Positions 1 through 64,000 of a DNA stretch of 64,000 nt are shown in pieces. The notes beneath the pieces were generated by a model. That model saw nothing but the letters and a program-made list of their open reading frames with translations. It ran no database searches and was not told where the DNA came from. Every line of letters starts with the position of its first letter. Within the stretch, counting starts at the first letter, position 1. The position numbers were made by a program, and so were the translations under genes. Source of the DNA: a virus; IMG/VR virus record IMGVR_UViG_3300041809_000801, positions 1-64,000 of that record; one strand, written 5' to 3'.

Positions 1-72
1 ATAGGCGTAATGTCACGACCGCAATAACTGCCGGTGTGTCCAGTGAACGGGATGTACCAGTGAAGTTTCATG

Positions 73-1500
73 TTACGCTGTCGCTGCGGCCTCCTGCATG
101 TACTCATCGTATTTCGCGGCAGTTTCGCGAACTTCCGCCAGCGTATAATCCTTCTTCAACACGCCGTCGATAAATACAGTGTGCATGATGTTGCCGTAGC
201 ACTCCTCCTCCGTGCTCTCGATGGTGTGGATGTCGTTGCCCAAATCCACGGTGCAAAAACGTCCGCCCATCGAAGCCTTGGTGAGGTCGGTCTTCGGGTT
301 CTTGTTGACGTTGTGCCAAACCCCTGCACGATCAATTGCGGAGCACTTAATGGCGAAGCGCATCGTGTCACGGTTCTGCTGCTGCAATAGGGCACCGCCC
401 ATGCCATAGCCCCAGTTGTCCATCGACCACCCCGCCCGAGTAAGGGCCGAATTGATGCGAAGGATGTTCTGGTAGTTCACACCGTCGCCCTGAATGACGC
501 GAATCTGCTGCGGAAGAACTTTCCAGCCCTTGGTGTTGGTCTCGAAGCCGAACTTCTCGGCCACCGCGTTGAAGATGTCTTCAATGACCACAACTGGGTC
601 GCCCGAGTCGGGACGAAGAACCACCGTGCCGGGACGGCGAAGAACCTTCTCGCGAAGTTGGCTACCAAAAATCTCGACGACGGCGTTGTGCGTGTCGTAG
701 CTGTCGATAACACAAGCGGTCAGCGGCGTTGGCGACTTGTCAAGCATGTTCTCGTAGGCATCCTTCTCGTGATCCTCACCCCATGAAGTCACAGTGCTGT
801 GCTCCATGGCCGAGATGGAGAACCCCGGCATACCCGGCTCATTGTAGAACTGCCGGAGCATGGTAATGGCCGCGAGAGTATCAGTGCCCATGAAGTTCAC
901 CAGATGGGCTCCACCGCCGATAGCCGCCGTCTCACGCGAAGAGACGCCGCGATAGCCAAAGTCGTGCAGCTTGAAAGGCAACAGGCTTGGGTCGCCTGTG
1001 CGAACGAGGTCCTTGCCAATCTCCTGCTTGATTTTCCACGACAGAGTGCCGACCGTGATAGGGTACCAGACCTGCAACAGCAAAGTCTCCGCCCAATTGG
1101 TGAGCCATGGGAATTCAGGGTCGGTGTTCTCAATGGTCATGAGCGCGTTCTTGACTGGGACAACCGTGCCCTCGGGAACTGCACGAACCTTGAGAGGCAA
1201 CATACCGCCGTGCTTTTCGAGCAGCCGTGTCCAGCCCACCGTATTGAACACCTTGTCGGTGCCGAAGTGCAAGGCCGAGAGCATCTGAGCCTCGTCAATG
1301 TCTTCCTTGGTGAACACCTTGCCGACGAAGCAGGACTTCAGGATGTACTGGAGACCGAAGAACATCGTGTCTCTCCAGAAGCCGCCACGCGACATCAGGT
1401 GCGAGTAGACATGTCGAGCGTCAGGCGGATACTGCCACCAGTGAGAAAGTTTGTAGCTGTCGGTTTCGAGCAATGGGTTATAGCGAATTGCTTGCGGCAT
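73..1500 (-). CDS. nadV: Nicotinamide phosphoribosyltransferase (NAMPT)
   Basis: 475 aa; motifs TDSYKLSH, LHDFGYRG, HLVNFMGTD, AMEHS, DSYD, LRPDSGDP, IQGDG, GMGGALLQ..RDT..FAIKCS. Confidence 0.95.
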   Translation of the reverse strand: MPQAIRYNPLLETDSYKLSHWWQYPPDARHVYSHLMSRGGFWRDTMFFGLQYILKSCFVGKVFTKEDIDEAQMLSALHFGTDKVFNTVGWTRLLEKHGGMLPLKVRAVPEGTVVPVKNALMTIENTDPEFPWLTNWAETLLLQVWYPITVGTLSWKIKQEIGKDLVRTGDPSLLPFKLHDFGYRGVSSRETAAIGGGAHLVNFMGTDTLAAITMLRQFYNEPGMPGFSISAMEHSTVTSWGEDHEKDAYENMLDKSPTPLTACVIDSYDTHNAVVEIFGSQLREKVLRRPGTVVLRPDSGDPVVVIEDIFNAVAEKFGFETNTKGWKVLPQQIRVIQGDGVNYQNILRINSALTRAGWSMDNWGYGMGGALLQQQNRDTMRFAIKCSAIDRAGVWHNVNKNPKTDLTKASMGGRFCTVDLGNDIHTIESTEEECYGNIMHTVFIDGVLKKDYTLAEVRETAAKYDEYMQEAAATA

Positions 1501-2473
1501 AGGTTGCCTTCCCTTCTGTTAAGTTGAAATGCTTTTTGACAAGGTTCCAAATGGGCTTGTGCGTGTCGATGAACATCGACTCTTCAAGTTCCGCCGCCTT
1601 GACCCACTTCACTTTGGCAATATCGTCGTTCGCCTTGCCACCCATAGTCATGGACGTGCCGGTAAAGACGAGTGTCTTGATTTGGTCGGGCTCTCCTGCC
1701 CAACGCCAGTCAGGAATGAGAGCGGAGCCAATGTACTTCAAATCCTCAATCGGCAAACCAGTCTCTTCCATAGCTTCCCGCACGGCGTCGAACTCATAAG
1801 TCGGAGTCGTGGGTTCGGAGAAACCGCCGATGAAACGCCACAGGTTTTCCCCCGGCTTCATACCGAGGAGGAAATACTGAACCCGTTCTTTGCCCCCAAA
1901 CACACCATCTTGACGCTTGCCGGTGCCGGGACCTTCCGCAACAGCCCAGTGGGTGATTACAACATCCACAGTGGCTTTGCACTGAGGGCGCAGATTGGTG
2001 ATGGCGTGGATAACACCGGCCCGAAAATCGGGAGACTGGAGAACGCTGTTGGTAATCTCTGCCCGGATGTCCGTGCCGTTGATGGTGCGAAGAGCATGGG
2101 GCATCGTTAATTCAACGGGTTTGTAGCTGCCGGTATAGTGGGCGGTGAAAGAATCGCGAGAGCCGTAGAGAGTCACATCGCCATAGTCGGCGAGTTCGCG
2201 GATACGATTGTCGAGGTTGCTCGACCACTGCTCATCTGTCTTCGTATCAGGCAGTGGGAGAATATTGAAATCGGGAAATTCAGCCTGAACCATCGCTTTG
2301 CGTGTCTCGAAGTCGAGAGGGTTCTTGTAGGTCGCTCCAATCGGGCGGACGCCGAGGAACAGAATGACGCGGTTGTGGCGAGATTTGACTTCATTGAACA
2401 GCCACAGATGCCCCTCGTGCAACTTATGCACTTGGCACCGGGCGACGAGACAACCGTAAGAGGGTCTTTGCAT
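1478..2473 (-). CDS. Bifunctional NMN adenylyltransferase / Nudix hydrolase (NadM-Nudix, NatV-like)
   Basis: N-terminal HEGH motif (ARCQVHKLHEGH), KNPLDFETRK, NGTDIR; C-terminal Nudix box GGF...AVREAMEETGL; overlaps nadV. Confidence 0.9.
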   Translation of the reverse strand: MQRPSYGCLVARCQVHKLHEGHLWLFNEVKSRHNRVILFLGVRPIGATYKNPLDFETRKAMVQAEFPDFNILPLPDTKTDEQWSSNLDNRIRELADYGDVTLYGSRDSFTAHYTGSYKPVELTMPHALRTINGTDIRAEITNSVLQSPDFRAGVIHAITNLRPQCKATVDVVITHWAVAEGPGTGKRQDGVFGGKERVQYFLLGMKPGENLWRFIGGFSEPTTPTYEFDAVREAMEETGLPIEDLKYIGSALIPDWRWAGEPDQIKTLVFTGTSMTMGGKANDDIAKVKWVKAAELEESMFIDTHKPIWNLVKKHFNLTEGKATYAASNSL

Positions 2474-2503
2474 CACTTCTCCTTTTTCTTGTACACTCGG
2501 GAT

Positions 2504-2818
2504 TCATGACTGTTTCCTCAATACAACAGTGAGTGTGTCATTCGTCAGTTCCCACGAGACAACATCTGCCTCATCAATTCCGAAGGAACCTAAAACATCT
2601 TGAGAAGTGATGCGTTGACGAGTGCCAACTAGACGTGGCTTGTCTACGCCCTCCCGCTGGTCGCGTTCAATGTGGTGTTTCCAGTGTTTCCTGATTTTCG
2701 GCCACAACAAACGGAAACCGAGATAGCCAATCACACCATCGAAAACAACCATCAGGAAGACTTCAAATTCCCAATGGGCAGCGTCGTGCAGTAGCGTCCA
2801 GAAGGTCTCAGGTTGCAT
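2504..2818 (-). CDS. Hypothetical membrane protein
   Basis: 104 aa with one hydrophobic segment; downstream of the promoter at 2839-2868. Confidence 0.6.
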   Translation of the reverse strand: MQPETFWTLLHDAAHWEFEVFLMVVFDGVIGYLGFRLLWPKIRKHWKHHIERDQREGVDKPRLVGTRQRITSQDVLGSFGIDEADVVSWELTNDTLTVVLRKQS

Positions 2819-2838
2819 CAGGTCTACCTTTCATTTCC

Positions 2839-2868
2839 AGTATACCTGAACCAGCCGAGTTTTGGATA
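2839..2868 (-). promoter_or_regulatory. Phage early/middle-type promoter
   Basis: TATCCA-AAA...GG-TATACT with 18-bp spacer; same pattern at 18014-18043, 22061-22090, 57544-57573 and 60853-60882. Confidence 0.6.
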
Positions 2869-3084
2869 CTAATTTTTTGGGATTATGCGTCTTTCCACGA
2901 CCAGCCGTGGCACAGCCGGTAAATCTTTCGAAATGGCTGAGTTCCAGAACACCAGCCCTCGCCTTCCACATCGGATAGGCACCGAAAACACGCAAATGGG
3001 CTGGAGGAATCCACTGGGTCATAGGCACAGCCGAATAGCCAACAGGCGATTTTCACCTTTTCATGCCAAAACAGCCAACAGGTA

Positions 3085-5907
3085 TCATTCACTGAGCACT
3101 CCTGTCTCAACCAAGAACCGTGACGGCTTCTGCCGAATCGTATCCGTGCCATTCTGAGCCATCGCCGGAACGCAGAGAGTCAACCAATCCTTCGCACGGG
3201 TACAGGCAACGTAGAACAGACGCCGCTCCTCTTCAACTTCTTCCTCAGAGCCCATGGAGAAGCGGTGGGGTAGGGAACCTTCAACGATATTGGTCACGTA
3301 CACTCGTGTCCACTCCAGCCCCTTGGCTGAATGAATGGTGGACACTGTAACCATGCCGTCCTTGTCATCCTCACGCGCCCGGTCGAGCGTAAGCTGAAAC
3401 ACGAGGTCTTCAGTGGACATCTTCTGATCCTCGGAAAGATTCCGCACAAGTTCCCGGAAACGTTCGATATTTTCCAGCTTGGATTTTACCTTGTCCGGTT
3501 CCTTTTTGTACTTGGAGGCGATGTAGGTTTTGTAGTTCATGTAGTCAATGATTTTGTCAAGAGCCTGAACTGGATACTCTCCAAACTTCTGGATATTCTC
3601 CAACGCAGACACGAATGTTGACAACTTATCAATTGACGTACAACCCTTAATCAGGTCACCACCAAACTTCTCATTAGCCGTCTTGCGGATTTTCTCCAGC
3701 GTCACATCACCAGCGCCTGTCTTAGGAACTGTCACAGCACGAGCGAGGGCTGTGAAATCCTTGGGATTGGTCGCCAGACGCAAATAGGAGAGCACGTCAC
3801 GAATCTCTTCAGTCTGAAGCAAGCCACGACCGCCGCGAACTTGATATGGAACGCGGTGACGAACCAAGGCACTTTCGATGTCTGGAACCTGACGAGCGGA
3901 GCGGACAAGAATGCAGTTTTCTTTGTACGGAATCTGGTCACGCTTGCGTGCATTGTCCTTGTAAATCTCTCCCGCGATAATCATCGCAACGTCCAAAGGC
4001 AGCGAGGCCCGAGTGATTTCAAGTGTGCCCTTGGTCTCTGCGTCTCCACGGAAGACCTGCATCTTCAAGGGAATCGTTGCTGTCATTTTTGATTGAATGT
4101 GGTTAGCGAGATACACAATGCGGGGGAGACTGCGATGGTTACGAGCGATGCGATACAGCATGGGACTATGCCCACGCCAGCCTTCGCTGTAGTCCTTGAG
4201 AATCTTTGGCACGGCCCCATTGAAGGCATAGATACAGTTACCTACCACCAAACCATCAGCAATGTAGGTATGGTCTTTCTCAACGTCAAGAGAGTATACT
4301 TGACCCTCAAACCACGCACTGGTAACAGAAGATATGGGCGTTGATTGGTTCACTCCGGGTAATGGAATGTCTAACAGAGAAGCGATGGGAACAGCATTAG
4401 CGGCGATGGTTTTGAAATACCCACGCCATTTGCGATTGCACTGATTTACAGTCGCATCATTCGACCGCTCTACTAGTGGCGTGTTTACATCCAACCCATA
4501 ATCTTCCAAACACTGTACTGCCTTTTTGGGGTCAGCATGAGAAAATACAAGCTTAATGAAATCTTGAGTCTTGTTTACACAGGCATGTTCAGCGTTGAAC
4601 ACACTCTCAGGGATGCCATATTTAATTGAGACGATTTCTTCCCACGCTTCTGCTTCAGGTCGAGAATCACAAACCCTTAAAATCCAAGCCCGATTGCCTC
4701 GTTCACAATTGAGCCGACTACTTAAACCAAACCCTGTCTGGCTCATGTTCTTTTTGAATTTACTCATCCCGACACGGAAACCATAACCGTCCTTCTGCAT
4801 CAGATACACAATGTACTTATCTCGGGTATTCTTGTTAAACCGTACCCACAACCAATGGTTTGGTGTAACGCGAGTGGACAAATTGTTCGCGGCGTGGATG
4901 GTAAGCAACGGCCCCTTATAGAAACGACTAGCTGCACGCACACCACGTTCAGCCGCATAAGTGCGTTGGTCACACTTTGTCCAAGAAACCACCCCCACAT
5001 CTGCCAATTGAAGTTCTCCTGTAAACGATTCAATTGAGACATCCTTATAGGTGGCGGGGTGTGTCCCATGTCCCGGTTTGTCTAAAGTTCGTACCATAGT
5101 TCCGGCTGGTTGACACTGGCTCATGTCGCCGACGACATAGAAGTTCTTGTTCGTTGGTGAGAGCAAGGAGTTCACAAACTCCCATTGCACAGGGTTGGTG
5201 TCCTGAGCCTCATCCATAAGCACATGTTCAAATCGCTTTCCCATGGACTCGCGGTAAGAGTCGTCTGTGCGGAGACGGCGGACAACCAGATGTAACATGT
5301 CATCGAAATCCACGACAGAGTTCTTTTTCTTTTCCTCTTCGTAGGCTTTCCAGATTTGCATGTCTAGCGGTTCGAGAGCGTGGTAACCGGCGTGTTCTAT
5401 CTGAGCCCGTTCATGAACTTCGTCGGTGTACTCTTCAGAAAACCCAAGACCACGAGAGCGGTGGAATCCCACTTTCTCAAGCAGGTTGTACACATAGGAG
5501 CCGAGACTGATGCCTTTCTCCTTGATGTCCACTTCCCGCTCCACAATTCTGCGAAGCATCTGAGTCTGGTCGTAGTCGTCCAGTGGAGTTACCTTGTTCT
5601 GAAGTCCAAAGCCGGGAGGGCTCTGACGAATGGAGCCAAGAGCCAAAGAGTGGATGGTGGACACCTTGGGAATGTCGAAGGATGCCTCCTCCAGTTCAAG
5701 CCGTTCCAATAGCTCGTTTGCGGCTTTGTTGGTAAATGTCACGCAACAAATTTTTCTAGGTGGCACCCCTTGGTTGATAAGATACCGTACCCGTTCAGTA
5801 AGAACCCGAGTCTTACCACTACCGGCCCCTGCAATTAAACACGCTGGAGAATCCACAGGGTGTTGCACCGCCAGCATCTGCTCTTCATTCAATTGTATTT
5901 GCGGCAT
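3085..5907 (-). CDS. uvrD: UvrD/PcrA (SF1) DNA helicase containing an intein
   Basis: AGAGSGKT, TFTNKAA, DEAQD, VVGD..Q|intein|CIYAFNGA, TIHSAKGLEW, EEERRLFYVACTRAK; ATG 5907 preferred as start. Confidence 0.93.
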   Translation of the reverse strand: MPQIQLNEEQMLAVQHPVDSPACLIAGAGSGKTRVLTERVRYLINQGVPPRKICCVTFTNKAANELLERLELEEASFDIPKVSTIHSLALGSIRQSPPGFGLQNKVTPLDDYDQTQMLRRIVEREVDIKEKGISLGSYVYNLLEKVGFHRSRGLGFSEEYTDEVHERAQIEHAGYHALEPLDMQIWKAYEEEKKKNSVVDFDDMLHLVVRRLRTDDSYRESMGKRFEHVLMDEAQDTNPVQWEFVNSLLSPTNKNFYVVGDMSQCQPAGTMVRTLDKPGHGTHPATYKDVSIESFTGELQLADVGVVSWTKCDQRTYAAERGVRAASRFYKGPLLTIHAANNLSTRVTPNHWLWVRFNKNTRDKYIVYLMQKDGYGFRVGMSKFKKNMSQTGFGLSSRLNCERGNRAWILRVCDSRPEAEAWEEIVSIKYGIPESVFNAEHACVNKTQDFIKLVFSHADPKKAVQCLEDYGLDVNTPLVERSNDATVNQCNRKWRGYFKTIAANAVPIASLLDIPLPGVNQSTPISSVTSAWFEGQVYSLDVEKDHTYIADGLVVGNCIYAFNGAVPKILKDYSEGWRGHSPMLYRIARNHRSLPRIVYLANHIQSKMTATIPLKMQVFRGDAETKGTLEITRASLPLDVAMIIAGEIYKDNARKRDQIPYKENCILVRSARQVPDIESALVRHRVPYQVRGGRGLLQTEEIRDVLSYLRLATNPKDFTALARAVTVPKTGAGDVTLEKIRKTANEKFGGDLIKGCTSIDKLSTFVSALENIQKFGEYPVQALDKIIDYMNYKTYIASKYKKEPDKVKSKLENIERFRELVRNLSEDQKMSTEDLVFQLTLDRAREDDKDGMVTVSTIHSAKGLEWTRVYVTNIVEGSLPHRFSMGSEEEVEEERRLFYVACTRAKDWLTLCVPAMAQNGTDTIRQKPSRFLVETGVLSE
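4237..5115 (-). mobile_element. Intein (293 aa) in UvrD motif III
   Basis: Begins CQPAGT, block B TRVTPNHWLWV, ends YSLDVEKDHTYIADGLVVGN followed by Cys+1; removal restores GDMSQ-CIYAFNGA. Confidence 0.92.
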
Positions 5908-5945
5908 TACGATTACCAATCCCTATTGTAGGGAGCCTCTCATTT

Positions 5946-6596
5946 ATGAATACTGGTGTTTATCGAATTCGAAACCTGCAAAATGGAAAAGTCTACATCG
6001 GGAGCAGCAAAGACATTGAAGAACGTTGGCGGCAACACACGTTGAAACTCAATCGTGGAACACACCCTTGTCGCAAACTTCTAAATGCTTGGAAGAAGTA
6101 TGGCTCTTCTACATTTCAGTTCGAGATAATAGAGCTATGTAGCCTCGCTGAACTCCTCGACAGAGAGCAGCATTGGATAGATACCACGATGGCTTATACG
6201 ACCGGCTACAACAGCCGACCGAAAGCTGAGAGTTGCCTTGGATACAAACGGGGAGCCCCAACCGAGGAACACAAAAGAAAGAACGCAGAGGCTCACACAG
6301 GCTCAAAGAACTCTAACTGGGGTAAACCCCGTTCTGAACAAACCAAAGCCAAGATAGCCTCCGCTCAAAAAGGAAAACCACGGGCCAAACACTCAGAAGC
6401 AACCCGTGCATTGATGTCTCAAAATCGTAAACTTCGCTATTCAACAGGTGTGACCAAAGAGCACCGACAACAACTAATTGAGGCTCGAAAGAAACGAGTG
6501 TATCATCCCCACTCTGAGGAGACTAAGGCAAAGATGCGTGCTTCCCATACCGCTCGTTTAGCAGCGCAAAAGAAAACTACGCACTGTACTTCATGA
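5946..6596 (+). CDS. GIY-YIG homing endonuclease with NUMOD3-like repeats
   Basis: GVYRIRN..NGKVYIGSS, REQHWID, GYN, repeated HSEETKAKM-type motifs. Confidence 0.9.
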   Translation: MNTGVYRIRNLQNGKVYIGSSKDIEERWRQHTLKLNRGTHPCRKLLNAWKKYGSSTFQFEIIELCSLAELLDREQHWIDTTMAYTTGYNSRPKAESCLGYKRGAPTEEHKRKNAEAHTGSKNSNWGKPRSEQTKAKIASAQKGKPRAKHSEATRALMSQNRKLRYSTGVTKEHRQQLIEARKKRVYHPHSEETKAKMRASHTARLAAQKKTTHCTS

Positions 6597-7346
6597 CGGT
6601 CCATCCGCAACTCCGGGTGCCATGGCGTCTTCATGTAGCTGTCGAATATAGGACTCTTCCGCGCTGACCGTCTTAGCCCCACCAGCCGCCTTCCACGCAT
6701 AGTGGGCAGTCTCTTTCAAATCTTTCAACGTGACGGGTTTGTTGCTGAACCAATTTTGATTGTTGGTGCTTGACCACCACGATTCAAAGGATGTGTCTGC
6801 GACTGTCGGCGGAGGCTCGACTTCAATCCTCGTTGCTTCGTGTATGCGATAGATTGTGCCATCAGAGCCCTTGATAACGCATGGAGTTGGCACCGGCTTG
6901 TCATTGATATGAGAGTTGTCTTCTCCCTCAATCGCAAACTTGCGATGCACGTCGTCCCTGACAAACTCGCAGAACTCACACTTGCACGGGCCAAAATCAT
7001 ACTTCGTAATGCGACCCTGACGGTGTTCTTCGTGTTGAGCAGCGATGGGTTTGCAGTAGGTTAGTTTTTCAGCATACGATGTGAAGAACTTAGGCAACTC
7101 ATCCATGGACTCCAACGCCAACAGCCACAGCTTGATGTGCGGGACTCTCGCCATTTCTTCGATACGTTCGTGGCAGATGCAGCCGCAACGCTGGTATAGC
7201 TCGTTGTCTGACCATGTGATGCAGCAAGCACAGTCGTAGGGAGACTCTTCAGAGTCCTCCCGTTCACCGTTCCAACACAGCAAATAACGGTGCTTATTTC
7301 CGTTGAGGATTTTTTCGAGGAGAAGTCCTGCTTTGGTACGATGCAT
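6591..7346 (-). CDS. Hypothetical Cys-rich protein
   Basis: Long ORF; ATG 7346 chosen because the upstream extension overlaps a terminator and an ncRNA copy. Confidence 0.55.
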   Translation of the reverse strand: MHRTKAGLLLEKILNGNKHRYLLCWNGEREDSEESPYDCACCITWSDNELYQRCGCICHERIEEMARVPHIKLWLLALESMDELPKFFTSYAEKLTYCKPIAAQHEEHRQGRITKYDFGPCKCEFCEFVRDDVHRKFAIEGEDNSHINDKPVPTPCVIKGSDGTIYRIHEATRIEVEPPPTVADTSFESWWSSTNNQNWFSNKPVTLKDLKETAHYAWKAAGGAKTVSAEESYIRQLHEDAMAPGVADGPS

Positions 7347-7370
7347 ATTCACTAATACCCACCTTAAACG

Positions 7371-7400
7371 AAGAACTCCGGGAGTTACCCCGGAGTTCTT
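7371..7400 (-). terminator. Probable intrinsic terminator
   Basis: 12-bp perfect stem AAGAACTCCGGG/CCCGGAGTTCTT just 3' of the last Y-like RNA copy. Confidence 0.6.
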
Positions 7401-7411
7401 CGATGCTATTG

Positions 7412-7477
7412 GCGGAGAGTAGGAGACCTTTGTTTGATTAAGAGTCAAGTTTTAGAAGGAAGGGTTCCAATAGCCGC
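7412..7477 (-). ncRNA. Y-RNA-like stem-loop, copy E
   Basis: GCGG-CTATTGGAACCCTTCCTTCT...AGGTCTCCTACTCT-CCGC; same motif as the copies at 10380-10774. Confidence 0.7.
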
Positions 7478-8068
7478 GCAATGTCTAATAATACCACGAT
7501 TCAATCGAGATTGTCGTATTTTTTCTTTAGTTTCCTCAGATAGAACCTTGCCCTTGTTAGCGACACGTATCTTCTCTCTGGTATCTTGGGTACGTTCACC
7601 CAATACCCGACCTTCCAGAGCCTTCCGTAACTTGAGTTTTGTTTCTTCTGAACAAGGGTGAGAGCGTGGGTGCGCCACCAGACCTGCTTTGACCGCTTCA
7701 ATTCGCTTAGGGTTTAACCTGTTGTCAGCAGCCAGCCCGTTGGCATTTATGTAGTTAAACCCCGGTGATAGCCCCGCCTGATTGATGTAGTCGAAACCCC
7801 CGCTACCCCCTTGTCTCAGGTTATAGCATAGTGGGTCTTTTCGATACGACTCAATCAGTTCAAACTCTTTGGCGAAAGCTTCTTCGGCGTTGTCAAAGAT
7901 AAAGCACACATTCTTGATGAATGACTGCTCACCATACTTTTGAATCGCCGACCGGAGCACTTTACCCGACCCAAGGTACCCATCATACGGATTCCTAGTC
8001 TTGTGGACGCCGAGGTAATACTTGCCGTTTACAAGATTTTGTGTGCGGTATACCGTGTAAAATATCAT
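7445..8068 (-). CDS. GIY-YIG homing endonuclease (Seg-like)
   Basis: YTVYRTQNLVNGKYYLGVHKT...YLGSG, YNL..GG, SEETK repeats; ATG 8068. Confidence 0.88.
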   Translation of the reverse strand: MIFYTVYRTQNLVNGKYYLGVHKTRNPYDGYLGSGKVLRSAIQKYGEQSFIKNVCFIFDNAEEAFAKEFELIESYRKDPLCYNLRQGGSGGFDYINQAGLSPGFNYINANGLAADNRLNPKRIEAVKAGLVAHPRSHPCSEETKLKLRKALEGRVLGERTQDTREKIRVANKGKVLSEETKEKIRQSRLNRGIIRHCAAIGTLPSKT

Positions 8069-8134
8069 GACTATCACCCTTAGTAGGAAGGGCTTCAATA
8101 GCCCCTCTAATTAGAGGGTGATAGTCAAGAAAAC

Positions 8135-10357
8135 TTAGACTGCTACCGCCTTCTTCTTCACAACCGGAGCCTTTACAGCGTCAGCCATGAATTCCGAAGC
8201 GATACGGTCGAGTTCGAAGGGCGTTCCAGCTTCCACCGAGAACACCACATCCGCTTCCTCTGCCTCATCGACCAACGTGCCACGTGCTTCCACATGGAGG
8301 TTGAGCAAATCGTAGAGGTTAGGCTTCTTGATGTTAGTGAACGCCTTGCCCAAAAGTTCAATGGTTCCACGAGTGGACGCCACGTTGTTTCCACCACGCC
8401 AGCTATAACGGTAGTTGTTCCCAGTGGTCATAGTCGCATCAACCCAAATGACCTTGCGGTCAACGAGGTCGATAATCATCGGGACAACAGAGGTTGCCTC
8501 AGTCGTCACATCAGCCCGGTCAACTACAGTACGCGGGTCATAGACCTCGCCAGACTGCGGCTTCTCGCGAAGCATAAATCCAGCGAAGCACTCCGGCACA
8601 TCGGCGAACTTCTGTCCGGTGAAGCTGTGAACAGTCTGAACGATGTAACGCACACCCGCCTTTAGGGCTTTCGCAATGTCCACGTCGATGAACTCACTCG
8701 CACCCTTCGGTGCCGAAGTGATGTCGCCGCTGTGAACTGCGAACTGCTCACGCAAGTTGTAGTATGTCACCGCGCCCTTGCTCACCCAGTTCTCGTCATA
8801 GGCACACGCCGAGAGGTCAAGGTCAACACGATTCGAGTGATACCCGTAGAAGTTTTCTTCAAGGTCGCTGTCGGCCTTGCCAGACTTGCCTTCCTTCCAC
8901 CAGATGAAGAAGCGGACGGTGCCCTTCTCATCGCCGAACGGCAGCTTGGAGCCACGCACTAAGGTGCGGAACGTCTTGCTGGCCGAACGCTGCGAGAACG
9001 GCAGGAGACAATCCTGCAACGCAGAGTCGATGTACACGTTGCCCAACTCAGGCAGGATAGAGAACCGCTCGACCAAAACTGCCTTGATACCTGTAGCAAT
9101 CTTGCGAGTGACCGCCTTGGACATATTCTCCAAGGTCTTCTCCAGAGACATGACCTTCGCCACGTTCCCCTTCGGGAACACAACGCGCATGTCAGTCTCA
9201 TCGCGGTGCTCGAAGTGAGCCAGTACCTGCAACAGCACCGGGGTCGAAACATCGTGAGCAACAGCCAAGAAAGCATCCACAACACGGCCCTGCTTCGCCG
9301 GGGTGCCAGCCTGACGCAGAACGTGATCGAGACGACGAGCGAACTCGCCGGGGCGCTGAGTCAACAACGTGGTTGCCTGAAGAGCGTTGCCACTACGAAC
9401 AGCAGCTTCAACATGGGTGCGGAAAGTTTCCACAGTCTCATTGTTGCGAAGCGTAGTGAAAGCCTTCAGCGTAGTCGGGAAACGCTTCGCGAATTCGCCG
9501 GGATGCAGACGCTCACCGAGACGAACCCAACGAGCCGGGAAGCGGAGCATATCCTCTTCCTTGCTTCCTGCGGCTTCCAACAAACCAAGCAAGAACTTAC
9601 GCTCCGAACGCTTGAAGCTGCGGAACTTGGAGTCATCCTTGAGCGACACATCGCCGTTGCTCATCGCGGTCGCCAGACGCAGAACGTCCGTGGCCGTCTT
9701 GAAGTACGGGGCAATGTCAATCGCCGTGCCCTGAAGCAAGGCCCCAACATACGCGAGATTTTCCTTATTTGGAATCGCGGGAAAGATGTCGAGCAACTTT
9801 CCATACCCGTTCTTAATCAGGGTGGACAACTCTTCCTTGTCCGACGCTGACAGAGACGTATTGGACGTAGCCAGACGAGTGGTCAATGTGTCGATGTCTT
9901 CCGTGGTAGCAAGGTCAACAACACGCAACTCCACCTTTTCATCTAGCGGCTCACGCTTGTCCTTGACATACTTCGGCAACCAGATGTTGTCCGGGTTGCC
10001 CGTGATGTCTACGACCAAAAAAGAGAAGTAGTGGCAGATGGCGTTGATGTACAATTCCGCGTCCGAAGCCTCGATAACCTGCTTCGGGAAGTTCGGGTAC
10101 ATCGGGCGGTAGTTCTTCACGCCCTTAGCTTCCTTGAGTGCGGTAAGAATTTCATCGAAGAGAAGCACAGCGGACGCTTCGCCCAAACGCAGGAAGCCCT
10201 TGATGGCGTCGGGGGACAGAGTATAGCCAAGTGCTTGAATGTTCAGATTGAACGTGGCAACAAGCGCCGGGTATGGCGTGGGGGCAGACACACGCTTCCC
10301 TGAAACTGGAAGCAAAATCTTGTTGAGGCGGCGAAGAACAATCGACTGTACATTCAT
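8135..10357 (-). CDS. ROT/TROVE-like repeat protein with C-terminal TerD domain
   Basis: 740 aa; helical part with TATDVLRLA, RLGERLHPGE, RPGEFARRLD; TerD-like C-terminus RVDLDLSA...HSGDITSAP.GASEFIDVD; strong SD AAGGAG. Confidence 0.75.
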   Translation of the reverse strand: MNVQSIVLRRLNKILLPVSGKRVSAPTPYPALVATFNLNIQALGYTLSPDAIKGFLRLGEASAVLLFDEILTALKEAKGVKNYRPMYPNFPKQVIEASDAELYINAICHYFSFLVVDITGNPDNIWLPKYVKDKREPLDEKVELRVVDLATTEDIDTLTTRLATSNTSLSASDKEELSTLIKNGYGKLLDIFPAIPNKENLAYVGALLQGTAIDIAPYFKTATDVLRLATAMSNGDVSLKDDSKFRSFKRSERKFLLGLLEAAGSKEEDMLRFPARWVRLGERLHPGEFAKRFPTTLKAFTTLRNNETVETFRTHVEAAVRSGNALQATTLLTQRPGEFARRLDHVLRQAGTPAKQGRVVDAFLAVAHDVSTPVLLQVLAHFEHRDETDMRVVFPKGNVAKVMSLEKTLENMSKAVTRKIATGIKAVLVERFSILPELGNVYIDSALQDCLLPFSQRSASKTFRTLVRGSKLPFGDEKGTVRFFIWWKEGKSGKADSDLEENFYGYHSNRVDLDLSACAYDENWVSKGAVTYYNLREQFAVHSGDITSAPKGASEFIDVDIAKALKAGVRYIVQTVHSFTGQKFADVPECFAGFMLREKPQSGEVYDPRTVVDRADVTTEATSVVPMIIDLVDRKVIWVDATMTTGNNYRYSWRGGNNVASTRGTIELLGKAFTNIKKPNLYDLLNLHVEARGTLVDEAEEADVVFSVEAGTPFELDRIASEFMADAVKAPVVKKKAVAV

Positions 10358-10379
10358 GGCGTTACTCCTTTCAAGAGTA

Positions 10380-10462
10380 AGGTTGGAGAGTAGGAGACCT
10401 AATTCGTAGCGATGCCCTTTCGGGCGTCAATGAGTAGAAGGAAGGGCTCCAATAGCCAACCT
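10380..10462 (-). ncRNA. Y-RNA-like stem-loop, copy D
   Basis: AGGTTGG/CCAACCT closing stem, conserved core, internal GCCC-GAAA-GGGC hairpin. Confidence 0.75.
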
Positions 10463-10466
10463 AGAA

Positions 10467-10594
10467 GACTGGAAAGCATCAAACCTTTTTGAGACCGCTG
10501 TCCTACCATTGGACGACAACCCCGAAGGGAGGCCGGATTCGAACCGGATTCGCGGTTTTGGTCATTTGAGAAGGAAGGGTTGAAATAGCCAGCC
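10467..10594 (-). ncRNA. Y-RNA-like RNA with circularly permuted tRNA domain (YrlA-type architecture), copy C
   Basis: Conserved core enclosing T arm CCGG-TTCGAAT-CCGG, UUCG-capped acceptor-like stem, then D arm GTCC-AATGGTA-GGAC. Confidence 0.8.
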
Positions 10595-10603
10595 TGTGTT
10601 ATA

Positions 10604-10684
10604 GAGCCGGAGAGTAGGAGACCTAACACCATCGAACCCGCCGAGGCGGGAATTGTTAGAAGGAAGGGCTCCAATAGCCGGTTC
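10604..10684 (-). ncRNA. Y-RNA-like stem-loop, copy B
   Basis: GAACCGG/CCGGCTC closing stem, conserved core, internal CCCGCC/GGCGGG hairpin. Confidence 0.75.
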
Positions 10685-10703
10685 AACTTGTGTTGCAAAA
10701 CTC

Positions 10704-10774
10704 GTGAGTCGGAGAGCAGCAGACCTAGCTCTGTCCATTAGATGTAGAAGGAAGGGCTGCAATAGCCGACTCAC
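10704..10774 (-). ncRNA. Y-RNA-like stem-loop, copy A
   Basis: GTGAGTCGG/CCGACTCAC closing stem; GCAG/CTGC compensatory change in core; 5' end about 6 nt from an extended -10 TGG-TACTAT (10780-10788). Confidence 0.75.
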
Positions 10775-10820
10775 TGTGTATAGTACCACAAACTCTGTGG
10801 AAAAATCTGAAAACTGCAAA

Positions 10821-10985
10821 TTATTTTCGCAGTCTCAACATCCAGATTACCAGACCGGCGACGAGCATCCAGAATCCAACAGTGCTCAACTCTTTGTTAG
10901 CAGTCATCTCCGATAGAACTAGGACAACAAATCCACCGCCAGCCATGTAGATGACATCTTGCCACCGCTTCAAAAAAGCAACCAT
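10821..10985 (-). CDS. Small membrane protein (54 aa, not in ORF track)
   Basis: MVAFLKRWQDVIYMAGGGFVVLVLSE...LVIWMLRLRK; SD AAGGAG; two hydrophobic stretches. Confidence 0.6.
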   Translation of the reverse strand: MVAFLKRWQDVIYMAGGGFVVLVLSEMTANKELSTVGFWMLVAGLVIWMLRLRK

Positions 10986-11058
10986 GAGAACTCCTTGCAG
11001 GGTGCCGGGGCGTCTTCGCCTCGCTGTCTTTGCAGACCGGGACCTGTCTCCGCACCGC

Positions 11059-11132
11059 TGGCTCCGTCGCAGGGATTCGAACCCCGATAAACAGATTCAA
11101 AGTCTGCTGTCCTACCGTTGAACGACGACGGA
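11059..11132 (-). tRNA. tRNA-Gln(UUG)
   Basis: Cloverleaf, loop CT-TTG-AA, U1-A72, G73, encoded CCA. Confidence 0.92.
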
Positions 11133-11133
11133 A

Positions 11134-11355
11134 TTAAATATTCCCAGCCATGAGTTGGTCTTCAGCGTCAGCCAGCTTCCTTACTTCTCGACACAGAAAC
11201 GACACATACTCGCGACAACTTTCAAATGACAGCGACTTTGCGATTTCTGCTCTTCCTGCCGAGGTCTTCAATGCCTGACCCACAGCCTCAAGACCGAGAC
11301 GATGAAACCGCTCCTGCCCCAACTCATTCAGCAATTCAGAAAGTTCCGACATCAA
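11134..11355 (-). CDS. Hypothetical protein
   Basis: 73 aa; coupled to the upstream small ORF. Confidence 0.5.
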   Translation of the reverse strand: MMSELSELLNELGQERFHRLGLEAVGQALKTSAGRAEIAKSLSFESCREYVSFLCREVRKLADAEDQLMAGNI

Positions 11356-11531
11356 CCCTCTACGATGGCGACCGACGCCTTCTTCCGGGCCTTCCCAATT
11401 TCAACCGTCACAGCCTTGCCCGTGTTCTCAGCCTCAAGGATAGCGTTGTACAATTTTGAACCGAAGGATAGGTCACCGTTCAATTCCAATATTGCACTTC
11501 TCGGTATCTCGACTTGAATTGTCTTCGCCAT
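11352..11531 (-). CDS. Hypothetical protein (59 aa, not in ORF track)
   Basis: MAKTIQVEIPRSAILELNGDLSFGSKLY...; fills the gap between tRNA genes. Confidence 0.5.
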   Translation of the reverse strand: MAKTIQVEIPRSAILELNGDLSFGSKLYNAILEAENTGKAVTVEIGKARKKASVAIVEG

Positions 11532-11551
11532 CTAATCTAATACTCCAAACT

Positions 11552-11640
11552 TGGCTAGGGAGGCCGGATTCGAACCGACAAGGAGCAATTACGCTCAACA
11601 GCTTCAAAGACTGCGGGGCCTACCAATGCCCGACTCCCCA
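11552..11640 (-). tRNA. tRNA-Gln(UUG) with long variable arm
   Basis: 89 nt; TGGGGAG/CTCCCTA-G-CCA, loop CT-TTG-AA, variable stem GAGCG-TAAT-TGCTC. Confidence 0.85.
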
Positions 11641-12148
11641 ATAAAAACTAAAACCTCTCTACAATGTACGGCATCAAATCAACCGACACTTCTGAACTTG
11701 TGTTCCAGTTATCCCCGTCGCGGTTATCATAGTAATAGACTGTCCCGCACAGGGGGCACCAACCACCTTCGAGTGAATGCCTTCCAACTTTCCCCTTACT
11801 ACGTACATGCTGTAGTTTTTCACGAAACGGCAAGTCGTTAAAGTTGCTTGGCCAGTTGAACAAACTTGCAAAACGATCCGGCCACAGCCGATGCTTTTGT
11901 CTTTGCCACCACCAGCGCAACTCATCTCTCATTTCCACACCCCGACCAACCAAACAACCGCAGTGAGGAGCAACCAAACAATATCTGCAACAGCGAAAAC
12001 TAAACAGTACGCCATAGCCGCATACCCCTCAGTACCAGTTCCACGGCCAGCAGCAAGTTCAGCCTTCTCGACGCGGGTAGTGTGAAGCACCCACAAAGCC
12101 TGTACAACCAAAGCAATCAACAGAGTAAGAAACATGAAACCCATGACA

Positions 12149-12745
12149 TCACTCCCAGTACGGTCCGATGTTTCGCCCGTACACTTCACTCAGTTTGGCA
12201 AAGTACGCTTTGGTCTTTATCTTACACATCCAATCGTCGCCCTTGCAGACAACCCCCTCCCACACTGGGTAGCGTCCTTCACGAATATCCTCGATGAACT
12301 GCTTGTTTAGATTACCCTCATACACTACTTCAGCAGAGTATGGTAGGTCTCCAAACACTTTAACGAACTGCCGGGGCTTCATCAACCCCCGCTTGAACAG
12401 GTACACATCAAAGAGACGAAGTTCTTTTGGCTCTCCTGCTATGTGCGACCCGGTGAAACTGCTCGGCCCGAAAAACTCAGTGAACGCCGTGATTCGCTGC
12501 GGCTGTCGCTCTACACTTTTCACGCGGCGGACAATTTCGTCGCCCATCTTCATGAAGAGTGGAATCGCCTCTCCGAAAATCTCGTCCGACTGGTCAAACA
12601 ACTGGGTACGAGTGCCGAACTTGAACCAGCCCTTCTTCGGGTTCCATTCCCATCGAAGGTTCGAACCGTCGTACTTATAGAAGGCGATGCACGGCTGACC
12701 AAACGGTGCCTTGGAGCTATTCTCGATGCTTGGGTACTGTTCCAT
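12149..12745 (-). CDS. Minimal ATP-dependent RNA ligase-like nucleotidyltransferase
   Basis: Motif I KYDGSN, III EFFG, IIIa FDV, IV EGVV, V KIK; about 198 aa. Confidence 0.75.
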   Translation of the reverse strand: MEQYPSIENSSKAPFGQPCIAFYKYDGSNLRWEWNPKKGWFKFGTRTQLFDQSDEIFGEAIPLFMKMGDEIVRRVKSVERQPQRITAFTEFFGPSSFTGSHIAGEPKELRLFDVYLFKRGLMKPRQFVKVFGDLPYSAEVVYEGNLNKQFIEDIREGRYPVWEGVVCKGDDWMCKIKTKAYFAKLSEVYGRNIGPYWE

Positions 12746-12796
12746 ACATCCCTTCAATCATTTTTGACTACCACTTCCCTAATCAGGGAGTGGTTT

Positions 12797-13189
12797 ATGA
12801 ATTGCCTTCAATGCGACCGAGAAACGAGCAACCCAAAATTCTGTTCCAACAAGTGCCAAGTGGCCCTTCGAAAATCTAAAATCGTTGAGCGTTGGCTCAC
12901 CACTGGTGAGGCTCGGCTCGAAACCCATGCAGGGCATTGCTATCGCGAACACATCATGCAAGAGCAAAACAACCGTTGTGCTATCTGCCAAATGCCCAAC
13001 GTCTGGAATGGCAAGCCACTAACCTTCAACCTCGACCACATCGACGGCAACTCTACCAACAACCAGAGAGAAAACATTCGATGCATCTGCCCCAACTGTG
13101 ACAGCCAGCTTCCAACCTCCAAAGGTCGCAACCGGGGGAACGGCAGACACTGGAGACGGACTCGCTATGCTGAAGGCAAATCCTGTTAA
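12797..13189 (+). CDS. HNH homing endonuclease
   Basis: CAICQ...LDHIDGN..NN..ENIRCICPNC; ATG 12797 with SD. Confidence 0.88.
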   Translation: MNCLQCDRETSNPKFCSNKCQVALRKSKIVERWLTTGEARLETHAGHCYREHIMQEQNNRCAICQMPNVWNGKPLTFNLDHIDGNSTNNQRENIRCICPNCDSQLPTSKGRNRGNGRHWRRTRYAEGKSC

Positions 13190-13191
13190 AT

Positions 13192-13267
13192 TGGAGCCGA
13201 CGACGGGAATCGGACCCGTGACCTCTTCATTACCAATGAAGTGCTCTACCAACTGAGCTACGTCGGC
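13192..13267 (-). tRNA. tRNA-Thr(GGU)
   Basis: Cloverleaf, loop TT-GGT-AA, T-loop variant TCCGATT, CCA. Confidence 0.92.
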
Positions 13268-13272
13268 TTTTT

Positions 13273-13473
13273 TTACAAAATACGAAAAGAACAAGAGGAA
13301 ACTTCATCATAGCCATCATCGTAATTCGTTTTGAAAACGTTCCAAACGCATCCATCAGAAGACTTAGCCTTGAAACCCGGAGCTATAACTGTTTGAGGAA
13401 GGGACAACATACCAGTAGGATGCTGACTCTTCAAAATGGAAACCACTATGGCTTTGTAATCCTCTGCTTTCAT
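13273..13473 (-). CDS. Hypothetical protein
   Basis: 66 aa, SD AAGGA. Confidence 0.5.
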   Translation of the reverse strand: MKAEDYKAIVVSILKSQHPTGMLSLPQTVIAPGFKAKSSDGCVWNVFKTNYDDGYDEVSSCSFRIL

Positions 13474-13486
13474 TTTTCCTTTCGAG

Positions 13487-13963
13487 CTACGGTAGCTTAA
13501 GGTGGGACTTAATTACGTGGATACAAAAGTCCGCACCCATCCAATCCCACTTGTCATTCGTCTCGTCGTTGTCCTGAAGGTCGCGAAAAATCTGCTCCAA
13601 CTTCTTAACAGCGTCTTCGACTGTCATGTGCTCCTCAACTGGAGGCACCCTGCAATACTGTCCGCCATGCGGAAAAGCGCAAGGCTGAGTTGCTGCCAAA
13701 TCTTCGGCGGTTGCCTGAGCCGCCCACTCATCAAACTCGCAAGCCAAACAAACCTTGCGACGGTCGGCCATTTGCTGCGCCCATGTTACGTAGTTCATTG
13801 AGAGGCACTCCCAACCAACATAGCTGGAATCCTCCCCGAAATCTTTTTCCTTCCTCGCACACTCAGTGCAGAAGGGGTGAGTACCGGCGAACTGCGTGTG
13901 ACGAATCCACGTGGCTTGCTTGCCACAACCGTTAATGCACGTTTCAACAGCAACAGTTGCCAT
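13487..13963 (-). CDS. Hypothetical Zn-finger-like protein
   Basis: 158 aa, CxxxC/CxxC pairs, SD AAGGTG. Confidence 0.55.
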   Translation of the reverse strand: MATVAVETCINGCGKQATWIRHTQFAGTHPFCTECARKEKDFGEDSSYVGWECLSMNYVTWAQQMADRRKVCLACEFDEWAAQATAEDLAATQPCAFPHGGQYCRVPPVEEHMTVEDAVKKLEQIFRDLQDNDETNDKWDWMGADFCIHVIKSHLKLP

Positions 13964-13981
13964 GAAATCACCTTCAAACTT

Positions 13982-14055
13982 TGGAGCCGATAACAGGAAT
14001 CAAACCTGTGTCTACTGCGTACCAAGCAGTTGCACTGCCACTATGCTATACCGGC
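13982..14055 (-). tRNA. tRNA-Thr(GGU), second divergent copy
   Basis: Loop TT-GGT-AC, T-loop TTTGATT, CCA. Confidence 0.85.
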
Positions 14056-14259
14056 TTACTTACAACACAATCCATTTGTATGTGCTCGAATCACTTCTTC
14101 GACCGTGCCCTGTTTCACAACCCCGTCATCAGTCCACGTCATCGCACCATCGTTCACAGTTGCAAAATGCTCCGGTCCGTGATCTTCATGCCCATCACAT
14201 TGAGTGCCCTGATACTCCGACTGGCAAAGTGCCATCCCAAACTCATCTTCTCTTTTCAC
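14056..14259 (-). CDS. Hypothetical protein
   Basis: 67 aa with SD GAGGAG upstream. Confidence 0.45.
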   Translation of the reverse strand: MKREDEFGMALCQSEYQGTQCDGHEDHGPEHFATVNDGAMTWTDDGVVKQGTVEEVIRAHTNGLCCK

Positions 14260-14402
14260 AAATGCTCCTCACACCACCAGCGGAAACGGTCGATGGGATA
14301 CGTCACTGGTTCCCACGCCGACTTAGGTAGAACATACCATAATGACTGGGCAAACCGATAGGGTACTCACCATCGCGTTCAATGTCATCTAATACCCAAC
14401 CT

Positions 14403-14478
14403 TGGAGCCGAGTAGGAGAATTGAACTCCTGACCTTCTCGTTACAAGTGAGACGCTCTACCAACTGAGCTAACCCGGC
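14403..14478 (-). tRNA. tRNA-Thr(UGU)
   Basis: Cloverleaf, loop CT-TGT-AA, CCA. Confidence 0.92.
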
Positions 14479-14484
14479 CAATCT

Positions 14485-14567
14485 TGGAGCCACGGGAGGG
14501 ACTCGAACCCCCGATGTTTGTATGACGGTTTACGATACCGTTGCAGTCGCCGCTGAGCCACCGTGGC
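14485..14567 (-). tRNA. tRNA-Thr(CGU), atypical (long variable loop, weak D stem)
   Basis: 83 nt; loop AT-CGT-AA; variable region CATACAAACATC; GCC/GGC-U-CCA acceptor. Confidence 0.8.
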
Positions 14568-14580
14568 AAAATCAAATTGT

Positions 14581-14663
14581 TGGAGCCGGTGAAGGGAATC
14601 GAACCCCCGGTGTTTGTATGGCAGTTTACAAAACTGCTGCTGTCGCCACTGAGCCACACCGGC
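14581..14663 (-). tRNA. tRNA-Thr(UGU), atypical (long variable loop, weak D stem)
   Basis: 83 nt; loop TT-TGT-AA; variable region CATACAAACACC. Confidence 0.8.
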
Positions 14664-14855
14664 TTAATGCTTCTTGTTCTTTCTCGGTCCCTTTCGAGAC
14701 CAAGACATGTCCGCGTTCTTACCCGCTACATACTCGCGACATGCGGCGTACTTCTTACACAGTTCACGAATATAAGAGCAGTCATCTTTGTGCAGCCGGA
14801 GATTCCCTCCGGCTTTCTCACCACACGCGAAACATGGACGTTCTTCCAACATACT

Positions 14856-14932
14856 TGGTGGGCGAAGGTGGGCTCGAACCACCGACCTCAGTCTTATCAG
14901 GACTGCGCTCTAACCAACTGAGCTATTCGCCC
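14856..14932 (-). tRNA. tRNA-Ile(GAU)
   Basis: Canonical cloverleaf, loop CT-GAT-AA, A73, CCA. Confidence 0.95.
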
Positions 14933-14933
14933 A

Positions 14934-15329
14934 TTACAACTCGAAATCTTTTGCCAAAGTCACTCTCTTGCTCTGATGGTTCTTTGAAGCTTCGAATCGC
15001 AAACTTATCGACCGTCGTTTTCCAAACACCACCATTGGCACGAGGTAGCATTTATCCAACTCAGTACAATAAGCAGCTATGTGGTCTACCTGCCCATGAT
15101 ACCAATTTGTGCCTTTAGTAGAGACACTTTTTGCATCAACCACTACAGCACCGCTAATGATACGCCCGGTCTTTACTTGGACTCTTTCAAAAGTCCCCTC
15201 GTTATCAATGACCAAATCGTATCGCTCATTATCTCCCCATGGGGTTAAAACCACATACCCCCGCTTCAACAGAGCAGCCAATACAGCCGCTTCACTCACA
15301 TTACCTACACGCTTTGTATCTTGAGGCAT
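14934..15329 (-). CDS. PD-(D/E)XK homing endonuclease (I-Ssp6803I-like)
   Basis: TKRVGNVSEAAVLAALLKRGY.V..PWGDNERYDLV...RVQVKTGR; ATG 15329. Confidence 0.85.
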   Translation of the reverse strand: MPQDTKRVGNVSEAAVLAALLKRGYVVLTPWGDNERYDLVIDNEGTFERVQVKTGRIISGAVVVDAKSVSTKGTNWYHGQVDHIAAYCTELDKCYLVPMVVFGKRRSISLRFEASKNHQSKRVTLAKDFEL

Positions 15330-15349
15330 GTGGTCTAATACCCTAAACT

Positions 15350-15423
15350 TGGTGCGCCTTATAGGAGTCGAACCCATGTCTTCCGCTAATCGGGCGGAGG
15401 CTCTACCGTTAAGCAAAAGGCGC
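15350..15423 (-). tRNA. Atypical tRNA with GAU anticodon (C33, U37)
   Basis: Intact stems and CCA; anticodon loop CC-GAT-TA. Confidence 0.7.
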
Positions 15424-15658
15424 AAAAACTTTTCGACACTTGCACTCGGCGACGTTATCTCCGCCGAACCCGAAACAATCGGGGTTAGTTGCTATCAAAC
15501 TCTCGGCTTCCACTGGAGGAGGCGTCTCTTTCAACTTCTCCTGCAAATCTTCAAGCGCCGAGATTGCTTTCTTGTACGTGGATATTAAAGCACCCGCGTA
15601 CCCAAATCCGTCTCCGCGTACTGCATTTTTCTCAGCCCGGAGTTGACTGATAACTGCA

Positions 15659-16045
15659 TCAATGTCCATCGCTGTCCAACGCCTTCCGGGCTGCGGTGTC
15701 AAACTTCTCCGCATTCCAAAACCCTGCAAAAGAACCGCTGGAAGTGATGAGCAATTCACCTTTCGAAACTTTCAAACTGATGCCGAGGCTATCAACTCTT
15801 TGCTCCTCCCAATCTCGCGTCGAAGGCACATGTCCACAATCTTTCATGATGTGAACGATTGCTGCCTTGCGACCGAGAACCCCAAACAATTTTTCTGCCT
15901 CATCAACCCCACGTGAGTGGTGTCGCCAAAATCTGTGCAACGGACCAAACCGTTTGAATCCCGCATCCAACCAATGATTCACTTCTTCGCATCGGTCGCC
16001 GAGGATGCGTTCACAATCTCGACAATGCTCATCGAATGACGCCAA
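15659..16045 (-). CDS. His-rich hypothetical protein (DUF6915-like)
   Basis: HWLD...HRFWRHHSRG..EAEKLFG...HIMKDCGHVPS..DW; TTG 16045 after GGGGGAG. Confidence 0.55.
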   Translation of the reverse strand: MASFDEHCRDCERILGDRCEEVNHWLDAGFKRFGPLHRFWRHHSRGVDEAEKLFGVLGRKAAIVHIMKDCGHVPSTRDWEEQRVDSLGISLKVSKGELLITSSGSFAGFWNAEKFDTAARKALDSDGH

Positions 16046-16054
16046 AACTCCCCC

Positions 16055-16086
16055 TAAAAACACTAAAGCCGCCTGTTCAGGCGGCT
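16055..16086 (-). terminator. Attenuator terminator hairpin
   Basis: AGCCGCCT-GAAC-AGGCGGCT followed by TTAGTGTTTTT. Confidence 0.8.
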
Positions 16087-16110
16087 CATCGCATCTCAGA
16101 TTGAATCTTT

Positions 16111-16191
16111 TCAGATTCGTACGAAAACACGAGGCCGCAGAACGCTGGTTTGCGTTGTAGTGGTAATTCGTGTTTGGTTTGTGAGACGCAT
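16111..16191 (-). CDS. Thr-rich leader peptide MRLTNQTRITTTTQTSVLRPRVFVRI
   Basis: SD AAGGA 7 nt upstream; 7 Thr codons including tandem ACC ACT ACA ACG; followed by antiterminator/terminator. Confidence 0.8.
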   Translation of the reverse strand: MRLTNQTRITTTTQTSVLRPRVFVRI

Positions 16192-16230
16192 TGATGATTC
16201 CTTCTTGGTACCTTTCAGAAACTTAATGCT

Positions 16231-16406
16231 TGGTCGGTGGGGACAGACGTTAGCCTACCCCCACCGATGGAGCCGGTCGAATAGTTTCCCACTCTCCCGG
16301 CTTGGCCCCCGACCCAAGGTTGCCCTCAGGCCGGAGTTGGCACCCGGCTTAAGGTTTCCCTCGAACCGGGTATGGTGGGTGACTCAAGGTTTCCCTCTAA
16401 TCACCC
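16231..16406 (-). ncRNA. Tandem array of five NCCA-ended tRNA-minihelix-like hairpins
   Basis: Units 16373-16406, 16338-16371, 16303-16336, 16268-16301 (34 nt each) and 16231-16266 (36 nt), each separated by 1 nt. Confidence 0.85.
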
Positions 16407-16414
16407 TCATCTAC

Positions 16415-16443
16415 ATAATACCAGCGAAAGTTGGTTTTTGCAA
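16415..16443 (-). promoter_or_regulatory. sigma70-type promoter
   Basis: TTGCAA-17 bp-TATTAT; predicted start 2-3 nt before the first minihelix. Confidence 0.8.
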
Positions 16444-16541
16444 CTAACTTGTGAATTATTTTTCCACAGCTTTATGGAAAAATGTCTGTGGGGTGAGTAT
16501 CCCACCCCCTAATCGGACATGAAACCAGACATCGTGTCCGA

Positions 16542-16958
16542 TTAGGTGGCGCTCAAAGTCCCAAGGACAGGAGCCGCTGGATGAAACGGTGTTGTAATGG
16601 TAGCACAATTCGACGGGGCAGAATTTGCAGCAGTGTTTGCGGTCGGGGCTGCTTCCACATCGTAACTGTACTGAGTCGTTGGGCTCACTGTGTTGTCCAA
16701 ATATTGCGTAGCCGAGGGGACGGCGACAGTTCCCAACACAGTCCAACCGGCTGATGCAGCCAGCGTTGAAGGACAAGTTCCGGCGATACGGTAAACAGCC
16801 AGCAAGCAAGTATTCGTGGATGTGCAGGAAGTGTCGGTGACCGGAACAGTCACAGAGCTAGTTGCTGCCCCCGGCAGATTGGTTGTTTGAGCATGAACTG
16901 ACGATATGGTCAAACCGAAAACCATCAGCAGTGCGGTTGAAAGAAAAAGTTTCTTCAT
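16542..16958 (-). CDS. Secreted FN3-like beta-sandwich protein
   Basis: Signal peptide MKKLFLSTALL..VHAQ; VYR...YLDNTV..TQYSYDVEA. Confidence 0.65.
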   Translation of the reverse strand: MKKLFLSTALLMVFGLTISSVHAQTTNLPGAATSSVTVPVTDTSCTSTNTCLLAVYRIAGTCPSTLAASAGWTVLGTVAVPSATQYLDNTVSPTTQYSYDVEAAPTANTAANSAPSNCATITTPFHPAAPVLGTLSAT

Positions 16959-16971
16959 GTGTAGCTCCTTT

Positions 16972-17409
16972 TTATGTGGCGTGCAAAGTTCCAATAACAG
17001 GTGGAGTGGGAACAAACAACGTAGCGGGAATGGGTACAGTTACTGTGTTCGAGGGAACGCTCGTAGCTCCCGAGGCGTCCACGCTTTCAACATAGTAAGT
17101 ATACGTATTGCCCTCTACAACAGTTGAATCAGTGTAGGCGACAAGTGTTACAGGTGTGGCATTCAACAAACCACCAGTTGGTGAACGATAAACGTTGTAA
17201 CCGGCAACAGGGTCCCAACATGGGTCGGAGGCCGCAATTAGTTGTGTGGTGCATGTGGGTAAATTAGCCGAGTTGACTGGAGCATTCCAAGTCAAACCAA
17301 CCCCGTACCCTGTTACCCCTTTAGGAAGTGCGACAGTTGACTGTGCCTGTGCGGTGAGCCCACACAAGAACAGAACCATTAAATATGAACGAAGCCCCAT
17401 GCAGTCCAC
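16972..17409 (-). CDS. Secreted FN3-like protein
   Basis: LTWNAP...GYNVYRS...YTDSTV..GNTYTYYVESVD...S.PSN. Confidence 0.7.
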   Translation of the reverse strand: MDCMGLRSYLMVLFLCGLTAQAQSTVALPKGVTGYGVGLTWNAPVNSANLPTCTTQLIAASDPCWDPVAGYNVYRSPTGGLLNATPVTLVAYTDSTVVEGNTYTYYVESVDASGATSVPSNTVTVPIPATLFVPTPPVIGTLHAT

Positions 17410-17437
17410 TCCATACTACAGACTTCCAGAGTCAAAA

Positions 17438-17803
17438 TTATGGTGCGATGAACGTACTACACGAGGACGGACCGGAAGTAGGAATACTGCCAGCCCCTGA
17501 CTCCACATCATAACTGTACTGTGTTCCTGACACCACTGACGTATCGGTGTAAGACGTTACCTGAGTAATAGGGGTAGTGGTCAAAAGAGTCCAGCCGGGA
17601 GAGCCACTCAAACCCAAAGGGCAAACACCCCCAATTCGATACACCCAAAAATTGCAAGGCGTGGTTGAAGTACAGCCCGGAGGTAGTTGCCACGGCACCA
17701 CGATACCTGAGATGGGTGGTGGGGGAGGGGGAGGCGGTGGTGTAACTACTTTACACCCAACGCAGCATCCAAGAAGAATCAAAAGAAAACTGAACCGCTT
17801 CAT
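17438..17803 (-). CDS. Lipoprotein-like FN3 paralog with poly-Pro linker
   Basis: MKRFSFLLILLGCCVGC, P9 run, VYRIGG.CP...YTDTSV..GTQYSYDVE. Confidence 0.65.
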   Translation of the reverse strand: MKRFSFLLILLGCCVGCKVVTPPPPPPPPPISGIVVPWQLPPGCTSTTPCNFWVYRIGGVCPLGLSGSPGWTLLTTTPITQVTSYTDTSVVSGTQYSYDVESGAGSIPTSGPSSCSTFIAP

Positions 17804-17820
17804 AATACGACCTCAATAAT

Positions 17821-17898
17821 TGGTGCGTCCTGAGGGAGTCGAACCCCCGACCTTCTCTGCGTCAAAGAGTTGCTCTAAACCCACTGAGCTAAGGACGC
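17821..17898 (-). tRNA. tRNA-Val(GAC)
   Basis: Cloverleaf, loop TT-GAC-GC, A73, CCA. Confidence 0.85.
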
Positions 17899-17916
17899 AG
17901 GTACAGCATATCATAA

Positions 17917-17994
17917 TGGTGCCCCCGGTGGGACTCGAACCCACGACTCGCAGAAATTTAGAGTTTCCGGTTCTACCAACTGAACTACAGGGGC
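17917..17994 (-). tRNA. Amber-suppressor tRNA (CUA)
   Basis: GGAAA-CT-CTA-AA-TTTCT anticodon arm, canonical D/T arms, 7-nt variable loop, A73, CCA. Confidence 0.88.
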
Positions 17995-18013
17995 GCTGGA
18001 AACCTTCATTCTT

Positions 18014-18043
18014 AGTATACCTAATTAAATGAAAGTTTGGCTA
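18014..18043 (-). promoter_or_regulatory. Promoter for tRNA-CUA/tRNA-Val
   Basis: TAGCCA-18 bp-TATACT. Confidence 0.65.
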
Positions 18044-18099
18044 GTTTTTGACTATTGAACCCTAGAGCAGAAGCACACTCTGAATGCAATGGGGTTCAA

Positions 18100-18759
18100 A
18101 TGGAAACAACAGATGCGGAATTCATCGAAATCGTGAAACAGGCAACCAGTATTTGCGGGGTACTTAACCTCCTCCACAAGGCACGTGTGGGCACCAACTA
18201 CAAGATGGTGCGAGAACGGTTGACTAAACTCAACCTACAGCCGCACTGGGTAAAACCAACGCCCAAAAAAGTTCCTCTGGAGGAACACCTGTGTAAAAAC
18301 AGTACGTATTCCCGTAATCGGCTGAAAAAACGACTAATTGCTTTGGGTATTCTAAAGAATATCTGTGCTCTGTGTGGTCAATTGCCTGTGTGGAATGGTA
18401 AACCCCTCGTTCTTCGACTCGACCACATCAATGGGGTTAACGATGACAACCGCATTGAGAACTTGAGACTGCTTTGTCCTAATTGTGACAGCCAAACCGA
18501 TACCTTCTGTGGTCGGAACAGAAAAATGGTTGAAATAGAAAAAGCACAACGCACCTGTGAGGACTGTAGGACAAACATCTACGCCCGTTCCAAGAGATGC
18601 CGATCCTGTCAAAACAAACAGCGGTATCAGTCGCCCAAAATCAACTGGCCCTCACTTCCTGACCTTCTAAAAATGATCGAGGAGACCAGTTATCTTCAAT
18701 GTGGTAAGCTGCTTGGAGTATCCGATAATGCGATACGAAAACACATCAAGACGTGCTGA
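18100..18759 (+). CDS. HNH homing endonuclease with C-terminal HTH
   Basis: CALCG...LDHING.NDDNRIENLRLLCPNC; C-terminal GKLLGVSDNAIRK. Confidence 0.88.
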   Translation: METTDAEFIEIVKQATSICGVLNLLHKARVGTNYKMVRERLTKLNLQPHWVKPTPKKVPLEEHLCKNSTYSRNRLKKRLIALGILKNICALCGQLPVWNGKPLVLRLDHINGVNDDNRIENLRLLCPNCDSQTDTFCGRNRKMVEIEKAQRTCEDCRTNIYARSKRCRSCQNKQRYQSPKINWPSLPDLLKMIEETSYLQCGKLLGVSDNAIRKHIKTC

Positions 18760-18882
18760 GGGGTTGGCTAAACCTGAGGCACCGGGTTCCCGCGTTACCG
18801 CAGGAGGCCGTCCGGTCTTCGCTGAACACCTATTCGGTGCAGACCCCGCTTCCTCAGCACGTCACTTACATGATACCGGGGT

Positions 18883-19227
18883 CTACTTGGTTTTGGCTAG
18901 TAATTTTTTGCCCAAACCCATAATCTCTTCCACCCTGCGTTTTTCTTCCTCGGGTATATCGAGATGGTTCCAAACAGATACCGGGCGACCGTAACAGTCG
19001 TTAAACACGTCTTGCCCACAGATTCCGCATACTTTATATGTACACGCTTTCTGTGAGCCCCGCTTTGGTTGCCGTTTCGTCTTCAGCCACAGCTTCCCAT
19101 CGGGCGTGCGATGGTCGCACTCCCGTTTCAGTTCGCTGAACCTGACTTCCAAGTCGCACCACTGCTCATGGGCTTTTTGGGCACGCTTCGCCAGTACAGT
19201 AGTTTTCGAGATGAATGTTTTGTTCAT
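18883..19227 (-). CDS. Hypothetical protein
   Basis: SD GAGGAGG; CxxC motif. Confidence 0.55.
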   Translation of the reverse strand: MNKTFISKTTVLAKRAQKAHEQWCDLEVRFSELKRECDHRTPDGKLWLKTKRQPKRGSQKACTYKVCGICGQDVFNDCYGRPVSVWNHLDIPEEEKRRVEEIMGLGKKLLAKTK

Positions 19228-19415
19228 ACCTCCTCTAATACTCGTTGGGCGACGAGAACAGGGCATTCGCTATCGTGCTCAATTTCTGTAATACTGGGCA
19301 CTCCATAACCGCCACAGTAGTGACAGGTGTAGAATGTCCGTCCGCTGTTTCCCGATTCATACTGGTCGTACCAGTTGTTGAGAATTGCCTCGGCAAGAAT
19401 CTTGCTGTTTTCCAT
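19224..19415 (-). CDS. Hypothetical small Zn-binding protein
   Basis: CHYCG...EHDSEC. Confidence 0.55.
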   Translation of the reverse strand: MENSKILAEAILNNWYDQYESGNSGRTFYTCHYCGGYGVPSITEIEHDSECPVLVAQRVLEEV

Positions 19416-19600
19416 TTCCTATGTCATTTTGTTTTCCTTCCTTCTTGTTTTCCTTCCTTCCTTCGTTGTGTTAAATTGAAGTTGATGCTGACTCGGGCTT
19501 CATCCTTTCACCGAGTGCAGCAGGAGAGGGGCAGACGGTGATGCACCTGTACTTGCGTTAGACTTCGGTCTTCTGCCCCTCAAGTTTTTCGAGGACGCCC

Positions 19601-20229
19601 ATGAAACGATTTTGGCTGCTACTCCTGTCTCTCGTCATCATGGTTCTGTGTCTCCTGTGTCTTTCATGGTTTTTGGATCACCGCCCAGTCCTCCTCCATG
19701 TGTACAGCCGGAATTGTCCGTTATTGAAAAAGGCCCGGGACGCTTCTATCACCACGAAGACGTTCTTCTCCCCAACCCCCAAATCTCGCCCGGTGCCATT
19801 CGCTCTGATGCAACCGAGACTGAAGTTTGCACTGACTCCACCAAAGAATTCCGGCACACATCCAAAAAAATGAAGGATGATGTGTACGCCGCCTACTTTG
19901 TGATGCCCCACTCTGGCATCTGTGCGGATGTTTACCGCACCACCAAAACCGGCAAGCAAGTCAAAGAGTCGTGCGAGGTTGACCACATCATTTCTCTCGA
20001 ACTCGGCGGTGCCGACGACGAGAAGAATTTGTTTCCTCAACCATACGACCCACCCAACGGGGTGCCCGGTGCCCACGCTAAAGACGCCGTGGAAAACTGG
20101 CTGCACCGTCAGGTATGTGTCACGCACACCATGAGTCTTCAAGAGGCTCAAAAAGAAATCTCGACCGATTGGTATCAGGTCTACTTGGACAATCATCTTG
20201 CCCCCGAAGACGACACCAACGAGAACTAA
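19601..20229 (+). CDS. Exported HNH-like nuclease; signal peptide and body in different frames
   Basis: Body: LPNPQISPGA...EVDHIISLELGGADDEKNLFPQ...KDAVENWLH..VC; SD plus ATG 19601 opens a hydrophobic leader in another frame. Confidence 0.55.
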
Positions 20230-20302
20230 TCTTTCTTTTTCAACTCCCAATACCCAGTCCAACAAATTGCAACTCGGTCGTCCCATTCTGACTCACGCCG
20301 GT

Positions 20303-20369
20303 CAGGCTACGAACAACACAATGAACGCAATGACTATCAATACGCTCATGCCTTCACCCCCTGAACAGC
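20303..20369. repeat. 67-bp perfect direct repeat, copy 1
   Basis: Identical to 21961-22027. Confidence 0.95.
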
Positions 20370-20834
20370 TTCAAGCGTGGCAACAAACTCCTCGCGGGCC
20401 TGCTGCTTGATGGCGGGACGCATCATTTCGATGGTCTCCATAACCTTCGCCTGAGTAAGCCGGTCGGATTCGGCTTGCTTGGCAGCGAAGAAATCATTGA
20501 CAGACTTCTCCCACCGAGTAACCTCGGCTTTGAAGTACGTCTGTACAGCGTCCTTGACGAGGCTTTCGATGATGGCTTTAGCCTCGGGTGGGAACTTGTA
20601 CGTGCTGGTGATGCTCTTGTTGAATTCGGCGATGGACTTATTGATAGTAGCTTGCATCTCCGACTCAAACTTGTCGAGTGAGATTTTCTGTGCCTTGCGC
20701 TTGAGTTCCTCGGCAATCTTTTCGATAGCCATGGTCTGAAGCTTAATACGAACTTCCGGCTCTTCGTCAAGAATCTTACGAAGCGTTGCGGTGCGAACGA
20801 GAAGTTCAACGGGTGCGATTGTTGTCGTAGACAT
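20346..20834 (-). CDS. Hypothetical coiled-coil protein
   Basis: 162 aa, helical, SD present. Confidence 0.65.
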   Translation of the reverse strand: MSTTTIAPVELLVRTATLRKILDEEPEVRIKLQTMAIEKIAEELKRKAQKISLDKFESEMQATINKSIAEFNKSITSTYKFPPEAKAIIESLVKDAVQTYFKAEVTRWEKSVNDFFAAKQAESDRLTQAKVMETIEMMRPAIKQQAREEFVATLEAVQGVKA

Positions 20835-20835
20835 A

Positions 20836-21354
20836 TTACTCTCCCTTCCGTGAGAACGTCGTGATAACCATGGACTGAGCCGGTGAGGTCTTCTGCTCGT
20901 CCGCCTTCTGGCCCTTCATCGTGAACTTGAGGTTGCGGCCATCGTACTTGTTCTTGACACCGCTGAACGTGTGTGGCGATGGTGACTGAGCATCGAGCCA
21001 CACATCCCAGTTAACGACCACTGGAAGATTTTCATCCATGGCCTTGTAAATGGTGTACTCCCAATCGGGGTACTTTTCCTTCCAGTACACCATGTCCTTG
21101 TTCGCCCACGTCCAAGCGTCGAGATTGTAGTAGGTGCTCGACCAGTAGAGAAACGTGCGGTTGGGCTCAACACCGAGGCTTAACGAATTCTCAACCGGAC
21201 CGTAAAGCTGGTCGTCGTTCGGCTTCTTGATGAGGATGATGTATCCGGCCTTAGCAACCTCCATGAGGCGGTTGTTCCGTGCCACGTCCTCGTCAGTAGC
21301 GACAAGGGGCTCCTGCGGCTCGATGAGACGCACAACTTCATTAGGCTGCTGCAT
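20836..21354 (-). CDS. Hypothetical protein
   Basis: 172 aa, SD GGAGG. Confidence 0.65.
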   Translation of the reverse strand: MQQPNEVVRLIEPQEPLVATDEDVARNNRLMEVAKAGYIILIKKPNDDQLYGPVENSLSLGVEPNRTFLYWSSTYYNLDAWTWANKDMVYWKEKYPDWEYTIYKAMDENLPVVVNWDVWLDAQSPSPHTFSGVKNKYDGRNLKFTMKGQKADEQKTSPAQSMVITTFSRKGE

Positions 21355-21685
21355 AGCAAACCTCCGGCGACCAGAGGCGATAGGTGCCCATGGCTTTGCG
21401 CTGCTTTTTGTTTTGGATTGGGTAGGTGGAGACCGCCGTCAAGCCGAGGTCATTGTCAGGCTCATAGAAAGCCTCGTAGTCAATGCCATAGCGTTGGAGC
21501 CGTTCAATGACGGCCTCAAGTTCTGACTTGTCGGGAACTCCGATAAGAACGACCGATGGAGTCTCGGTGCGTTCGGAAAGGCGGGATGCCATCTCAAAGG
21601 TGGCGTGGTTGGACTGCACGATTTGTTGAGCGAGACTGATGTCAGTCCGCACGAAAACGAAAGTGTGGTTGCTTACCTAGTGCAT
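21341..21685 (-). CDS. Pth2-like peptidyl-tRNA hydrolase with in-frame TAG at codon 3
   Basis: ATG CAC TAG then VSNHTFVFVRTDISLAQQIVQSNHA...VVLIGV...FYEPD...GLTAV..YP; SD AGGAG before ATG 21685. Confidence 0.7.
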
Positions 21686-21741
21686 TTTCCTTCTCCTCAT
21701 TACTGGATTTGGTAGTTCTCGGATTTCTCCGACTTGCGCTT

Positions 21742-21771
21742 ACTCTACACGGAAGAGTCGCCGGTTGTCAA
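21742..21771 (-). promoter_or_regulatory. sigma70-type promoter for the pth2-like cassette
   Basis: TTGACA-18 bp-TAGAGT, just after a GGGGCGG/CCGCCCC terminator-like hairpin (21784-21807). Confidence 0.65.
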
Positions 21772-21824
21772 GAAAATTTTTCAGGGGCGGTCTGTCAACC
21801 CGCCCCCAGTTTTGGATGATGAAG

Positions 21825-22007
21825 CTACGCCGCATCTCGTTTCCGGGGATGTCCAACGTTGTTCACGCAGACCTCCACTTCCCCTGTCGGGTCTTCTTCC
21901 AACAGCTTAATGAGTTCCTTGATACCACGATTGTACCCAAGCCTGTCTGCCATAAACAAACAGGCTACGAACAACACAATGAACGCAATGACTATCAATA
22001 CGCTCAT
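21825..22007 (-). CDS. Small membrane protein
   Basis: MSVLIVIAFIVLFVACLFMADRLGY...; its 5' end lies in the direct repeat. Confidence 0.5.
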   Translation of the reverse strand: MSVLIVIAFIVLFVACLFMADRLGYNRGIKELIKLLEEDPTGEVEVCVNNVGHPRKRDAA

Positions 22008-22027
22008 GCCTTCACCCCCTGAACAGC
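21961..22027. repeat. 67-bp perfect direct repeat, copy 2
   Basis: Identical to 20303-20369. Confidence 0.95.
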
Positions 22028-22354
22028 CCATCGTGCGGCTGGTCTTCCGCGTACAACCATATAATACACGGGGGTGGCAAGTTTTGGCTACATTTTTTTC
22101 AACAAATCGTTTTTTCTTTTGAGAACCTCAGAAGCGTAAAGCGCGGCCCACTGCAAGTCACGCTCTGTGAGTCCAACTCCTTCAACATCCACGTGGATAC
22201 TGCCGAGAGGCATATCCTGTCGCAAATGAATGATGTGCTCGACGCCTTCTTTGGTGTTGCCATCCAGCCAGACCTGAGTAACACCCGTCCAGCCGTTGCC
22301 ATCCATGATACATCTCAGGGTCAAAACAAGTACAACGCATTCTACCCTCAATTC

Positions 22355-22484
22355 GGTACGCTGGGCAGGGCCTCTCCTGCGACCTCCCCATTACCAATGG
22401 GTGCTCTTGGCTTTTACCTCTCCCTCCGGAGTCGTGGGTACCCCCCTCGTCCGTCCCTTGAGGCGTAATTCTGAGCTACCAGCG
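22355..22484 (-). ncRNA. tRNA-Thr(GGU)-like RNA with large D-loop insertion
   Basis: CGCTGG/CCAGCG, TA, GCTC...GAGC, CCCA-TTGGTAA-TGGG, AGGTC, GCAGG/CCTGC. Confidence 0.6.
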
Positions 22485-22487
22485 AGA

Positions 22488-22886
22488 TTAAACTTTGTTG
22501 AACTCCCCTCCATCATACATCACGGCGAAAGCCAAAGCACCACGAAGTTCAGTATACTCTTCGTCAGTACCAAGGTTGAACTCTCGCATCACTTTATTTT
22601 TGACGTAGGCTTCCACCTTGTTGTATTTGAGCCCGTCGATGAAAGCCTTCACAGATTTCAAGAAGGGATACCGCTTGCGTTTTTCTACAATGCAATCAAC
22701 GATGGCTTCGGCGTCCCTTTGATAGCATCCGCATACCTCGCAGGGTGCGGGGTCCCCCGGTCCGCTGAAACGAAAGACTTGAACCTCAGAGCCACAGTGA
22801 CATTTTACTGTAGCGTAGCCCTCTTGCAGAGTGTCGTACTCCGCCCTTGACATCGTGACTTCGGAACCGTCCTCAGACCACTTCAT
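22488..22886 (-). CDS. Hypothetical Zn-ribbon protein
   Basis: 132 aa; CHCG and CEVCG; SD AAGGAG. Confidence 0.6.
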   Translation of the reverse strand: MKWSEDGSEVTMSRAEYDTLQEGYATVKCHCGSEVQVFRFSGPGDPAPCEVCGCYQRDAEAIVDCIVEKRKRYPFLKSVKAFIDGLKYNKVEAYVKNKVMREFNLGTDEEYTELRGALAFAVMYDGGEFNKV

Positions 22887-23034
22887 CTTTTGACTCCTTG
22901 GTCTCGGTCAAATCTACGCGAAAATATGTGGCCTCATCCTCCGTCCAATGCACAGACATGGACGGGTAGTGAGAATTCTCAAGTCGCGTTCTTGTTCCAA
23001 CTCTACGAGACATATTGACGCCCAAAAATCGGTA

Positions 23035-23326
23035 GGGGTCGCTTTTGGCGACCCCATCCTAGTGAACTATTCTTTCACAGAGTCAGCCCACGAACTCCGA
23101 GTAGCTGGTTATTAAGCAGCCGCTGCAAGTGCCATTGGTTCGGCAGATGTTATTTTTCCCACCATATAACGGATAGCGAGAGAACGAGTTGTTGACGGCT
23201 TCCTTCCAAAACATCTGTCGAAATCTTGGCGGGCCCATAGATTTTATTGGTGGACCCGGTGGGAATCAAACCCACGTCCAAATGCTGGTTAGAACGTCTT
23301 CAGCCTCTTGCGAAGCACACAACCAT
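23035..23326 (-). ncRNA. ssrA: Circularly permuted (two-piece) tmRNA
   Basis: Acceptor piece ends GTGGG-TTTGATT-CCCAC-CGGGTCC-ACCA at 23248; 11-nt spacer; coding piece starts GGGCCCG at 23236 (G3.U70); tag AEPMALAAAA** at 23144-23109; outer ends approximate. Confidence 0.88.
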
Positions 23327-23332
23327 ATACCA

Positions 23333-23361
23333 ATAATACCCGTAGTCGGGAAATTCTGCAA
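23333..23361 (-). promoter_or_regulatory. sigma70-type promoter for tmRNA
   Basis: TTGCAG-17 bp-TATTAT. Confidence 0.7.
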
Positions 23362-23364
23362 GAG

Positions 23365-23730
23365 CTACGTGCGTGCAATATTCTGAGGAAAGTACGTTTT
23401 CATCAATTGCGTTCCAGTCGTCATCGCCGGGTCGTAGGGGTAATCAATCCAAAGTCCAGTCCATTCGCCTTCCTTATTCTCATGAAGGCACCAGCGGCAA
23501 CCCAACACTGGGGAATCTGGTCTGCCGTTACACCAGACGTGGTGATACGGGCGGGGCGGGGGAGTGAGTGCTTCTCCGGTGAAGGCAACTCTTTGACAGG
23601 CTACGAGGATTCCACACTCGCACACCATCGACACTGACTTAAGCTTCTCCTGTTCCAACTCTGGACGCAGGATTCGCTCATGACATTTTGGGCACAACCC
23701 AATCCAGACGATTCGTGTCCTTCTATCCAT
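23365..23730 (-). CDS. Hypothetical Cys-rich protein
   Basis: 121 aa, several CxxC motifs. Confidence 0.5.
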   Translation of the reverse strand: MDRRTRIVWIGLCPKCHERILRPELEQEKLKSVSMVCECGILVACQRVAFTGEALTPPPRPYHHVWCNGRPDSPVLGCRWCLHENKEGEWTGLWIDYPYDPAMTTGTQLMKTYFPQNIART

Positions 23731-23739
23731 ACAACAATA

Positions 23740-23988
23740 CTACTCCTCTTTTTTCACTTCTGTTCCGTGAACAAATGCCCGGTGCATAGACACCAACTGT
23801 ACAAGCGGCCAAATGAGAATAGTGAAGAATGAGTATAGGTGGATGACGAATCCAAACGCCGGGTCTTGGTCTATCCTTTGTCGATAATCAATCTCGATGA
23901 TTGCCTGATTCACACGCCATGAGAGCCACATCCCGAGGAGCCAAATGACCAGAGCAACGTACCAGCCAAACAAAGGTATAGTCATCAT
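23740..23988 (-). CDS. Small membrane protein
   Basis: Two hydrophobic helices. Confidence 0.5.
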   Translation of the reverse strand: MMTIPLFGWYVALVIWLLGMWLSWRVNQAIIEIDYRQRIDQDPAFGFVIHLYSFFTILIWPLVQLVSMHRAFVHGTEVKKEE

Positions 23989-24788
23989 AGAAAGTCCACA
24001 TCCACATCCTGTACGTTCATATCAGTACCACCCCTCTGCCATTTGACGTGGAGACGCCATTTAGCTCCCGGCTTAATCCAAGTTGCTGCTGCGGGAAATT
24101 CTTCCAACATGTGTTCAATGTTCTCACGCTTCATGATGACGCCCTTCATCCCGTCAGACTTTCTGCGAACCTTAGCCCCAACCTCACCGGGCTTCGCGAG
24201 AGAAGCACTGATTTCATAAATGCGATTCGGATCGTAAACACAAATCTGGTCGCCATCGAGCAGTTTGCGAATTCCCTGTCCCTTGTACCACACCGCATTC
24301 CACTTAGACTTCAATACTGCCGTTAGCCTCTTTGTAGCCTCAACTCGATTCTTTTTTGCCAAGTCAGGCTCATATCCATTCTTTATCCACCACTGCATCA
24401 TCGTATTCGGAGCGCCGAAATTGATAGTCTCGTAGTTGGGAATGTCCAAGTAGTACGTTCTAATCCCGGCTCCGCCGAAGTTGAATTCCTTGGCGATGGC
24501 TTTCTTGGTGGTGAAGTATACTCCGTACCCTAGATGATGTACGGGGGCAGGTACGTGGGGGTGCTTTGTACTATAGTCTTGGTATCCAGAGTAGCCATTC
24601 TGAATATCCCCCGAGCCTTCCTCACCCTCGAATATCTTGAAACCCTCGCGGTCGATGACCTCACGGCGGTCATTTGTGGTGCCGTGGTAAACCGGACCGA
24701 AGTAACCACGGTCTTGTGCTTCCTGCAAGCTGATGACATGGCTGCTGGGAAGAGCGACTTTTGATAGGAACCCTGACTTAAATTTCAT
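23985..24788 (-). CDS. ADP-ribosyltransferase-fold protein (putative)
   Basis: VYHGT...LGYGVYFTT...AKEF pattern typical of ART-like domains in phage polyvalent/virion proteins. Confidence 0.5.
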   Translation of the reverse strand: MKFKSGFLSKVALPSSHVISLQEAQDRGYFGPVYHGTTNDRREVIDREGFKIFEGEEGSGDIQNGYSGYQDYSTKHPHVPAPVHHLGYGVYFTTKKAIAKEFNFGGAGIRTYYLDIPNYETINFGAPNTMMQWWIKNGYEPDLAKKNRVEATKRLTAVLKSKWNAVWYKGQGIRKLLDGDQICVYDPNRIYEISASLAKPGEVGAKVRRKSDGMKGVIMKRENIEHMLEEFPAAATWIKPGAKWRLHVKWQRGGTDMNVQDVDVDFL

Positions 24789-24919
24789 CTGTCCCCCTTC
24801 CAAACTTCACGAAATTTGGGCTTCAACGCTTCAATGTTCCCACTCACGGTCAACGTTCCATACGTACTCAAAGTATCCTCCCACGAATTCGGTTCAGGGT
24901 CGCGAGGCTGTAAACTTCA

Positions 24920-26299
24920 TTAGACCCTCGCAACGATCATCTGACCTTGGACTTCAGCATCGCCGAATACCTGCTGTACTTCTTCGAGGTAAGTCTTGAT
25001 GGGGCGGTTTTCTTGCCAACCATTACAAGTCGGGCCGGAGCACTCGCCCCTGCCGCGATAACACATGACGTAAACGAAGCCACCCGGCTTGACAAGCCCC
25101 CTCACTTTTCGCATGACCTGTTTGCGAATCTCAGGCTCCTTAATGACGTTCAACACATTAGCAATCGTTGCAGTGTCGGCTTTCCGCTTCTTCAACTTGT
25201 GCATGATGTCCTTGTTGTGCTCCGCCGCACGATTATATGGGTCAAACACGAGGTTGGTGACACCTTTGCCTTTTAAGAACTCAACCGCGTTATCGAATCG
25301 GCCACCGCCGTAATCAAGGTTCACCGTTTTCGGTTGCCACTCTACGCGATTGAACACCGCAGGAAGCTGATTCACAGAAGTGCGCTCCGAGGTATACTCC
25401 TGCTTGGGTCTTTCAGCAGCGACGTGTTGCTCCACCGGAACGTACGCAAAATCAGGTGAAATGCGGATGATGTCCTTCTTCGGGGGCTCCTTGCCTTCAG
25501 GCACGAGCGACAACTCATACCACTCTGCCCCCAGCACAACGGGGTCTGCTCCAGTGTTTCGAGCAACTTCCTGAGGAGTGTACCAACCCTGATATGCTCT
25601 CTTCTTTTTCTTGAGTTGCGATTCAAGGTATTCTTTCTCTTCGGTGAGGTCATCCATCCAGAGTGGCTCCCCGAACTTCTCCATATACAACCTCAGATTG
25701 AGACTACTTGGAACGGCGTGCTGATTGATGAAGTCAAGACGGGCTTGTATGTCTGCTCTCCGCTCGTCTGCCTTGCTGGGCTTGTCAGATTTCGGGCGTG
25801 GCGGACGCGGTTTGGACTCCTTCTTGGTGGGGTTGACAAGGTTCTTCGTGAGACCAGCAAAAGTGTTGGGTGCCATGATTTCCCAACTCTCTTCAGGAGT
25901 CAGAATGTAGACATCCATGTCTTCAAACCCCATACGGAGCCGCTTCTTCGCTCGATGGTTGCCGTCGATGAGGATGTAATTGGTTGATTGTTCAGGAAAT
26001 GATTTTGACGGTTTGAAGGTGATGACGGCTACGATACCCGGCTTGTTCTCATCTACCTCATCAACATGCTCCTTCTTCAACCCTACGTTGAGCATACTGA
26101 ATGTCCCGGTCTCTTCTTCTCTCTTATCCTGCTCTATTGAACCAACAAAAGCTTCGAGGAATTTCTTGGGGGCCTTCTGTGATGGGCGTGGGTGGGCAGC
26201 GATTATTTGCTCCGCTTTCTCAATGTCGAACACCATACCGACATAAGTGAAGAGTTCGCCCTCCCACGCTTTTTTGAGAAGCTTCGATGTGAAAGCCAT
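24920..26299 (-). CDS. ParB/Srx-like domain fused to class I SAM methyltransferase-like domain
   Basis: ILIDGNHR in N-terminal half; LDYGGGRFD, FDPYN, NVLNVI, VKPGG in C-terminal half. Confidence 0.65.
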   Translation of the reverse strand: MAFTSKLLKKAWEGELFTYVGMVFDIEKAEQIIAAHPRPSQKAPKKFLEAFVGSIEQDKREEETGTFSMLNVGLKKEHVDEVDENKPGIVAVITFKPSKSFPEQSTNYILIDGNHRAKKRLRMGFEDMDVYILTPEESWEIMAPNTFAGLTKNLVNPTKKESKPRPPRPKSDKPSKADERRADIQARLDFINQHAVPSSLNLRLYMEKFGEPLWMDDLTEEKEYLESQLKKKKRAYQGWYTPQEVARNTGADPVVLGAEWYELSLVPEGKEPPKKDIIRISPDFAYVPVEQHVAAERPKQEYTSERTSVNQLPAVFNRVEWQPKTVNLDYGGGRFDNAVEFLKGKGVTNLVFDPYNRAAEHNKDIMHKLKKRKADTATIANVLNVIKEPEIRKQVMRKVRGLVKPGGFVYVMCYRGRGECSGPTCNGWQENRPIKTYLEEVQQVFGDAEVQGQMIVARV

Positions 26300-26301
26300 G
26301 A

Positions 26302-26709
26302 TTACTTCCTCTCATAGTTGTGGTAGCCCACAACCACCCCGCCAACATTCTTCAGTGCAAATTGTTTGACTCTATCCGCGTCAAAAGACTCACAAGAAAA
26401 AACGTTGATGAACACCTTATTGAGTTCGTCAATTGCATGGATAGTGATACTGCTGGAGTGCAAGAACTGAATACAGCTTATCCCGTCTATTTTGGGCTTC
26501 TCAGGATGAGCATGGAGGTCTTTCTTCTCCCCGCCCCATGTGTACATCGGTCCCCGAATCATGCCAATCTCATCGCATAAGGTCTCTGCGAACTGCCGCA
26601 CCGTCTTCAGTTGAAAGAACTCGTCGGGGACATCGTGTATGTCCAGTACAGTTTCCTGTCCATAGTTTTCCTCGCGAACTTTCCTAAGCAACTTAGATTC
26701 AAACGGCAT
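26302..26709 (-). CDS. S-adenosylmethionine decarboxylase-like protein
   Basis: YGQETVLDI...GISCIQFLHSSSITIH...FINVFSC. Confidence 0.7.
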   Translation of the reverse strand: MPFESKLLRKVREENYGQETVLDIHDVPDEFFQLKTVRQFAETLCDEIGMIRGPMYTWGGEKKDLHAHPEKPKIDGISCIQFLHSSSITIHAIDELNKVFINVFSCESFDADRVKQFALKNVGGVVVGYHNYERK

Positions 26710-26711
26710 AT

Positions 26712-29354
26712 CTATATCTCTTTGTACCCAGTGGTGTTGTCGCCGACATACACACGAGGAGTTTTGACTTCAGGAAGTTGTTCATGTAGTGCTGGCTTCA
26801 CTCCCCCCCCCCTAACCACAGGTGCCTCGACCTGCAAAGGAAAATCCAAAGCTGGCTTAACCACGTTAGCCGGTGCTTGCTCTACGATTGCTGGTGGAGG
26901 AGGGGTGGGTGGAAGTGCTGCTGCCATCTTATTTCCTTTCGCCACATACTGCTTGCATGTGTCAGGGTGATTTTTGCATTCGTAGTAATCCTCGCCACCA
27001 TCTTCATACGAAACCCGGTGGTCGCCCTTGTCGCAGCCACAGTTAGCACACCTGTAGGCATCATTCACTGTAGCCACGGAAGCCTTGGCTTTTTCATCGT
27101 AAGGAATGACATGCACCCCTTCACAAATGAACTGCCCGACCGGCGTATCAAAAATGTCACCCTCTTTAAGGTGGTCATTGATTTGGAATTCGTCATAGAG
27201 CGATGAGTAAAGCCCCGCCGTCAATCCAACTGCATTGGCAGTGGAGTAGTTCATGCCGGGAATGATGAAGGTGTCTGGTACTTCCTTGACAACACCTTGC
27301 TCATCGGTGGAGGCGCTCCAGTCCCTGCTTGGAAGCCCTTTGATGTACCACTCACCGCCCTCCTTAACGACTGAATAGACGGCTGCGGTTTTCACAGCAG
27401 CTTCCTTATCAAACACTGGCTCCCACTTTCGTTCATCGCTAACGCGATTTTCCACTTCATCTGCCGCTCTTGGCTCTCGTTCATTTAGCAACACATTACT
27501 GCCGTCATTCTCCTTACGGAACTTCTCAGCATCCTCAGGTGAAAAGAAGGACTTTTTGGAGGTTGGGTTATTGATCCCGTCTACAATGCCGTGATCCCAA
27601 TTCTTGCCGCACTCTTCGCACTTGGCGGTTTCAAAGTCAGTCGGCATGAGCGCATACTTGGTCGAGCCACAGTGAGGGCACTTGGGTTTTTCTGAACTCA
27701 GTTTTGGTTTTCCACTGGATGCAAATGAACCCGTTTCGTGGCATCCACAATGGACACGACGAGCGTGGCTCAACGCGCTTCTGATATGACCGACACTCTC
27801 CTGCCAAAACGGTTTGTTTAAGCACCCTTGAGCAGATTCCGCCTTAGAACATTTTCCAAGGAACGTGCCCTTTGCATCTTGACGAAGCTTATTCAAGAAC
27901 TTTTGAGCGTCATCCAAGGAGTTGATAGAGTTAAGAACAAACCCCTCGAAGTGAGCATCTCTAGCATAATCATGCTCACTTAACACACCAGCGGCACGCA
28001 ATGTTTGTTCGACAGTCGCCAAATTGGATTGCGGTGGGATCGGGGGAACTTGAGATGCGGACTTACTACCCCTAATCCCATTGTCCCTTAAAAATTTGCT
28101 GTCGAACTTCTTTACATCCTTTTTACGCTGCTTCACTTCAGAAACATCGGCGTCAGGTGCGATACCTATGCTGCGAAGTTCACTATTGTCCTCCGACGTG
28201 AATTCCATACCAGCGTCTTCCCGCTCTTCAGCCATGAGGTCTTCATCATGGTCAACCATGTTCTCGGGAACACCATACTCTTGTGCCATCTCCTTGGCTG
28301 TGGTCTCTGCAAACCCCAGTAGACGCTTATACTCGATAGCGTCGTTGTCGGTGCGGTTGAATTGACTCGTAGAATCGAAGGGTGAGTTACCGCCGTTGTA
28401 CTCATCAATGGTGCTGTTACCCCGCATGACACGAACCGTGTAGCTCTCTGGACCGGCATCATAGAGAACGTGAGTAGCCTTCGCGGCTTTCTTTGCGAGA
28501 CTCCCCATCTTGTCCAATGTGCGGTTACTAACTACTACTACCTTGGCAATCTCCTTCACCGCAGCCTCATGAGCCGAGGCACGCTTTGGAACATGGCGGC
28601 GGTTCAGCGTACAGTTGATACGCACCACTGTGTCCTTAAGATAGTTAATCGCGGCGACGTTGGCATTCTTGGTAAAGCTGTAACGATTCGCGGAGAATTC
28701 AAGCATCCCAGCACGAATGGCTTTATCCCATATCGGCTGAAGAGAGGCTTCAACGCCGAGGCCGTGAAGAGAAATTTTATCACCCTCACTGAACTCTGGA
28801 GTCTTACGAATTTTCTTATCGCGTGGAGTCTTAAAGATGTCACCCAAGGTTCTCTTTCTTGGCTTGGGTTTGTTGGGAAGAACCGAGAGAGCCGCCTCGA
28901 CCGCGCCATTCTCATCATCGTGAAAGAAGGCATTAGACTCGTTATGCGTTGCTTCATTCCACACCGTCGCCATACCTCCCTCTTCCACGGTGATGAAGAG
29001 GCGACCTTGGTCAGTGTCAATGTAGGGACCTTGGTATTGATCGAAGGGCTCGACAGTCCCACCTACAGCGTCGGCGATTGCAAAATGGATTGGGTACGCT
29101 TCACGAGTGACTTCCGAACGAGACATCTCACCCGTGGCAAGCTTGGAACGACGCTGACCCGTTTTCACAGAGCCAAAAATAACCTTCTTGGCATATTCAC
29201 GCATCTCGGGAGGGAAGTCTTTTCCATCCTCAAAGAGTCCACCCCGATACTTGTTGAGGTAGACTTTGGACATGCTATTTCTCAGCTTTGAATCCCACCA
29301 ATCCGCATCGGGATAGGAAAAGCGATTTGCACTTTTGAAAAGTGGATTTTTCAT
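26712..29354 (-). CDS. Large modular hypothetical protein (probable virion/internal head)
   Basis: About 880 aa; Zn ribbons (CPHCG/CEECG, CANCG); modules separated by Lys-x-Ala/Ser-rich linkers. Confidence 0.6.
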   Translation of the reverse strand: MKNPLFKSANRFSYPDADWWDSKLRNSMSKVYLNKYRGGLFEDGKDFPPEMREYAKKVIFGSVKTGQRRSKLATGEMSRSEVTREAYPIHFAIADAVGGTVEPFDQYQGPYIDTDQGRLFITVEEGGMATVWNEATHNESNAFFHDDENGAVEAALSVLPNKPKPRKRTLGDIFKTPRDKKIRKTPEFSEGDKISLHGLGVEASLQPIWDKAIRAGMLEFSANRYSFTKNANVAAINYLKDTVVRINCTLNRRHVPKRASAHEAAVKEIAKVVVVSNRTLDKMGSLAKKAAKATHVLYDAGPESYTVRVMRGNSTIDEYNGGNSPFDSTSQFNRTDNDAIEYKRLLGFAETTAKEMAQEYGVPENMVDHDEDLMAEEREDAGMEFTSEDNSELRSIGIAPDADVSEVKQRKKDVKKFDSKFLRDNGIRGSKSASQVPPIPPQSNLATVEQTLRAAGVLSEHDYARDAHFEGFVLNSINSLDDAQKFLNKLRQDAKGTFLGKCSKAESAQGCLNKPFWQESVGHIRSALSHARRVHCGCHETGSFASSGKPKLSSEKPKCPHCGSTKYALMPTDFETAKCEECGKNWDHGIVDGINNPTSKKSFFSPEDAEKFRKENDGSNVLLNEREPRAADEVENRVSDERKWEPVFDKEAAVKTAAVYSVVKEGGEWYIKGLPSRDWSASTDEQGVVKEVPDTFIIPGMNYSTANAVGLTAGLYSSLYDEFQINDHLKEGDIFDTPVGQFICEGVHVIPYDEKAKASVATVNDAYRCANCGCDKGDHRVSYEDGGEDYYECKNHPDTCKQYVAKGNKMAAALPPTPPPPAIVEQAPANVVKPALDFPLQVEAPVVRGGGVKPALHEQLPEVKTPRVYVGDNTTGYKEI

Positions 29355-29365
29355 TTTTACCCTTC

Positions 29366-29968
29366 TTACCCGACATACCAATTCACACCATCACTCCATA
29401 CAGGCATAATGTAACTCCCGCCGCCTGTATAGACAGCGCCAAATGTGTTAGCTGTCGCATCAAGTACAAGTGCTCTTTCTCCAATTGCAGGGGGCGGAAT
29501 CGGCGAGGGAGGGCTTCCAATGCTGCTGTAAATTTGACTGGTGCCGATTCCCGCCAGAATATTCCACTTGGAGAGATTGGAATCCGGGGGCACATCAATG
29601 ACACCGCTGGAGATGCAGATGTAAGAATTGCCATCGACGTAAGATACGCAATCGTAGGCATTGTAGGTGACGGTGGAGAGCCACGCATTACGCCACGTGA
29701 ATCCCTGTCCGGTCGCCCCCGGTACTCCGGGGTTGCCTTGAACTCCGGGGTCTCCCTGAACTCCGGGATTGCCCGGAATCCCTTGTTCACCCTGAGGGCC
29801 GGGAGAACCAACTGCAAATGTATCCCAAATTGTTCCGATGTTAGCCTGTATCGGGGCTTGGTTGGTGTTAATGTCCAACGCGACATACGAAACTGTAAGG
29901 TAAAAAACTACATCGTCAATTTGATAAGTGGCACCCGCATTCCACGGTCCACGCCAGTTCAATGCCAT
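29366..29968 (-). CDS. Collagen-like repeat protein with carbohydrate-binding-type repeats
   Basis: About 12 Gly-X-Y triplets flanked by WRG.W...Y..DD.V repeats. Confidence 0.75.
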   Translation of the reverse strand: MALNWRGPWNAGATYQIDDVVFYLTVSYVALDINTNQAPIQANIGTIWDTFAVGSPGPQGEQGIPGNPGVQGDPGVQGNPGVPGATGQGFTWRNAWLSTVTYNAYDCVSYVDGNSYICISSGVIDVPPDSNLSKWNILAGIGTSQIYSSIGSPPSPIPPPAIGERALVLDATANTFGAVYTGGGSYIMPVWSDGVNWYVG

Positions 29969-30080
29969 AGCAGGAATCCCCCTATTAGTAGGTGTCAATA
30001 GTTCAGTTTAGGGGTATTTTTGAGGAATTTTTTGTTGGTTGGGGGACTTCTGAATCCAGTGTTAGGTAGGAGAATAAACT

Positions 30081-30275
30081 ATGCTGCATCTCATCATTTC
30101 ATTGATTGTGATTGGAATTCTGCTTTGGCTCGTCAACACGTACATCCCAATGGACGCCAAGATTAAGAACATACTGAATATCGTGGTGGTAATCGCGGTA
30201 GTTCTGTGGTTGCTAAGTGCCTTTGGCGTGCTCGACATTAGCTCCGTAACCCATCATCCACTCTTCCACAACTGA
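30081..30275 (+). CDS. Small two-TM membrane protein (Thivi_2564-like)
   Basis: LIVIGILLWLVNTYIPMDAKIKNILNIVVVIAVVLWLL. Confidence 0.75.
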   Translation: MLHLIISLIVIGILLWLVNTYIPMDAKIKNILNIVVVIAVVLWLLSAFGVLDISSVTHHPLFHN

Positions 30276-30277
30276 CT

Positions 30278-30763
30278 TCAAGCCTGAAGATGCGCCTGAA
30301 GGAACCACAAGTCCTTGTCCGCTTCTCGGACGAGTTCGATGAAAATATCACCAGAAGCTTGGTCGCCGAGATTGATACAGTCGTCAATGTTCCGACGCAT
30401 GGCATTTGCTGCTTGAGCGAGGCGCGTGGAAAGAGCAAGAACGTGGTCGGAGCCCCTGACAGCTTCCATCGGGTACTCGGGGATAGACGACCTCGCGGCT
30501 GTTTGCCGTGCCGTGCCTTCAGCAACCCCGCCCAAAGCAGTTACACGTTCGGCGAGTAGGTCGGATGCACTTTCAAGATGTCCCGCCACAGAGTCGAACA
30601 GAAGATGAAGTTCATAGAAGGCCATGCCTTTGACGTTCCAATGGGCTTGCTTCGCCTGAGTCTTCAGGTCGATTGAATCCGCCAGACGAGCATTGAGAAT
30701 TTGGATTATCTGTACCCGCTTATCCTCGGGGATGCTCACTGAAGTTGGAAACATACTTGCCAT
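30278..30763 (-). CDS. dps: Dps (DNA starvation/stationary-phase protection ferritin)
   Basis: KQAHWNVKG..FYELHLLFD, DLLAERV.ALGG, DKDLWFLQAH. Confidence 0.93.
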   Translation of the reverse strand: MASMFPTSVSIPEDKRVQIIQILNARLADSIDLKTQAKQAHWNVKGMAFYELHLLFDSVAGHLESASDLLAERVTALGGVAEGTARQTAARSSIPEYPMEAVRGSDHVLALSTRLAQAANAMRRNIDDCINLGDQASGDIFIELVREADKDLWFLQAHLQA

Positions 30764-30779
30764 GGGGAACAGCCTCTAT

Positions 30780-31190
30780 TTAGGTGATTCGAATTTGGTA
30801 ATTCGGAGTAGTGCGGGTGAGTCCGGGGAATCCGCTAAAAAGAGGACAAGTAAGGTCAAAACTCCCGGCAAACTGAAGCCAGAACCCTCTCAAAGGGTCG
30901 TACCCGGAGTTGAGCAGGGTCATGATGCCGAAAGCTACTGGGGGCGGTGTCTGCGGAACTGGAATGAGATAGATGCGAGAACTTTGAAGGAGTGGGTTAG
31001 GCGGCGGGGCGCTTAATTGGTCCCACTCGTAGGGCTTGTTATAGAACTGCTTACAGAAAAAGGCGAAGGAATCCTGCACAGTAAGTTGACCCACATCATA
31101 ATGAATCATGTACAGGGTTTGACCGTAACACGTATAAGTTGAAGTGTCAGCCCGAATGAAATTGACAGCCAACAACGCCCGGAGCCCCAT
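30780..31190 (-). CDS. Hypothetical protein
   Basis: ATG 31190 preferred; no motif recognised. Confidence 0.45.
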   Translation of the reverse strand: MGLRALLAVNFIRADTSTYTCYGQTLYMIHYDVGQLTVQDSFAFFCKQFYNKPYEWDQLSAPPPNPLLQSSRIYLIPVPQTPPPVAFGIMTLLNSGYDPLRGFWLQFAGSFDLTCPLFSGFPGLTRTTPNYQIRIT

Positions 31191-31261
31191 ATCAATGCCA
31201 CCGTTGCCCAAATTCTCCGGTGGGGCGAGACGGACTGCCAAAATGTTTGCGGGTTGTCCCA

Positions 31262-31531
31262 CTAATCCCTCACTTCTGGAAGTTCTGGAGGAGGAATTTT
31301 TAGCCACCAACCGCCAATATCTTCACACCAGCGACACCACAAACTGTGTTGTTGGGGGTCGCCACTCGCTCTCTCATAACTCTGAACAAAACACCGACCA
31401 CCAGCAGTTCCACTCACCATAACCGAATAAATAAACGGGGCGTCATCGAGGTTACCATTCCAATGCCAGTACCACGCTTGCTCAGTTGGGGGCTCTTGTG
31501 TCCAGTTTACTCGTTTGTTTTTGCGTTTCAT
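31262..31531 (-). CDS. Hypothetical Trp-rich phage protein
   Basis: WTQEPPTEQAWYWHW...IPPPELP. Confidence 0.55.
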   Translation of the reverse strand: MKRKNKRVNWTQEPPTEQAWYWHWNGNLDDAPFIYSVMVSGTAGGRCFVQSYERASGDPQQHSLWCRWCEDIGGWWLKIPPPELPEVRD

Positions 31532-31538
31532 ATCATTC

Positions 31539-32279
31539 CTACCTAGAATTCAATACTCGTAAATTATCCAAAGCAAGTTCTTTTGCTAAGCACCCACAAC
31601 TTTTCTTATGCCCGGTACGAAGGAGAGTTGTGGTTGCTATAGTTGTACCACCACAAGAGCACTGACAATTCCACTGAATCAATCCACGTTTATTACGACC
31701 CACTTCAGATTCAACAGTGAGACGTTCAAAAATTTGACCAACAAGAGAGTGAGTGCTCCAGCGTTTGGCGGAACTCTTCTTGAAGGCTTCACTGATAGCT
31801 GTGTGCCCTGCGGGGGACATCCTGTGCTTCATGCCGGTGTGGGTTACAGCGGCCCTCTTACGACGTTCAGCACCGTGCTCAGCTTCAAACTTACGGTAGC
31901 CTTTGAGACGATGGATTTCGTCTTGGTTAGCTCGTGCCCTTCTCAGCTTATCTTGTATTTCAGCAGTGGGTGTAACCCCGCGACCCCCAGCACATAGGTT
32001 GTACCCATGTTTCTGCGCTCCCAACATTTCTACCAACAGTTTCTCTAACTCGAACAGTTTTTCGTCAGATTGGACATTAGAGATGAGAGGGTAGATTGAA
32101 AATTTATCCCACCCATATTTTCGCACTGCATTGTACAAATAGGGCTTAGCAGTGCTAGGTTTGTCGCTTCTAAAAATACTGCGCTTTTGTAGCCGCCAGT
32201 ATTGCTGCAAATCTCGGTTACGAGTTTTCCCGATGTAATACTTACCATTGACTTGGTTAACTATGACGTAGACAAACAT
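31539..32279 (-). CDS. GIY-YIG homing endonuclease with C-terminal Zn-ribbon
   Basis: MFVYVIVNQVNGKYYIGKT, GYNLCAGG, W.CQCSCG...SCGC. Confidence 0.88.
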   Translation of the reverse strand: MFVYVIVNQVNGKYYIGKTRNRDLQQYWRLQKRSIFRSDKPSTAKPYLYNAVRKYGWDKFSIYPLISNVQSDEKLFELEKLLVEMLGAQKHGYNLCAGGRGVTPTAEIQDKLRRARANQDEIHRLKGYRKFEAEHGAERRKRAAVTHTGMKHRMSPAGHTAISEAFKKSSAKRWSTHSLVGQIFERLTVESEVGRNKRGLIQWNCQCSCGGTTIATTTLLRTGHKKSCGCLAKELALDNLRVLNSR

Positions 32280-32340
32280 AATGGGCTCCTACTTAAGAAG
32301 CCCATATTTTATTTTGTATGTAAGTTGTTGAAAACAAAGG

Positions 32341-32979
32341 TCAAAAACTTAAGACCCAACTGAATATGATGTTCACGCCGGGTGGGAGCAATAAGGGGGG
32401 TAGAGTTTTGTAGTTGATGAGCGTAATTGTGCTTTGTGCGGCGGACACGCTCGGATAGTTCGAAATGTTGCCAGTGAAATAGGGAGCAGTCTGCATGTTA
32501 GTTACAGGCGAGGTTGTGTTTGTGCCACCACCGATGAGACCCATTTCACGGATGCTCTGTGTGATGTTATCCGTCGTTGCATTTACGACGCACTCAAAGT
32601 CAACGTAGGTCGAGAGTGTATTGACAGAAGTCCACCCTCCACTATTGTTCGGCTGCACAAAGTTGATTGCAGAGAGCGGCTTGCGGAGGAACTCTTGAAC
32701 GAGAGCAGTCTGAACCGGGGTTTCCTGCGGCTGCGTCTCAGGAGCCCACGTAGGCGAACCTGCGCCAAGAGCAAGACCCCACACAGAGTACAAGGGCTCA
32801 TGACCGAGAGGGTAAGGAACGGAGGCGTCTGTGGGATTGGCGTTCGCCATCAACCGGGCGAACAACCACTTCACCACGTTCACGATGACGTTGTGCTTGG
32901 AGTATAGTACCTCTCCGGTATCCTCCCGCATGATGCGGATGTTACAGGTCGGGTAGTGCTTGGAGAAGTCTTCAATCAT
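32341..32979 (-). CDS. Putative baseplate/tail structural protein
   Basis: HNVIVN...LALGAG...TAL..E..RK...IREMGL.GG...FSWVLSF pattern of tail-fibre-anchoring domains. Confidence 0.55.
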   Translation of the reverse strand: MIEDFSKHYPTCNIRIMREDTGEVLYSKHNVIVNVVKWLFARLMANANPTDASVPYPLGHEPLYSVWGLALGAGSPTWAPETQPQETPVQTALVQEFLRKPLSAINFVQPNNSGGWTSVNTLSTYVDFECVVNATTDNITQSIREMGLIGGGTNTTSPVTNMQTAPYFTGNISNYPSVSAAQSTITLINYKTLPPLLLPPGVNIIFSWVLSF

Positions 32980-32989
32980 ATTCTGCCCT

Positions 32990-33211
32990 CTAGTTAATGT
33001 CCACGATAGTTCCAACACGCGATTTTGTTGGTAAATCGCTGAGATTCCTCAATGTGGTGAACACCCGATTCACCCGAAAGTATGGAGTCTCTTCACGAAT
33101 TCTGATTCCATGACCGGCCTTAAGCTTTGGTTGAGTGTTCAAATTGTTGTAAAGCCAGTAGACAAGGGGTTCGTCATTGCGTATAGAGACAAGTTCAACT
33201 TGGGTATACAT
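32990..33211 (-). CDS. Hypothetical protein
   Basis: 73 aa, SD present. Confidence 0.5.
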   Translation of the reverse strand: MYTQVELVSIRNDEPLVYWLYNNLNTQPKLKAGHGIRIREETPYFRVNRVFTTLRNLSDLPTKSRVGTIVDIN

Positions 33212-33213
33212 AG

Positions 33214-35556
33214 CTACCCTCCTGTTGACCTATTACTGGCTGCTTCGCAAATTTCGCAAATTTCATGAATCTGGTCACCAGATTGTTGCAACAGCTTCAG
33301 TACACCGGAGTGATAGTCGCCGGGGCTTGACTGTGTGTCCCGTTGCAAGTCGTCCCATGTGAACCATGCGATGGCGTCCGTTTCATCCGTGAATTGAAGA
33401 TTACTTGAACCGCCCTGCATGGGGTTGAGACTAAACTCTGACGGCACAAGCCCAAGAAAATTATGGTACTTGAACTTACCATGGGTGAACACAAAGGCTG
33501 GAATGAGGCGAATACTCCCGTGGTACCCTACTTCCTCTTTCAACTCTTCTTGAGCACTCTCCGCAGGAGACATCCCAGCTTGAATGGCTCCGCCGACAGT
33601 CCCCCAGCAGTCGCCCTCGTCCACGTAGCTGCTCCGCCACGCGAGACAGATGCGTCCCGTGGTAGTGCAGATGGGAAGAATGCCCGAGGCTCCCCCACCG
33701 GCTCCAGCCCAGTACCCATTCTCATCAATGTGGTCTGCTTTCTTCTTAGCGGCTGATGATTCTCGTTTAACACAAGCAGCATCCTGCCTAGAGATAAATA
33801 TTTCTTGCCCAGTTGCACGTCTAAACAAATCTCCATCATCTTCACTGCTTAACCATTTCAGCTTTTCACCAATCCTCAACATTTGTTGCCATTGTCGTTT
33901 CGGGAGGGGTTGAACCACCACATAAATTCCCCCACGTGACTGATTACTGGACTCCTTGATGCCGAGCGACTTCATGAAGTCCTTATCGTAATCTGTCTTA
34001 GTTGTATCCTGCTTTGCGGGGTTGGCATATCGCAGAGCCTCGATGAGAGTTTGACGGGTCGGGATTTTCTCCCAGTCTCGAACCACATTGCCTTCCGAGT
34101 CAGTTGCTCGGCCCTGACGTGGAAAGAACGGGTCAACTTTGAGCACCGCTTGCCAGAGAGTTAACATACCCTCTCCACGAATAATGACAGAACACGCATC
34201 ATTCCAAGTTTTTTTATTTGGAGTTCTGAGGACACGTTCCAGCTTTTTACGCATGTCAGGTTTCAGCTTTCCCCATACGTTAGTTAGCGGATCAATGTAT
34301 TGGGCTGGGTCGAACTTTCCCTCGTCTTCCTTCCGTTTACGCAGAATGGCTTGCCATGATTCACGAGATACGCCGGGTGGGCGCTTGGTATAGTCATCGT
34401 AGTAGCCAGAAGTTTTTTCCTGTCCCTCTAATGCTTCGTGTGTCTCTTCCACACCTTCCTCAAGCTGTTCGTTCTTTTCATCATCTGGCTTGAGGTCAGC
34501 AACCGGGTTGGTTTCCGTCTCTGTTCCTTCGATGACCTCGGTGCCACGTTCGTCTACAGCTTCGCTGTCATCTGAAGACTCAGGTACCGCATCCTTAGGA
34601 AGCATTGTCCAATTGGTGTAAACGGTCGGCACTGGGTAGTTCTCATCCTTTAGTTGCCCGACCGTATGAAAATCCGTGAATGCAACACAACGACCATCCG
34701 GGAATTTTACAATGTACTCATCCTGTTCACTGGAATAGAGAGCCATGTCATCGCTGATGGTAGCGACCGGGGTGTACTTCTCATCCCCCACTAAAATACT
34801 TTTCGGGACGCCCTCGGCGTTGGTTGTCTTCATCTCAATGTCGTTATCAAACTTGATCGTTGGAGTGAACTCAACTTTCGATGAACCCTTTTTATAGACG
34901 GTGTTGAGCAATTGATTTTTGAAGTTCGGGCCGATGGGAATCGTGCCACGCGGCTTGCCGAACGAATCATACACAATGACGTACATTGGAGAGGGCTGCG
35001 ACTTTATACTGCGATTGCGAAACTGCTTAATGACCGAACGCGCATCCTGCACTGTAGTCTTCGAAGGCTTCTCGTAGGTCAATTCAAGATGACGATGAAC
35101 GGGTGGACGCTTGATATTCTTCCCTGCGGCGGTTACCACCTTGTCATACGTTTCATTGATGAAATCCATGGGGAGTTTGAACGTGCCCTCAAAGGTTTTC
35201 ACTGTTGGGTCTTTGCTGATAGCCGACTGAGACTTGTTGGTGTCAGCTTCGCCGGTCATTCCCTTGAAACAAGTCAAGACAGCAGCATAGATGTTCACGA
35301 TAATTTTCTCTTCGTACCCGAGAGAAATCATAAACGCCGACATCTCATCCAGCAGCACGTGAACCGCCTCAGCGACGAGTTCGCTCATAGTCGAAGGCTT
35401 GTCTTCAACAAGCGGAAACTTGAGAGAAAACACAGTAAAATTGGGAATTCCGAGGTCTAAAGAGATGGTCGCATAGGGGCGTGAATCTCGAATAACCGAG
35501 ATGTCAAGAGACCCATTCGCTGGGCTAAGGTACGCTTGCTTTGTTGTATCATTCAT
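33214..35556 (-). CDS. Large modular protein with C-terminal Nudix hydrolase
   Basis: 780 aa; WGTVGGAIQAGMSPAESAQEELKEEVG Nudix box. Confidence 0.7.
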   Translation of the reverse strand: MNDTTKQAYLSPANGSLDISVIRDSRPYATISLDLGIPNFTVFSLKFPLVEDKPSTMSELVAEAVHVLLDEMSAFMISLGYEEKIIVNIYAAVLTCFKGMTGEADTNKSQSAISKDPTVKTFEGTFKLPMDFINETYDKVVTAAGKNIKRPPVHRHLELTYEKPSKTTVQDARSVIKQFRNRSIKSQPSPMYVIVYDSFGKPRGTIPIGPNFKNQLLNTVYKKGSSKVEFTPTIKFDNDIEMKTTNAEGVPKSILVGDEKYTPVATISDDMALYSSEQDEYIVKFPDGRCVAFTDFHTVGQLKDENYPVPTVYTNWTMLPKDAVPESSDDSEAVDERGTEVIEGTETETNPVADLKPDDEKNEQLEEGVEETHEALEGQEKTSGYYDDYTKRPPGVSRESWQAILRKRKEDEGKFDPAQYIDPLTNVWGKLKPDMRKKLERVLRTPNKKTWNDACSVIIRGEGMLTLWQAVLKVDPFFPRQGRATDSEGNVVRDWEKIPTRQTLIEALRYANPAKQDTTKTDYDKDFMKSLGIKESSNQSRGGIYVVVQPLPKRQWQQMLRIGEKLKWLSSEDDGDLFRRATGQEIFISRQDAACVKRESSAAKKKADHIDENGYWAGAGGGASGILPICTTTGRICLAWRSSYVDEGDCWGTVGGAIQAGMSPAESAQEELKEEVGYHGSIRLIPAFVFTHGKFKYHNFLGLVPSEFSLNPMQGGSSNLQFTDETDAIAWFTWDDLQRDTQSSPGDYHSGVLKLLQQSGDQIHEICEICEAASNRSTGG

Positions 35557-35559
35557 CTA

Positions 35560-38208
35560 TTATTCCATCTCATAGCTGTTGAACATGTCGTTGCCACCAA
35601 TCTCCCAAACGAGGTCCGTTCTCGGAGCGAGTAGACCCATCTGGTGGTTTACATCCCAGTTCGCTACCTCTCCCGTTGGAGTGTTAGCGTTACCTACCAC
35701 CTGAATCCATTTGGCCGGATTGTTGATGTAATTGGAACCAAGGAACTGCCACAAGACTGTCCCATCATAAGTCGGCACGTCGTTGGTTGTACTGAAAGCG
35801 ATGCGAACGATGGCGCTTCCCTCGGAGTTGGTTCCCGAGCTATAATCCGCGTGAACAAACGGCATCGAGATAGAATTCACTGGAGGACTAAGCGCCGTGC
35901 CAACCGCAACAACGGGCAATGTGAGGTTGTTCAAGAATGTGGAGAAGGCGAAGTTCAGAAGAGTCACACTGCTAACCCCGGCGACGAGTCCCATCTGTGC
36001 CAAAGTGCTTGCCACATTCACAGTAAGTACATTGTTCGAAATCGTGACTGCCGAGGGGGATGTCAACACACTTACTACTGGAGCGGTCGTTCCTCCGATG
36101 ACAGCAAGTTCCAAGTTACCGTTGTTGTCAATAGCGTATTGCCCCGTGTAGAACGAGAGTCCCGGAGTCCACTGCTGTAAGTTGCTGGCTATGTACTGCC
36201 CATTCGTGGCTAGATAGTATGCTTGATACACAGAAGGGGCGAACTGTCCACCAACACCAGCCAGAGGAATCCAGTAGGTTGGACTGGTCAGCGGGTTTTG
36301 AACCCCACCAGCGGACCCAATTCCATTTTTCTTCAACGCTCGATACAACTGCCAGCCACCCGGCGTCCATACCCCTAAGCTAAAGCTGCCGGGGGTTGAT
36401 GCACTCACGGCACGCACTAAAGTGCCCTTGGAATAGGTGCCTAAATCGTTCCACACCTGAGGGGTGTTTTGCAGCGCCAGCCAATTTGCCGAACTCAACG
36501 GCGAAAGAAGCATACGACCATACGCAGCTAGTGTAGTAGTCGGGTTGTTCACATCGAAGATAGGAGCCTGATACAGCATTGGGTCGAACGGCGGCTCCTC
36601 GTACTGCTGAATGATGATGCGAAGAGTGTCATTGATTCCCGTGCCAACGCAGTTCAAATCTTGATAGTAACCCTGATAGTGCGGCTTTTGAGACGCGGTA
36701 AGAGCAGCGTATGCGGCGATTGTAATTTGTGGTGTGCCAATGTTGACCCATGTCACTTGACCGTCTGTGGTCACACCCTGAAGACTCGCGTTCCAAACAG
36801 GCTGGGTCACCCCTGATACTCCGCCTGTTACAGCGAGTTGGATGTTTCCATTGGTGTCCTGAATGGTGGTGCCCACCACATAGTTGGTGGATGTAATCCA
36901 AGCAATCTCGGGCGAACCTATGTTTTCCCATTCTGCCAGATTGTCAGGAGTCACCGCATCGAGTATGGTCGTCCAATCCGGTTCCACTGCTCCTGAGACT
37001 CCGGCAGTGATTACTCTCTGGAGATACCCATTCGAGTCCTGAATAATGGTTCCCAAGGCGTAAGATGTGTTCGCTGCCCATGAAATCGGGGCTGCAACGT
37101 ACGCGATAAGAACATAGTAAACTTGTTGACTACTGGGCAGCGTATTCAACTGTGCCTGTGTCAAATATTGGGGACTGATGAAACAATCAATGTTCTCATC
37201 AGAACCAAACACCGTAGTGAATTCCAATCCAACGTGAGCCGGTTTTGAGAGGTCGATAGCCCCATACAGGGAGTTGGTAATCTGTTGCAACTCTTGGAGA
37301 CTCTCAATGTCAACCAGTGGGTCGTCACCGCCAACATTGACGCTGACCTTTACTGCGTTACGGTCGCTCTGGTCATAGAAGCCTTCAGATATTAGCTTGT
37401 AGAGTTCTTCTACAACGATGTTCTTCCCGGTGTAAGCATAGATGACATCCTGAATGGACTTAGGTGTAGCTCCTTCCTGATAAGCCGCCAGAAGGTCTAC
37501 AAGCATATCACGATACCCAATCGGATAGGCGAGAGTGGCCGGAGCCGCTCCGGCATTTGTCCAAATCACAGAACCATCAATGGTCGTCGCTCCGGTTGTA
37601 AGAGCCCACGAAGGTTCCACACTCCCCGTTTGACCGGCTGTGGTTGCTATCTGGACGTTTCCATTACTGTCCAGAATCGCCGTGCGGAGAATCATTCCGG
37701 TGTCTGCTGCCCACTGTCCAAATGAAGCGCCAAAATCCCCCGAATCAAACTGAGACAACTGTTGAAAGTTGCCTGTAACAAAAAGAGGATTGGCATACTC
37801 ACGCTTGATGTCTGGAGGCGTAAGATATTGGGGATTTTTTGCAACGACATCGTATGAGTACATGTACTCAATGCGTGCCAATTCGATAGCCACGGCACGC
37901 AAGAATGAACCCCAAATGCTCTGGTCATTACGCATGGTATAGTAGTTCGCCATGGCGTTAATGAGGGATTGATACCGAGCGTCTTCGTACTGAAGCAAAT
38001 CTTCACGGGAGCGAAGATAGTATTGGTCTTCCTGCGTTACGATAGGCATCGGTACCCATACTGTCAAATTCTGGCTGGGCTCCTGATTCAAAGAGCCCAA
38101 GGAATCCACGCAAATATAGGTGACCTTGCTGTAGGTCACTGCATCGAGGTAATTGTACTGTATCGTGGAGGACCAAGTTCCCCGCGAATTGTAAAGTGGC
38201 GAGGCCAT
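35560..38208 (-). CDS. Baseplate wedge/tail protein with repeated W-x6-G..I.DSNG..Q....G.SG..P.W modules
   Basis: 882 aa; GATPKSI..., IDLSKPAHV (KPAH motif of baseplate wedge proteins); 4 internal repeats. Confidence 0.65.
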   Translation of the reverse strand: MASPLYNSRGTWSSTIQYNYLDAVTYSKVTYICVDSLGSLNQEPSQNLTVWVPMPIVTQEDQYYLRSREDLLQYEDARYQSLINAMANYYTMRNDQSIWGSFLRAVAIELARIEYMYSYDVVAKNPQYLTPPDIKREYANPLFVTGNFQQLSQFDSGDFGASFGQWAADTGMILRTAILDSNGNVQIATTAGQTGSVEPSWALTTGATTIDGSVIWTNAGAAPATLAYPIGYRDMLVDLLAAYQEGATPKSIQDVIYAYTGKNIVVEELYKLISEGFYDQSDRNAVKVSVNVGGDDPLVDIESLQELQQITNSLYGAIDLSKPAHVGLEFTTVFGSDENIDCFISPQYLTQAQLNTLPSSQQVYYVLIAYVAAPISWAANTSYALGTIIQDSNGYLQRVITAGVSGAVEPDWTTILDAVTPDNLAEWENIGSPEIAWITSTNYVVGTTIQDTNGNIQLAVTGGVSGVTQPVWNASLQGVTTDGQVTWVNIGTPQITIAAYAALTASQKPHYQGYYQDLNCVGTGINDTLRIIIQQYEEPPFDPMLYQAPIFDVNNPTTTLAAYGRMLLSPLSSANWLALQNTPQVWNDLGTYSKGTLVRAVSASTPGSFSLGVWTPGGWQLYRALKKNGIGSAGGVQNPLTSPTYWIPLAGVGGQFAPSVYQAYYLATNGQYIASNLQQWTPGLSFYTGQYAIDNNGNLELAVIGGTTAPVVSVLTSPSAVTISNNVLTVNVASTLAQMGLVAGVSSVTLLNFAFSTFLNNLTLPVVAVGTALSPPVNSISMPFVHADYSSGTNSEGSAIVRIAFSTTNDVPTYDGTVLWQFLGSNYINNPAKWIQVVGNANTPTGEVANWDVNHQMGLLAPRTDLVWEIGGNDMFNSYEME

Positions 38209-38210
38209 CC

Positions 38211-41200
38211 TTAGCTCCCTGTTGTCACGTAGTTAATCGTAATGCGTCCGGGCACAAGATACTCTGTCGAAGACATAGTAATGTCGCTTGCCCCGCCCTC
38301 TCCATATACCTGATACGTGACAAAGAAGGAAAGAAGGGAAGGATTCGTCAAAGTTTGTGGCAATGTGATGATGACCTTCTGGTTGTACGCGGAACTCAAA
38401 GCCGTTGTTGTATTGATTTGGTCATTGGTTCCAATGATGTAAAAATAGCCATTACCAGACACAGTTGCCGGAGCGGTTGCGGTAGTCAAAAATTGCTGAA
38501 CCGAACTGGTGCGGGTGTAAGCCTGACCCTGATATAGGAACCCAACAAACGCATCTGCTTGACCGCCTGAAGGAAGCGTACTGTCAGGAAGGACTGGGCT
38601 CTGCGTTATGAAGCTGTGCGCCGGGGTCGCAACTCCAGCAAAAGCTGGGTCAGAGGACAGAGGAATCCACGTAGTCGCGGTCGGAATGACCACTCCAATA
38701 TCGTAGGAACCATCACTCTTAGCACACTTAACCAGCGGAAGGTTGACTGTTTGCACTCCGGTGACCCCCATGACTTGTTGAACAAGTTCCGATTGATACA
38801 AAGTGCCACTGGCATTATCGAGAACAAGGTCTATGGTGCTGCGAATAATTGGGTCAACCACATCCGCTGAGGCGTTTGATTGCAAAGTCACAGTCATGGT
38901 GATGTCAACCGGATTGGCAATCATCGCCTTCACAAGGACATCAGCCGCAGCGTGCTTAAACGTATCAATTTGGTTAGCAAGAACCTCTACGAAAGCGGGG
39001 TACTCGGTGGCAAATGTGAATGCCTCAGTAATGAAATAGGACACGCTCACCGCTGCCCCATCCGGGATACGGGTGGTTCCAATATTCGCCGCCGAGCGTG
39101 CGATTGCTGCTGTGCCTGAAACTGAATCCACCGTGAGAACGAAATCCTGATTCTCCACCATCACGGTGCCGTTGTAAGTAACCTTGATGTAGCGATTGTC
39201 GTGTGGAATCAACGCCCCCACCAACCCAGTGGAGGCCGAAAGATTGACCGTTCCATCAGGGTTCAACGAGGCACCATCCAACGTGAGCGTTGTGTTTCCA
39301 TAGCTTTCAGGGAGCCACGTGTTATGTACGAATCCTTGATTGTCAAGAGTGGAGTATGTTGTACCTGAGAGGGTCTGAGATTCGTTCGATACGAACGTCA
39401 AATTTTCAGCTACCTCAAACTCATTGTAGGTCACTAGAAGCTGCTGATTATTTTGAATGCTGCTTCCCGTAACTGTGCCTGTAGTGGGGATAACAGCAGT
39501 GTTCAGGGATGACGTGAAGGTCACCGTAAAGGACGTTCCATTTGAAGAAGAAACAGTCAGGACTGTACCAGAAGGGAACTGAGTTGCGAGTTGTGGGTTC
39601 GTCAAATTATTGACAGTAATCTGAGCCCCGATGCCAAACAGGTTATTGCAGGTAAAAATTGCCTGACTGGTAGCGCCCAAAATCTGAATTGCCGTAACCG
39701 GATAAGTCACTGTCAACGGCTGAATGCCATAGGTGTGATACGGTCCTGTCGAAACGATAGTGTAATCTGCACCGAATCCATATAAAGTAGATTGGTCAGT
39801 GGAGCGCACCGATACCACATTACCAAGAACCCCGTTAATACCTACCGTCAAACTCATAGCCGAGGCGATTGTCACAGGAGTGCCAGTGATGGCTGTAACT
39901 GTTGTTGTGACCGGGGCAGTTGTCGTGGTGGAAACATCAACCATGTCTCCGGCTTGGTTGGAACCGCCATTCAACAAGAAGTCAGAAGTATGAATGAGGT
40001 CTATGAGGTTTGTAGCCACCGTTCCCGTTTGATTTTCCTGACCTATGACAGAATTCACCGAAATGACTGGCTGAAAAGCGGGGGTATCAGTAAGAGGAGA
40101 CTGGTATCGAGCCAACAACTGATACGTTGTGCTCCCCGACTGAGTGGACAAGCTGGCGATTGCCGCCTTGTTAGTCGCCGGGACGCCGTTGAGCACTAAG
40201 GGAACAGAAATTTGAGAAAGCGAATCGCCAACAATCTGATAAGCCAAGTCAGTTGGGCTCAAAATGATATACCCAGCGACGTTATCAAACTGAGAATTCT
40301 CCAAACCAAGATAGAAGCTGCCGTTAGAGCCAGTGACAAGAAGCTGCACAGCTTGATACAACGGGTATGAGAGCGATGAGTTCGGAATTTGAGCGTTCAG
40401 CGTGTTTCTATTGAATGCGTTAAGCGTGATGTAGGTCGAGGGTGTTCCAAAAGTGCCTGTATTTTGGTATTGAAAAGCGATGACCTCATCCTGCTCAGAG
40501 AAACTAACACCCTTTGTGTAGATGTCCACACAACCATATACATGTTTCTGACGGATTGGGTCCCAATCGCGGAGCATCTCAGTGTCCCCGGCAGCTACCA
40601 CAATCGCGTCAACAATTCCGGGCGTAGCCAGAGCCGTGGTGCGGTATCCGTTGCGAGTACCGGAGTCAACCCCTGTATCAAGTCGAATGAGGATACGAGC
40701 AGCGAAACTGGAATTGATTTCGTCATCTTGTCCAAAAGCGGCGGCTGTCAAATTGGTGCAATACCATCCAGAGGGGGCTCCAGTGCCGATATTGTTGATA
40801 GTCCCCGCCCCCACGTTCGTATTACTGCCTGTGGATTGACACGAAGCTGGAACACTAACTGCCCACCACCCATTAACCGGGTCGTAGTAAGTGTTGATAG
40901 AGTTGGCTGCGATACTAGCCGAGCCTGTTGTCACAAAATTCAAGGCTGGGGTTTCTGCGTCAGCAACCGTTGAGACAACAAGGCCGATAGGGAAGGTTAC
41001 CGAAGAAGTAGGCTTAACATACGTGTAGAAAGTGATGTTGACAACAGAACTAGTCGCTCCCTTACGAGTCAACCCAGCCCGTTCGCCCAGCACATCGAAC
41101 TGGTTGTCGATGAATGTTTGAGTGTCAGCGGAGTTTAACCCATACGCACGCGAAATCTGTTGCTTTATTGGAGAAGAATTGAATGGATCACTGATGCCGT

Positions 41201-42395
41201 TCCCACTCGTATTATCTATCTGTGCAAGCCCCGATACTGATTGACTCACACGAGAGAACCATTCGCGTACGCTCATGTTCGAGAGTTCAATCGAAACCGG
41301 ATCAATCATAAGGTCGCGGAGTTCGGAACGCGGTGACAGGTCGAGATTCGGATAGTTGCGGTTGACCTGCGTAATCATCCGACCTGCGATGTCTTCTTTA
41401 CGCTGAAGGGCAAGAAAATCCGTAAGCTGTACAAGCTTGAGATTTACATAGCCGCATGTAATCGGACCGTTCTGTTGTGATTCGAAAATAGCCTGAGTGT
41501 TGGGGTCTTGAATCACCGTGGAGAGCATCGCATAGAATATGTCCGCCCCAGCCACATCTGACTGTGGGACATCCACGTAGTTGTAGTTGTTCTGTTGAAC
41601 CGTGTTGATAGTCGTCACAGTTTGAGTTCCACCAAGCCCGTCGTAAGAAGTGGCAGACTGAGTAGACAGTACAGAAGTATCCGACCGGCTCAATTGTGAT
41701 GGCGGAACAACGTCTCCATATTGAACATAGGTGGGGTTGATGCCATCCGAGTCAGTGCTCAACAAAACACGGGTACCAACGGTTCCGGGGTATGTTGGTT
41801 CTAGCCATTCAATACGACAGATGTTTTGTGCCATGTAGGAGCGCACCGCAGAGGGAGGACCGATAACAATCCCGGAACCACTCACGTAAGGAATGAGGAT
41901 GAACTTCAATGTAGGAGTGACAGCAATGTAGCCGAGATTCTCCCACACCACCCCATTGTCCGTTGTAGAAGCACCAACGGTTGTATTGAAGTTTGGAATG
42001 ATTAGACCCGAGGTTCCGGCTGTAGTCACAAGCTGAACATATCCGTTGGGGTCAACCAGCCGAAAGTTGAGAATGTACGCTGTGCTTGCTGCCCATGAAG
42101 CGGCGAGTGGGTCGTAGTTGCGACCAAGAATTTGAACGGTAAGGTCACCCTGCGTGGGATCAATCGTTATAGTTCCACCGAACTGGTTTTGCCCATTGAC
42201 CAGAAGAGGGTCTTTGTTGTAGGTGATTTCATTGTACGCAAGAACCTCAATCTGGCTCGTATTTGCATCGGCGTAGATGATGTAAGGAAGGGCTGTCGTA
42301 TCAACAGAGATAGAACTCGTCTGTCCCTGCGTGATTGTGGGCAGAATTGGAGTCACCGATATGAGAGCCGTCAATGAAACATCTGGTGTGGGCAT
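38211..42395 (-). CDS. Baseplate J-like protein
   Basis: 1394 aa; GLTRKGA, GSNTNVGAGTI, FGQDDE....ARI, SGTRNGY...ALATPGI, GCVDIY. Confidence 0.75.
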   Translation of the reverse strand: MPTPDVSLTALISVTPILPTITQGQTSSISVDTTALPYIIYADANTSQIEVLAYNEITYNKDPLLVNGQNQFGGTITIDPTQGDLTVQILGRNYDPLAASWAASTAYILNFRLVDPNGYVQLVTTAGTSGLIIPNFNTTVGASTTDNGVVWENLGYIAVTPTLKFILIPYVSGSGIVIGPPSAVRSYMAQNICRIEWLEPTYPGTVGTRVLLSTDSDGINPTYVQYGDVVPPSQLSRSDTSVLSTQSATSYDGLGGTQTVTTINTVQQNNYNYVDVPQSDVAGADIFYAMLSTVIQDPNTQAIFESQQNGPITCGYVNLKLVQLTDFLALQRKEDIAGRMITQVNRNYPNLDLSPRSELRDLMIDPVSIELSNMSVREWFSRVSQSVSGLAQIDNTSGNGISDPFNSSPIKQQISRAYGLNSADTQTFIDNQFDVLGERAGLTRKGATSSVVNITFYTYVKPTSSVTFPIGLVVSTVADAETPALNFVTTGSASIAANSINTYYDPVNGWWAVSVPASCQSTGSNTNVGAGTINNIGTGAPSGWYCTNLTAAAFGQDDEINSSFAARILIRLDTGVDSGTRNGYRTTALATPGIVDAIVVAAGDTEMLRDWDPIRQKHVYGCVDIYTKGVSFSEQDEVIAFQYQNTGTFGTPSTYITLNAFNRNTLNAQIPNSSLSYPLYQAVQLLVTGSNGSFYLGLENSQFDNVAGYIILSPTDLAYQIVGDSLSQISVPLVLNGVPATNKAAIASLSTQSGSTTYQLLARYQSPLTDTPAFQPVISVNSVIGQENQTGTVATNLIDLIHTSDFLLNGGSNQAGDMVDVSTTTTAPVTTTVTAITGTPVTIASAMSLTVGINGVLGNVVSVRSTDQSTLYGFGADYTIVSTGPYHTYGIQPLTVTYPVTAIQILGATSQAIFTCNNLFGIGAQITVNNLTNPQLATQFPSGTVLTVSSSNGTSFTVTFTSSLNTAVIPTTGTVTGSSIQNNQQLLVTYNEFEVAENLTFVSNESQTLSGTTYSTLDNQGFVHNTWLPESYGNTTLTLDGASLNPDGTVNLSASTGLVGALIPHDNRYIKVTYNGTVMVENQDFVLTVDSVSGTAAIARSAANIGTTRIPDGAAVSVSYFITEAFTFATEYPAFVEVLANQIDTFKHAAADVLVKAMIANPVDITMTVTLQSNASADVVDPIIRSTIDLVLDNASGTLYQSELVQQVMGVTGVQTVNLPLVKCAKSDGSYDIGVVIPTATTWIPLSSDPAFAGVATPAHSFITQSPVLPDSTLPSGGQADAFVGFLYQGQAYTRTSSVQQFLTTATAPATVSGNGYFYIIGTNDQINTTTALSSAYNQKVIITLPQTLTNPSLLSFFVTYQVYGEGGASDITMSSTEYLVPGRITINYVTTGS

Positions 42396-43168
42396 TATTG
42401 ATTACCTACTAACTGGGATGACGTGGTTAATGAAAAACTGACCGGGGTTGCATTGGGAGTGCCATAGGATGTAATGTCCGCCGAAACAGCAATGGAGTTC
42501 GGGTCGATTGTGTTCGTCTGCAAGTTCTGTATGTCTTTCAGCATCTCCTGTGGGTCGAGAGACTGCACTGTTCTTTGGGCCGATTGGATGCTCTTCAAGT
42601 TCTGAAGAGCGGTCAAAATCTGGTTCGAAACATCGGCATCTGTAATCGTCACTCCCCATTTCTTTCCGACATACGTCTTAATCGGACAAGTGAACTGCGG
42701 GTAAAACTGACATTGGGAGGTCAGCACCATCTTCAGCACTCGCTGAACCATTTTGTCGGTGCCAACGATGTGAATAACTGAACCATTGCTGGCTGGTTTA
42801 ATGTCGTTCAACTGCCCCGCCGTACCACACTTCAAGCAAAAGTTTTTGATGGTGGTGTAGGAGACTTCAATGAGCGGCACATACCAACGAACCGGCTTCC
42901 TGAACATGATTTTGTAAAACTGGTCAGAAGTTGTAACTCGGTTAATGTCCGGGGTCACAGTGTACCCATACGTCGGGTCATCCGCCTGAACCAACTGACC
43001 TCCAATGTAAACCTGCACCTGACTAGCCCCATTGATAGGCGCACGCATGTTCAATGCCACGTTGCTGGCAAGATGGAAAGTCATAAAGTCCTGCCAGTCA
43101 ATGACATACCTTTCAAATGACTGCTGATGGTTACATGGAGCTAACCGAATATTGAAGTCATAACTCAT
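42395..43168 (-). CDS. Putative baseplate wedge subunit (gp25-like C-terminus)
   Basis: KMVQRVLKMVLT...FYPQF.C.I; position next to baseplate J-like gene. Confidence 0.55.
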   Translation of the reverse strand: MSYDFNIRLAPCNHQQSFERYVIDWQDFMTFHLASNVALNMRAPINGASQVQVYIGGQLVQADDPTYGYTVTPDINRVTTSDQFYKIMFRKPVRWYVPLIEVSYTTIKNFCLKCGTAGQLNDIKPASNGSVIHIVGTDKMVQRVLKMVLTSQCQFYPQFTCPIKTYVGKKWGVTITDADVSNQILTALQNLKSIQSAQRTVQSLDPQEMLKDIQNLQTNTIDPNSIAVSADITSYGTPNATPVSFSLTTSSQLVGNQ

Positions 43169-43857
43169 TAAGTTTCGACGGCTCCTTGTTCCTTGATAGA
43201 AATTGGCAGTCCCAATGATGGGTCAGAGTGGTTCATCTGCTCCAACTCCCAAATGGTTGGAGTGTCGGCCTGATTGACGCGGAAGTACGGCTGACCCTTA
43301 TACAGGCTGTTAATGTCGTCTACTAGAACAGCCACGTACTCAGGTTTCGAGAAATAACTGTTGATTTTTGTCAAGAGCGGTTGAAGCGTGTCAGGAATAC
43401 CATTCGCGGTGCTAGTGGCTGGCTGGATGAAATCGTGAGCATACTGGGCCCTGTCTTCACTTTTTTCAATCAAACAGCGAATTTGGTTCATGTGAAAAAC
43501 AGCCTCTTCATCTCGTTGAAGCATGTCTTTGAACTGAGTCTTAATTTTGCTCATCAACACCATGGGCAATTGGTCATTATCATAGGGGTAAGCGAAATGC
43601 CCATACTGCCCCGGCTTCCATAGGGTCTTAGAGAACGTTGGAGCAAGCGGCTGGTCGTTGACGGTGCTGTAATATTTTTCCAACACTCCCGCCGTTTTGC
43701 GAAGTTGCTGTGCTCGAATCTGATGAAACTGAGAGATGGGAGTGAGGTTATTTTGACGAGCGGAGACCCATGCTTGGAAGGCATTCCACTGGCTGGCCGA
43801 AAAATGCCCCAAGAAATGAAATGGAGGATGTGCGTAAGCGTATTGAAATGCCATCAA
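43168..43857 (-). CDS. Hypothetical structural-operon protein
   Basis: 229 aa, translationally coupled. Confidence 0.6.
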   Translation of the reverse strand: MMAFQYAYAHPPFHFLGHFSASQWNAFQAWVSARQNNLTPISQFHQIRAQQLRKTAGVLEKYYSTVNDQPLAPTFSKTLWKPGQYGHFAYPYDNDQLPMVLMSKIKTQFKDMLQRDEEAVFHMNQIRCLIEKSEDRAQYAHDFIQPATSTANGIPDTLQPLLTKINSYFSKPEYVAVLVDDINSLYKGQPYFRVNQADTPTIWELEQMNHSDPSLGLPISIKEQGAVET

Positions 43858-46049
43858 TCTGTCTCGTAGTACGTCGTCGTTGTGTAAGAGCAGGTCAACC
43901 CGCCCACTTCATTTGTTGCGGTATATCCCAGCGTCCCGTTGTAGTCGGAGTATCCGCCTTGACCATCGCTGGTGCTCTCAGGAATAATGTTGCTTGCTAT
44001 GGCGGTGATGGAATAGGTCTGCAAATACCCCGACTGACCGCCGACTGTGGCGGGAGTGGATGAGGTTGGAGTCGAACTAGTTCCTATATCCTGAGTGTAG
44101 TTACTGCTGCTGGTATCCCCAAAGTCATCACTGTAGTTCAAGGTTATGTTGGCAGAAAAATCTACCGACAGCGGATCGTTGCCCCCCGGCGTGAAAACTT
44201 GAGCCGTGATCGTAACAGGGGTTGAACTTGTCCAGAATGATGGGTTCACTGTGAAGTTGTACGGCACAGGAGCAACATACGTCACACCAGTTGCTGTGAT
44301 AGTCCCGACGTTGCCGTTAATGTAGGTCACCGTGCCGGTTGTGAACGCATTGCCGCTCAAATATGTGAGCGTACCTGAGACCATAAGGCTGACCGTCAAG
44401 GTCTGATTTGTGGTTGATATGGGGGCGACGAATGGAACATTCCATCCTGTGAGCCAACCATTAGAATCCAAATTGGGAACAGGTGTGCCGGTCGAAGTCG
44501 CTCCCGCAATTGCACAAGAGCAATTGACCGTGTTCCCTGTTCCAAACGCGCCCTGCTGCTGTGGAGAGAACGCCTTATTCAAAGAGATGACCAGTGTGTT
44601 ATTACCACCATTCGCTGTGGTTGTAGATGGCGATACAGCAGCGACCGCTGGCATGTTCATGTAATCCACTTCGAAATTGAACGTGTTTCCACCTGTTGAA
44701 CCCGAGGGCACAAAGAGGTCAAAAGAGTTGTTGGCGCTATTGAACCAAGAAACATCGTCCGCCGTGACTATCAAACTAGTGGAGAGCACACGAGATGTAC
44801 TAATGGGGTTGGCGGTATACCCATTGTAGTTTAGAGTAAAGTTTGTGCCATCATACCCGACCGAAAGCAGCCCTAAGTAAGCTGTATTATCGGATGAGGA
44901 AAGTTGAAACCCTGCTGGGAAATACGCCGTCTTGCTAACAGGTTGTCCATTGTATGTCTGGAACGTGTACGTGTTAGAACTGGCACTGTTGTACAAATAC
45001 AAGGTGCCTGTCGTCCCTTCGAGAATGGGGCAGTAGGACTTCGAAGTGTACACAATGCCGGAGACATTGACCGTCAACGTAATTGGATTGCCGGTCAACT
45101 GAAGATTGGTCGGGCCTCCAGCCGGGGTAATCGTCAGATTTCCAGTGGGTGTGCTTGCTGCCGGTGCTGAAATCAAAATAACTGGGTCGAGTTCGCCAGA
45201 ACCAGATTGGATGTGCAGCACACGTCCACTGTGATACCAGTAATCCCAGTCAGCCTCAATTGGATACACTCCGGGTTGAGGGAACGTCACTGAGACTGAA
45301 CTGGTACCGATGTAGCCACCCGAGCCGCTTGTTAAAGGAGGAGCAGGAAGCAGTGGGTACCCATTAACGACAGTCATGGTTTGGTGCGAACCACCCAAGA
45401 CTGAACCCTTCCCTGACCATGTTGGGAGTCCGCCTGTGGCTGAAGCACCCAAGCCCCATATTGAACTATCCTTGTAGGTATGGGTCAGGGTGTAAGCACC
45501 GGCTGCGGGTACCAAAATGTAACCAGTGATGCAAACGTTGAAATTCTGAGTATAGGGAGGGAAGCTAACATAACTGGCTACAGTTCCTGTTGCAGTCAGA
45601 GTAGCCCAGTTCGGGTCGCTCCCGTTTCCCACGCCGCTTACGAAGGCGTCAAAGGCCAGAGAATTGTTTGTTCCTGTGGCGGTCGCTGTGCTGATATAGC
45701 GAACTGTAGCCCCGTAGCCGATGGCTGTTGAGTCACTCGGATTACACCAAATATACGAAGCAACTGGACCACTCGTAGGAGAGTCACCCCAAGCGGCGGC
45801 ATTCACGATGCTTCCAACTTGAATGAACCCATTCGTTGTTTGCCAGTTGACCTGCGCTACAGGCGTCGTGTAGTGCGTCCCGGCAATGGTTGCAGCCCCC
45901 GTGAGGTTATCCGTACCACCATTCGCCCCCGTGTAGGAGAACGTTGCTGACCCAGCACCTGTGGTTGTATCAACAGGCACCGAAACAGAAATGGTTTGAG
46001 GGTTTGCTCCCCCTACTGTGACTGTAATTGTTTCGTATTGAGTTGCCAT
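43854..46049 (-). CDS. Ser/Thr/Gly-rich virion protein (Ig-like plus PA14-like)
   Basis: 731 aa; FNVCITGYILVPAAGAYT..YKDS...PGVYPIEADW. Confidence 0.55.
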   Translation of the reverse strand: MATQYETITVTVGGANPQTISVSVPVDTTTGAGSATFSYTGANGGTDNLTGAATIAGTHYTTPVAQVNWQTTNGFIQVGSIVNAAAWGDSPTSGPVASYIWCNPSDSTAIGYGATVRYISTATATGTNNSLAFDAFVSGVGNGSDPNWATLTATGTVASYVSFPPYTQNFNVCITGYILVPAAGAYTLTHTYKDSSIWGLGASATGGLPTWSGKGSVLGGSHQTMTVVNGYPLLPAPPLTSGSGGYIGTSSVSVTFPQPGVYPIEADWDYWYHSGRVLHIQSGSGELDPVILISAPAASTPTGNLTITPAGGPTNLQLTGNPITLTVNVSGIVYTSKSYCPILEGTTGTLYLYNSASSNTYTFQTYNGQPVSKTAYFPAGFQLSSSDNTAYLGLLSVGYDGTNFTLNYNGYTANPISTSRVLSTSLIVTADDVSWFNSANNSFDLFVPSGSTGGNTFNFEVDYMNMPAVAAVSPSTTTANGGNNTLVISLNKAFSPQQQGAFGTGNTVNCSCAIAGATSTGTPVPNLDSNGWLTGWNVPFVAPISTTNQTLTVSLMVSGTLTYLSGNAFTTGTVTYINGNVGTITATGVTYVAPVPYNFTVNPSFWTSSTPVTITAQVFTPGGNDPLSVDFSANITLNYSDDFGDTSSSNYTQDIGTSSTPTSSTPATVGGQSGYLQTYSITAIASNIIPESTSDGQGGYSDYNGTLGYTATNEVGGLTCSYTTTTYYETD

Positions 46050-46060
46050 TTTTAGACCTC

Positions 46061-49000
46061 TTAAGCCTCAGTAAATTGCGTCGGGAATGCGTTGCTGGCC
46101 GCGATTCGAAGAACCCCGTCGTTATAAACCAACCACTTAAAGGTTCCAGTAGCCGTTACACCTGAATCCGTTACCGAAATTCCAAATGTGTTATCTCCAG
46201 CGGTTCCTGAAGAAAACGGACCAGTGACAGCGATGTAAGCAACGCCACCGCTCAACGATGTAACCGCAGCGGTAAACCCGGAGTTGCTAATCACAATCCC
46301 ACTTTGCAGAGTGGTGGGACTTGTTGTAATCACCCCAGTCGCTACCACATAGAATGAGTAATTAGGACGCGGGTTAATGGATGAAACACTGCCTGTGTCA
46401 ATGTACCCGAGGTAGTTGGTTGAAAGGCTATCTGTGTAATCAATGCCCGTGTACAGCTTAAGACCACTGATGACAGTAAGCGGGAGTATCTTATCAACAT
46501 GCGACCCAATGTTATCGGTCACACGGAAAGTGATAGGAAGCGCACTAACAACCTGACTAGTTGTACCGGAAATTATTCCAGTTCCCGAAGCCAAACTCAA
46601 CCCGGATGGAAGCGGGTTAGCTGACGCCGGGGAGATTGACCACGTATATGGTGTGGCTCCTCCAGTTGCTGCCAATGCTGTGGTGTACGCAATTCCTGCC
46701 GTGCCCTGAGGCAGAGAGACAGTTGAGATTTGCAAAGTAGACGCTGAAATAACAAGACTCAATATCGCTTGAGCCGTATCAGCGGGGGTCAAACTATCCG
46801 TAACTTGGAAAGTCACATTGCTATTGAACGCCGAACTGACAGTGCCAGACAAAGTGGCGCTCGTCGTCGGGCTATTGGGGGTGAGTGTGAGCCCGGAGGG
46901 CAACCCAACCGAAGACCACGCGAACGGAGTGTTATATCCCGTGGCAGTCAATGTTGTAGTGTAGAACACCGATACAACCCCTTGCGGCAGCGAGGTTGTA
47001 GTTATGGCAAGACTGGAATCGGTGCTTAACGAAAGCGTAGCTGACGCCGGGTTTCCGATAGAGTCTGTTGCATCTACAATCACAGCATAATCAGTCAACA
47101 CACCAGTGTATGACCCCGAGATTGTAGCGGTGGCTCCCTGATTACCCGAGTTCGCCTGTAGAATGAGACCCGTAGGAAGTGGGTTCGGGCTGGCGGGATC
47201 GACCTGCCATGAAACAGGAAGGTTCGGGACGCCAACAACCGTGCCAAGGGCTTTCAACGTTCCTTGGTAAGGAGCGCCACGGTCGATGGGACCAACACCG
47301 GAGTCATCAATGTACATGCCACCCTGTGCTCCTGTCTGAAGCGTAAATACTCTTGGGAATGTGCCCCCAAGGTGGTCAGTGACTGTGACTGTAATCAGTG
47401 TGGGGATAATGATGCTGGATGTAGTGCCTGATAGCACACCTGTGGAAGCATTGAGTGAAATTCCGCTGAGGGGCAATTGAGGACACGACCAAGTATAGGG
47501 GAGAGTGCCTCCGACCGCTTGAATGGTGAAAGAGTAGGCGGTGCCCACCTGAATCGTCGGCAGTGTTGTTGTTGTGATAGTCACAGAATTGATTACTGTG
47601 AATGGAATGGCTGCTGATGCCGTAACTCCCCGTGAATCTGTAACTGTGAAGTTCAGAGTGGTGGTGCCGATTGTTGTCGGCGTGCCTGACAAAGCACCCG
47701 TACTGGTATTGAAAGACATACCTGAGGGGGTTGATGCCAAAGACCAAGTGTACGGTTGAGCCGGTGGCGAGAATGGTATGCCGCCAAACCCCTGAAGCTG
47801 GAAGCCACCTACAACACCATTGTAGATTTCTCCTACAACCCCTGTTGGCAGAGATGAGGTCAAAACGACAAGTGGGTTGATGTAGTCAATAAAGAGACGA
47901 TGATACAAGAACGCCGTCTGGTTGCTTGAGTTAGTGAGGGTGAACCAGATGTCAAAGTACCCCGCTTCAAGTGGTGTACCAACGATAGAGACATAAGCAC
48001 CCGACCCAGCAACTTGCGTTGAAAGACCGACAGGAAGACGACCGCGATAGATACCACACCCGGTGATAGTAGCTGACGATGAGATGGTACTCGTACCTGC
48101 GACAATGGTAGTCTGCACTTGTCCATCAAGAATGTTGTCATTAACCTGAAATGCACTAGCCTGTGTATCCCATGTGATTGTAACTGTCCCTTGAATTACA
48201 TTGTTCACATCAACGTATTCGATGACGCTCTGAGTCAATGCGGTTGAAATGAGCGTGCCATAAATCAACATGGTGTTGACATCAAAAGAGAGTCCGGGTG
48301 GCAGCGATGACCCAACTTGAACACGAGCAGTAAGCCCGGTCAAATTCACGGTTGGAGAGTTGAACCATGGCTTCAATGGATTCAAACCAACGAAACTACC
48401 CACAATGTATGGGCGAGTGAAACACTGCGTCGTGCCGATGTTGGTTGTTCCGTTGTGTGACAACAAAGTGTACTCGCGGGTGATGGTAGCAACCTGCGTG
48501 CTGCCCTGAAGAATTGGAAGTTGAATTGGCTGTTGAATATTTGAAAATGAAGTCGGTGGTCCGCTCACGGCCACAGTCGGCGGAGTTGAACCGTTGATAT
48601 TCAAAACCAGACCATCGCTCAACGTTACAGTGCTCGATTGAATCGAGAACCCAGCCAAATTCCCAATGACGTTGTGAGTCACAGTTGTGCTATCACTCGA
48701 ACCCCAAAAATTGTCGAAGAACGCCTCTTCAATGTAAACGGCGCTGACTGGTTCCTTGACACGATACTGAACTGGTCCAGATGCAACGGCTGGGGTGGGG
48801 CTGCTATCGAGTGCTGTGACGTTGAATGAAACCAAGTTGCCAACATTTTGAGTTGTGGGAATGACAAGATATTCAATCTGACCATTCACAAGACTGACAC
48901 CCGAACTTGTGGGGGCACTCAACGAGTACGGGTAGTGACCGCCGTAGATTGGAACTGCCAGTTTGAACTGTTCACTTGCGGAGACGGTAAGCTGGTCGAT

Positions 49001-52000
49001 TGGCCCAAGCGAAAAGACAGCGGGAGCAAGTTCGAGAGTAAAATTCTGCGAAGCTTTTGCATTGATAGCATCCGTTACTTGCACAACAAACGTGTAGGTT
49101 TCGGTGTAATCCGAGTTGGGGAATTCTGAGGTATAAGTACAGGGAACCCCGCCCAAAATCCCTGAGACTGGATTGATGGTCATGCCAATAGGAAGCTGAC
49201 CGGCGACGACTGCCCAAGTATATGGAGCCAGACCGCCAGTGTTTGTAATCTGTGTGGAGTTGCCCGGATACGGCACACCCACAACTGCGTCAGGCAGGGG
49301 AAGAGAAACAATCTGCAAGTCAGTCGGAATTGTGAAAGTCAGGATGGTCTCTGCAATGTAAGCGGGGCTGCTGCTGTCCATACAGGCGAAGTTCACCGTG
49401 TACGCACCTAGTGCGGTCGGCGTACCACTGATAGTGCCATCCACATTCATCTTTAAACCGGGCGGTAGCCCCGTGGAGAACCAACTATACTGAAGCGTTC
49501 CGCCTGTTGCTTGCATCTTGAATTCTGTCATCGGCTTGCCAACGTAGGAGTTCGACGGCAGCGTAACTGTAGTAATCGTCACAGGAACGGAGGACGTTGC
49601 TGAGTTCGTTTCAAGAATGTAAATAGGTTCGATAAGTTCCTTGGCATGTGGACGGCCCATCATCGGAAACACATCAATCGCCATAGTGTTGAGTAACGAA
49701 CTGGCGTTGGAGAACCGAGAGGTTGCTACCATCAGTTTGAGTTCATTTGTGACCGTATCACGAGCGACAGAACGAACGACCACTTCATACGGCTGCGGAG
49801 TAACGGCGGTGGTGGAGGCATCCACAATTTCGAACATGACATTACCACCGATGCCAAGTGTCCCAGTCAATGCTCCCTCTGTGGCTGCGCCGGGGTTGTA
49901 TTGTTGGTCAAGCACGTAAATCTGCTGCGTGAATTGACGGCGGAGTTTTACAGGCGGGTTGGCCGTTCCAAAATCATTCTGAGTCTGAACAATGACATTC
50001 TGAGCCCCCGGTGTATTGAACGACTTCGCTACTGAACGGCTACTGAGAGGCAACCATCCAGTTGAAGTGTTGTCAGGGAACAAAATCTGCCATGCTCCAG
50101 CCACATCATAGTTTGCATTCAATGTGATAGTCAGCGTCTGACCGAGCAACAGATTTGTGTTGTCGAAGGTCACATTCGCCGCTTGCAAAGAAGCTGGAAA
50201 TACGTGACTGAAATCCCATGGAGCGGAATTGAGAGCTACTGAGCTATTGGAAGACAACGCCGTCATATTCATGGTGTAATCGCCAGTAGCCAATTCCTCT
50301 TCGAACACACGAGCAGAAGCAGTTCCGCCATTCTCTAAACCGTCCGTGAACACCGTAACTGGAGTTCCAATGCCCGGTGGTGTTTGAAGAACAATGTTCC
50401 ATCCCAAATAGGCTGTATACACGCCATTCACTGTGTAAGGTTGCCAGTTCGCCGTCAGGTTGTAGTTTTCATCAATGACAGCGATAGTGGGCGCTGGTAG
50501 AAGAGGACTTGCCTGAGCGATGGAACTGGAGATAACAACCAGCGGTATCGAATAGGACGTACCGTAGTAGTTGTTGCCATACACTCCATACACATTGGAG
50601 CCCACCTGTTGCACAGTTGCTGAGTTGTTACCAGTTACTGTGGTCACGGGAGTGACAGAGGGTTCTTGTGCGAGGTAAAGGTTTGTAGCCGTTCCCGATG
50701 TCGCCCAAGAAACAGTAAACGTGGTGTTGTCTTGAACCGAGTTGACAGAAGTCGTTGGGTTTGTAATTTCCAACTGGGTGCCAACAGCAGTCACAGTCAT
50801 GGTAACAATCTGACTGTAGCTGCGCTGAAAACCTGCGGCTATAGAAGCAACGACAAACTTGTATGTGCCGGGTGTTAGCGCGTTGCCAGCAATCTGATTC
50901 GAACTATTGATGTACAACCCATCCGGGGCTCCACTGATAACGCCCGGACCAAACTCTGAGCCCCCAATCAACTCGAAAGTTGCGCTTGGAACTACAGCAC
51001 TCGTCAGGAAGTTGGTCGCTGACAACTGAATTGGGGTAATGTTTGTGCCTGTGGACGTATTGAGAGTGGGAAGTACACCACCCACAACCAAGGGAGTGTT
51101 CCCCAAGCATTCGAACAAAACCTGAGCATACCCCTGTCGAGTTGGGGAACTAGCTGAGTTCGCGACATCAATCTCCAATACCCACTTGTTACCAATTGCA
51201 ACACCGGCGGGAAATTGGAAAGAAACTGTAGTGGTTGGTGCGCCTGAGTTAATCACCAATCCCGTGTTTGTAATTAAAGGGGAGGGGAGGGCTGACTCAA
51301 TCGGAGACTGATTCTGTGTAGTCAGTGTGATGTAGAGAGTCTCCGAAACGTTGAATCCATCAGGAGAAGAGAGTGTGATAGTGAGAGTCTGACCAAAATA
51401 CCCCACCACTTTATCTGGCGTGGAGCCAACAGGGGGAGCAATACCAACTTTAATGGCCGGTGTCCCCAACCAGCTACCGCCACCACTAGGGCCTAATGAA
51501 TTGAAGTCAATGATCTTAAGTCCACTCGCAACTGGAAGAGAATTGCTATCCAGAATCTGAAGACTTACAGAACCGGATGTGGTCGGGGCAGAGATGGTAT
51601 ATGTCGCAAATGTGCTGGTAAGTGTACCGCCACTATTAAGTGTAAGAGGACTTGTCCACTGATATTGAAGTGGAAGAGCAACTGGAGAGCCTCCCGACTG
51701 TAAAAGACCAAGAAGCACATCAACTTCAGCATCTACCTCAAGAAGACCAGAGGTTGTATTGAAGTATGCTCCAAGACCAAAATCTAAAGTACCGGCCTTT
51801 TGCGTCTGAGAACTAATGATGAGATTGAGTTGATAAGCCCGGTCGGGCTCATCATACATAGAGCCGGGTTGGTATGCTTGAATCGTAAGGGGGACTGTAA
51901 CCGGCGACGTGGTGTAGATTTGCAAACCACCTATAAGGTCAATAGTTTCTAACGGAGCGTTTCCAAAATGCGGCTCCGACACACGAAGTACCAATTGGCT

Positions 52001-52513
52001 TTCGTTTGAAGTGACGAAGTTCAACCCTGTGGGAAGACTTGATGGAAGAATAAAATTGCAACCAGTTGTTTGCTGTACCCCATTCAGTCCATAACCGAAG
52101 ATTTGAATGTCACTGACTGTGCTGTCATAAGAGGGAATGGTCAGCGTCGTCAATCCACTTGCAGTGGCAATTGAGAATGGTGTTCTGACTTCCATGAAAA
52201 TCGGGAAAGAGACAGCGGGGTTAATACCATCGGTGCAGGACACAAAAAATTCATAAGGATTCGACTGATACTGCGCCCCCGCAAAAGACAAAGTGCAGAT
52301 GGTACCTGCGGAGTTAACCGTGGAAGTGACCCACGAGGGCGCTGCGGGGCTCAACGTCCATGTGGCTGTCCCTTCGAGGCCGGTTACACTCAAGGTTCCG
52401 AGTGTGGCTGATCCAAGCGATGCAACACGGACAGCCAGCCCATTGTTGCTCGATGCTAGAGGGAGAACCAAATTGACTTGCGTTGCGAAATTTGCTGTTA
52501 GTGTGAGACTCAT
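46061..52513 (-). CDS. Giant tandem putative-Ig-domain virion protein
   Basis: 2150 aa; many ITTTSLP.G.VG..Y...L.A.GG..PY.WS...LP.GL.L...G.ISGTP repeats. Confidence 0.85.
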   Translation of the reverse strand: MSLTLTANFATQVNLVLPLASSNNGLAVRVASLGSATLGTLSVTGLEGTATWTLSPAAPSWVTSTVNSAGTICTLSFAGAQYQSNPYEFFVSCTDGINPAVSFPIFMEVRTPFSIATASGLTTLTIPSYDSTVSDIQIFGYGLNGVQQTTGCNFILPSSLPTGLNFVTSNESQLVLRVSEPHFGNAPLETIDLIGGLQIYTTSPVTVPLTIQAYQPGSMYDEPDRAYQLNLIISSQTQKAGTLDFGLGAYFNTTSGLLEVDAEVDVLLGLLQSGGSPVALPLQYQWTSPLTLNSGGTLTSTFATYTISAPTTSGSVSLQILDSNSLPVASGLKIIDFNSLGPSGGGSWLGTPAIKVGIAPPVGSTPDKVVGYFGQTLTITLSSPDGFNVSETLYITLTTQNQSPIESALPSPLITNTGLVINSGAPTTTVSFQFPAGVAIGNKWVLEIDVANSASSPTRQGYAQVLFECLGNTPLVVGGVLPTLNTSTGTNITPIQLSATNFLTSAVVPSATFELIGGSEFGPGVISGAPDGLYINSSNQIAGNALTPGTYKFVVASIAAGFQRSYSQIVTMTVTAVGTQLEITNPTTSVNSVQDNTTFTVSWATSGTATNLYLAQEPSVTPVTTVTGNNSATVQQVGSNVYGVYGNNYYGTSYSIPLVVISSSIAQASPLLPAPTIAVIDENYNLTANWQPYTVNGVYTAYLGWNIVLQTPPGIGTPVTVFTDGLENGGTASARVFEEELATGDYTMNMTALSSNSSVALNSAPWDFSHVFPASLQAANVTFDNTNLLLGQTLTITLNANYDVAGAWQILFPDNTSTGWLPLSSRSVAKSFNTPGAQNVIVQTQNDFGTANPPVKLRRQFTQQIYVLDQQYNPGAATEGALTGTLGIGGNVMFEIVDASTTAVTPQPYEVVVRSVARDTVTNELKLMVATSRFSNASSLLNTMAIDVFPMMGRPHAKELIEPIYILETNSATSSVPVTITTVTLPSNSYVGKPMTEFKMQATGGTLQYSWFSTGLPPGLKMNVDGTISGTPTALGAYTVNFACMDSSSPAYIAETILTFTIPTDLQIVSLPLPDAVVGVPYPGNSTQITNTGGLAPYTWAVVAGQLPIGMTINPVSGILGGVPCTYTSEFPNSDYTETYTFVVQVTDAINAKASQNFTLELAPAVFSLGPIDQLTVSASEQFKLAVPIYGGHYPYSLSAPTSSGVSLVNGQIEYLVIPTTQNVGNLVSFNVTALDSSPTPAVASGPVQYRVKEPVSAVYIEEAFFDNFWGSSDSTTVTHNVIGNLAGFSIQSSTVTLSDGLVLNINGSTPPTVAVSGPPTSFSNIQQPIQLPILQGSTQVATITREYTLLSHNGTTNIGTTQCFTRPYIVGSFVGLNPLKPWFNSPTVNLTGLTARVQVGSSLPPGLSFDVNTMLIYGTLISTALTQSVIEYVDVNNVIQGTVTITWDTQASAFQVNDNILDGQVQTTIVAGTSTISSSATITGCGIYRGRLPVGLSTQVAGSGAYVSIVGTPLEAGYFDIWFTLTNSSNQTAFLYHRLFIDYINPLVVLTSSLPTGVVGEIYNGVVGGFQLQGFGGIPFSPPAQPYTWSLASTPSGMSFNTSTGALSGTPTTIGTTTLNFTVTDSRGVTASAAIPFTVINSVTITTTTLPTIQVGTAYSFTIQAVGGTLPYTWSCPQLPLSGISLNASTGVLSGTTSSIIIPTLITVTVTDHLGGTFPRVFTLQTGAQGGMYIDDSGVGPIDRGAPYQGTLKALGTVVGVPNLPVSWQVDPASPNPLPTGLILQANSGNQGATATISGSYTGVLTDYAVIVDATDSIGNPASATLSLSTDSSLAITTTSLPQGVVSVFYTTTLTATGYNTPFAWSSVGLPSGLTLTPNSPTTSATLSGTVSSAFNSNVTFQVTDSLTPADTAQAILSLVISASTLQISTVSLPQGTAGIAYTTALAATGGATPYTWSISPASANPLPSGLSLASGTGIISGTTSQVVSALPITFRVTDNIGSHVDKILPLTVISGLKLYTGIDYTDSLSTNYLGYIDTGSVSSINPRPNYSFYVVATGVITTSPTTLQSGIVISNSGFTAAVTSLSGGVAYIAVTGPFSSGTAGDNTFGISVTDSGVTATGTFKWLVYNDGVLRIAASNAFPTQFTEA

Positions 52514-52521
52514 TTTTTACC

Positions 52522-55500
52522 CTACGAAAGCAAAGTTACGGTGTTTGAAGATGAGTCGGCTGTAACTCCACCCAAGAATGGGTTGATAGTGACAGTACGA
52601 GCCAAGGTTGAATTCGCTGAAAGCACTGCGGCTCCATTAGTTTGAAAATCCGACGTAACAACCACGCTTGAGTTAAACTCCACCTGAGCGACCACAGTCG
52701 TATTCAAAACGTTTGTTTCCTCAAGATTGGTTGCAGAGTGTGCCTGAAGATTCAGGGTTGAATTCCGTTCACCAATGAAGAACTGACCGGGAATCGCTCC
52801 TACATCCACTGCTAGATTCATGTTTGAAGCTGTAATCTCCGATGAACTAGCTACCATGCCGGTGCCGCCGTCTGGAAGAGTGATGCTGCCTCTATCGAAG
52901 ATGGCGTTGCATCCCTGTGAGAATGCACCGGCCTGAAGATTATTCGTGAATATGCAATCCACAAAATCAACATCCGAGTCAATGGCGTAGATGGCTGGAT
53001 TTGAAAACCCTTGGAACGTTATGTTGTTGAAAATGACGCGGCTGTTGTCTATAAAGAAGGCTGAAGTCGGTCCATTGCCAAATCCTGTAAATCCGGTAGC
53101 GTCAATCACCACTGGATTTGTCGCCCCGGCGACCGCCGTGATGACCAGACGACCAGCTTCCTGAATTGTGAAGGCAAGGTTGCCCAACGCATAGTAAACC
53201 GCTGACCGAATATCCCCATCCCCCAAAGCAATCTCTTGTAGGGTGCTTTGAAGATTCGTAATCGAAAACGGCACATTTGTGTCCACAAGCTGAATCGAGC
53301 ACGGGTCGCGAAGGACTGGCGGCAGAGCGTCCAGAGCCGCTGTAATCGTAGCCTTCGGTGTGTTCAAACTCAGACCATCGTTACTGTCGTTCCCGGCTGG
53401 TCCATTGTTGACATATAGAACAATGGGGGCTGTCGTGGCCTGAAGGTTCTGACCCAACACAGTGCGAGGAGCCGGAGGAGCAATAGCAAAACCAACGTGT
53501 GGTGTCGCCTGAGAAAAACCACGCCCCCCGCCAGCATTGATAAACTGAATCTCCTTACGAAAATCCTTATTCATTGGCGGGATGAAATCGTTAGTGTGAA
53601 GCGGCACTTCGAAAGTGTGCTCCACGTTGTTCTGTCGCATCGCCACATAGTTGGAATCAAACAAGGAAGCCAACGGGGTGTTTATCAGCGTAGCATCCGA
53701 CCAATTCACCAAAGCCGGTAGCGTAGTCGCGATTGGAATTTCACGATTGTACGGGTACACATCCTCAAGACCAACGAGTGGTGCAGCCCCGGAGCCGTTT
53801 GTGGTAACCAAAGCGTTGTCGTCGTTGTGAATGACTTCATAATTGCGACTCAGCACTCCTTCACCTTGGTAGGGGATGTAGCGTTCAACTATCGTCAAAC
53901 TGGAGGTCGGTGTGAACGCAGGAAGAATCGAGCCGCAGAACATAAATTGGTTGAGGGGCTTGGCTGGTACTAACCCAGTGCCAAGGACATCGCCAATTAC
54001 CGTAATTGTCGCCAAACCACTATTGAAATTCACAGTTGAACAAACTGTAGAGTTCAGATTTCCTGTAGAATCGAGTATCCAGATTAGCCGATTCGAATCG
54101 TTTCCAGAGATTCCTTTGATAATGGCGTTACTTGCTGCCACCACGATTGTGGTGAGGTTTGTGGTGGCGTTGTAACAAGTGGTGTCGTATTGGGAAGATG
54201 GTACCTCCACCACCACTCGACTATCCATAGGAAGAGTAGAGTCGGCGGTGTATGTGCCGAACAGCACTGTCTCTTCAACCTCAGTCACGCCTTTAACAGG
54301 AGCGTTGTATGCAAGCTGCGCCGTATCTTGAGCAAGGAAGGTCATAACAAGGGTCGATGTAGAAGGAACAAGTTGACTGAGAGTGATAACGCAGTTCGGT
54401 CCCTTTACCAACATGCCGGAGATTGTGTATGGAACTCTGGTGGCCGCGTCTACGACGCTGATGGGATAAAGACCGTTGACTGTGGAATTCAAGTTGGTAC
54501 GATTGACAATAAACACCATCGTAGTTCCGAGCGCCGTCCCAGTCGAACCCGGTACGAGAATTTCAATTCTTGTACCAAAAACAAGGTTGGAATATTCAGG
54601 ATTGTATGCTGTGACGTTGTACGCCTGAACTGCCAGTGGGTTAGTAAAAATTTCGTACTCAGATACGCCGTACACTGGCAGGTTCTTGCCTGAAGTTGCA
54701 TCCGAGACAATGCCTCCATCGACTGCAATAGGGGTCTTCTTCAAATCCGAGCCGGAGTTTGCAGGATACTGAACGCCGAGGGTGCAGTACATTTTGTTGC
54801 TGCCGGGATCAAATGGTGTGCCCTGCAAGTTCTTGATAAGAGTCAAAGTCACCGACTTGGTACCAACTCCGTTGACTTGAAATTGCCCATCTGTCGCAGG
54901 GTAGATTGCTACAGGCATGTTGATGGGGGTCTTTGCAATGATGCCTGAGTTAAAACTCTGTACCGTGACAGATTGAATCGTTGCATTTGATGAAGTCGGG
55001 AGCGTAAAGGTGAAAGCATCTCCCTGCATCCACGGGCCACTTTGAGCACTGGAAGAAAACCAAGCGGTCTTCATGCTAGTTGTAACCTGCTTGGTCACGT
55101 AAAAAGTGCGAAGGTCGGAACTGAATCCGTTCGCAAAACCATCCCAACCACCAGAAAGAGTATTTGTGTTGGGGACGGCTGTTGGAGCCACTGAAATGTA
55201 GTAATCCAATGCCGAGCCGAGCCCTTCCGTTTTGAGACCGTAACCATCACCACGACCGATTGCGATTCGACCATGACCTGTAATTAAGTCCACAAACCCT
55301 TCCCGCATAATCTTGTCCAAGTCCCATGCATCGAGAGTCACCGTTTGACGAGTATCTACCACGTCGTCCGGGAAAATCTGGTCAGCCAATCTCCCATCAA
55401 ACCGACCTGAAACGCCAGAAGCCCCCGGCGTGGTTGATTGAAGAAGACCTGAGCCCGAAACCGAAGGGTCGCCACAACCGAAAATGTTGTTTACAAGGCT

Positions 55501-56409
55501 GAACGGACCGTAGTTACGCTGGAACATGACAGCGACGGGAAAGGCATAGGTATAGCCATCCATCGTTCCCATGGAGTTGTTTACATTGCCATCACCCGCA
55601 CGCCAAATTCCAGTGTCACCGTTGATGGCTCCCATGTTGGTGAATTGATAAGTTGAATCGACAATAGGGGCTAGGTTGGTCGCAGTACCTTGACCATACA
55701 CAATCTCCGTGGGGATAGCGCCGGGGTCTAAACCAAACTGATACTTTGTAAAATTGTAGGTTAGAGCAACCCGCTGAATGTTGAACCGCCACTGAATCTG
55801 AGCACGCTCTGTAGTCAGGAGCCCCGTCCCTGCGGTTGTAGTTGCAAAGATGTCAACGGAGTCATCCGGCATAGTTTCTGCGTTGGCTTGGTCAGGTGAG
55901 GTACAACCATACGGGTAAAAGTAGCGAAGCTGAGTCACGGGGTCGAGGTAGTAACCCTGTCCCGTCGTCGGGTCGAGAGACTGATACCAAACTTCAAGGA
56001 AGATGACGTAAAGACGCGCATCCTCATCAGTGAACCCGTTCGCCCAATATACCGGCTTCTGAGCCGTGGAGAGCGTAATACGATTTTGCGTGAGGTCGGC
56101 GGAGTTGAACCCGGAGATAGAGACAACCTCTCCATTGAACAAGACATCGAAAGCTGGGATGACAAAGGTGTTGGAAACCAGTGGCGTGAATGTCAGTGGA
56201 GCATAGGTCAAACACCCGGAAGTTGCTGACTTATCTGCGAGAAGAAGATGACGCTTGTAGTCTTGAAGGTCCTGAATCAGGTTTACGTCTGCATCAGAGA
56301 GTTCGTGGTCATGTAGTCCCACAATTGTTCGGAGTGAACGACCGAACGGGTCGAGAGTACGACTTACGACAGAAGGATACTGAAATGAAGCGTCGTCTAT
56401 ATTTGCCAT
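52522..56409 (-). CDS. Large tail/baseplate protein with C-terminal beta-helix-like region
   Basis: 1295 aa; LSDADVNLIQD, IFLEVW, YVNN...GNDSNDGLS..TPKATI..AL..LP. Confidence 0.6.
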   Translation of the reverse strand: MANIDDASFQYPSVVSRTLDPFGRSLRTIVGLHDHELSDADVNLIQDLQDYKRHLLLADKSATSGCLTYAPLTFTPLVSNTFVIPAFDVLFNGEVVSISGFNSADLTQNRITLSTAQKPVYWANGFTDEDARLYVIFLEVWYQSLDPTTGQGYYLDPVTQLRYFYPYGCTSPDQANAETMPDDSVDIFATTTAGTGLLTTERAQIQWRFNIQRVALTYNFTKYQFGLDPGAIPTEIVYGQGTATNLAPIVDSTYQFTNMGAINGDTGIWRAGDGNVNNSMGTMDGYTYAFPVAVMFQRNYGPFSLVNNIFGCGDPSVSGSGLLQSTTPGASGVSGRFDGRLADQIFPDDVVDTRQTVTLDAWDLDKIMREGFVDLITGHGRIAIGRGDGYGLKTEGLGSALDYYISVAPTAVPNTNTLSGGWDGFANGFSSDLRTFYVTKQVTTSMKTAWFSSSAQSGPWMQGDAFTFTLPTSSNATIQSVTVQSFNSGIIAKTPINMPVAIYPATDGQFQVNGVGTKSVTLTLIKNLQGTPFDPGSNKMYCTLGVQYPANSGSDLKKTPIAVDGGIVSDATSGKNLPVYGVSEYEIFTNPLAVQAYNVTAYNPEYSNLVFGTRIEILVPGSTGTALGTTMVFIVNRTNLNSTVNGLYPISVVDAATRVPYTISGMLVKGPNCVITLSQLVPSTSTLVMTFLAQDTAQLAYNAPVKGVTEVEETVLFGTYTADSTLPMDSRVVVEVPSSQYDTTCYNATTNLTTIVVAASNAIIKGISGNDSNRLIWILDSTGNLNSTVCSTVNFNSGLATITVIGDVLGTGLVPAKPLNQFMFCGSILPAFTPTSSLTIVERYIPYQGEGVLSRNYEVIHNDDNALVTTNGSGAAPLVGLEDVYPYNREIPIATTLPALVNWSDATLINTPLASLFDSNYVAMRQNNVEHTFEVPLHTNDFIPPMNKDFRKEIQFINAGGGRGFSQATPHVGFAIAPPAPRTVLGQNLQATTAPIVLYVNNGPAGNDSNDGLSLNTPKATITAALDALPPVLRDPCSIQLVDTNVPFSITNLQSTLQEIALGDGDIRSAVYYALGNLAFTIQEAGRLVITAVAGATNPVVIDATGFTGFGNGPTSAFFIDNSRVIFNNITFQGFSNPAIYAIDSDVDFVDCIFTNNLQAGAFSQGCNAIFDRGSITLPDGGTGMVASSSEITASNMNLAVDVGAIPGQFFIGERNSTLNLQAHSATNLEETNVLNTTVVAQVEFNSSVVVTSDFQTNGAAVLSANSTLARTVTINPFLGGVTADSSSNTVTLLS

Positions 56410-56793
56410 CTATTTCCTCTTTAAGCAACCGCAACTTTTGGTCTTCCCCGACCGAAGACTACTCCCTGCTACACTGACAACCGTTCCGCAATCGCATCGG
56501 CAGTCCCATATCATTGACCGCCCATTCTTTTTCTTGCCCTTCCAGAGAACCAGCAACCTACCAAACCTTTGATTGACCAAGCTATACTTCTTTTCAGCCT
56601 TGGCCTGTTTGAGTTGCAATTGCACACAACCACAGCTTCTGGTTCGACCCTTCAACAAATCTTCTTGACGGACGTTAGTTCGACCGCCGCAACGGCAGGA
56701 GCACACCCATTTTGAACGCCCACCTTCAGTCACTCGGGTGAGAGCTACTAACAACCCAAACTGTTTACCAGCGAGATTATGTGGTTGCCGCAC
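56410..56793 (-). CDS. Homing-endonuclease-type Zn-ribbon repeat protein with no nuclease domain
   Basis: Two copies of L.G..FG.L.....W.C.C.CG...L..G.T.SCGC. Confidence 0.65.
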   Translation of the reverse strand: MRQPHNLAGKQFGLLVALTRVTEGGRSKWVCSCRCGGRTNVRQEDLLKGRTRSCGCVQLQLKQAKAEKKYSLVNQRFGRLLVLWKGKKKNGRSMIWDCRCDCGTVVSVAGSSLRSGKTKSCGCLKRK

Positions 56794-56880
56794 ACTGTAT
56801 TCCCATGCCCCTACTACTCAGGGGGCAATAGTCGGAGAACTTCTTTGACTTTCGAAAATCCTTTTGTAGAGAGGAATTTG

Positions 56881-57525
56881 ATGGCAACTGTCCCTTATAA
56901 TTACATCAATCAGTCCATAGTGGCTTCGTGCTTAATCCAGCCCAAGGACATCGACTCCTTCTATAACCCTGTTCTTTTGTCGCACACGGGTTACGCCTCA
57001 GATGGCACTCTGTACTCCGCTGGGGTGCAACAGCCCGGACCTATTTATGCCTCGTGGTACTCAGAATCGCCGGGATCGTATCGAGGGAGTCTCGCCACTT
57101 TTCCTCAAACCGGGCTTGTTCTTCTTTCGAACACCGCAATGACTATTCTCGATGGGAGCAGCCTTGCTCTAAATCTATGGATGCTCTTTCTACTTCAAAA
57201 TGTGATAGTCGCCCCCGTGCCGCCGCCACTTTCACCGCCGCTATCTCCTCCGTTGTCTCCACCACTTTCACCGCCGCTGTCCCCTCCGCTTTCTCCTCCT
57301 GTTTTTGCGGGTGGGTATGCGCTTGTAGACAATTTCAATAGTGAAGTCAATGGGTGGGTGCCCAGCGGGTTGGCTTACGCAGATGGAGTCGTTTCTGTTA
57401 TCTTTGCCCCCGATTTTGGCAATGAGAGCAGAAATATCACAGGAGACAATTACGACATCGGCTCCAATATGGTTGTTAGCATTGACTTTTCTCAAGATGC
57501 GGTGTATCTCGATGTTGCTGTGTAA
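56881..57525 (+). CDS. Hypothetical virion protein with (PPLS)n repeat
   Basis: ATG 56881 with SD GAGG; six PPLS units. Confidence 0.65.
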   Translation: MATVPYNYINQSIVASCLIQPKDIDSFYNPVLLSHTGYASDGTLYSAGVQQPGPIYASWYSESPGSYRGSLATFPQTGLVLLSNTAMTILDGSSLALNLWMLFLLQNVIVAPVPPPLSPPLSPPLSPPLSPPLSPPLSPPVFAGGYALVDNFNSEVNGWVPSGLAYADGVVSVIFAPDFGNESRNITGDNYDIGSNMVVSIDFSQDAVYLDVAV

Positions 57526-57579
57526 CAAAAATTTCTCAAAAACTAGCCAAAACCATGGCTAAACGGGTATACTACAGTT

Positions 57580-58614
57580 ATGGACGAGATTCTTTCCACA
57601 CCCTTTGTTGACGCAGCCATTGCCAATGACCCCCGACGCCAGATGAAGTTCGAAGAGGGAAAGCAAACTTTGGTGGACGGCATTGCCAGTCATCAGATTT
57701 ACAATCCCGAATACGTCCAAGCCAAGGATGCCATTCGTCGGGCACTGGACGATACCTTCCGCAAGGCGCACGACGCCATCGTTACGGCTCAACGTTTGAA
57801 TAACTTCGCCGGAACTTATGACTACTGGGATTTCGGCATGAGTTTCGATTCAGCCTCCGTCCCCAAGCAGTACCGTACTCTGACCAAAAAATTCGATAAG
57901 TACACTCCCGGCAAGGTGGCCGAGCCGCATCAGGTCGGTCTGAACGTCATTTACCGTTACATGGACATCCTCAGTGACGCCGTGAAGATGGTCAACCTTC
58001 TCAAAGAAGCAAAACCTTTCATCATCAAAGGCCGCAAACCTCCGGTTCTAACCGAGGCACAGCGAGTGCAGCAAGAGGCCGACCTGAAAAACACAGGCAT
58101 CTGCCCAGTTTGCATGAGGCGGCAGAAGCTGACCTTTGAGAGCACACTGGTGGCTCACGGATACACTATCCCTCGCGGATGGGGTGGTCGGAATGGAATG
58201 TGCGTCGGTCGTGGACATCAAGCGTGGGAACTCTCTCCTGAGGGGGCTGTAGCCTACAAAGAGATGCTGGAAAAGTATCTTGTGGATTTGAAAAAGCTGC
58301 TAGTCAACTTGCAAGACAGCAAGTCCCCCACTCTCTCGGAGATGGTTCAAGTACGTAAGCCGAAGACTGTTGGCGGGTTTACATCGCTACAGTATCAGAA
58401 TGAGCAGCGTACCTACGACAAGGGCACGCCTGAGTATGACCGTGTACGGCGCACGGAACTTCGCAAAACCGAAATCGCCATCGAGGGCATCAAGGCCGAA
58501 ATTGAAGCGGTCAGCGGACGCATTGCCAATTGGAAGGCGGAGCCGCTGAAATACGGCGGTGCCGAAACTCAGGAACGTTGGCAGTCCCGATTACTTAAGA
58601 AAACCGATAAATAA
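57580..58614 (+). CDS. Hypothetical protein (probably leaderless mRNA)
   Basis: 344 aa; GICPVC...AHGY...C.G; ATG 7 nt after TATACT. Confidence 0.65.
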   Translation: MDEILSTPFVDAAIANDPRRQMKFEEGKQTLVDGIASHQIYNPEYVQAKDAIRRALDDTFRKAHDAIVTAQRLNNFAGTYDYWDFGMSFDSASVPKQYRTLTKKFDKYTPGKVAEPHQVGLNVIYRYMDILSDAVKMVNLLKEAKPFIIKGRKPPVLTEAQRVQQEADLKNTGICPVCMRRQKLTFESTLVAHGYTIPRGWGGRNGMCVGRGHQAWELSPEGAVAYKEMLEKYLVDLKKLLVNLQDSKSPTLSEMVQVRKPKTVGGFTSLQYQNEQRTYDKGTPEYDRVRRTELRKTEIAIEGIKAEIEAVSGRIANWKAEPLKYGGAETQERWQSRLLKKTDK

Positions 58615-58683
58615 CGGCAAAAACGCAGTTCGCAAAAAAGCAGCCTGAAACAAAACCTCTACCAAACTCTTGGTAGAGGCTCC

Positions 58684-59199
58684 ATGGCTGACTTTCAAAC
58701 CTGCTACAAATTCATGCTACCGAACGAAGACGCGGTTCCGACGTACGCGGTCGCGCCTGACCCGCCTCCCGGTGCGTATGCTATCAGCGGGATTAACAGC
58801 TTCTCGTTCCCCACACAATATGCTGCCATCGCTGCAATTCCACAGGCTGAACGCGGTCCAGCGGTGATGCAGTTCTATCTGACAACCTTCTGGAATCAGT
58901 GGCTCGAACAACTGACCTCGGATGCGGTCGCAATGAGGGTCTTCGATGCTAGTGTCAATATGGGAGTGAAGGAAGCGATTGTTCTTCTGCAACAGGCGGT
59001 GAATTCTCTCTCCACTACACCCCTTGTTGTAGACGGTAAGATAGGACCAAAAACTGTAGCTGCTGCGAATGCCTGTGTAGACACGAGTCTCGTATCTGCG
59101 TTTCAACATGCCAGAGTCAGTTATTACGAAGAGATTGTCGCCAAGAATCCTGCGGATGCAATCTACCTAAAAGGCTGGACGGCTAGAGCCCTCAAATAG
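58684..59199 (+). CDS. Glycoside hydrolase family 108-like endolysin with PG-binding C-terminus
   Basis: F.....F.L.NE...D...GI, FY...FW, FDASVNMG, LLQQA, VDGKIGPKT, YLKGW..R. Confidence 0.85.
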   Translation: MADFQTCYKFMLPNEDAVPTYAVAPDPPPGAYAISGINSFSFPTQYAAIAAIPQAERGPAVMQFYLTTFWNQWLEQLTSDAVAMRVFDASVNMGVKEAIVLLQQAVNSLSTTPLVVDGKIGPKTVAAANACVDTSLVSAFQHARVSYYEEIVAKNPADAIYLKGWTARALK

Positions 59200-59738
59200 G
59201 ACTAACGCTGCTTGTGGTTTCTCTTCTCTTCAGCTTCACGTGCGGAAATCCAACTGGTTTTACATTCATCGAGCCATGAGCCCGACTGAATTTCTGCGTG
59301 ACTTAAACGATGTCGGAGAGTCCACCACTCCAGACCTGTCGCATCCCTATCGAAAATATTCTTCAAGCCGTCGTTGAGTATTTCAATGGCGTTGCAGCAA
59401 CTGGAATAGTTCCCGTTGGCTGAGTCACGCAAATAGTCCATCGCATGAACTACCATTATCATCAGTCGCACACGGTCGGATAGGTTGGGCAACAACCTCT
59501 CAATGGTTTCTTGAGGCCACTGTTCGTTGTATAGGCTAGAAGAGTTCAAGGTAGGCAAAGTCCTTTTTATTGCGGAATCTCTCCATCCACAGAACATACG
59601 GGATTACAGACGCGACGAAGCCAAGAGCCCAAAGCAGAGCAAGAATATTGCGGCGGAACCACCCACCCTCATTACAGTAGTGGGCAGAGTAGAAGCACAG
59701 CCGGATACACCCTTCCCATAGATTGTAACGCCCATTCT

Positions 59739-59972
59739 TCACTGTGGTGCAATCTCGATGGAGTAATGTTTACGTTTGCTCTCTCGTCTCTGCTCTCCTT
59801 CAATCTCAAGAAGGAGAGAGTTGTCTTGAGGAATGAATAGCCAATCGACATTAGTATAGTTGGAGAGCACCAACCCCATCTCTTGTGGAGTGAGCCCAAC
59901 CAAAGAATGACAGAGAGGGTTAATCTCGGCATCTCTCAACGCTGTCGGTATTTCATTCATTTCATCAAACAT
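59739..59972 (-). CDS. Hypothetical protein
   Basis: 77 aa, SD GGAGG. Confidence 0.5.
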   Translation of the reverse strand: MFDEMNEIPTALRDAEINPLCHSLVGLTPQEMGLVLSNYTNVDWLFIPQDNSLLLEIEGEQRRESKRKHYSIEIAPQ

Positions 59973-60196
59973 CAAACCTCCGGGTGTGTGCCCATCCCAT
60001 CAGAGATGGGACCAACCTCAGTTGCCTTGATTTTAGCGACCTGTGCCTCATCCACCGTTTGGACACTCTTGAGTGCTTGATTGAATTGATAAACAGCGAG
60101 AGCCTCTTCCGGGTCTATCCCATTACTGGTGTACGCCCGGAAGATGTGCTGGAGATAGCCAAACAGGTCGTCCTGCAAAATCAAAACCTTCATCAT
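59972..60196 (-). CDS. Hypothetical protein
   Basis: About 74 aa, SD GAGG. Confidence 0.5.
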   Translation of the reverse strand: MMKVLILQDDLFGYLQHIFRAYTSNGIDPEEALAVYQFNQALKSVQTVDEAQVAKIKATEVGPISDGMGTHPEV

Positions 60197-60201
60197 AAAC
60201 C

Positions 60202-60846
60202 TCAATCCCCTAATACTCCCTTAAATGGGGAATTCAACATAGAAATGTTGACAGCGTAGTAGTCTGACCTGCGCCCCCACAAAATGGCTTGTCGGGCATC
60301 AGTGAAAAAGACATCCACTACTGGTCGTGTTTCGGCTGGCGACGTGAGGTCAACAAATCGAGCAATAGTCTGACGGTGACTCCTCTTGTGAATGAGAACG
60401 AGGTAATCATTCATCCGAGCGTGAAGCTTGGCTGCTGCGGTCGGCGACAAGGCCACATTCACCACCCTATCTTCTGGTAGTGTGTGCTGCGGGACCGAGT
60501 ATGCATGAGTAACGCTCTTCCCGTCAGCAAAAACTGCTGACTGAGACGACCGTGTGTAGGCGGTTACCTGCACTGCTGTTTTGTATTTTTCGAGGAATCC
60601 GAGTTGTCTTTCAGCAACCGCGAGGCGGATTTGGATTTGCTTTAACTCAGTTTGTGAAGACGAAAGTTGGTTGGTTTTTTCGTTCAGTTGACGGGCAAGT
60701 GCGTGGTTCTGCTCATGCAGAATTCCAATGGTCGCACCAAAGGCGAGGGCAATGAGTAGTGCTACTCCTAGCTTGAACTTTTTCATAGCGAGTTTGGTAA
60801 GGTGTTGCTTCCCGAACGCTCGTATTGCTCCTTTCGCCGAAGTCAT
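60202..60846 (-). CDS. Membrane-anchored coiled-coil protein with 3D/RlpA-like domain
   Basis: TM helix, coiled coil, VQVTAYT...FADG...VALSP...VDL...VDVF. Confidence 0.55.
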   Translation of the reverse strand: MTSAKGAIRAFGKQHLTKLAMKKFKLGVALLIALAFGATIGILHEQNHALARQLNEKTNQLSSSQTELKQIQIRLAVAERQLGFLEKYKTAVQVTAYTRSSQSAVFADGKSVTHAYSVPQHTLPEDRVVNVALSPTAAAKLHARMNDYLVLIHKRSHRQTIARFVDLTSPAETRPVVDVFFTDARQAILWGRRSDYYAVNISMLNSPFKGVLGD

Positions 60847-60973
60847 TCTAATAGAATACCTCAACGGCGTGGTTTTTGGTATAAAAAAATGTTAAGGTTT
60901 TTGGTTTCAGTTAGTTAACTGAGCCACGTAAAAAGCATTGCATACCTATAGTTTGGTATTGTGGAAACTCGAC

Positions 60974-63900
60974 CTAGAAAGTACCGAGGTTCGTCAGATT
61001 CGGAATGTGCGGCTCGTAAACGAACTGGTTAGAACTGATTGCTCGACCGACGATGACTGTCCACTGACACGGAGGCAATGGGGGCGACAGGGGTGGTGAG
61101 AGTGGAGGGGATAGTGGGGGTGACAGGGGTGGTGAGAGCGGTGCGGAACCGTTAATCAGAAGCGCGTAGTTTTGCGTGAGCACGCCACCCGGTCCAGCAT
61201 AGATGAGCCCACCTGTAGTGAAGTTGGCACCATCATACTCATACACACCACCAAAATATGTAGCCACAATAATGCTCTCTCCCGCGACTGCCGAAGAAAG
61301 CGCAACGCCTGTAACAATGGGATAGATGGGGTCACCATAGCCATCTGTTTGAACAGTAGTTGGGTCGATGGCTGACACATTACCATCGGGAGAGACTGCC
61401 ACGGCTGTGAGCGGACCAATCGTGGAATCTGCGATGAAGGTACGAGTGGAACTCGTGCCAGTGTTGGAAGGAACACCGCCGCTTGAACTGGGCGTAGTGG
61501 TATCAGTGAGAGTGGCTGCAACATAGCTCCCAACAACAATGTTTTGAGACACTGAGAGATTATGTGTGGCCACGACTGTCATGACATCCCCGACATTGAA
61601 ATATGGGGCGAGAGATATTTGGAGCGAGGTTGGACCGGATTGAGTTCCATCGGTGGAGGATGTGGCAAGCACCGTGCCATTCAAGAACACTGTACCAGTA
61701 CGAACCCCGGCGAGACCCGTGTCCCAGTTCAATAGAACAGTCACAGCGTAATTACCTGCTGTCTGAATTGTGAACGTGTTGGGACTTGTGACGTTCCCAC
61801 TCATGTCGAAATCAACTTGGTCAAAAGATACTTGGAGCCCTGTCAATCCGGGAGGGACTACGTTTATAGCCGAAACAACTTCTACCTTGAAGCCAACGTT
61901 TTGAAAAGTCTTAATGATGGACTGGCTCTGCTGAATCGAATTTTGAATAGCATTGCTGACCGTTGAGGCCATCTGAAGAGTCGCCGCGTAGCTCAGGTTA
62001 GTGCGAAGCATAGCAAGCTGCGTCGGGATAGGAAGTTGCTGAATATCGGGACGGTTCAGATAGGTGGCGGGATCAAAAGAAATACCATCCCAACCATTCT
62101 CAACACCGGGACCAAGAGTGGTGGTGTAGCTGACAACAGGTACTTCTGGAATCGTAAGCAGGTCGCTTCCCGGCAACCAATTGCGATTGCGTGTAGCTGC
62201 ATCGGATTGAATCTGGTTGTAAATTGCCAGACTGCCTAAGGGGTCAATAGCCGAATCCAAAGCAGCCGAATAGGTAACAACAAACGAGATGAGATACGGG
62301 TCTTGCAGCAACAACGCTTGAAGGTTCGCATTGAATGTCCGCCAAAACTGCGTGAAGCGGTCAACCTCTGTGGCAACAGCGAACTGATTGAAGATGTACT
62401 TGAACTGCGGACGGTTCGTGGTGTAATTGGGGGTGTTCTGAATGTTGATACTTGCGATGTCAATGACTTCTTGCAACACAGCACCGATAGCAGAGGGGAA
62501 TGTGCAGTCAACCGGGTACTCGGCAGTAGTGGCTCCAAGTGTAACCGTGCTTGTGACCGTTGCAGCAACCGCTGTTGCCTTGTAGTCCAAATCAGTTCCA
62601 GTAAATCCCGACACATAGTTCCCACTCGCATACGCATCCCATGTCGTGTTGCGGGTGTAACCAAGAAGACTAGCCTCAATGTATGACAGCATCCAAAGAA
62701 GATTTCCCCTTACGAAAGGAGAAGCCCCCGTGAGTGTCACCAAAAGAGGAATGGCGTGTGGAGCATCATTTACTGTAGTGCTTGGCAAAACGCAGTTCCA
62801 AGGCACCGGATTATCCGCCAAGTAAGTAAGCGACGGTGTAATGTATGTTGTATAAGCTGTCTGAAAACTAGTCAACCAATTACCAGCGCGACCGATGCGA
62901 TTGAGGTTCAAATAGAACAGCCACTCTGCCGTGAGATTGGGATCAAAATTGGATGCAACAATCTGCCCGAGATTGACAAACTCCACCAGCGTCCTCTGCA
63001 AGTCCGTGGGGTCTGTAACATAACGAGTTTGGGGCACCACGCAGACGATGTTGTCTTGATACGTGGTAGAAGGCATCTGATAGTTGGAGATAATCGTAGA
63101 GGGGTCAGGCACTGAGCCCAACATCGAACTATTCACATTGAACGGCGTAGCGTCGTTGTATGCTTCATCTGCTGGAGAGAGATAATTGGGTGTCGCAATA
63201 GTTCCCTGCATCAAAGATACATAAGCCGGGTCAGCAAGGTTCTGCCCTGTCGGGGAAATCGTCCCACTCAACGGCGGGGCAATCAAAGTTGTGCCAAGGG
63301 TCAACCCGCTATATGTTGTAATGCTTGCTGGTGGTGTCTGAGACGTAGGGCCTGTAGTGGCTCCAGTGCTTGTACTAGGCGGGGACGGGCTTATGAAAAT
63401 ACAGTTGCTGAACTGAAAGTTGGACAACAAAGAAGGAATGGCGTTCAGGTTGCTGAGTGACCCCAAGCTTTTAATCGTGTTGAGAAGAATGTTGAAAGAA
63501 GTCAGAGGAGCAAAGACGACCCCATTCCAATGCCAGATCGTATCCTTAAACTGCGACCCGAGATAATTTGGAAGTGAGGCAAGCGAAGGCAAATGCCAAT
63601 TACAAATTTGCTGTAGAAGATTTGCCAATGAGTTGAGATTCTGAGACACCAAACTCAACATACTCGACTCTATGCCCTTAAGTATAGCGATGTTCTGGTT
63701 TACCGCCAGAATGAGATTGGTGATTTCATTCTGGAATGTGTTGATGTCTCTGATGATTGTGCCGGAGTCGATGGCGTACTTGATAGCTCTAGCAGGATTC
63801 GACAACTGCCCGTTTACCGCGAGAGAGTTCATGCGAGTGTGGGTAAGAATTTGCCGCATGAGTTCTTTTTGTTTCTGAGCCAGCCAGTGTTGTGCGTCTG

Positions 63901-64000
63901 CGATATTCCGCTCAACGAAACGACCTTGCTCCATCGCTTGATGGTAGAACTGTTCAATCTCAGGGTCACCGAGCGGGTTTAGACGCTGCACCGCGCCCTT
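60974..64000 (-). CDS. Large virion protein with (PPLS)n repeat, 5' end outside window
   Basis: More than 1005 aa; five PLSP-type units near the C-terminus. Confidence 0.65.
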   Translation of the reverse strand, partial: KGAVQRLNPLGDPEIEQFYHQAMEQGRFVERNIADAQHWLAQKQKELMRQILTHTRMNSLAVNGQLSNPARAIKYAIDSGTIIRDINTFQNEITNLILAVNQNIAILKGIESSMLSLVSQNLNSLANLLQQICNWHLPSLASLPNYLGSQFKDTIWHWNGVVFAPLTSFNILLNTIKSLGSLSNLNAIPSLLSNFQFSNCIFISPSPPSTSTGATTGPTSQTPPASITTYSGLTLGTTLIAPPLSGTISPTGQNLADPAYVSLMQGTIATPNYLSPADEAYNDATPFNVNSSMLGSVPDPSTIISNYQMPSTTYQDNIVCVVPQTRYVTDPTDLQRTLVEFVNLGQIVASNFDPNLTAEWLFYLNLNRIGRAGNWLTSFQTAYTTYITPSLTYLADNPVPWNCVLPSTTVNDAPHAIPLLVTLTGASPFVRGNLLWMLSYIEASLLGYTRNTTWDAYASGNYVSGFTGTDLDYKATAVAATVTSTVTLGATTAEYPVDCTFPSAIGAVLQEVIDIASINIQNTPNYTTNRPQFKYIFNQFAVATEVDRFTQFWRTFNANLQALLLQDPYLISFVVTYSAALDSAIDPLGSLAIYNQIQSDAATRNRNWLPGSDLLTIPEVPVVSYTTTLGPGVENGWDGISFDPATYLNRPDIQQLPIPTQLAMLRTNLSYAATLQMASTVSNAIQNSIQQSQSIIKTFQNVGFKVEVVSAINVVPPGLTGLQVSFDQVDFDMSGNVTSPNTFTIQTAGNYAVTVLLNWDTGLAGVRTGTVFLNGTVLATSSTDGTQSGPTSLQISLAPYFNVGDVMTVVATHNLSVSQNIVVGSYVAATLTDTTTPSSSGGVPSNTGTSSTRTFIADSTIGPLTAVAVSPDGNVSAIDPTTVQTDGYGDPIYPIVTGVALSSAVAGESIIVATYFGGVYEYDGANFTTGGLIYAGPGGVLTQNYALLINGSAPLSPPLSPPLSPPLSPPLSPPLPPCQWTVIVGRAISSNQFVYEPHIPNLTNLGTF

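What the first reader, a model, noticed from the sequence alone, without database searches (positions are those of the whole stretch)
7400..23400. Whole island reads as a layered tRNA/translation counter-defence system
Seen: co-located and co-oriented minihelix array, Thr attenuator, variant tRNAs, RNA ligase, ROT-TerD protein with Y-like RNAs, suppressor tRNA, amber-gated Pth2 and tmRNA. Established: Ro/Y RNA systems associate with RNA repair ligases; T4 Rnl1/Pnk repairs PrrC-cut tRNA. Inference: decoy, sense, replace, repair and rescue functions against host defences that destroy tRNA. No end-healing Pnk is recognisable; the His-rich ORF 15659-16045, first gene after the attenuator, is a candidate.
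Basis: inference. Interest (0 to 1): 0.75.

Follow-up and report, generated by a model that had tools for sequence, protein, structure and literature searches.

The report
Jumbo-phage tRNA and RNA-maintenance island
A 16-kb stretch of an uncultured giant phage really does pack an attenuator-controlled tRNA operon, tRNA-top hairpins, a minimal RNA ligase, a Ro-like protein with its own small RNAs, a stop-codon-gated hydrolase and a tmRNA side by side, but these are separable modules that travel independently in other phages, so a single layered anti-defence system is not shown.

Summary
They are: five NCCA-tailed minihelices; a Thr/Gln/Ile leader peptide with a terminator ahead of Ile/Thr/Gln tRNAs; long-variable-arm tRNAs; a 198-aa RNA ligase; a Ro-fold/TerD protein flanked by five covarying Y-like RNAs; tRNA-CUA; a Pth2-like gene with UAG as codon 3; and a permuted tmRNA.

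The firm links are pairwise:
- Ro-TerD with Y-like RNA: 72 of 75 sources, always on the gene's strand.
- Leader codons with the downstream tRNAs: 10 relatives.
- The UAG-gated gene with tRNA-CUA: 9 of 10 relatives.

The island as a whole is not a unit. In complete 456-463-kb relatives the parts lie 100-200 kb apart. Most Ro-TerD phages lack this ligase, the Pth2-like gene and DUF6915.

Thr is the commonest residue of the window's proteins (9.5%, and 11-16% in the giant proteins). That gives a simple supply reason for five tRNA-Thr genes. No end-healing enzyme is recognisable. DUF6915 has no P-loop, so it is not a Pnk.

This scan has already reported each module on other DNA. The phage RNA-repair and translation theme is in print (PMC7824862).

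The parts
23021..23340 (-). circularly permuted (two-piece) tmRNA, tag peptide AEPMALAAAA
   Evidence: ARAGORN. Rfam RF04321 scores 59.2 bits against a 47-bit cut-off. Permuted tmRNAs lie 2-4 kb upstream of the Pth2-like gene in L082-L086.
22355..22484 (-). tRNA-Thr(GGU)-like element with about 60 nt inserted in the D loop and a non-canonical T loop
Evidence: It shares a 24-nt anticodon-arm repeat with tRNA-Thr 13192 (family D9). ARAGORN and Rfam do not call it.
21341..21685 (-). Pth2-like gene starting SD-ATG-CAC-TAG; the UAG (21679-21677) is codon 3
   Evidence: All 10 viral relatives keep a TAG 1-8 codons after the ATG, followed in frame by the conserved YxYVFVRxD. Several relatives have no canonical start after the TAG. 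In the ESM Atlas, 30 of 30 neighbour clusters include PF01981 members. A weak PDB profile hit is to a peptidyl-tRNA hydrolase.
17917..17994 (-). tRNA with anticodon CUA (amber suppressor), encoded CCA
   Evidence: A tRNA-CUA lies 0-3 kb downstream of the UAG-gated gene in 9 of 10 relatives.
17821..17898 (-). tRNA-Val(GAC)
16415..16443 (-). promoter-like site TTGCAA-17-TATTAT with an extended TG
   Evidence: Consensus scan only. A similar sequence heads the array in L002.
16231..16406 (-). five tandem 34-36-nt minihelices (13-14 bp stem, tetraloop, discriminator, CCA) with 1-nt spacers
   Evidence: The acceptor ends resemble those of the island's Ile, Gln and Thr tRNAs. An RNA-library contig covers 15881-16336 at depth 12.
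16111..16191 (-). 26-codon leader ORF MRLTNQTRITTTTQTSVLRPRVFVRI containing all four Thr codons, CAA and ATT
   Evidence: Leaders rich in T/Q/I occur in 10 relatives ahead of Ile/Thr/Gln tRNAs.
16066..16087 (-). intrinsic terminator of the attenuator (9-bp GC stem followed by a U run)
   Evidence: z -5.45. In 6-7 of 9 leaders the 5' arm pairs with a segment inside the leader ORF when the 3' arm is left out.
15659..16045 (-). DUF6915 protein, first gene after the attenuator
   Evidence: Pfam PF21866. Invariant residues are H7, D27, H37, R38, H42, H65 and D69. There is no P-loop. It holds the same position after the terminator in L002, L007, L008, L011, L081 and L089.
14856..15423 (-). two tRNA-Ile(GAU) genes (15350-15423, 14856-14932) with a PD-(D/E)XK endonuclease gene between them
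   Evidence: PF11645 E 8.9e-36.
13192..14663 (-). five tRNA-Thr genes (UGU, CGU, UGU, GGU, GGU); two are 83 nt with a 12-nt variable region
   Evidence: Long Thr tRNAs are also present in L004, L006, L007, L011, L024 and L083.
12149..12745 (-). 198-aa stand-alone ATP-dependent RNA-ligase-like nucleotidyltransferase
   Evidence: phrog_548. Motifs I, III, IV and V are present. The AF2 model's best Foldseek hits are TbREL1, T4 Rnl1, NgrRnl and T4 Rnl2. About 1000 homologues exist, all close to 199 aa.
11059..11640 (-). two tRNA-Gln(UUG) genes; the one at 11552-11640 has a long variable arm (89 nt)
10379..10773 (-). four tandem Y-like RNAs; copy C (10465-10596) carries a T-arm-before-D-arm tRNA-like module
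   Evidence: A weak YrlA hit of 21.8 bits. RNA-library contigs cover 10378-10597 at depth 11-35.
8135..10357 (-). 740-aa Ro60-fold helical ring plus a C-terminal TerD domain
   Evidence: NCBIfam NF041916 at E 2e-131.
7445..8103 (-). 5' half of a Y-like RNA (8078-8103) followed by a GIY-YIG/NUMOD3 homing-endonuclease gene (ATG at 8066)
   Evidence: The same arrangement occurs in L001 and L002.
7365..7481 (-). fifth complete Y-like RNA (7408-7481) and a terminator-like hairpin (7365-7400)

Best explanation
The stretch is the tRNA/RNA-maintenance region of a fragment (89 kb, about 29% complete) of an uncultured wetland jumbo phage. It is a mosaic of at least four self-contained modules that share an orientation, not one system.

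1. A demand-controlled tRNA operon. The order is promoter, five CCA-tailed minihelices, a leader peptide spelled in Thr/Gln/Ile codons, a terminator, DUF6915, then the Ile/Thr/Gln tRNAs. A ribosome that stalls in the leader for lack of these charged tRNAs leaves a G-rich segment free to pair with the terminator's 5' arm, and transcription runs on into the tRNA genes. A ribosome that reaches the leader's stop codon masks that segment, and transcription ends.
2. A stand-alone nick-sealing RNA ligase.
3. A separate transcription unit that encodes a Ro60-fold/TerD protein and five Y-like RNAs. These probably form an RNP that binds or scaffolds damaged or misfolded RNA.
4. A tRNA-CUA paired with a Pth2-like hydrolase that is made full-length only when its UAG codon 3 is read through, with a permuted tmRNA upstream.

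Together these modules keep translation running late in infection, when a very Thr-rich virion proteome must be made. Whether the stress they answer is host immunity, the phage's own host shut-off or plain demand is not resolved.

Shown here: the anatomy, the conservation, the folds and the pairwise linkages. Inferred: every activity.
For: - Anatomy and conservation.
- Pairwise linkages: R1 hits in 72 of 75 sources, all on the protein gene's strand and next to the gene. Leader peptides rich in T/Q/I lie ahead of Ile/Thr/Gln tRNAs in 10 relatives, including L083, where DUF6915 is elsewhere. A TAG near codon 3 occurs in 11 of 11 sequences, with tRNA-CUA nearby in 9 of 10.
- Antiterminator pairing in 6-7 of 9 leaders.
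- Separate transcription signals: a terminator-like site at 10836-10810 ahead of the Y array and a hairpin at 7365-7400 after it.
- Demand: Thr is 9.5% of 14,161 residues, and 11-16% in the giant proteins at 38211-56409.
- Modularity: the parts are dispersed in G001 and G002 and only partly present elsewhere.
- Expression hint: contigs from four metatranscriptome libraries cover the Y-like copies C and D, the minihelix/leader region and 21764-22046 at higher contig depth than the neighbouring genes.
Against: - No activity has been measured.
- The contigs from RNA libraries cannot prove transcription or RNA ends (tool caveat).
- In the window itself the antiterminator is weak, with 3 of 6 arm bases paired.
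- Pfam does not recognise TROVE, TerD, RNA_ligase or PTH2 in the window's proteins. Those assignments rest on predicted folds, motifs and neighbours.
- Ro-TerD sits inside or beside tRNA arrays in 25 of 46 loci, and 16 of 18 complete Ro-TerD phages carry some PF09414 ligase. Some functional tie between modules therefore cannot be excluded.
Confidence: 0.55

Rival explanations
1. This is the first reader's reading: the island is one layered counter-defence system against host enzymes that destroy or block tRNA. The minihelices act as decoys for toxins that attack the acceptor end. The attenuator senses tRNA loss. The variant tRNAs replace cleaved host tRNAs. The ligase and the Ro-like RNP repair broken tRNAs. 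Pth2-like and tmRNA rescue stalled ribosomes.
For: - All parts are co-oriented within 16 kb and keep their order in the closest relatives.
- The minihelix acceptor ends resemble those of the Ile, Gln and Thr tRNAs of the same operon.
- The long-variable-arm Thr and Gln tRNAs are conserved.
- A published comparative study proposes this same logic for jumbo phages (PMC7824862).
- NAMPT and NUDIX NAD-salvage genes lie just downstream. By my own knowledge this pathway is a reported phage counter-defence.
Against: - The components assort independently outside the clade and lie 100-200 kb apart in complete relatives.
- No Pnk, phosphatase or 2H enzyme is recognisable. DUF6915 lacks a P-loop and has no detectable relative of known function.
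- The Thr-rich proteome gives a non-defence reason for the tRNA set.
- No tRNA-targeting defence specific for Thr, Ile and Gln was identified.
Confidence: 0.2
2. The neighbourhood has no shared function beyond tRNA supply. The tRNA region of jumbo phages is a permissive hot spot where small accessory genes, homing endonucleases and RNA genes accumulate, and the apparent theme is a by-product of location.
For: - Two homing-type endonucleases sit inside the island: GIY-YIG at 7445-8066 and PD-(D/E)XK at 14934-15425.
- Many island ORFs have no homologues in relatives.
- The modules are found in other contexts in other phages.
- Fourteen of 46 Ro-TerD loci have no tRNA within 10 kb.
Against: - Nearly every identifiable part acts on tRNA, RNA or the ribosome.
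- The tmRNA, UAG-gated gene, tRNA-CUA and Ile/Thr/Gln tRNA order recurs in relatives with only 42-56% protein identity.
- Ro-TerD lies in or beside arrays of 4 or more tRNAs in 25 of 46 loci, always on the same strand.
Confidence: 0.25

Closest known systems
Jumbo-phage RNA-repair and translation-support gene sets (Iyer, Anantharaman, Krishnan, Burroughs, Aravind 2021, PMC7824862; Burroughs and Aravind 2016, cited there but not held in the paper library)
   Same: [quoted passage not shown] The authors propose these as a response to RNase effectors.
   Different: That work lists protein families per genome. It does not describe the RNA-level devices found here: the leader-peptide attenuator, the CCA minihelices, the UAG gate and the Y-like RNA family. 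I found no mention of the TerD-fused Ro-like family there.
Ro60/Rsr with Y RNAs (YrlA/YrlB; Salmonella rsr-yrlBA-rtcBA; Thermus phage phiLo Ro60, PMC12135203; Chen et al. 2014, PMC4201824)
   Same: A ring-shaped helical-repeat fold (Z 10.9-12.0 to 1yvp, 9l5y and 2nvo). Adjacent multicopy small RNAs built from a conserved stem and a variable module. One copy has a T-before-D tRNA-like module, as in YrlA.
   Different: There is no Pfam TROVE hit. A TerD domain takes the place of vWA. The conserved RNA motif is GGCUAUU..CCCUUCCUUCU / AGGU..CUCUCC rather than GNCGAA or GGUCCGA. No RtcB is adjacent.
Leader-peptide transcription attenuators of amino-acid operons (thr leader with Thr and Ile codons; trp, his, ilv)
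   Same: A short SD-led ORF with a run of regulatory codons, an intrinsic terminator, and an alternative pairing that uses a segment inside the ORF.
   Different: The genes it controls are the tRNAs that read the leader's codons (plus DUF6915), not biosynthetic enzymes. I found no published case; this scan has reported it on other phage DNA.
T4 Rnl1/Pnk repair of PrrC-cut tRNA-Lys
   Same: A phage-encoded ATP-dependent RNA ligase fold with the KxDG motif.
   Different: The enzyme is only 198 aa and has no accessory domain. No Pnk or other end-healing enzyme is recognisable in the window. No target nuclease is known.
Stop-codon-recoded phages with suppressor tRNAs (TAG read as Gln, code 15)
   Same: A phage-encoded tRNA-CUA and an in-frame TAG that must be read through.
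   Different: TAG is an ordinary stop here: it ends 12 of 46 genes. Only one gene carries the in-frame TAG, always near codon 3. A second candidate, the helicase at 3085-5919, proved to be chance.

Membership tests
Ro60/Rsr (TROVE) - Y RNA ribonucleoprotein | TROVE HEAT-repeat ring recognisable by sequence (Pfam PF05731) | tested here: not met
   No Pfam family was found for P0001 even at E 10.
Ro60/Rsr (TROVE) - Y RNA ribonucleoprotein | Ro60-like ring fold | tested here: met
   VIA-align scores: 1yvp_A Z 12.0 (319 residues aligned), 9l5y_B Z 11.6, 2nvo_A Z 10.9. The next unrelated helical hit scores 8.1. This is a predicted model with pLDDT 76.5.
Ro60/Rsr (TROVE) - Y RNA ribonucleoprotein | C-terminal vWA domain | tested here: not met
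   The C-terminal domain is TerD: 2kxt E 4.5e-5 and 2qz7_B Z 13.6.
Ro60/Rsr (TROVE) - Y RNA ribonucleoprotein | small structured RNAs encoded next to the protein gene | tested here: met
   Model R1 gave 211 hits in 72 of 75 sources, all on the gene's strand and flanking it. Covariation was reached by 0 of 500 shuffles.
Ro60/Rsr (TROVE) - Y RNA ribonucleoprotein | conserved Ro-binding motif GNCGAA / GGUCCGA in the stem | tested here: not met
   The conserved motif here is GGCUAUU-N4-CCCUUCCUUCU. The known motifs are as quoted in PMC4201824. The Rfam YrlA hit is only 21.8 bits against a 69-bit cut-off.
ATP-dependent RNA ligases (covalent nucleotidyltransferase superfamily) | motif I KxDG with the adenylated lysine, plus motifs III, IV and V | tested here: met
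   KYDG, TEFFG, FDV and EGVVCKG..KIK are present and are invariant in alignment A4.
ATP-dependent RNA ligases (covalent nucleotidyltransferase superfamily) | nucleotidyltransferase fold | tested here: met
   Foldseek: 1xdn E 4.5e-7, 2c5u E 2.5e-6, NgrRnl, T4 Rnl2 and Rnl3, all at probability 1.0.
ATP-dependent RNA ligases (covalent nucleotidyltransferase superfamily) | family-specific accessory domain (Rnl1 C-terminal, Rnl2 C-terminal, Rnl5 N-terminal OB) | tested here: not met
   The protein is 198 aa, and about 1000 homologues are all close to 199 aa. Fused forms outside 111-354 aa were not searched.
Pth2 peptidyl-tRNA hydrolase (PF01981) | match to the family profile | tested here: inconclusive
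   There is no Pfam hit. In the ESM Atlas, 30 of 30 nearest clusters have 22-24% of members with PF01981, at scores 0.94-0.95. A PDB profile hit to 24bt_A, a peptidyl-tRNA hydrolase, has E 0.27 and aligns the VRxD..Q..HA block.
Leader-peptide transcription attenuator | SD-led short ORF with a run of regulatory codons | tested here: met
   AAGGA is followed by ATG and 26 codons, of which 7 are Thr, 2 Gln and 2 Ile. Ten relatives keep T/Q/I-rich leaders.
Leader-peptide transcription attenuator | intrinsic terminator directly after the ORF | tested here: met
   A 9-bp GC stem followed by a U run. The fold z is -5.45. GCCGCC..GGCGGCUUU is conserved.
Leader-peptide transcription attenuator | mutually exclusive antiterminator that uses a segment a translating ribosome would mask | tested here: inconclusive
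   With the 3' arm left out, the terminator's 5' arm is paired at 4-6 of 6 bases in 6 of 9 leaders, at 3 of 6 in the window and L002, and at 0 of 6 in L006. This is thermodynamic folding only.
T4-type tRNA repair pathway (Rnl1 + Pnk) | end-healing 5'-kinase / 3'-phosphatase | tested here: not met
   No Pnk, HAD, 2H or HD family was found in any island ORF. DUF6915 has no GxxxxGK[ST] motif.
tmRNA | tRNA-like domain plus tag reading frame, scoring over the curated threshold | tested here: met
   Rfam RF04321 (tmRNA_permuted) scores 59.2 bits against a 47-bit cut-off. ARAGORN calls a permuted tmRNA with tag AEPMALAAAA.
Stop-codon-recoded (code 15) phage | in-frame TAG in many genes and avoidance of TAG as a stop | tested here: not met
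   TAG ends 12 of 46 putative genes. Reading TAG as a residue lengthens no large gene internally.

The most novel reading that the evidence does not exclude
The island is a coordinated sense-and-respond circuit against tRNA-directed immunity. Loss of charged Thr/Ile/Gln tRNA opens the attenuator. The co-transcribed CCA minihelices, whose acceptor ends copy those tRNAs, soak up enzymes that attack the acceptor end. DUF6915 is a new metal-dependent end-healing enzyme that works with the minimal ligase. The Ro-like/TerD RNP presents broken tRNAs for resealing. The UAG gate times the release of peptidyl-tRNA from stalled ribosomes.
Probability: 0.1. Interest if true: 0.85.

Novelty: new variant of a known kind. 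Interest (0 to 1): 0.55.

Why it matters
If the modules work as inferred, one 16-kb stretch holds four RNA-level control or maintenance devices. For three I found no account in the paper library, and for the fourth only a one-line mention. They are:
- tRNA genes governed by a leader peptide written in their own codons;
- natural CCA-tailed minihelices;
- a hydrolase gated by a stop codon that the phage's own suppressor tRNA reads;
- a TerD-fused cousin of Ro60 with its own Y-like RNA family.

Having them side by side in a phage lineage, with metatranscriptome traces, makes this a convenient locus for testing each. It also allows a direct test of whether giant-phage tRNA regions serve supply, repair or counter-defence.

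The negative result matters as well. The modules are separable, so claims of a single "system" based on co-location in one genome should be treated with caution.

Tried and rejected
1. Genome-wide TAG recoding was rejected. Reading TAG as Gln does not extend large genes internally, and TAG ends 12 of 46 genes.
2. A second amber-gated gene, the UvrD-like helicase at 3085-5919 with ATG..TAG upstream, was rejected. Relatives start at a plain ATG downstream and have no TAG.
3. Re-initiation after a two-codon mini-ORF, as an alternative to read-through at the Pth2-like gene, is unlikely. L082, L084, L085 and L087 have no ATG, GTG or TTG between the TAG and the conserved beta-strand.
4. DUF6915 as a Pnk was rejected: it has no P-loop. 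Its profile finds no solved structure. NCBIfam finds nothing. The 300-aa C-terminal part of the fused forms has no Pfam hit.
5. Sequence searches of the ligase and of Ro-TerD against the PDB gave nothing. Only the fold searches worked.
6. Foldseek alone did not list Ro60 for the 740-aa model. The VIA-align wide search did.
7. Megablast against cultured phages found only a tRNA-Thr match.
8. Burroughs and Aravind 2016 could not be read because it is not held. Whether they describe the TerD-fused Ro-like family is therefore unchecked.
9. tRNA parts of the RNA-library contigs are chimeric with other organisms' tRNAs (tables 5c and 7), so they were not used.
10. The PF09414 tally (16 of 18) has no control set of phages without Ro-TerD, so no enrichment is claimed.

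Full report
**Context**

The window is the first 64 kb of an 88,934-base IMG/VR virus record that CheckV rates 29% complete. That places it in a jumbo phage of roughly 300 kb. The nearest DNA holders are wetland, peat and soil metagenomes. G+C is about 50%. Almost all genes between 73 and 56,793 lie on the - strand. The standard code applies: reading TAG as a residue does not open large genes, and TAG ends 12 of 46 putative genes.

**Check of the observation**

ARAGORN and Rfam agree on 11 tRNAs, all on the - strand and all with an encoded CCA:
- Gln-UUG x2, one with a long variable arm.
- Thr x5, two of them with a 12-nt variable region.
- Ile-GAU x2.
- Val-GAC.
- One tRNA with anticodon CUA.

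They also agree on a circularly permuted tmRNA at 23021-23340 (RF04321, 59 bits against a 47-bit cut-off).

The five minihelices occupy 16231-16406. Each is a 13-14 bp stem with a tetraloop, a discriminator base and CCA, and the units are separated by one base. Each folds far better than shuffles (z -3.8 to -4.9, 0/200). A scan of the whole window for such hairpins finds these five in a row. The scattered weaker hits elsewhere number no more than shuffled sequence gives. Arrays with the same 34-nt period and different sequences stand at the same place in L002 and L004. Their acceptor ends resemble the island's tRNAs:
- GGGUGAU..A73 resembles tRNA-Ile.
- A1:U72 with G73 resembles tRNA-Gln.
- GCCGGGA..U73 resembles tRNA-Thr.

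**The attenuator**

After the minihelices comes AAGGA, then a 26-codon ORF, MRLTNQTRITTTTQTSVLRPRVFVRI. It uses all four Thr codons, CAA and ATT. A 9-bp GC hairpin with a U run follows, and the leader region folds with z -5.45.

Relatives carry leaders of different sequence but the same composition:
- MRLTSQTRITTTTQTSGGG..
- MRLSAQTRITTTTTQTS..
- MLMNVTMPHTQTQTQIRAGGG..
- MLSMNKPQTQTTQTIGAGGG..
- MTQSTQTRITTTTTTIIGGGGG..
- MKQTQTTRTTTTQRITITGGG..
- MNQTSTTRITTTQCTTTG..

Each of these is followed by GCCGCC-loop-GGCGGCUUU, and then by Ile-GAU, Thr-CGU/GGU/UGU and Gln-UUG tRNAs.

I folded the RNA from just 3' of a ribosome stalled at the T/Q/I run up to the terminator loop. In 6 of 9 leaders the terminator's 5' arm then pairs with a G-rich segment that lies inside the leader ORF. 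Pairing is weaker in the window and L002, and absent in L006. With the 3' arm included, the terminator always wins. This is the anatomy of a thr- or trp-type attenuator, except that it governs the tRNAs that read its own codons. The linkage holds even where DUF6915 has moved elsewhere (L083 in G002).

**DUF6915**

The "His-rich ORF" (15659-16045, TTG start, MASFDEHCRDC..) is Pfam DUF6915. It is the first gene after the terminator in the window and in L002, L007, L008, L011, L081 and L089. A search of 1.8 billion representatives found 276 relatives. About ten of these are fused to an unrecognised 300-aa C-terminal part. Invariant residues are H7, D27, H37, R38, H42, H65 and D69, which suggests a metal site. 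There is no P-loop, and no solved or named relative. It is co-regulated with the tRNAs, but nothing supports a Pnk.

**The ligase**

The ORF 12149-12745 (198 aa) carries ligase motifs I (KYDG), III (TEFFG), IV (FDV) and V (EGVVCKG..KIK). It matches phrog_548, RNA ligase. About 1000 homologues exist, all close to 199 aa, many on 300-460-kb phage contigs, including the Lak phages and XacN1. Its AF2 model (pLDDT 87) finds RNA ligases first: TbREL1, T4 Rnl1, NgrRnl, T4 Rnl2 and Rnl3, all at probability 1.0. It is a bare nucleotidyltransferase domain.

**The Ro-like protein and its RNAs**

The 740-aa protein has no Pfam hit. It belongs to phrog_33734 and to a family of more than 3500 proteins in phages and bacteria, some of them named TerD family. 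It also matches NCBIfam NF041916, whose cellular members add a RING domain.

Its AF2 model (pLDDT 76.5) has a C-terminal TerD fold. Its helical part aligns with Xenopus Ro60, phage phiLo Ro60 and Deinococcus Rsr at Z 12.0, 11.6 and 10.9 over about 310 residues. These scores stand clear of generic HEAT hits, which reach at most Z 8.1.

Five complete copies and one 5' half-copy of an RNA flank the gene. Each has an outer stem, a conserved internal loop, an inner stem with a bulge, the constant CCCUUCCUUCU, and a variable apical module. On 11 copies from three phages, 95% of cells pair and 9 of 13 pairs show compensatory changes; 0 of 500 shuffles reach this.

A covariance model built from these copies found 211 matches in 72 of 75 sources that hold a homologue of the protein. 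Every match is on the gene's strand and next to the gene, in DNA of 21-64% G+C. Copy C carries a T arm, an acceptor-like hairpin and a D arm, in the permuted order of YrlA. Similar tRNA-like inserts occur in L053, L061 and L062. The conserved motif differs from the known Ro-binding motifs, and no Rfam family matches.

**The UAG gate**

The Pth2-like gene begins AGGAG..ATG CAC TAG. All ten viral relatives (42-77% identity) have a TAG, never TAA or TGA, one to eight codons after an SD-led ATG. In seven of the eleven sequences the head is ATG NNN TAG. The conserved first strand YxYVFVRxD follows in frame. Four relatives have no canonical start codon between the TAG and that strand, so read-through is the likelier route.

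Nine of ten relatives have one to three tRNA-CUA genes within 3 kb downstream, directly adjacent in L087 and L090. Five have a permuted tmRNA 2-4 kb upstream.

The Pth2 assignment rests on ESM Atlas neighbours, a weak profile hit to a solved peptidyl-tRNA hydrolase, and the shared VRxD..Q..HA and D.G.T blocks. It is likely but not proven.

**Is it one system?**

Order and orientation are kept in the closest relatives, L001-L005. That is expected by descent alone.

In complete huge relatives the parts are present but far apart:
- G001 (456 kb): DUF6915 at 19 kb, Pth2-like at 26 kb, ligase at 134 kb, Ro-TerD at 205 kb.
- G002 (463 kb): DUF6915 at 11 kb, ligase at 76 kb, Pth2-like at 240 kb, Ro-TerD at 448 kb.

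Other genomes carry only some of the parts:
- G005 (332 kb, complete) lacks Ro-TerD.
- G032 and G033 have the UAG-gated gene but neither this ligase nor DUF6915.
- Among 18 Ro-TerD phage records at least 90% complete, 3 have the 199-aa ligase, 4 the Pth2-like gene and 3 DUF6915.
- Sixteen of these 18 have some PF09414 ligase, usually far from the Ro-TerD gene, but I have no control set.

Ro-TerD often sits in or beside tRNA arrays. Thirty-two of 46 loci have at least one tRNA within 10 kb, and 25 have four or more, nearly all on the same strand. The tRNA sets differ between loci, and 14 loci have none.

**A simpler reason for the tRNA set**

Thr is the most frequent residue in 21 window proteins: 9.5% of 14,161 residues. 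It reaches 12.7%, 15.8%, 13.7% and 10.7% in the four giant proteins at 38211-56409. Five tRNA-Thr genes under a Thr-sensing leader fit a supply-on-demand role for late protein synthesis. This does not exclude defence, but it removes the need for it.

**Expression hints**

Four wetland metatranscriptome libraries from four studies hold parts of the island as exact-match contigs. Three contigs end at the same places (10377/8-10597), which are the outer ends of Y-like copies D and C. Their contig depths are 11-35, against about 3 for contigs on neighbouring genes. A contig at depth 12 covers 15881-16336, which spans minihelices 3-5 (the third only in part), the leader and the start of DUF6915. 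Contigs at depths 6-10 cover 21573-22046. The tool warns that contigs cannot rank expression and that DNA can be present in RNA libraries, so this is a hint only.

**Comparison and novelty**

Large phages combining tRNAs, RNA ligases, ROT/TROVE and PTH2 as an answer to RNA damage is a published comparative-genomic proposal (PMC7824862). The island reading is therefore a variant of a known idea.

For three of the RNA-level devices I found no account in the paper library, and for the Ro-like protein only one sentence on ROT/TROVE in PMC7824862. This scan has already reported each on other DNA. What this window adds:
- All four devices sit together in one lineage.
- Traces in RNA libraries.
- The assortment data above.
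- The Thr-rich proteome.
- A clear negative result for DUF6915 as a Pnk.

**Verdict**

My best reading is a mosaic of autonomous translation- and RNA-maintenance modules (0.55). The rivals are a single layered counter-defence system (0.2) and a neighbourhood with no shared function beyond tRNA supply (0.25).

Noticed in passing
window 73-2476 (-): A nicotinamide phosphoribosyltransferase (PF04095 and PF18127) overlaps a NUDIX-domain protein. This is an NAD+ salvage pair. By my own knowledge, such pairs are a reported phage answer to NAD-depleting immunity. It lies just downstream of the island on the same strand.
   Followed up: no
window 7445-8103 (-): A GIY-YIG/NUMOD3 homing-endonuclease gene follows a 5' half-copy of the Y-like RNA, and its 3' end overlaps the next complete copy. 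L001 and L002 share this arrangement. It looks like an endonuclease insertion into the Y-like RNA array.
   Followed up: partly
window 14934-15425 (-): A PD-(D/E)XK endonuclease gene (PF11645, E 8.9e-36) sits between the two tRNA-Ile genes. Its homologues in L073 and L032 also lie in tRNA arrays.
   Followed up: no
window 20303-20369 and 21961-22027: A 67-nt exact direct repeat (family D8). On the - strand it reads as an SD plus the start of a small hydrophobic peptide. RNA-library contigs cover 21764-22046 at raised depth.
   Followed up: no
window 38211-56409 (-): Four giant proteins (1394, 731, 2150 and 1295 aa) contain 10.7-15.8% threonine. They are probably virion or fibre proteins. They were not scanned against any family library.
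   Followed up: partly
window 22355-22484 (-): A tRNA-Thr(GGU)-like sequence with about 60 nt inserted in the D loop, a 6-nt T loop and no CCA. It could be a decayed tRNA or a tRNA-like RNA. No program calls it.
   Followed up: partly
window 23985-26299 (-): Weak hits to an ADP-ribosyltransferase of polyvalent proteins (PF18760, E 3.8e-4) and to a methyltransferase domain, next to the tmRNA.
   Followed up: no
G000 87467-88786 (+), outside the window: A second cluster of four tRNA genes on the other strand of the same record.
   Followed up: no
P0249, P0250, P0261, P0263 and similar (relatives of 15659-16045): About ten representatives of DUF6915 are fused to a conserved C-terminal region of about 300 aa that has no Pfam or NCBIfam hit.
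   Followed up: partly
window 8135-10357 (-): The Ro-like/TerD protein matches NCBIfam NF041916, the MXAN_6230/SCO0854 family RING domain-containing protein, at E 2e-131. Cellular relatives therefore add a RING domain.
   Followed up: no

What the first reader, a model, noticed from the sequence alone, without database searches (positions are those of the whole stretch)
16055..16205. Ribosome-stalling attenuator controlling a phage tRNA operon and sampling all four Thr codons
Seen: SD AAGGA plus a 26-codon ORF (16191-16111) MRLTNQTRITTTTQTSVLRPRVFVRI with the run ATT ACC ACT ACA ACG CAA ACC. Mutually exclusive pairings exist: 1:2 AAACACGA (16175-16168)/TCGTGTTT (16132-16125); 2:3 GCGGC(C)TCGT (16138-16129)/ATGAGCCGC (16089-16081); 3:4 terminator stem 16086-16067 with a U-rich tail. 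Established: this is the layout of thrL/trpL-type attenuators, normally upstream of amino-acid biosynthesis genes. Here the downstream co-oriented genes are 2 tRNA-Ile, 5 tRNA-Thr, an RNA ligase and 2 tRNA-Gln, matching the Thr/Ile/Gln codons of the sensor stretch. Inference: the phage senses loss of any functional Thr isoacceptor (for example by a host anticodon nuclease) and switches on replacement tRNAs and repair.
Basis: partly seen in the sequence, partly recalled or inferred. Interest (0 to 1): 0.92.

Follow-up and report, generated by a model that had tools for sequence, protein, structure and literature searches.

The report
Thr-codon attenuator gating phage tRNAs
A large uncultured wetland phage puts a tiny translated "test" gene rich in Thr, Ile and Gln codons, plus a switchable transcription stop, in front of its Ile, Thr and Gln tRNA genes, so it probably makes those tRNAs only when ribosomes read those codons slowly; I found no paper describing this control for tRNA genes.

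Summary
On the minus strand there is an SD (AAGGA), a 26-codon ORF (16191-16111) with the run ATT ACC ACT ACA ACG CAA ACC, and a strong intrinsic terminator (16087-16066 plus U-tract). The terminator ends 8 nt before the next gene.

Six distinct homologues in related contigs keep the ORF, its frame (indels of 3 nt), the Thr run and the terminator. Folding with a ribosome masked on the Thr codons gives an antiterminator. Untranslated RNA, or a ribosome at the stop codon, leaves the terminator arm free (0 of 200 shuffles reach the window's switch score).

The strongest evidence is that codon-matched leaders recur independently:
- L003: Q/T/I/C run before Ile, Thr, Gln, Cys tRNAs.
- L069: K/T/V run before Val, Thr, Lys.
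- L068: N/R/M/V/I run before Asn, Met, Val, Ile, Arg.
- The same genome at 87266: V/A/G run before Val, Gly, Ala.
- A 231-kb relative: V/A/G/E/D/C and L/Y leaders.

Best reading: a ribosome-mediated attenuator that closes a feedback loop on phage tRNA supply. Nothing is experimental. The anticodon-nuclease trigger and the "repair" link are guesses. The first gated gene is DUF6915, not a tRNA. This scan has noted the same principle on at least six other phage genomes.

The parts
16415..16443 (-). Sigma-70-like promoter TTGCAA-17-TATTAT with TG extension. It is the only predicted promoter in front of the leader and the tRNA operon.
   Evidence: Promoter scan. The same promoter is conserved upstream in L030, L037, L004, L055 and L008.
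16235..16405 (-). Five tandem tetraloop hairpins, each followed by NCCA (a minihelix array). This is the 5' part of the same transcript.
Evidence: Fold of 16412-16050 gives z = -9.2 with five perfect hairpins. Metatranscriptome contigs begin at 16336, the 5' end of hairpin 3.
16199..16203 (-). Shine-Dalgarno AAGGA, 7 nt before the ATG.
   Evidence: AAGGA is kept in L004, L030 and L037. It is weak (GGA) in L055 and L008.
16111..16191 (-). Leader ORF of 26 codons plus TGA.
   Evidence: Six distinct homologues have the same start and frame, with 3-nt indels only (CAG; ACA, an extra Thr) in the conserved part.
16147..16167 (-). Regulatory codon run ATT ACC ACT ACA ACG CAA ACC (I T T T T Q T). Each codon has a cognate phage tRNA downstream.
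   Evidence: The only synonymous changes among homologues are ACC/ACT swaps, and both codons are read by tRNA-Thr(GGU).
16182..16189 (-). 5' strand of helix P1. It pairs with 16098-16091 and sequesters the start-codon region in the finished, untranslated leader.
   Evidence: MFE folds of all six homologues.
16168..16175 (-). Segment 1 (AAACACGA). It pairs with segment 2.
16122..16138 (-). Segment 2. It pairs with segment 1 (16132-16125) or with segment 3 as the antiterminator.
   Evidence: Ribosome-mask folds. Switch test.
16081..16099 (-). Segment 3. It pairs with the P1 5' strand and the terminator 3' arm (off state), or with segment 2 (on state). It includes 6 nt of the terminator 5' arm.
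16053..16087 (-). Intrinsic terminator: stem-loop 16087-16066 and U-rich tail to 16053.
   Evidence: It is conserved in all homologues, with one compensatory pair change.
15659..16045 (-). First gated gene: a DUF6915 protein (TTG start at 16045, SD GGGGGAG overlapping the terminator tail).
   Evidence: Pfam PF21866 E 6e-8. 35 homologues. It is often embedded in phage tRNA clusters. No fold match.
14856..15423 (-). tRNA-Ile(GAU) 15423-15350, a PD-(D/E)XK_5 gene, and tRNA-Ile(GAU) 14932-14856.
13192..14663 (-). Five tRNA-Thr genes: UGU 14663-14581, CGU 14567-14485, UGU 14478-14403, GGU 14055-13982, GGU 13267-13192. Small ORFs lie between them.
11059..11640 (-). Two tRNA-Gln(UUG) genes: 11640-11552 and 11132-11059.

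Best explanation
This is a ribosome-mediated (leader-peptide) transcription attenuator whose regulatory codons are the ones read by the phage tRNAs encoded behind it.

Proposed mechanism:
- Transcription starts at the promoter at 16443-16415 and passes the hairpin array. A ribosome loads on the 26-codon leader.
- If Ile-, Thr- and Gln-tRNAs are plentiful, the ribosome runs to the TGA at 16113-16111. It covers the 3' part of segment 2 and the start of segment 3. The terminator (16087-16066) then forms and transcription ends about 16055.
- If any of these charged tRNAs is scarce, the ribosome stalls on ATT ACC ACT ACA ACG CAA (16167-16150). It masks segment 1, so segment 2 (16138-16122) pairs with segment 3 (16099-16081).
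- That pairing ties up the terminator's 5' arm. RNA polymerase then reads on into DUF6915, 2 tRNA-Ile, 5 tRNA-Thr and 2 tRNA-Gln.
- The new tRNAs relieve the stall, closing a negative feedback loop on tRNA supply.
- Without translation, 1:2 and P1 form and the terminator forms.

Shown: the sequence parts, their conservation, the alternative folds, the codon/tRNA match, and the lack of room for a promoter behind the terminator.

Inferred: translation of the leader, stalling, read-through control, co-transcription of all nine tRNAs, and the physiological trigger.
For: (1) Anatomy is exact.

(2) Six distinct homologues (window, L055, L008, L004, L030, L037) keep the ATG, frame and Thr run. Indels in the conserved part are 3 nt. 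The Leu codon varies synonymously (CTC, CTT, CTG) and the C-terminal peptide is free to vary. All of this fits a translated leader.

(3) Three-state folding:
- With a ribosome on the Thr run, the pre-terminator RNA folds into an antiterminator of -24 to -32 kcal/mol (z -2.2 to -5.2).
- With a ribosome at the stop codon, the terminator arm is free.
- In untranslated RNA the arm is free (P paired 0.04) in the window, L004 and L030, and 0.06 in L003.
- Switch score against shuffles: 0/200 (window, L004, L030), 2/200 (L037), 1/200 (L003).

(4) Codon/tRNA match. The run I-T-T-T-T-Q-T matches downstream Ile, Thr and Gln tRNAs. Their anticodons GAU, GGU, UGU, CGU and UUG cover all seven codons.

(5) Independent analogues, each with a terminator and an antiterminator in the stalled state. 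L077 and L078, from the relative G001, were not folded; there only the leader ORF and the terminator were located:
- L003: 14-codon Q/T/I/C run before Ile, Thr x3, Gln, Cys.
- L069/L070: 14-codon K/T/V run before Val, Thr, Lys.
- L068: N-R-R-M-N-R-V-I-R before Asn, Met, Val, Ile, Arg.
- Own genome at 87266: 13-codon V/A/G run before Val, Gly, Ala, Gly.
- Relative G001: V/A/G/E/D/C leader before Val, Gly, Ala, Cys, Asp, Glu tRNAs, and an L/Y leader before Tyr x2, Leu x5.

(6) Statistics:
- For each leader the true tRNA amino-acid set is the best, or tied best, of all same-size sets.
- Among 478 small ORFs upstream of tRNAs, 9 have a matched run of 7 or more, against 0.22 expected with random sets.

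(7) The terminator ends 8 nt before DUF6915 here, and 3-26 nt before the first tRNA in the analogues. The genes can therefore be reached only by read-through.

(8) No sigma-70-like promoter is predicted on this strand between 16045 and 13335.

(9) One 456-nt metatranscriptome contig (run X6, 15881-16336, no mismatch) bridges the terminator.
Against: - No experiment: translation, stalling and conditional termination are all inferred.
- Thermodynamically the terminator still wins in the stalled state once fully transcribed. Antitermination has to be kinetic, as it is in trp.
- The antiterminator overlaps only 6 of 9 nt of the terminator's 5' arm in the window.
- Arm pairing in the stalled state alone is not exceptional for the window (16-19% of shuffles reach it). 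Only the switch score and the energy are.
- L055 and L008 lack a convincing SD and a dominant 1:2 state.
- The six homologues are too alike in the core to give covariation: 0-1 compensatory pairs.
- Nearly all third codon positions of the core are invariant. RNA-level constraint could explain that as well as codon identity could.
- DUF6915, of unknown function, is the first gated gene.
- A promoter-like site at 13335-13306 could feed the last Thr and the Gln tRNAs independently.
- RNA-library contigs may contain DNA.
Confidence: 0.72

Rival explanations
1. The terminator simply ends a small-RNA gene (the hairpin array plus trailer). The short ORF is conserved for RNA-structure reasons or encodes a small peptide. 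Downstream genes are expressed by constitutive leak or from unrecognised promoters, so no codon-dependent control exists.
For: - The transcript begins with a very stable five-hairpin array (z = -9.2).
- The core of the ORF is conserved at nearly every nucleotide, third positions included.
- An invariant AAACAC / GUGUUU complementarity links the ORF to the terminator tail.
- In two RNA runs, contigs over the array and leader exist as pieces separate from the downstream ones.
Against: - Analogous leader-plus-terminator units without any hairpin array stand before other tRNA sets: own genome at 87266, L003, L068, L069, L077, L078.
- In each of them the amino-acid set changes with the tRNA set (statistics).
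- Indels are in threes and the C-terminal peptide is unconstrained.
- Peptide chemistry differs widely between leaders (polar Thr-rich, basic, hydrophobic), which argues against a shared peptide function.
- There is no room for a promoter between the terminator and the genes.
Confidence: 0.1
2. The attenuator works as described, but its natural signal is general translation or amino-acid status, or the timing of infection (for example decay of host tRNAs or charging late in infection). It is not loss of a specific isoacceptor to a host defence nuclease.
For: - A leader-peptide attenuator reads the rate of decoding. It cannot tell missing tRNA from uncharged tRNA (established for trp, his and thr attenuators).
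- Every tRNA cluster examined in this lineage has its own leader. That looks like general supply control rather than a response to one nuclease.
Against: - The leaders mirror the tRNA sets, not biosynthetic pathways.
- Synonymous codons of several isoacceptors are included: all four Thr codons here, in L003 and in L069; both Asn and four Arg codons in L068. That fits isoacceptor-level sensing.
- No evidence separates the triggers.
Confidence: 0.3
3. A translation-independent RNA switch: the leader RNA binds a tRNA (T-box-like, with the Thr codons acting as specifiers) or a protein, and that binding decides between terminator and antiterminator.
For: - Strong nucleotide-level conservation of the core.
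- NCCA-ended minihelices lie on the same transcript.
- The start codon is sequestered in helix P1 in the finished fold.
Against: - No T-box or any other Rfam family is matched, even at E up to 10.
- The ORF, its frame and its stop position relative to the terminator are kept. Indels are 3 nt.
- Unrelated analogues share only the coding logic, not sequence or fold.
Confidence: 0.05

Closest known systems
thrL attenuator of the E. coli thrABC operon, and the multivalent ilvL/ivbL leaders
   Same: - A short leader ORF with a run of Thr and Ile codons.
- Segments 1-4 with mutually exclusive 1:2, 2:3 and 3:4 pairings.
- An intrinsic terminator directly before the first gene.
- Several amino acids sensed by one leader.
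   Different: - The gated genes are tRNA genes (and DUF6915), not amino-acid biosynthesis enzymes.
- The leader mirrors the tRNA set (Ile, Thr, Gln), not a pathway.
- No sequence or structure match to Rfam Thr_leader.
- It is phage-encoded.
- It is preceded on the same transcript by a minihelix array.
pheM leader of the E. coli pheST operon (attenuation of an aminoacyl-tRNA synthetase gene; from my own knowledge, not checked in a paper here)
   Same: Leader-peptide attenuation applied to a component of the translation apparatus. The output acts back on the supply of charged tRNA.
   Different: pheM gates a synthetase, not the tRNAs themselves. It senses a single amino acid and is chromosomal.
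T-box riboswitches
   Same: A terminator/antiterminator decision that reports the state of a specific tRNA and controls genes of the translation supply chain.
   Different: The T-box binds the tRNA directly without a ribosome and has conserved Stem I and T-box motifs. None is found here. This element has a conserved translated ORF instead.
Codon-matched leader attenuators before phage tRNA clusters, noted earlier in this scan on other genomes (e1-5968842, e1-5890974, e1-5996116, e1-5766206, e1-5759923, e1-5402871)
   Same: The same principle: a tiny ORF written in the amino acids of the tRNAs behind it, plus a switchable terminator, at the head of each tRNA block.
   Different: - Those are AI notes on other DNA, and I did not check them.
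- Here a protein gene (DUF6915) lies between the terminator and the tRNAs.
- Here the leader shares its transcript with a minihelix array.

Membership tests
Leader-peptide (ribosome-mediated) transcription attenuators | A short ORF with a start codon and ribosome-binding site in the 5' leader of the regulated genes | tested here: met
   ORF 16191-16111 with AAGGA 7 nt upstream. The ORF and its frame are kept in six homologues. The SD is weak in L055 and L008.
Leader-peptide (ribosome-mediated) transcription attenuators | A cluster of regulatory codons for the sensed amino acid(s) | tested here: met
   I-T-T-T-T-Q-T at 16167-16147. It is conserved, with an extra Thr codon in L008.
Leader-peptide (ribosome-mediated) transcription attenuators | An intrinsic terminator between the leader ORF and the first gated gene | tested here: met
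   Stem 16087-16066 plus U-rich tail, ending 8 nt before the DUF6915 start.
Leader-peptide (ribosome-mediated) transcription attenuators | An antiterminator pairing that competes with the terminator and is favoured when a ribosome sits on the regulatory codons, but not at the stop codon | tested here: met
   Ribosome-mask folds. Switch score 0.60, reached by 0 of 200 shuffles. The same holds in L004, L030, L037 and L003; it is not significant in L055 and L008.
Leader-peptide (ribosome-mediated) transcription attenuators | Read-through shown to depend on leader translation and on the supply of the cognate charged tRNA | not testable with these tools
   This needs reporter or in vitro assays. 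The only related datum is an RNA-library contig that bridges the terminator.
Leader-peptide (ribosome-mediated) transcription attenuators | Gated genes are amino-acid biosynthesis or transport genes (the classical members) | tested here: not met
   The gated genes are DUF6915, tRNA-Ile x2, tRNA-Thr x5 and tRNA-Gln x2. I therefore file it as a new variant, not a classical member.
Rfam Thr_leader and other Rfam leader families | A match to the family covariance model | tested here: not met
   No leader family is listed at E up to 1 over 16 kb, or at E up to 10 over 16040-16450.
T-box riboswitch | A match to the T-box covariance model (Stem I, specifier loop, T-box sequence) | tested here: not met
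   No T-box match.
Codon-matched leader attenuators of phage tRNA clusters (a kind noted by this scan, unpublished as far as I could find) | The amino-acid set of the leader's codon run equals the set of the tRNAs encoded behind the terminator | tested here: met
   - Window: run I/T/Q against tRNAs Ile, Thr, Gln; tied best with 2 others among 1140 sets (3 of 1140 reach its run).
- L003, L069, L068 and own genome 87266: the unique best set.
- Nine matched runs of 7 or more among 478 ORFs, against 0.22 expected.

The most novel reading that the evidence does not exclude
Every tRNA block of this phage lineage is under closed-loop control that resolves individual isoacceptors. Each codon in a leader run reports on one phage-supplied isoacceptor: here ACC/ACT for GGU, ACA for UGU, ACG for CGU, ATT for GAU and CAA for UUG. 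Loss of any single host tRNA species, for instance to a tRNA-cleaving defence, would then switch on exactly the block that replaces it. In this operon, DUF6915 and the NCCA minihelix array on the same transcript would be further parts of that tRNA-pool surveillance system.
Probability: 0.3. Interest if true: 0.92.

Novelty: new variant of a known kind. Interest (0 to 1): 0.8.

Why it matters
Why phages carry tRNA genes, and how they express them, has been debated for decades. The main ideas are codon compensation, replacement of decaying host tRNAs, and escape from tRNA-cleaving defences.

A leader-peptide attenuator written in the codons of the tRNAs it gates would mean the phage measures decoding speed codon by codon and supplies tRNAs on demand. 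That would be a direct feedback on the tRNA pool. It is not described for any tRNA gene in the papers I could search.

It makes the question testable with simple leader-reporter constructs. It extends a textbook mechanism to a new class of target. It also gives a sequence rule, leader codon set equals tRNA set, that can be used to define tRNA transcription units in uncultured phages.

Tried and rejected
Relatives came from the search for related loci instead.
- Megablast of the region against GenBank phages: no match.
- Single-protein scan of viral contigs: nothing.
- Exact and degenerate DNA patterns from the leader found only the four relatives already known, plus chance hits in coding regions.
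- RNAalifold on the six homologues gave almost no compensatory changes (0 and 1 pairs). The core is too conserved, and the variable part shifts register, so covariation neither supports nor refutes the folds.
- P(arm paired) in the stalled state alone was not exceptional for the window. I replaced it with the switch score.
- Metatranscriptome contigs: contig depths before and after the terminator differ (34 and 18 against 2-4), and two contigs stop at 16147 and 16141. Contigs cannot rank depth or show RNA ends, so I do not use this. Parts without cover mean nothing.
- DUF6915 structure (pLDDT 84.6): no Foldseek match at E <= 0.001, and best VIA Z 4.3. Its function is left unknown.
- RNA-ligase identity of 12149-12757: nothing in Pfam or NCBIfam.
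- The promoter motif of this operon (GTATTATGTA) does not recur inside the operon.
- A chance ORF is rejected because of conservation in six relatives.

Full report
**Where the window comes from.** The window is the first 64 kb of an 88.9-kb IMG/VR virus contig, rated about 29% complete. It is therefore a fragment of a large phage. The runs holding this stretch are recorded as wetland or peat metagenomes. GenBank phages hold nothing close.

**Observation.**
- AAGGA lies at 16203-16199, the ATG at 16191 and the TGA at 16113-16111. The 26-codon ORF begins MRLTNQTRITTTTQTS.
- The codon run ATT ACC ACT ACA ACG CAA ACC lies at 16167-16147.
- The terminator stem-loop at 16087-16066 has 9 pairs, 6 of them G-C. 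With its tail TAGTGTTTTT it is the best terminator-like site in 14 kb.
- ARAGORN finds tRNA-Ile(GAU) x2, tRNA-Thr (UGU, CGU, UGU, GGU, GGU) and tRNA-Gln(UUG) x2 downstream on the same strand.
- First correction: the gene directly after the terminator is a DUF6915 protein gene. Its TTG start is at 16045, and its SD overlaps the end of the U-tract (Pfam E 6e-8).
- Second correction: the 'RNA ligase' (12149-12757) is only a partial PHROG 548 match. Pfam and NCBIfam give no support.

**Transcription unit.**
- Upstream there is a terminator for the preceding gene (16505-16488).
- A sigma-70-like promoter, TTGCAA-17-TATTAT, lies at 16443-16415.
- Five very stable tetraloop hairpins follow, each ending in NCCA. 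The fold of 16412-16050 has z = -9.2.
- The leader follows on the same transcript.
- No further promoter-like site is predicted on this strand until 13335-13306, and that site lies inside a small ORF.

**Relatives.**
- An alignment of DUF6915 homologues was used to fetch 9 viral and 47 metagenome loci.
- Six distinct versions of the same leader exist: window, L055, L008, L004, L030 and L037.
- All six have the promoter, a hairpin array, the ORF, the terminator, and Ile, Thr and Gln tRNAs downstream where the contig reaches that far.
- The ORF starts MRL in all six and keeps QTRITTTTQTS (L008 carries a fifth Thr).
- The two indels in the conserved part are 3 nt: CAG, and ACA, which adds a Thr codon.
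- The Leu codon varies synonymously. The C-terminal third is free in sequence and length, 26-29 codons.
- The only synonymous changes in the run are ACC/ACT swaps, and one isoacceptor (GGU) reads both.
- All four Thr codons are always present. Chance for four codons under this phage's even Thr usage is 0.093, so this point is only suggestive.

**Alternative folds.**
- Untranslated leaders fold into helix P1 (16189-16182 with 16098-16091, hiding the start region), the 1:2 hairpin, a small hairpin over the stop codon, and the terminator.
- I masked the RNA up to 13 nt past a codon in the A site and folded what is transcribed before the terminator's 3' arm.
- A ribosome on the Thr run then gives a long antiterminator, 16138-16122 with 16099-16081, at -24.9 kcal/mol.
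- A ribosome at the stop codon leaves the terminator's 5' arm free.
- The same holds in every homologue, with partly different sequences. L004 has a 17-pair helix with two small internal loops.
- I defined a switch score: P(arm paired) stalled minus P(arm paired) untranslated.

| Leader | Switch score | Shuffles reaching it |
|---|---|---|
| Window | 0.60 | 0 of 200 |
| L004 | 0.84 | 0 of 200 |
| L030 | 0.64 | 0 of 200 |
| L037 | 0.39 | 2 of 200 |
| L003 | 0.62 | 1 of 200 |
| L055 | 0.05 | not significant |
| L008 | 0.00 | not significant |

- The stalled-state energy is z = -5.2 for the window.
- Once the whole terminator is transcribed it is the thermodynamic winner even in the stalled state. 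The switch must therefore be kinetic, as in the classical trp attenuator.
- Covariation is uninformative, with 0-1 compensatory pairs.

**The decisive evidence is recurrence with co-variation.** Each unit below has an ORF followed by a terminator just before the listed tRNAs.

| Locus | Leader run | tRNAs behind the terminator |
|---|---|---|
| L003 (unrelated leader sequence, also before DUF6915) | QTTQICTTITCTQT | Ile, Thr (CGU, UGU, GGU), Gln, Cys |
| L069/L070 (AT-rich phage) | KTKTVKTVKVVKTT | Val, Thr, Lys |
| L068 | NRRMNRVIR | Asn, Met, Val, Ile, Arg |
| Own genome, 87266-87388 (outside the window) | VAAVAVVGVVAAA, then E, G, C, D | Val(UAC), Gly(GCC), Ala(UGC), Gly(UCC), then the contig ends |
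| Relative G001 (231 kb), homologous leader | V/A/G/E/D/C-rich | Val, Gly, Ala, Gly, Cys, Ala, Asp x2, Val, Ala x2, Glu x2, Gly |
| Relative G001, third leader | LGLSLYYLL | Tyr x2, Leu x5 |

- In L069 the segment-2 sequence is a copy of the terminator's 3' arm.
- The gap from the terminator to the first tRNA is 3-26 nt in all these units.
- In the analogues that I folded (L003, L068, L069 and own-genome 87266), the stalled state gives an antiterminator and the stop-codon state gives the terminator. L077 and L078 were not folded.
- For each leader the real tRNA amino-acid set is the best, or tied best, of all sets of that size at explaining its longest run.
- Among 478 distinct small ORFs lying upstream of tRNAs, 9 have a matched run of 7 or more. 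Random sets give 0.22 expected.

**What this says.**
- A strong terminator stands between the only promoter and the genes, so the terminator must be conditional.
- The condition is written in the codons that the gated tRNAs read.
- The simplest mechanism is classical ribosome-mediated attenuation, used as negative feedback on tRNA supply.
- In the window's family a DUF6915 gene sits between the terminator and the tRNAs, and is gated too.
- DUF6915 is embedded in tRNA clusters in many other phage contigs.
- Its predicted, mostly helical structure (pLDDT 84.6) matches no solved fold.

**RNA data.**
- Four wetland metatranscriptome runs hold parts of the stretch as assembled contigs.
- One exact 456-nt contig (15881-16336) bridges the terminator.
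- Contigs in two runs begin at 16336, the first base of the third hairpin.
- Contigs cannot show ends or levels, and DNA may be present in these libraries. I count this only as compatible.

**Known families.**
- Rfam has no match to Thr_leader, any other leader, or T-box.
- The element works like thrL or ilvL, but it is not a sequence member of them, and its targets are not biosynthetic genes.
- Five full-text searches found no paper on leader-peptide attenuation of tRNA genes in phages.
- This scan's own notebook lists the same principle on at least six other phage genomes. Those notes are unchecked, and I did not use them as evidence.

**Verdict.**
- The attenuator reading, and the link to the tRNAs, are well supported by comparative and folding evidence, but not by experiment.
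- The defence trigger and the repair link remain conjecture.

Noticed in passing
L079:1218-1470 (G000:C1 87217-87469, outside the window): A second codon-matched leader in the same genome. A promoter TTGCAA-17-TATTAA is followed by a 40-codon ORF (87266-87388) with a V/A/G run. A 12-pair terminator (87412-87441) follows, then tRNA-Val(UAC), Gly(GCC), Ala(UGC) and Gly(UCC). The ORF has no clear SD.
   Followed up: yes
window 16235-16405 (-): Five tandem hairpins with GNRA-type loops lie on the same transcript as the leader. Each is followed by a discriminator-like base and CCA. The array is conserved in relatives with diverging stems. RNA-library contigs of two runs start at 16336, the first base of hairpin 3. 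Another reader has already noted the array (e1-6073622).
   Followed up: partly
window 15659-16045 (-); loci L005, L007, L052, L058, L061, L068: DUF6915 (conserved His, Cys and Asp residues, mostly helical) sits inside or at the head of tRNA clusters in many unrelated phage contigs. No fold match was found. It may be a tRNA-related factor of unknown function.
   Followed up: partly
L079:1041-1176 (G000:C1 87040-87175): A roughly 135-nt strongly paired RNA lies just after a promoter-like site with TATTATG at 87024. It ends in a T-run and sits upstream of the second leader. Its identity is unknown.
   Followed up: no
window 16170-16176 and 16058-16063 (-): An invariant complementarity links CAAACAC in segment 1 of the leader to GUGUUU inside the terminator's U-rich tail. 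It is present in all six homologues. RNAalifold pairs them, but no variation exists to test the pairing.
   Followed up: partly
window 14485-14663 and 11552-11640 (-): Two tRNA-Thr genes of 83 nt and one tRNA-Gln of 89 nt have long extra arms. The tRNA-Gln scores best against the tRNA-Sec model, at 42.6 bits, below that family's threshold. Such arms are unusual for these identities.
   Followed up: no
window 17821-17994 and 23021-23340 (-): A tRNA with a CUA (amber-reading) anticodon lies next to tRNA-Val(GAC). A permuted (two-piece type) tmRNA gene lies further upstream. Relatives also carry one or two CUA tRNAs upstream of the leader.
   Followed up: no
window 14934-15425 (-): A PD-(D/E)XK_5 endonuclease gene (Pfam E 9e-36) is wedged between the two tRNA-Ile genes. 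It is possibly a mobile or homing-type nuclease.
   Followed up: no
L078:10121-10246 (G001:C1 about 195620-195745): A short ORF (ATG at L078:10173) with a single Phe codon overlaps a weak terminator just before tRNA-Phe in the 231-kb relative. It is a much weaker candidate leader than the others.
   Followed up: partly

Follow-up and report, generated by a model that had tools for sequence, protein, structure and literature searches.

The window, by which we mean the whole 64,000-nt stretch of DNA analysed here, spans positions 1 to 64,000 of IMG/VR record IMGVR_UViG_3300041809_000801, an 88.9-kb record that covers ~29% of the genome of an uncultured wetland giant phage. On its minus strand, at 16406-16231, lie five tandem units of 34-36 nt apiece, each a hairpin followed by one base and CCA (hairpin-N-CCA). 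This array opens a regulated tRNA operon whose order is promoter, array, Thr-rich leader-peptide attenuator, DUF6915 gene and Ile, Thr and Gln tRNA genes. The initial annotation had described the array from the letters alone, and a second reading of the sequence reproduced its unit boundaries, stems, loops, N-CCA ends and one-base spacers (16372, 16337, 16302 and 16267).

Units 1 to 4 each have a stem of 13 positions and unit 5 one of 14, with 0-2 mismatches per stem. Unit 1 (16406-16373; GGGU.../...ACCC-A-CCA) has an A.G mismatch at position 9 and a GAAA loop, with a predicted fold of -18.5 kcal/mol (z -4.5). Unit 2 (16371-16338; ACCC.../...GGGU-G-CCA) begins with A1-U72, has G73 and a GAAA loop, and folds at -20.3 kcal/mol (z -4.4). 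Unit 3 (16336-16303; CUCC.../...GGGG-G-CCA) combines C1-G72 and U2.G71 with a GCAA loop (-23.6 kcal/mol, z -4.5), unit 4 (16301-16268; GCCGG.../...CCGGC-U-CCA) again has a GAAA loop (-20.2 kcal/mol, z -4.8), and unit 5 (16266-16231; CGGU.../...ACCG-A-CCA) has C1-G72, A73, 14 pairs and a UAAC loop (-25.4 kcal/mol, z -5.0), so that four of the five loops are of the GNRA type. The folding check proposed in the initial annotation returned the expected hairpin for all five units, and 0/200 shuffles equalled any of them. When the whole 221-nt stretch was folded, it likewise resolved into five separate hairpins (z -7.7).

These features agree with the proposal that the units resemble the acceptor/T-arm minihelix of tRNA, as each offers a continuous helix of about 12 pairs, a single-stranded discriminator base and an encoded 3' CCA. 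The 7-base T loop with its TPsiC consensus is absent from all five units, and tetraloops stand in its place, as in tetraloop-capped model hairpins. A scan of the whole 88.9-kb record for further hairpin-NCCA units with ≤1 mismatch found none, and the array was the record's sole match to a three-unit CCA/GNRA descriptor (0.00 expected in shuffles). The spacer base (-1) can pair with N73 in units 2, 4 and 5 of the window's array; this pairing is not kept in relatives and was dropped as an array feature. No sense-strand open reading frame runs across the array in any contig examined, and the antisense frame at 16160-16447 is broken in the relatives L077 and L066 whichever frame is read.

A promoter directly precedes the array, as the initial annotation had stated. 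It occupies 16443-16415 on the minus strand and consists of a -35 element TTGCAA (16443-16438), a 17-base spacer and an extended -10 element TGG-TATTAT (16423-16415), scoring 9/12 with the TG in a consensus scan. The extended -10 sequence TGGTATTAT is invariant across five distinct relatives and stands 8-10 bases before the first hairpin, which is unit 1 in L083, L093, L077 and L066. At 16454..16469, ~35-50 bases upstream of the -10 element, an A-rich block CTGTGGAAAAATAATT may act as an UP-like element; it is retained in L083, L093 and L116, and L077 and L066 preserve part of it. Conservation of the -35 element was not found among the relatives, which share only the extended -10 and this block.

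Downstream of unit 5, a spacer beginning AGCAUUAAGUUUCUG (16192..16230, minus strand) contains the Shine-Dalgarno sequence AAGGA (16203-16199) and is near-identical in L069, L077, L083 and L093, with its core present in L116. It leads into a 26-codon open reading frame (16111..16191) that has many Thr codons besides Gln and Ile ones, and whose core, TRITTTTQTS, is conserved at the DNA level in relatives. An intrinsic terminator follows at 16056..16087 (9-pair stem with 6 G-C pairs, U-rich tail) and is retained in relatives with compensatory changes. ARAGORN and Rfam together placed 11 tRNAs in the window and none in 16231-16407, and all phage tRNAs here encode their CCA.

The first gene past the attenuator (15659..16045, likely start TTG at 16045) encodes a DUF6915 protein (Pfam PF21866, E 6e-8; PHROG match phrog_8143). 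Homologues 70-90% identical come after the array in relatives. The homologues P0002 and P0003 are 80-90% identical to it. More distant relatives at 51% identity (L033-L035, two complete phages among them) lie in tRNA islands, and no minihelices were found near them. The AlphaFold model of the protein (pLDDT 85) had no structural match in the PDB by Foldseek at E ≤ 0.001, a highest Z of 4.6 in VIA-align and only unnamed clusters in the ESM Atlas. Pfam HD and HD_4 had no match anywhere in the record, and the PADLOC models, ToxN/AbiQ-type included, had none to this protein.

The layout of promoter, five ~35-nt units, terminator and small conserved protein gene recalls the toxI-toxN arrangement, with DUF6915 in the place of the toxin partner. 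The units are nevertheless plain CCA-ended hairpins and not sequence repeats (mean column identity between units 71%, with differing stems), the neighbouring protein falls outside the PADLOC models and occurs in tRNA islands of other phages that have no array, and a translated leader frame separates the array from the terminator. A type III-like RNA antitoxin is thus the least credible of the explanations considered. A CRISPR array does not fit either, since the units differ from one another and adjoin through one-base spacers, with no identical repeats and unique spacers.

The initial annotation knew of no described array of this kind, and the searches point the same way. At gathering score, Rfam 15 placed no family in 16000-16520, where the best match was at chance level (19.7 bits against a cut-off of 40), and the canonical tRNA model RF00005 returned only noise in the array even at E up to 10. 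No published account of a natural gene for a tRNA minihelix was found in the literature searched. Among 50,697 GenBank phages there was no near relative of this phage. Across IMG/VR, a doubled GAGGGAAACCTT pattern gave only chance matches or simple repeats, the three-unit CCA/GNRA descriptor returned heptamer repeats, and the pattern GGGNRACY...CCA had no match; in 185,579 prokaryote genomes the latter gave 17 chance matches, each with ≤10/13 pairs. In IMG/VR, the junction between units 4 and 5 (Thr-unit/Pro-unit) recovered L116 only, besides coding-sequence noise.

Homologous arrays were present in six other contigs (L066, L069, L077, L083, L093 and L116), among which units have been gained and lost. 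The family is narrow: IMG/VR contributes two records (the window's own and L116), and the remaining five members are metagenome contigs. Counted over 15 units, pairing reached 92.8% of cells, against 67.1% in shuffles (0/500 shuffles came as high) and 52-58% in slid controls; 12 of 13 pairs had changed on both sides. Unit 1 orthologues (L083/L093, L077 and L066) carry compensatory changes at 4 stem positions, and unit 2 does so at 5 among four orthologues. Unit 3 is fully paired in 4/4 orthologues, with A at N73 in relatives. For unit 4, L083 and L116 preserve GCCGG/CCGGC-U exactly and vary at positions 6-10, and unit 5 orthologues (L083/L093 and L116) show changed pairs and loops. The claim that geometry is fixed while sequence diverges is borne out by these counts. 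Loss of CCA or pairing among homologues had been named beforehand as evidence against the minihelix reading; CCA (0/12 columns variable) and pairing both held, whereas some units are degenerate or lost in L077 (three units and a remnant of unit 5) and L116 (three units and fragments).

Constraint was unevenly distributed along the hairpins. Among orthologues, variable columns numbered 2/32 in the top four pairs, 35/48 in the mid-stem, 3/24 in the loop-proximal pairs, 2/16 in the loop and 1/4 at N73, and the top pairs differed from the mid-stem in variability at 1.9e-9 (Fisher test). A loop-proximal GG-GNRA-CC handle is common to the unit types. These zone counts show sequence constraint on the acceptor end and constraint on pairing alone in the middle of the helix, which fits proteins that read the end.

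The same data bear on whether the units are relics of internally deleted tRNA genes that have no function themselves. In their 5' strands, unit 1 and the Thr-like unit of L116 carry UAG at tRNA-like positions 8-10, behind an acceptor strand of 7 bases, which points to an origin through internal deletion of tRNA genes, and the variable unit number and the remnants would also suit decay. Set against this are the stem positions with compensatory change (1-5 in each type of unit), the invariant CCA, the kept 35-base register and the high degree of pairing, which together reveal purifying selection on RNA structure. Covariation has largely refuted functionless relics already, and we regard them as highly improbable.

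Contigs joining array and leader were present in four wetland metatranscriptomes. In two runs their depth was 18-34x, against 2-4x for the DUF6915 gene, with the drop from 18-34 to 2-4 falling across the terminator; the other two had depths of 12 (one contig spanning the terminator) and ~3. The region 16389-17100 was uncovered in all four runs, and no contig passed upstream of 16388. Units 3-5 were joined to the leader in these RNA contigs, which are assemblies from libraries that would not retain 35-nt RNAs. Two contigs (X2 and X6) end exactly where unit 3 begins, at 16336, and these ends were rejected as RNase P cuts. Position 16306, N73 of unit 3, is G in the window and A in a co-occurring relative, and the distance from +1 to N73 is 31 nt, presumably also the k-mer length of the Logan assembly (k = 31); since graph branching at the variant would give such ends, they represent a k-mer artefact. 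The contig ends at 16141 and 16147 likewise adjoin variant sites.

The identities of the acceptor ends were partly visible by comparison with the phage's own tRNAs. Unit 4 matches the phage tRNA-Thr at 9/9 positions (top four pairs and U73), in agreement with the initial annotation. Unit 1, which had been labelled Val-like after E. coli sequences, is nearest among phage tRNAs to tRNA-Ile (7/9), a weaker match. The Trp label of unit 2, also drawn from E. coli sequences, refers to A1-U72 and G73; because the tRNA-Gln of one relative has the same A1-U72/G73, the unit could equally be Gln-like. C1-G72 with A73 is the signature of bacterial tRNA-Pro, and unit 5 carries it as claimed. For units 2, 3 and 5 identities come from general rules, and the array would then display one Thr-like, two Pro-like, one Ile/Val-like and one Gln/Trp-like end.

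Such identities raise the question of aminoacyl-tRNA synthetases, for which the units might be substrates or competitors, as an amino-acid sink, an anticodon-less carrier or a means of tuning the charging that the leader senses. The conserved part, top pairs and N73, is the classical acceptor identity set, unit 4 copies tRNA-Thr in an operon whose leader would sense Thr, Gln and Ile, and synthetic minihelices are synthetase substrates. No unit, however, has G3.U70 or G-1:C73, the features read by synthetases that charge minihelices efficiently; for the Thr, Pro, Ile, Val, Gln and Trp enzymes the anticodon weighs heavily in recognition; and a competitor of ThrRS would starve the phage's own translation. 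We therefore consider this explanation improbable.

The phage encodes its own RNase P RNA, of class A (165 bits), at 88314-88642 of the record. It keeps the L15 sequence CGGGU, whose GGU motif pairs with the substrate CCA, and is without ~43 consensus positions of the specificity domain. Searches of the 88.9-kb fragment (~29% of the genome) with Pfam models found no CCA-adding enzyme, PTH2 or TROVE domain. The units might be a sponge or partner for end-maturation enzymes, occupying host RNase P or CCA-adding enzyme as tightly bound hairpins that resemble the product, or serving the reduced phage RNase P RNA; the shared GG-GNRA-CC handle would be in favour of this. Five distinct, individually conserved acceptor tops would be left unexplained, and a block of RNase P would also stop maturation of the phage's many tRNAs, which makes a sponge very improbable.

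As judged from their letters, the units could be RNase P substrates themselves, to be cut at the -1/+1 junction, having RCCA in four of five cases (UCCA in unit 4) and U or A at -1. Cleavage of hairpin and other small substrates by bacterial RNase P is reported to require a 3' RCCA (PMC12710915). Conservation of N-CCA is by itself also accounted for by cleavage in cis, which would need it. The array could then be a processing or stability module in which t-element-like signals draw RNase P to the leader's 5' end, set that end and the leader's half-life, or couple the operon to tRNA processing, with the excised hairpins as by-products. In every relative seen the tRNA operon has the array placed after its promoter and ahead of its attenuator, and the RNA contigs connect units 3-5 with the leader. 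A single cleavage site would suffice for this, whereas the phage has kept five units and its relatives three to five; RNase P does not require the top four pairs and N73 to be conserved per unit type beside a free mid-stem; and the phage's second attenuator-controlled tRNA block has no such array. A cis-acting module is unlikely on balance, less so than the synthetase and sponge explanations.

The explanation we prefer, with a probability of roughly 0.4, is that the units are RNase P-released mimics of tRNA 3' ends that act as decoys. The array would constitute genes for five anticodon-less minihelices of ~34-36 nt, in which the 13-14-position helix stands for the stacked acceptor and T stems and the tetraloop for the T loop, followed by discriminator and encoded CCA. 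Transcription would start at the array's own extended -10 promoter, placing the array on the 5' side of a leader transcript whose synthesis mostly stops at the Thr/Gln/Ile-sensing attenuator. Since the array precedes the attenuator, the minihelices would be made constitutively and the downstream spare tRNAs on demand. We infer that RNase P, either the host's or one based on the phage RNA, would cut 5' of every unit, that each cut would leave the preceding unit with N-CCA and one extra base for 3' exonucleases to trim, and that an endonuclease site in the spacer at 16192..16230 would free unit 5.

Once free, the minihelices would mimic uncharged tRNA 3' ends in trans, without decoding, and serve as decoys for, or competing substrates of, host proteins whose recognition is confined to the acceptor end. 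Candidate targets are pyrophosphokinase toxins acting on tRNA 3' ends (toxSAS enzymes such as FaRel2 and CapRel) and MenT/AbiEii nucleotidyltransferases. FaRel2 modifies a synthetic minihelix and requires G1-C72, C2-G71, G4-C69 and G5-C68 (FaRel2 paper), and unit 4 carries all of these pairs. MenT1, for its part, can modify a stand-alone acceptor stem with a CCA end. Real tRNAs would thereby be shielded during infection, although competition with the tRNAs of the cell would demand large amounts of decoy.

A more far-reaching version, which we hold to be doubtful, treats the whole locus as a sense-and-respond counter-defence operon. Identity-specific 3'-end mimics, made from a constitutive promoter and released by RNase P, would soak up host immune toxins that target the acceptor end for modification or cleavage, while the leader would sense failing decoding of Thr, Gln or Ile codons and only after that open the terminator for DUF6915 and the replacement tRNAs. 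If so, natural minihelices would constitute a new kind of anti-defence RNA in phages and the first genes for the minimal tRNA used in work on the origin of the code. Acceptor-stem minihelices have served in the laboratory since the late 1980s and are central to the "operational RNA code" and to ideas on the origin of tRNA; here a phage lineage keeps a panel of them under selection, with RNA present in the environment. As decoys, they would extend the known phage responses to tRNA-targeting immunity, replacement tRNAs and repair enzymes, by one that relies on RNA without an anticodon, their conserved tops would indicate which tRNA species are attacked by the defences of soil bacteria, and such short self-folding units might serve as specific toxin inhibitors.

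Several known systems share parts of this design. Type III toxin-antitoxin arrays (toxI and phage pseudo-ToxI) are also promoter-driven tandem units of ~35 nt with a terminator and a protein gene, and ToxI, which is cut to unit length, is a precedent for RNA mimicry by phages; its repeats, however, are identical pseudoknots bound by ToxN, whereas the units here are CCA-ended hairpins of differing sequence beside a protein outside the ToxN family. Acceptor-like helices recognised by tRNA enzymes occur in t-elements of plant mitochondria and haloarchaea, in mascRNA and in the RNase P-processed C4 RNA of P1 and P7, and the tRNA cluster of T4 contains two stable RNAs of unknown function. These resemble the array as non-tRNA RNAs with an acceptor-like helix, some phage-encoded and in tRNA clusters; to our knowledge, none of them consists of tandem minimal N-CCA hairpins with individually conserved tops.

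Full-length phage tRNAs counter tRNA-targeting defences, as does T5 tRNA-Lys against PARIS and tRNA-Tyr against Retron-Eco7 and Septu PtuAB (PMC13728456). Like them, the array is a tRNA-island product that plausibly answers host attack on tRNA, and it shares its operon with spare Ile, Thr and Gln tRNAs. Such tRNAs take over from the target or exceed it in number and remain able to decode, whereas the minihelices lack an anticodon arm and could therefore mimic only the acceptor end. The closest likeness in form is to synthetic minihelices that are substrates of RNase P, CCA-adding enzyme, synthetases, FaRel2 and MenT1, which share the helix of ~12-13 pairs, the discriminator and the CCA, and some of which are GAAA-capped. 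Those, however, are laboratory constructs, whereas the units described here are natural tandem genes that covary among relatives and are present in environmental RNA.

On the minus strand, positions 16443-16056 of the window read as a promoter, an 8-base leader, five abutting hairpins, a spacer, an ORF and a terminator. The promoter (16415-16443; TTGCAA, 17 bases, TATTAT; a TG dinucleotide stands two bases upstream of the -10) stands directly before the array, as the initial annotation had read it. Each hairpin ends in an unpaired discriminator base (N73) and CCA: units 1 (16406-16373, loop GAAA, unpaired A), 2 (16371-16338, GAAA, G), 3 (16336-16303, GCAA, G) and 4 (16301-16268, GAAA, U) have stems of 13 positions, and unit 5 (16266-16231, UAAC, A) a stem of 14. 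Because neighbouring units lie one spacer base apart, units 1-4 recur every 35 bases. Folding each unit, a check proposed with the initial annotation, gave the hairpin predicted for it (z -4.4 to -5.0), more stable than all of its shuffles, and the whole stretch folded as five independent hairpins (z -7.7). A hairpin-N-CCA scan of the full 88.9-kb record recovered these five and otherwise only weak two-mismatch matches, while a three-unit descriptor matched the record at the array only (0.00 expected) and a covariance model of the units found no further match there. A match to a known Rfam family, named beforehand as evidence against the initial reading if the family's function differed, was found neither at gathering scores nor at E up to 10. 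Stops occurred in every sense frame, and a 95-codon antisense ORF over the array was broken in two relatives. The array is neither chance nor coding.

Searching with the constant loop-proximal part plus CCA gave 47 matches, comprising five homologous JGI metagenome contigs and 42 chance matches, and a leader-ORF pattern added one further array, in the IMG/VR contig L116. The patterns used detected no array in any of 185,579 prokaryote genomes and none in the rest of IMG/VR, and no account of naturally occurring minihelix genes, single or arrayed, was found in the literature searched. Membership of the family is small, with two IMG/VR records (that of the window and one more) and five contigs from metagenomes. 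At 29% and 15% completeness, both IMG/VR records are partial and probably come from phages of ~300 kb. Among the metagenome contigs, L083 and L093 carry all five unit types of the window, L077 and L069 carry types 1-3 and a 29-base remnant of the remainder, and L066 is reordered (type 1, then an additional type, then 3, 2 and the beginning of 4); L116 has types 4 and 5 together with an additional Pro-like type, a small hairpin lacking CCA and some degenerate fragments. In every relative whose contig extends far enough, the extended -10 TGGTATTAT precedes the array, 8-10 bases ahead of its first unit, with the small hairpin of L116 lying between the two; downstream of the relatives' arrays come the core of the leader ORF, the terminator and the DUF6915 gene, as in the window. 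The remnant in L077 (1850-1880) stands at the place of units 4 and 5, and in L116 (6869-7007, minus strand) ~75 extra bases between the last unit and the leader hold unit-half-like fragments without CCA, both of which we read as probable array turnover.

Across 15 distinct 35-base units, standard pairs filled 92.8% of cells versus 67.1% with shuffled partners (reached in 0/500 shuffles), 12 of 13 pairs showed changes on both sides, and sliding the partner by one column lowered pairing to 52-58%. Between orthologues, compensatory change occurred at 1-5 stem positions per unit type. This covariation upholds the initial view that geometry is fixed while sequence diverges. Constraint was then counted by zone, column by column, in the four unit types with the best sampling. 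Only 2/32 columns varied in the top four pairs, compared with 35/48 in the mid-stem (positions 5-10 and partners; Fisher p = 1.9e-9), indicating that the mid-helix need only pair; variable columns numbered 3/24 in the three loop-proximal pairs, 2/16 in the loop, 1/4 at N73 and 0/12 in CCA. Sequence itself is conserved at the acceptor end and in a GG-GNRA-CC "handle" common to the units, the pattern to be expected if something reads each unit type's acceptor end specifically. Such a reader might be an aminoacyl-tRNA synthetase, with the units as substrates or competitors, a reading that we rank below a role as mimics of tRNA 3' ends. This zone pattern is not needed for folding alone, nor is RNase P known to require it.

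The phage's own RNase P RNA lies beyond the window, at 88314-88642 of the full record (5314-5642 in L118, another handle covering it), flanked by tRNA genes. It is of bacterial class A (165 bits, E 5e-52) and is missing ~43 of the consensus positions in the specificity domain (P13/P14 region), but it retains CGGGU in L15, the motif to which the CCA of a substrate pairs. Classical RNase P substrates include small hairpins with 3' RCCA (PMC12710915), and closely spaced tRNAs in polycistronic transcripts are reported to be separated by RNase P, their 3' ends being finished by exonucleases (PMC2190699). Since only one base lies between units, one cut by RNase P would serve two neighbours, giving the mature 5' end of one and leaving the preceding unit one base past its CCA. 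The array might be a cis processing module or an RNase P sponge; both rank behind the mimic reading.

CCA is encoded in 15/15 tRNA genes called by ARAGORN in the record. Unit 4 (GCCGG.../...CCGGC-U) agreed with the phage tRNA-Thr genes at 9/9 (top four pairs plus U73), as the initial annotation had proposed. The closest tRNA in the record to unit 1 was tRNA-Ile (7/9); its earlier Val label rests on an E. coli sequence. Units 2, 3 and 5 had no matching tRNA in the 29%-complete record. By general rules, unit 5 (C1-G72, G2, G3, A73) resembles bacterial tRNA-Pro and unit 3 (C1-G72) does so less closely. Unit 2 does carry the reported A1-U72/G73, which is compatible with tRNA-Trp but not specific to it, the tRNA-Gln of L116 having the same. 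U8-A9-G10 is kept after the acceptor strand (5' strands) in unit 1 and in L116's Thr-like unit, which suggests internally deleted tRNA genes as the source of the units. They might be relics, an unlikely possibility that we place well below mimicry.

Other features of the window's tRNA complement are an unusually long tRNA-Gln (11552-11640, 89 nt), two unusually long tRNA-Thr of 83 nt (14485-14567, 14581-14663) and a CUA-anticodon (amber suppressor type) tRNA at 17917-17994; two tRNAs with that anticodon lie upstream of the array in L116. A permuted (two-piece) tmRNA lies at 23112-23305 (minus strand; Rfam RF04321, 59 bits), where ARAGORN called a tmRNA at 23021-23340. A 202-aa ORF inside the tRNA island (12149-12757, minus) matches PHROG RNA ligase family phrog_548 (E 1e-9), and a 272-aa ORF (23985-24803, minus) has a weak sub-threshold ART-PolyVal (ADP-ribosyltransferase) match (E 4e-4; 21.7 bits, cut-off 31.2). 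Neither TROVE nor PTH2 was found at 8135-10357 and 21341-21652 by Pfam on proteins or a six-frame search of the record; PHROGs matches there were the function-unassigned families phrog_33734 and phrog_34073.

The array stretch was present in 17 public runs, including four wetland metatranscriptomes from four studies, whose contigs were mapped onto 15400-17100. RNA contigs covered array and leader at 16141-16336 (depth 17.9), 16147-16326 (33.7), 15881-16336 (12.2) and 16204-16388 (2.9), DUF6915-gene contigs had depths of 2.3-4, and 16389-17100 had no cover by contigs of the four metatranscriptomes. In two runs depth fell ~8-fold across the attenuator terminator. Evenly spread DNA carry-over would not give this profile, which, in assembled contigs that carry neither strand, ends nor small RNAs, is consistent with high activity of the promoter (16415-16443) and with the attenuator terminating transcription, making array-plus-leader RNA the promoter's main product in these samples. 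The same runs also hold at least two further related strains. The ends of two RNA contigs coincide with the start of unit 3, which was rejected as the mark of a cut site and attributed to assembly, because 16336 lies exactly 30 bases from a G/A polymorphism at N73 (16306), a branch point at k = 31, which we take to be the k of the assembly graph.

After unit 5, a conserved 39-base spacer containing a Shine-Dalgarno sequence leads into a leader-peptide attenuator (16056-16203, minus; AAGGA, a 26-codon ORF, then an intrinsic terminator). The ORF is Thr-rich, with Gln and Ile also, and its core TRITTTTQTS is conserved in the DNA of L069, L077, L083, L093 and L116, the C-terminal part of the peptide differing. 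Downstream of the terminator stands the DUF6915 gene (Pfam PF21866, phrog_8143; 15659-16045, minus), the first past the attenuator, followed by two tRNA-Ile genes flanking a PD-(D/E)XK homing-endonuclease-like gene (PDDEXK_5; 14934-15425, minus), five tRNA-Thr and two tRNA-Gln; the longest ORF of the PDDEXK_5 gene overlaps the tRNA-Ile at 15350-15423. DUF6915 homologues also lie inside tRNA islands of unrelated large phages (contigs L033-L035, at 10001-10327). Invariant H13, C14, D16, C17, H43, H48, H71, D75 and C76 suggest a metal site, and the confident AlphaFold model (pLDDT 85) matches no solved fold.

Since a minihelix cannot decode, any effect of it must come through factors recognising the acceptor end. 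Two kinds of phage-defence toxin recognise that end and use such RNAs as substrates in vitro: FaRel2 pyrophosphorylates a synthetic minihelix and picks tRNA-Gly and tRNA-Thr by pairs 1-72, 2-71, 4-69 and 5-68, and MenT1 extends an isolated acceptor stem with a CCA end. Unit 4 carries the FaRel2-selected pairs, which are invariant among its orthologues. The operon logic would agree with an acceptor-end mimic: minihelices would be made constitutively, the leader peptide would sense Thr/Gln/Ile decoding, and spare Thr/Gln/Ile tRNAs would wait behind the terminator. A type III-like antitoxin is a further, improbable reading and ranks lower. On the toxin substrates, the operon logic and a recent review, we tentatively put first, at a probability of about 0.4, that the minihelices act in trans as mimics of tRNA 3' ends and most likely serve as decoys; in that November 2026 review of phage countermeasures, the answers to tRNA-directed defences are full-length tRNAs only (PMC13728456).
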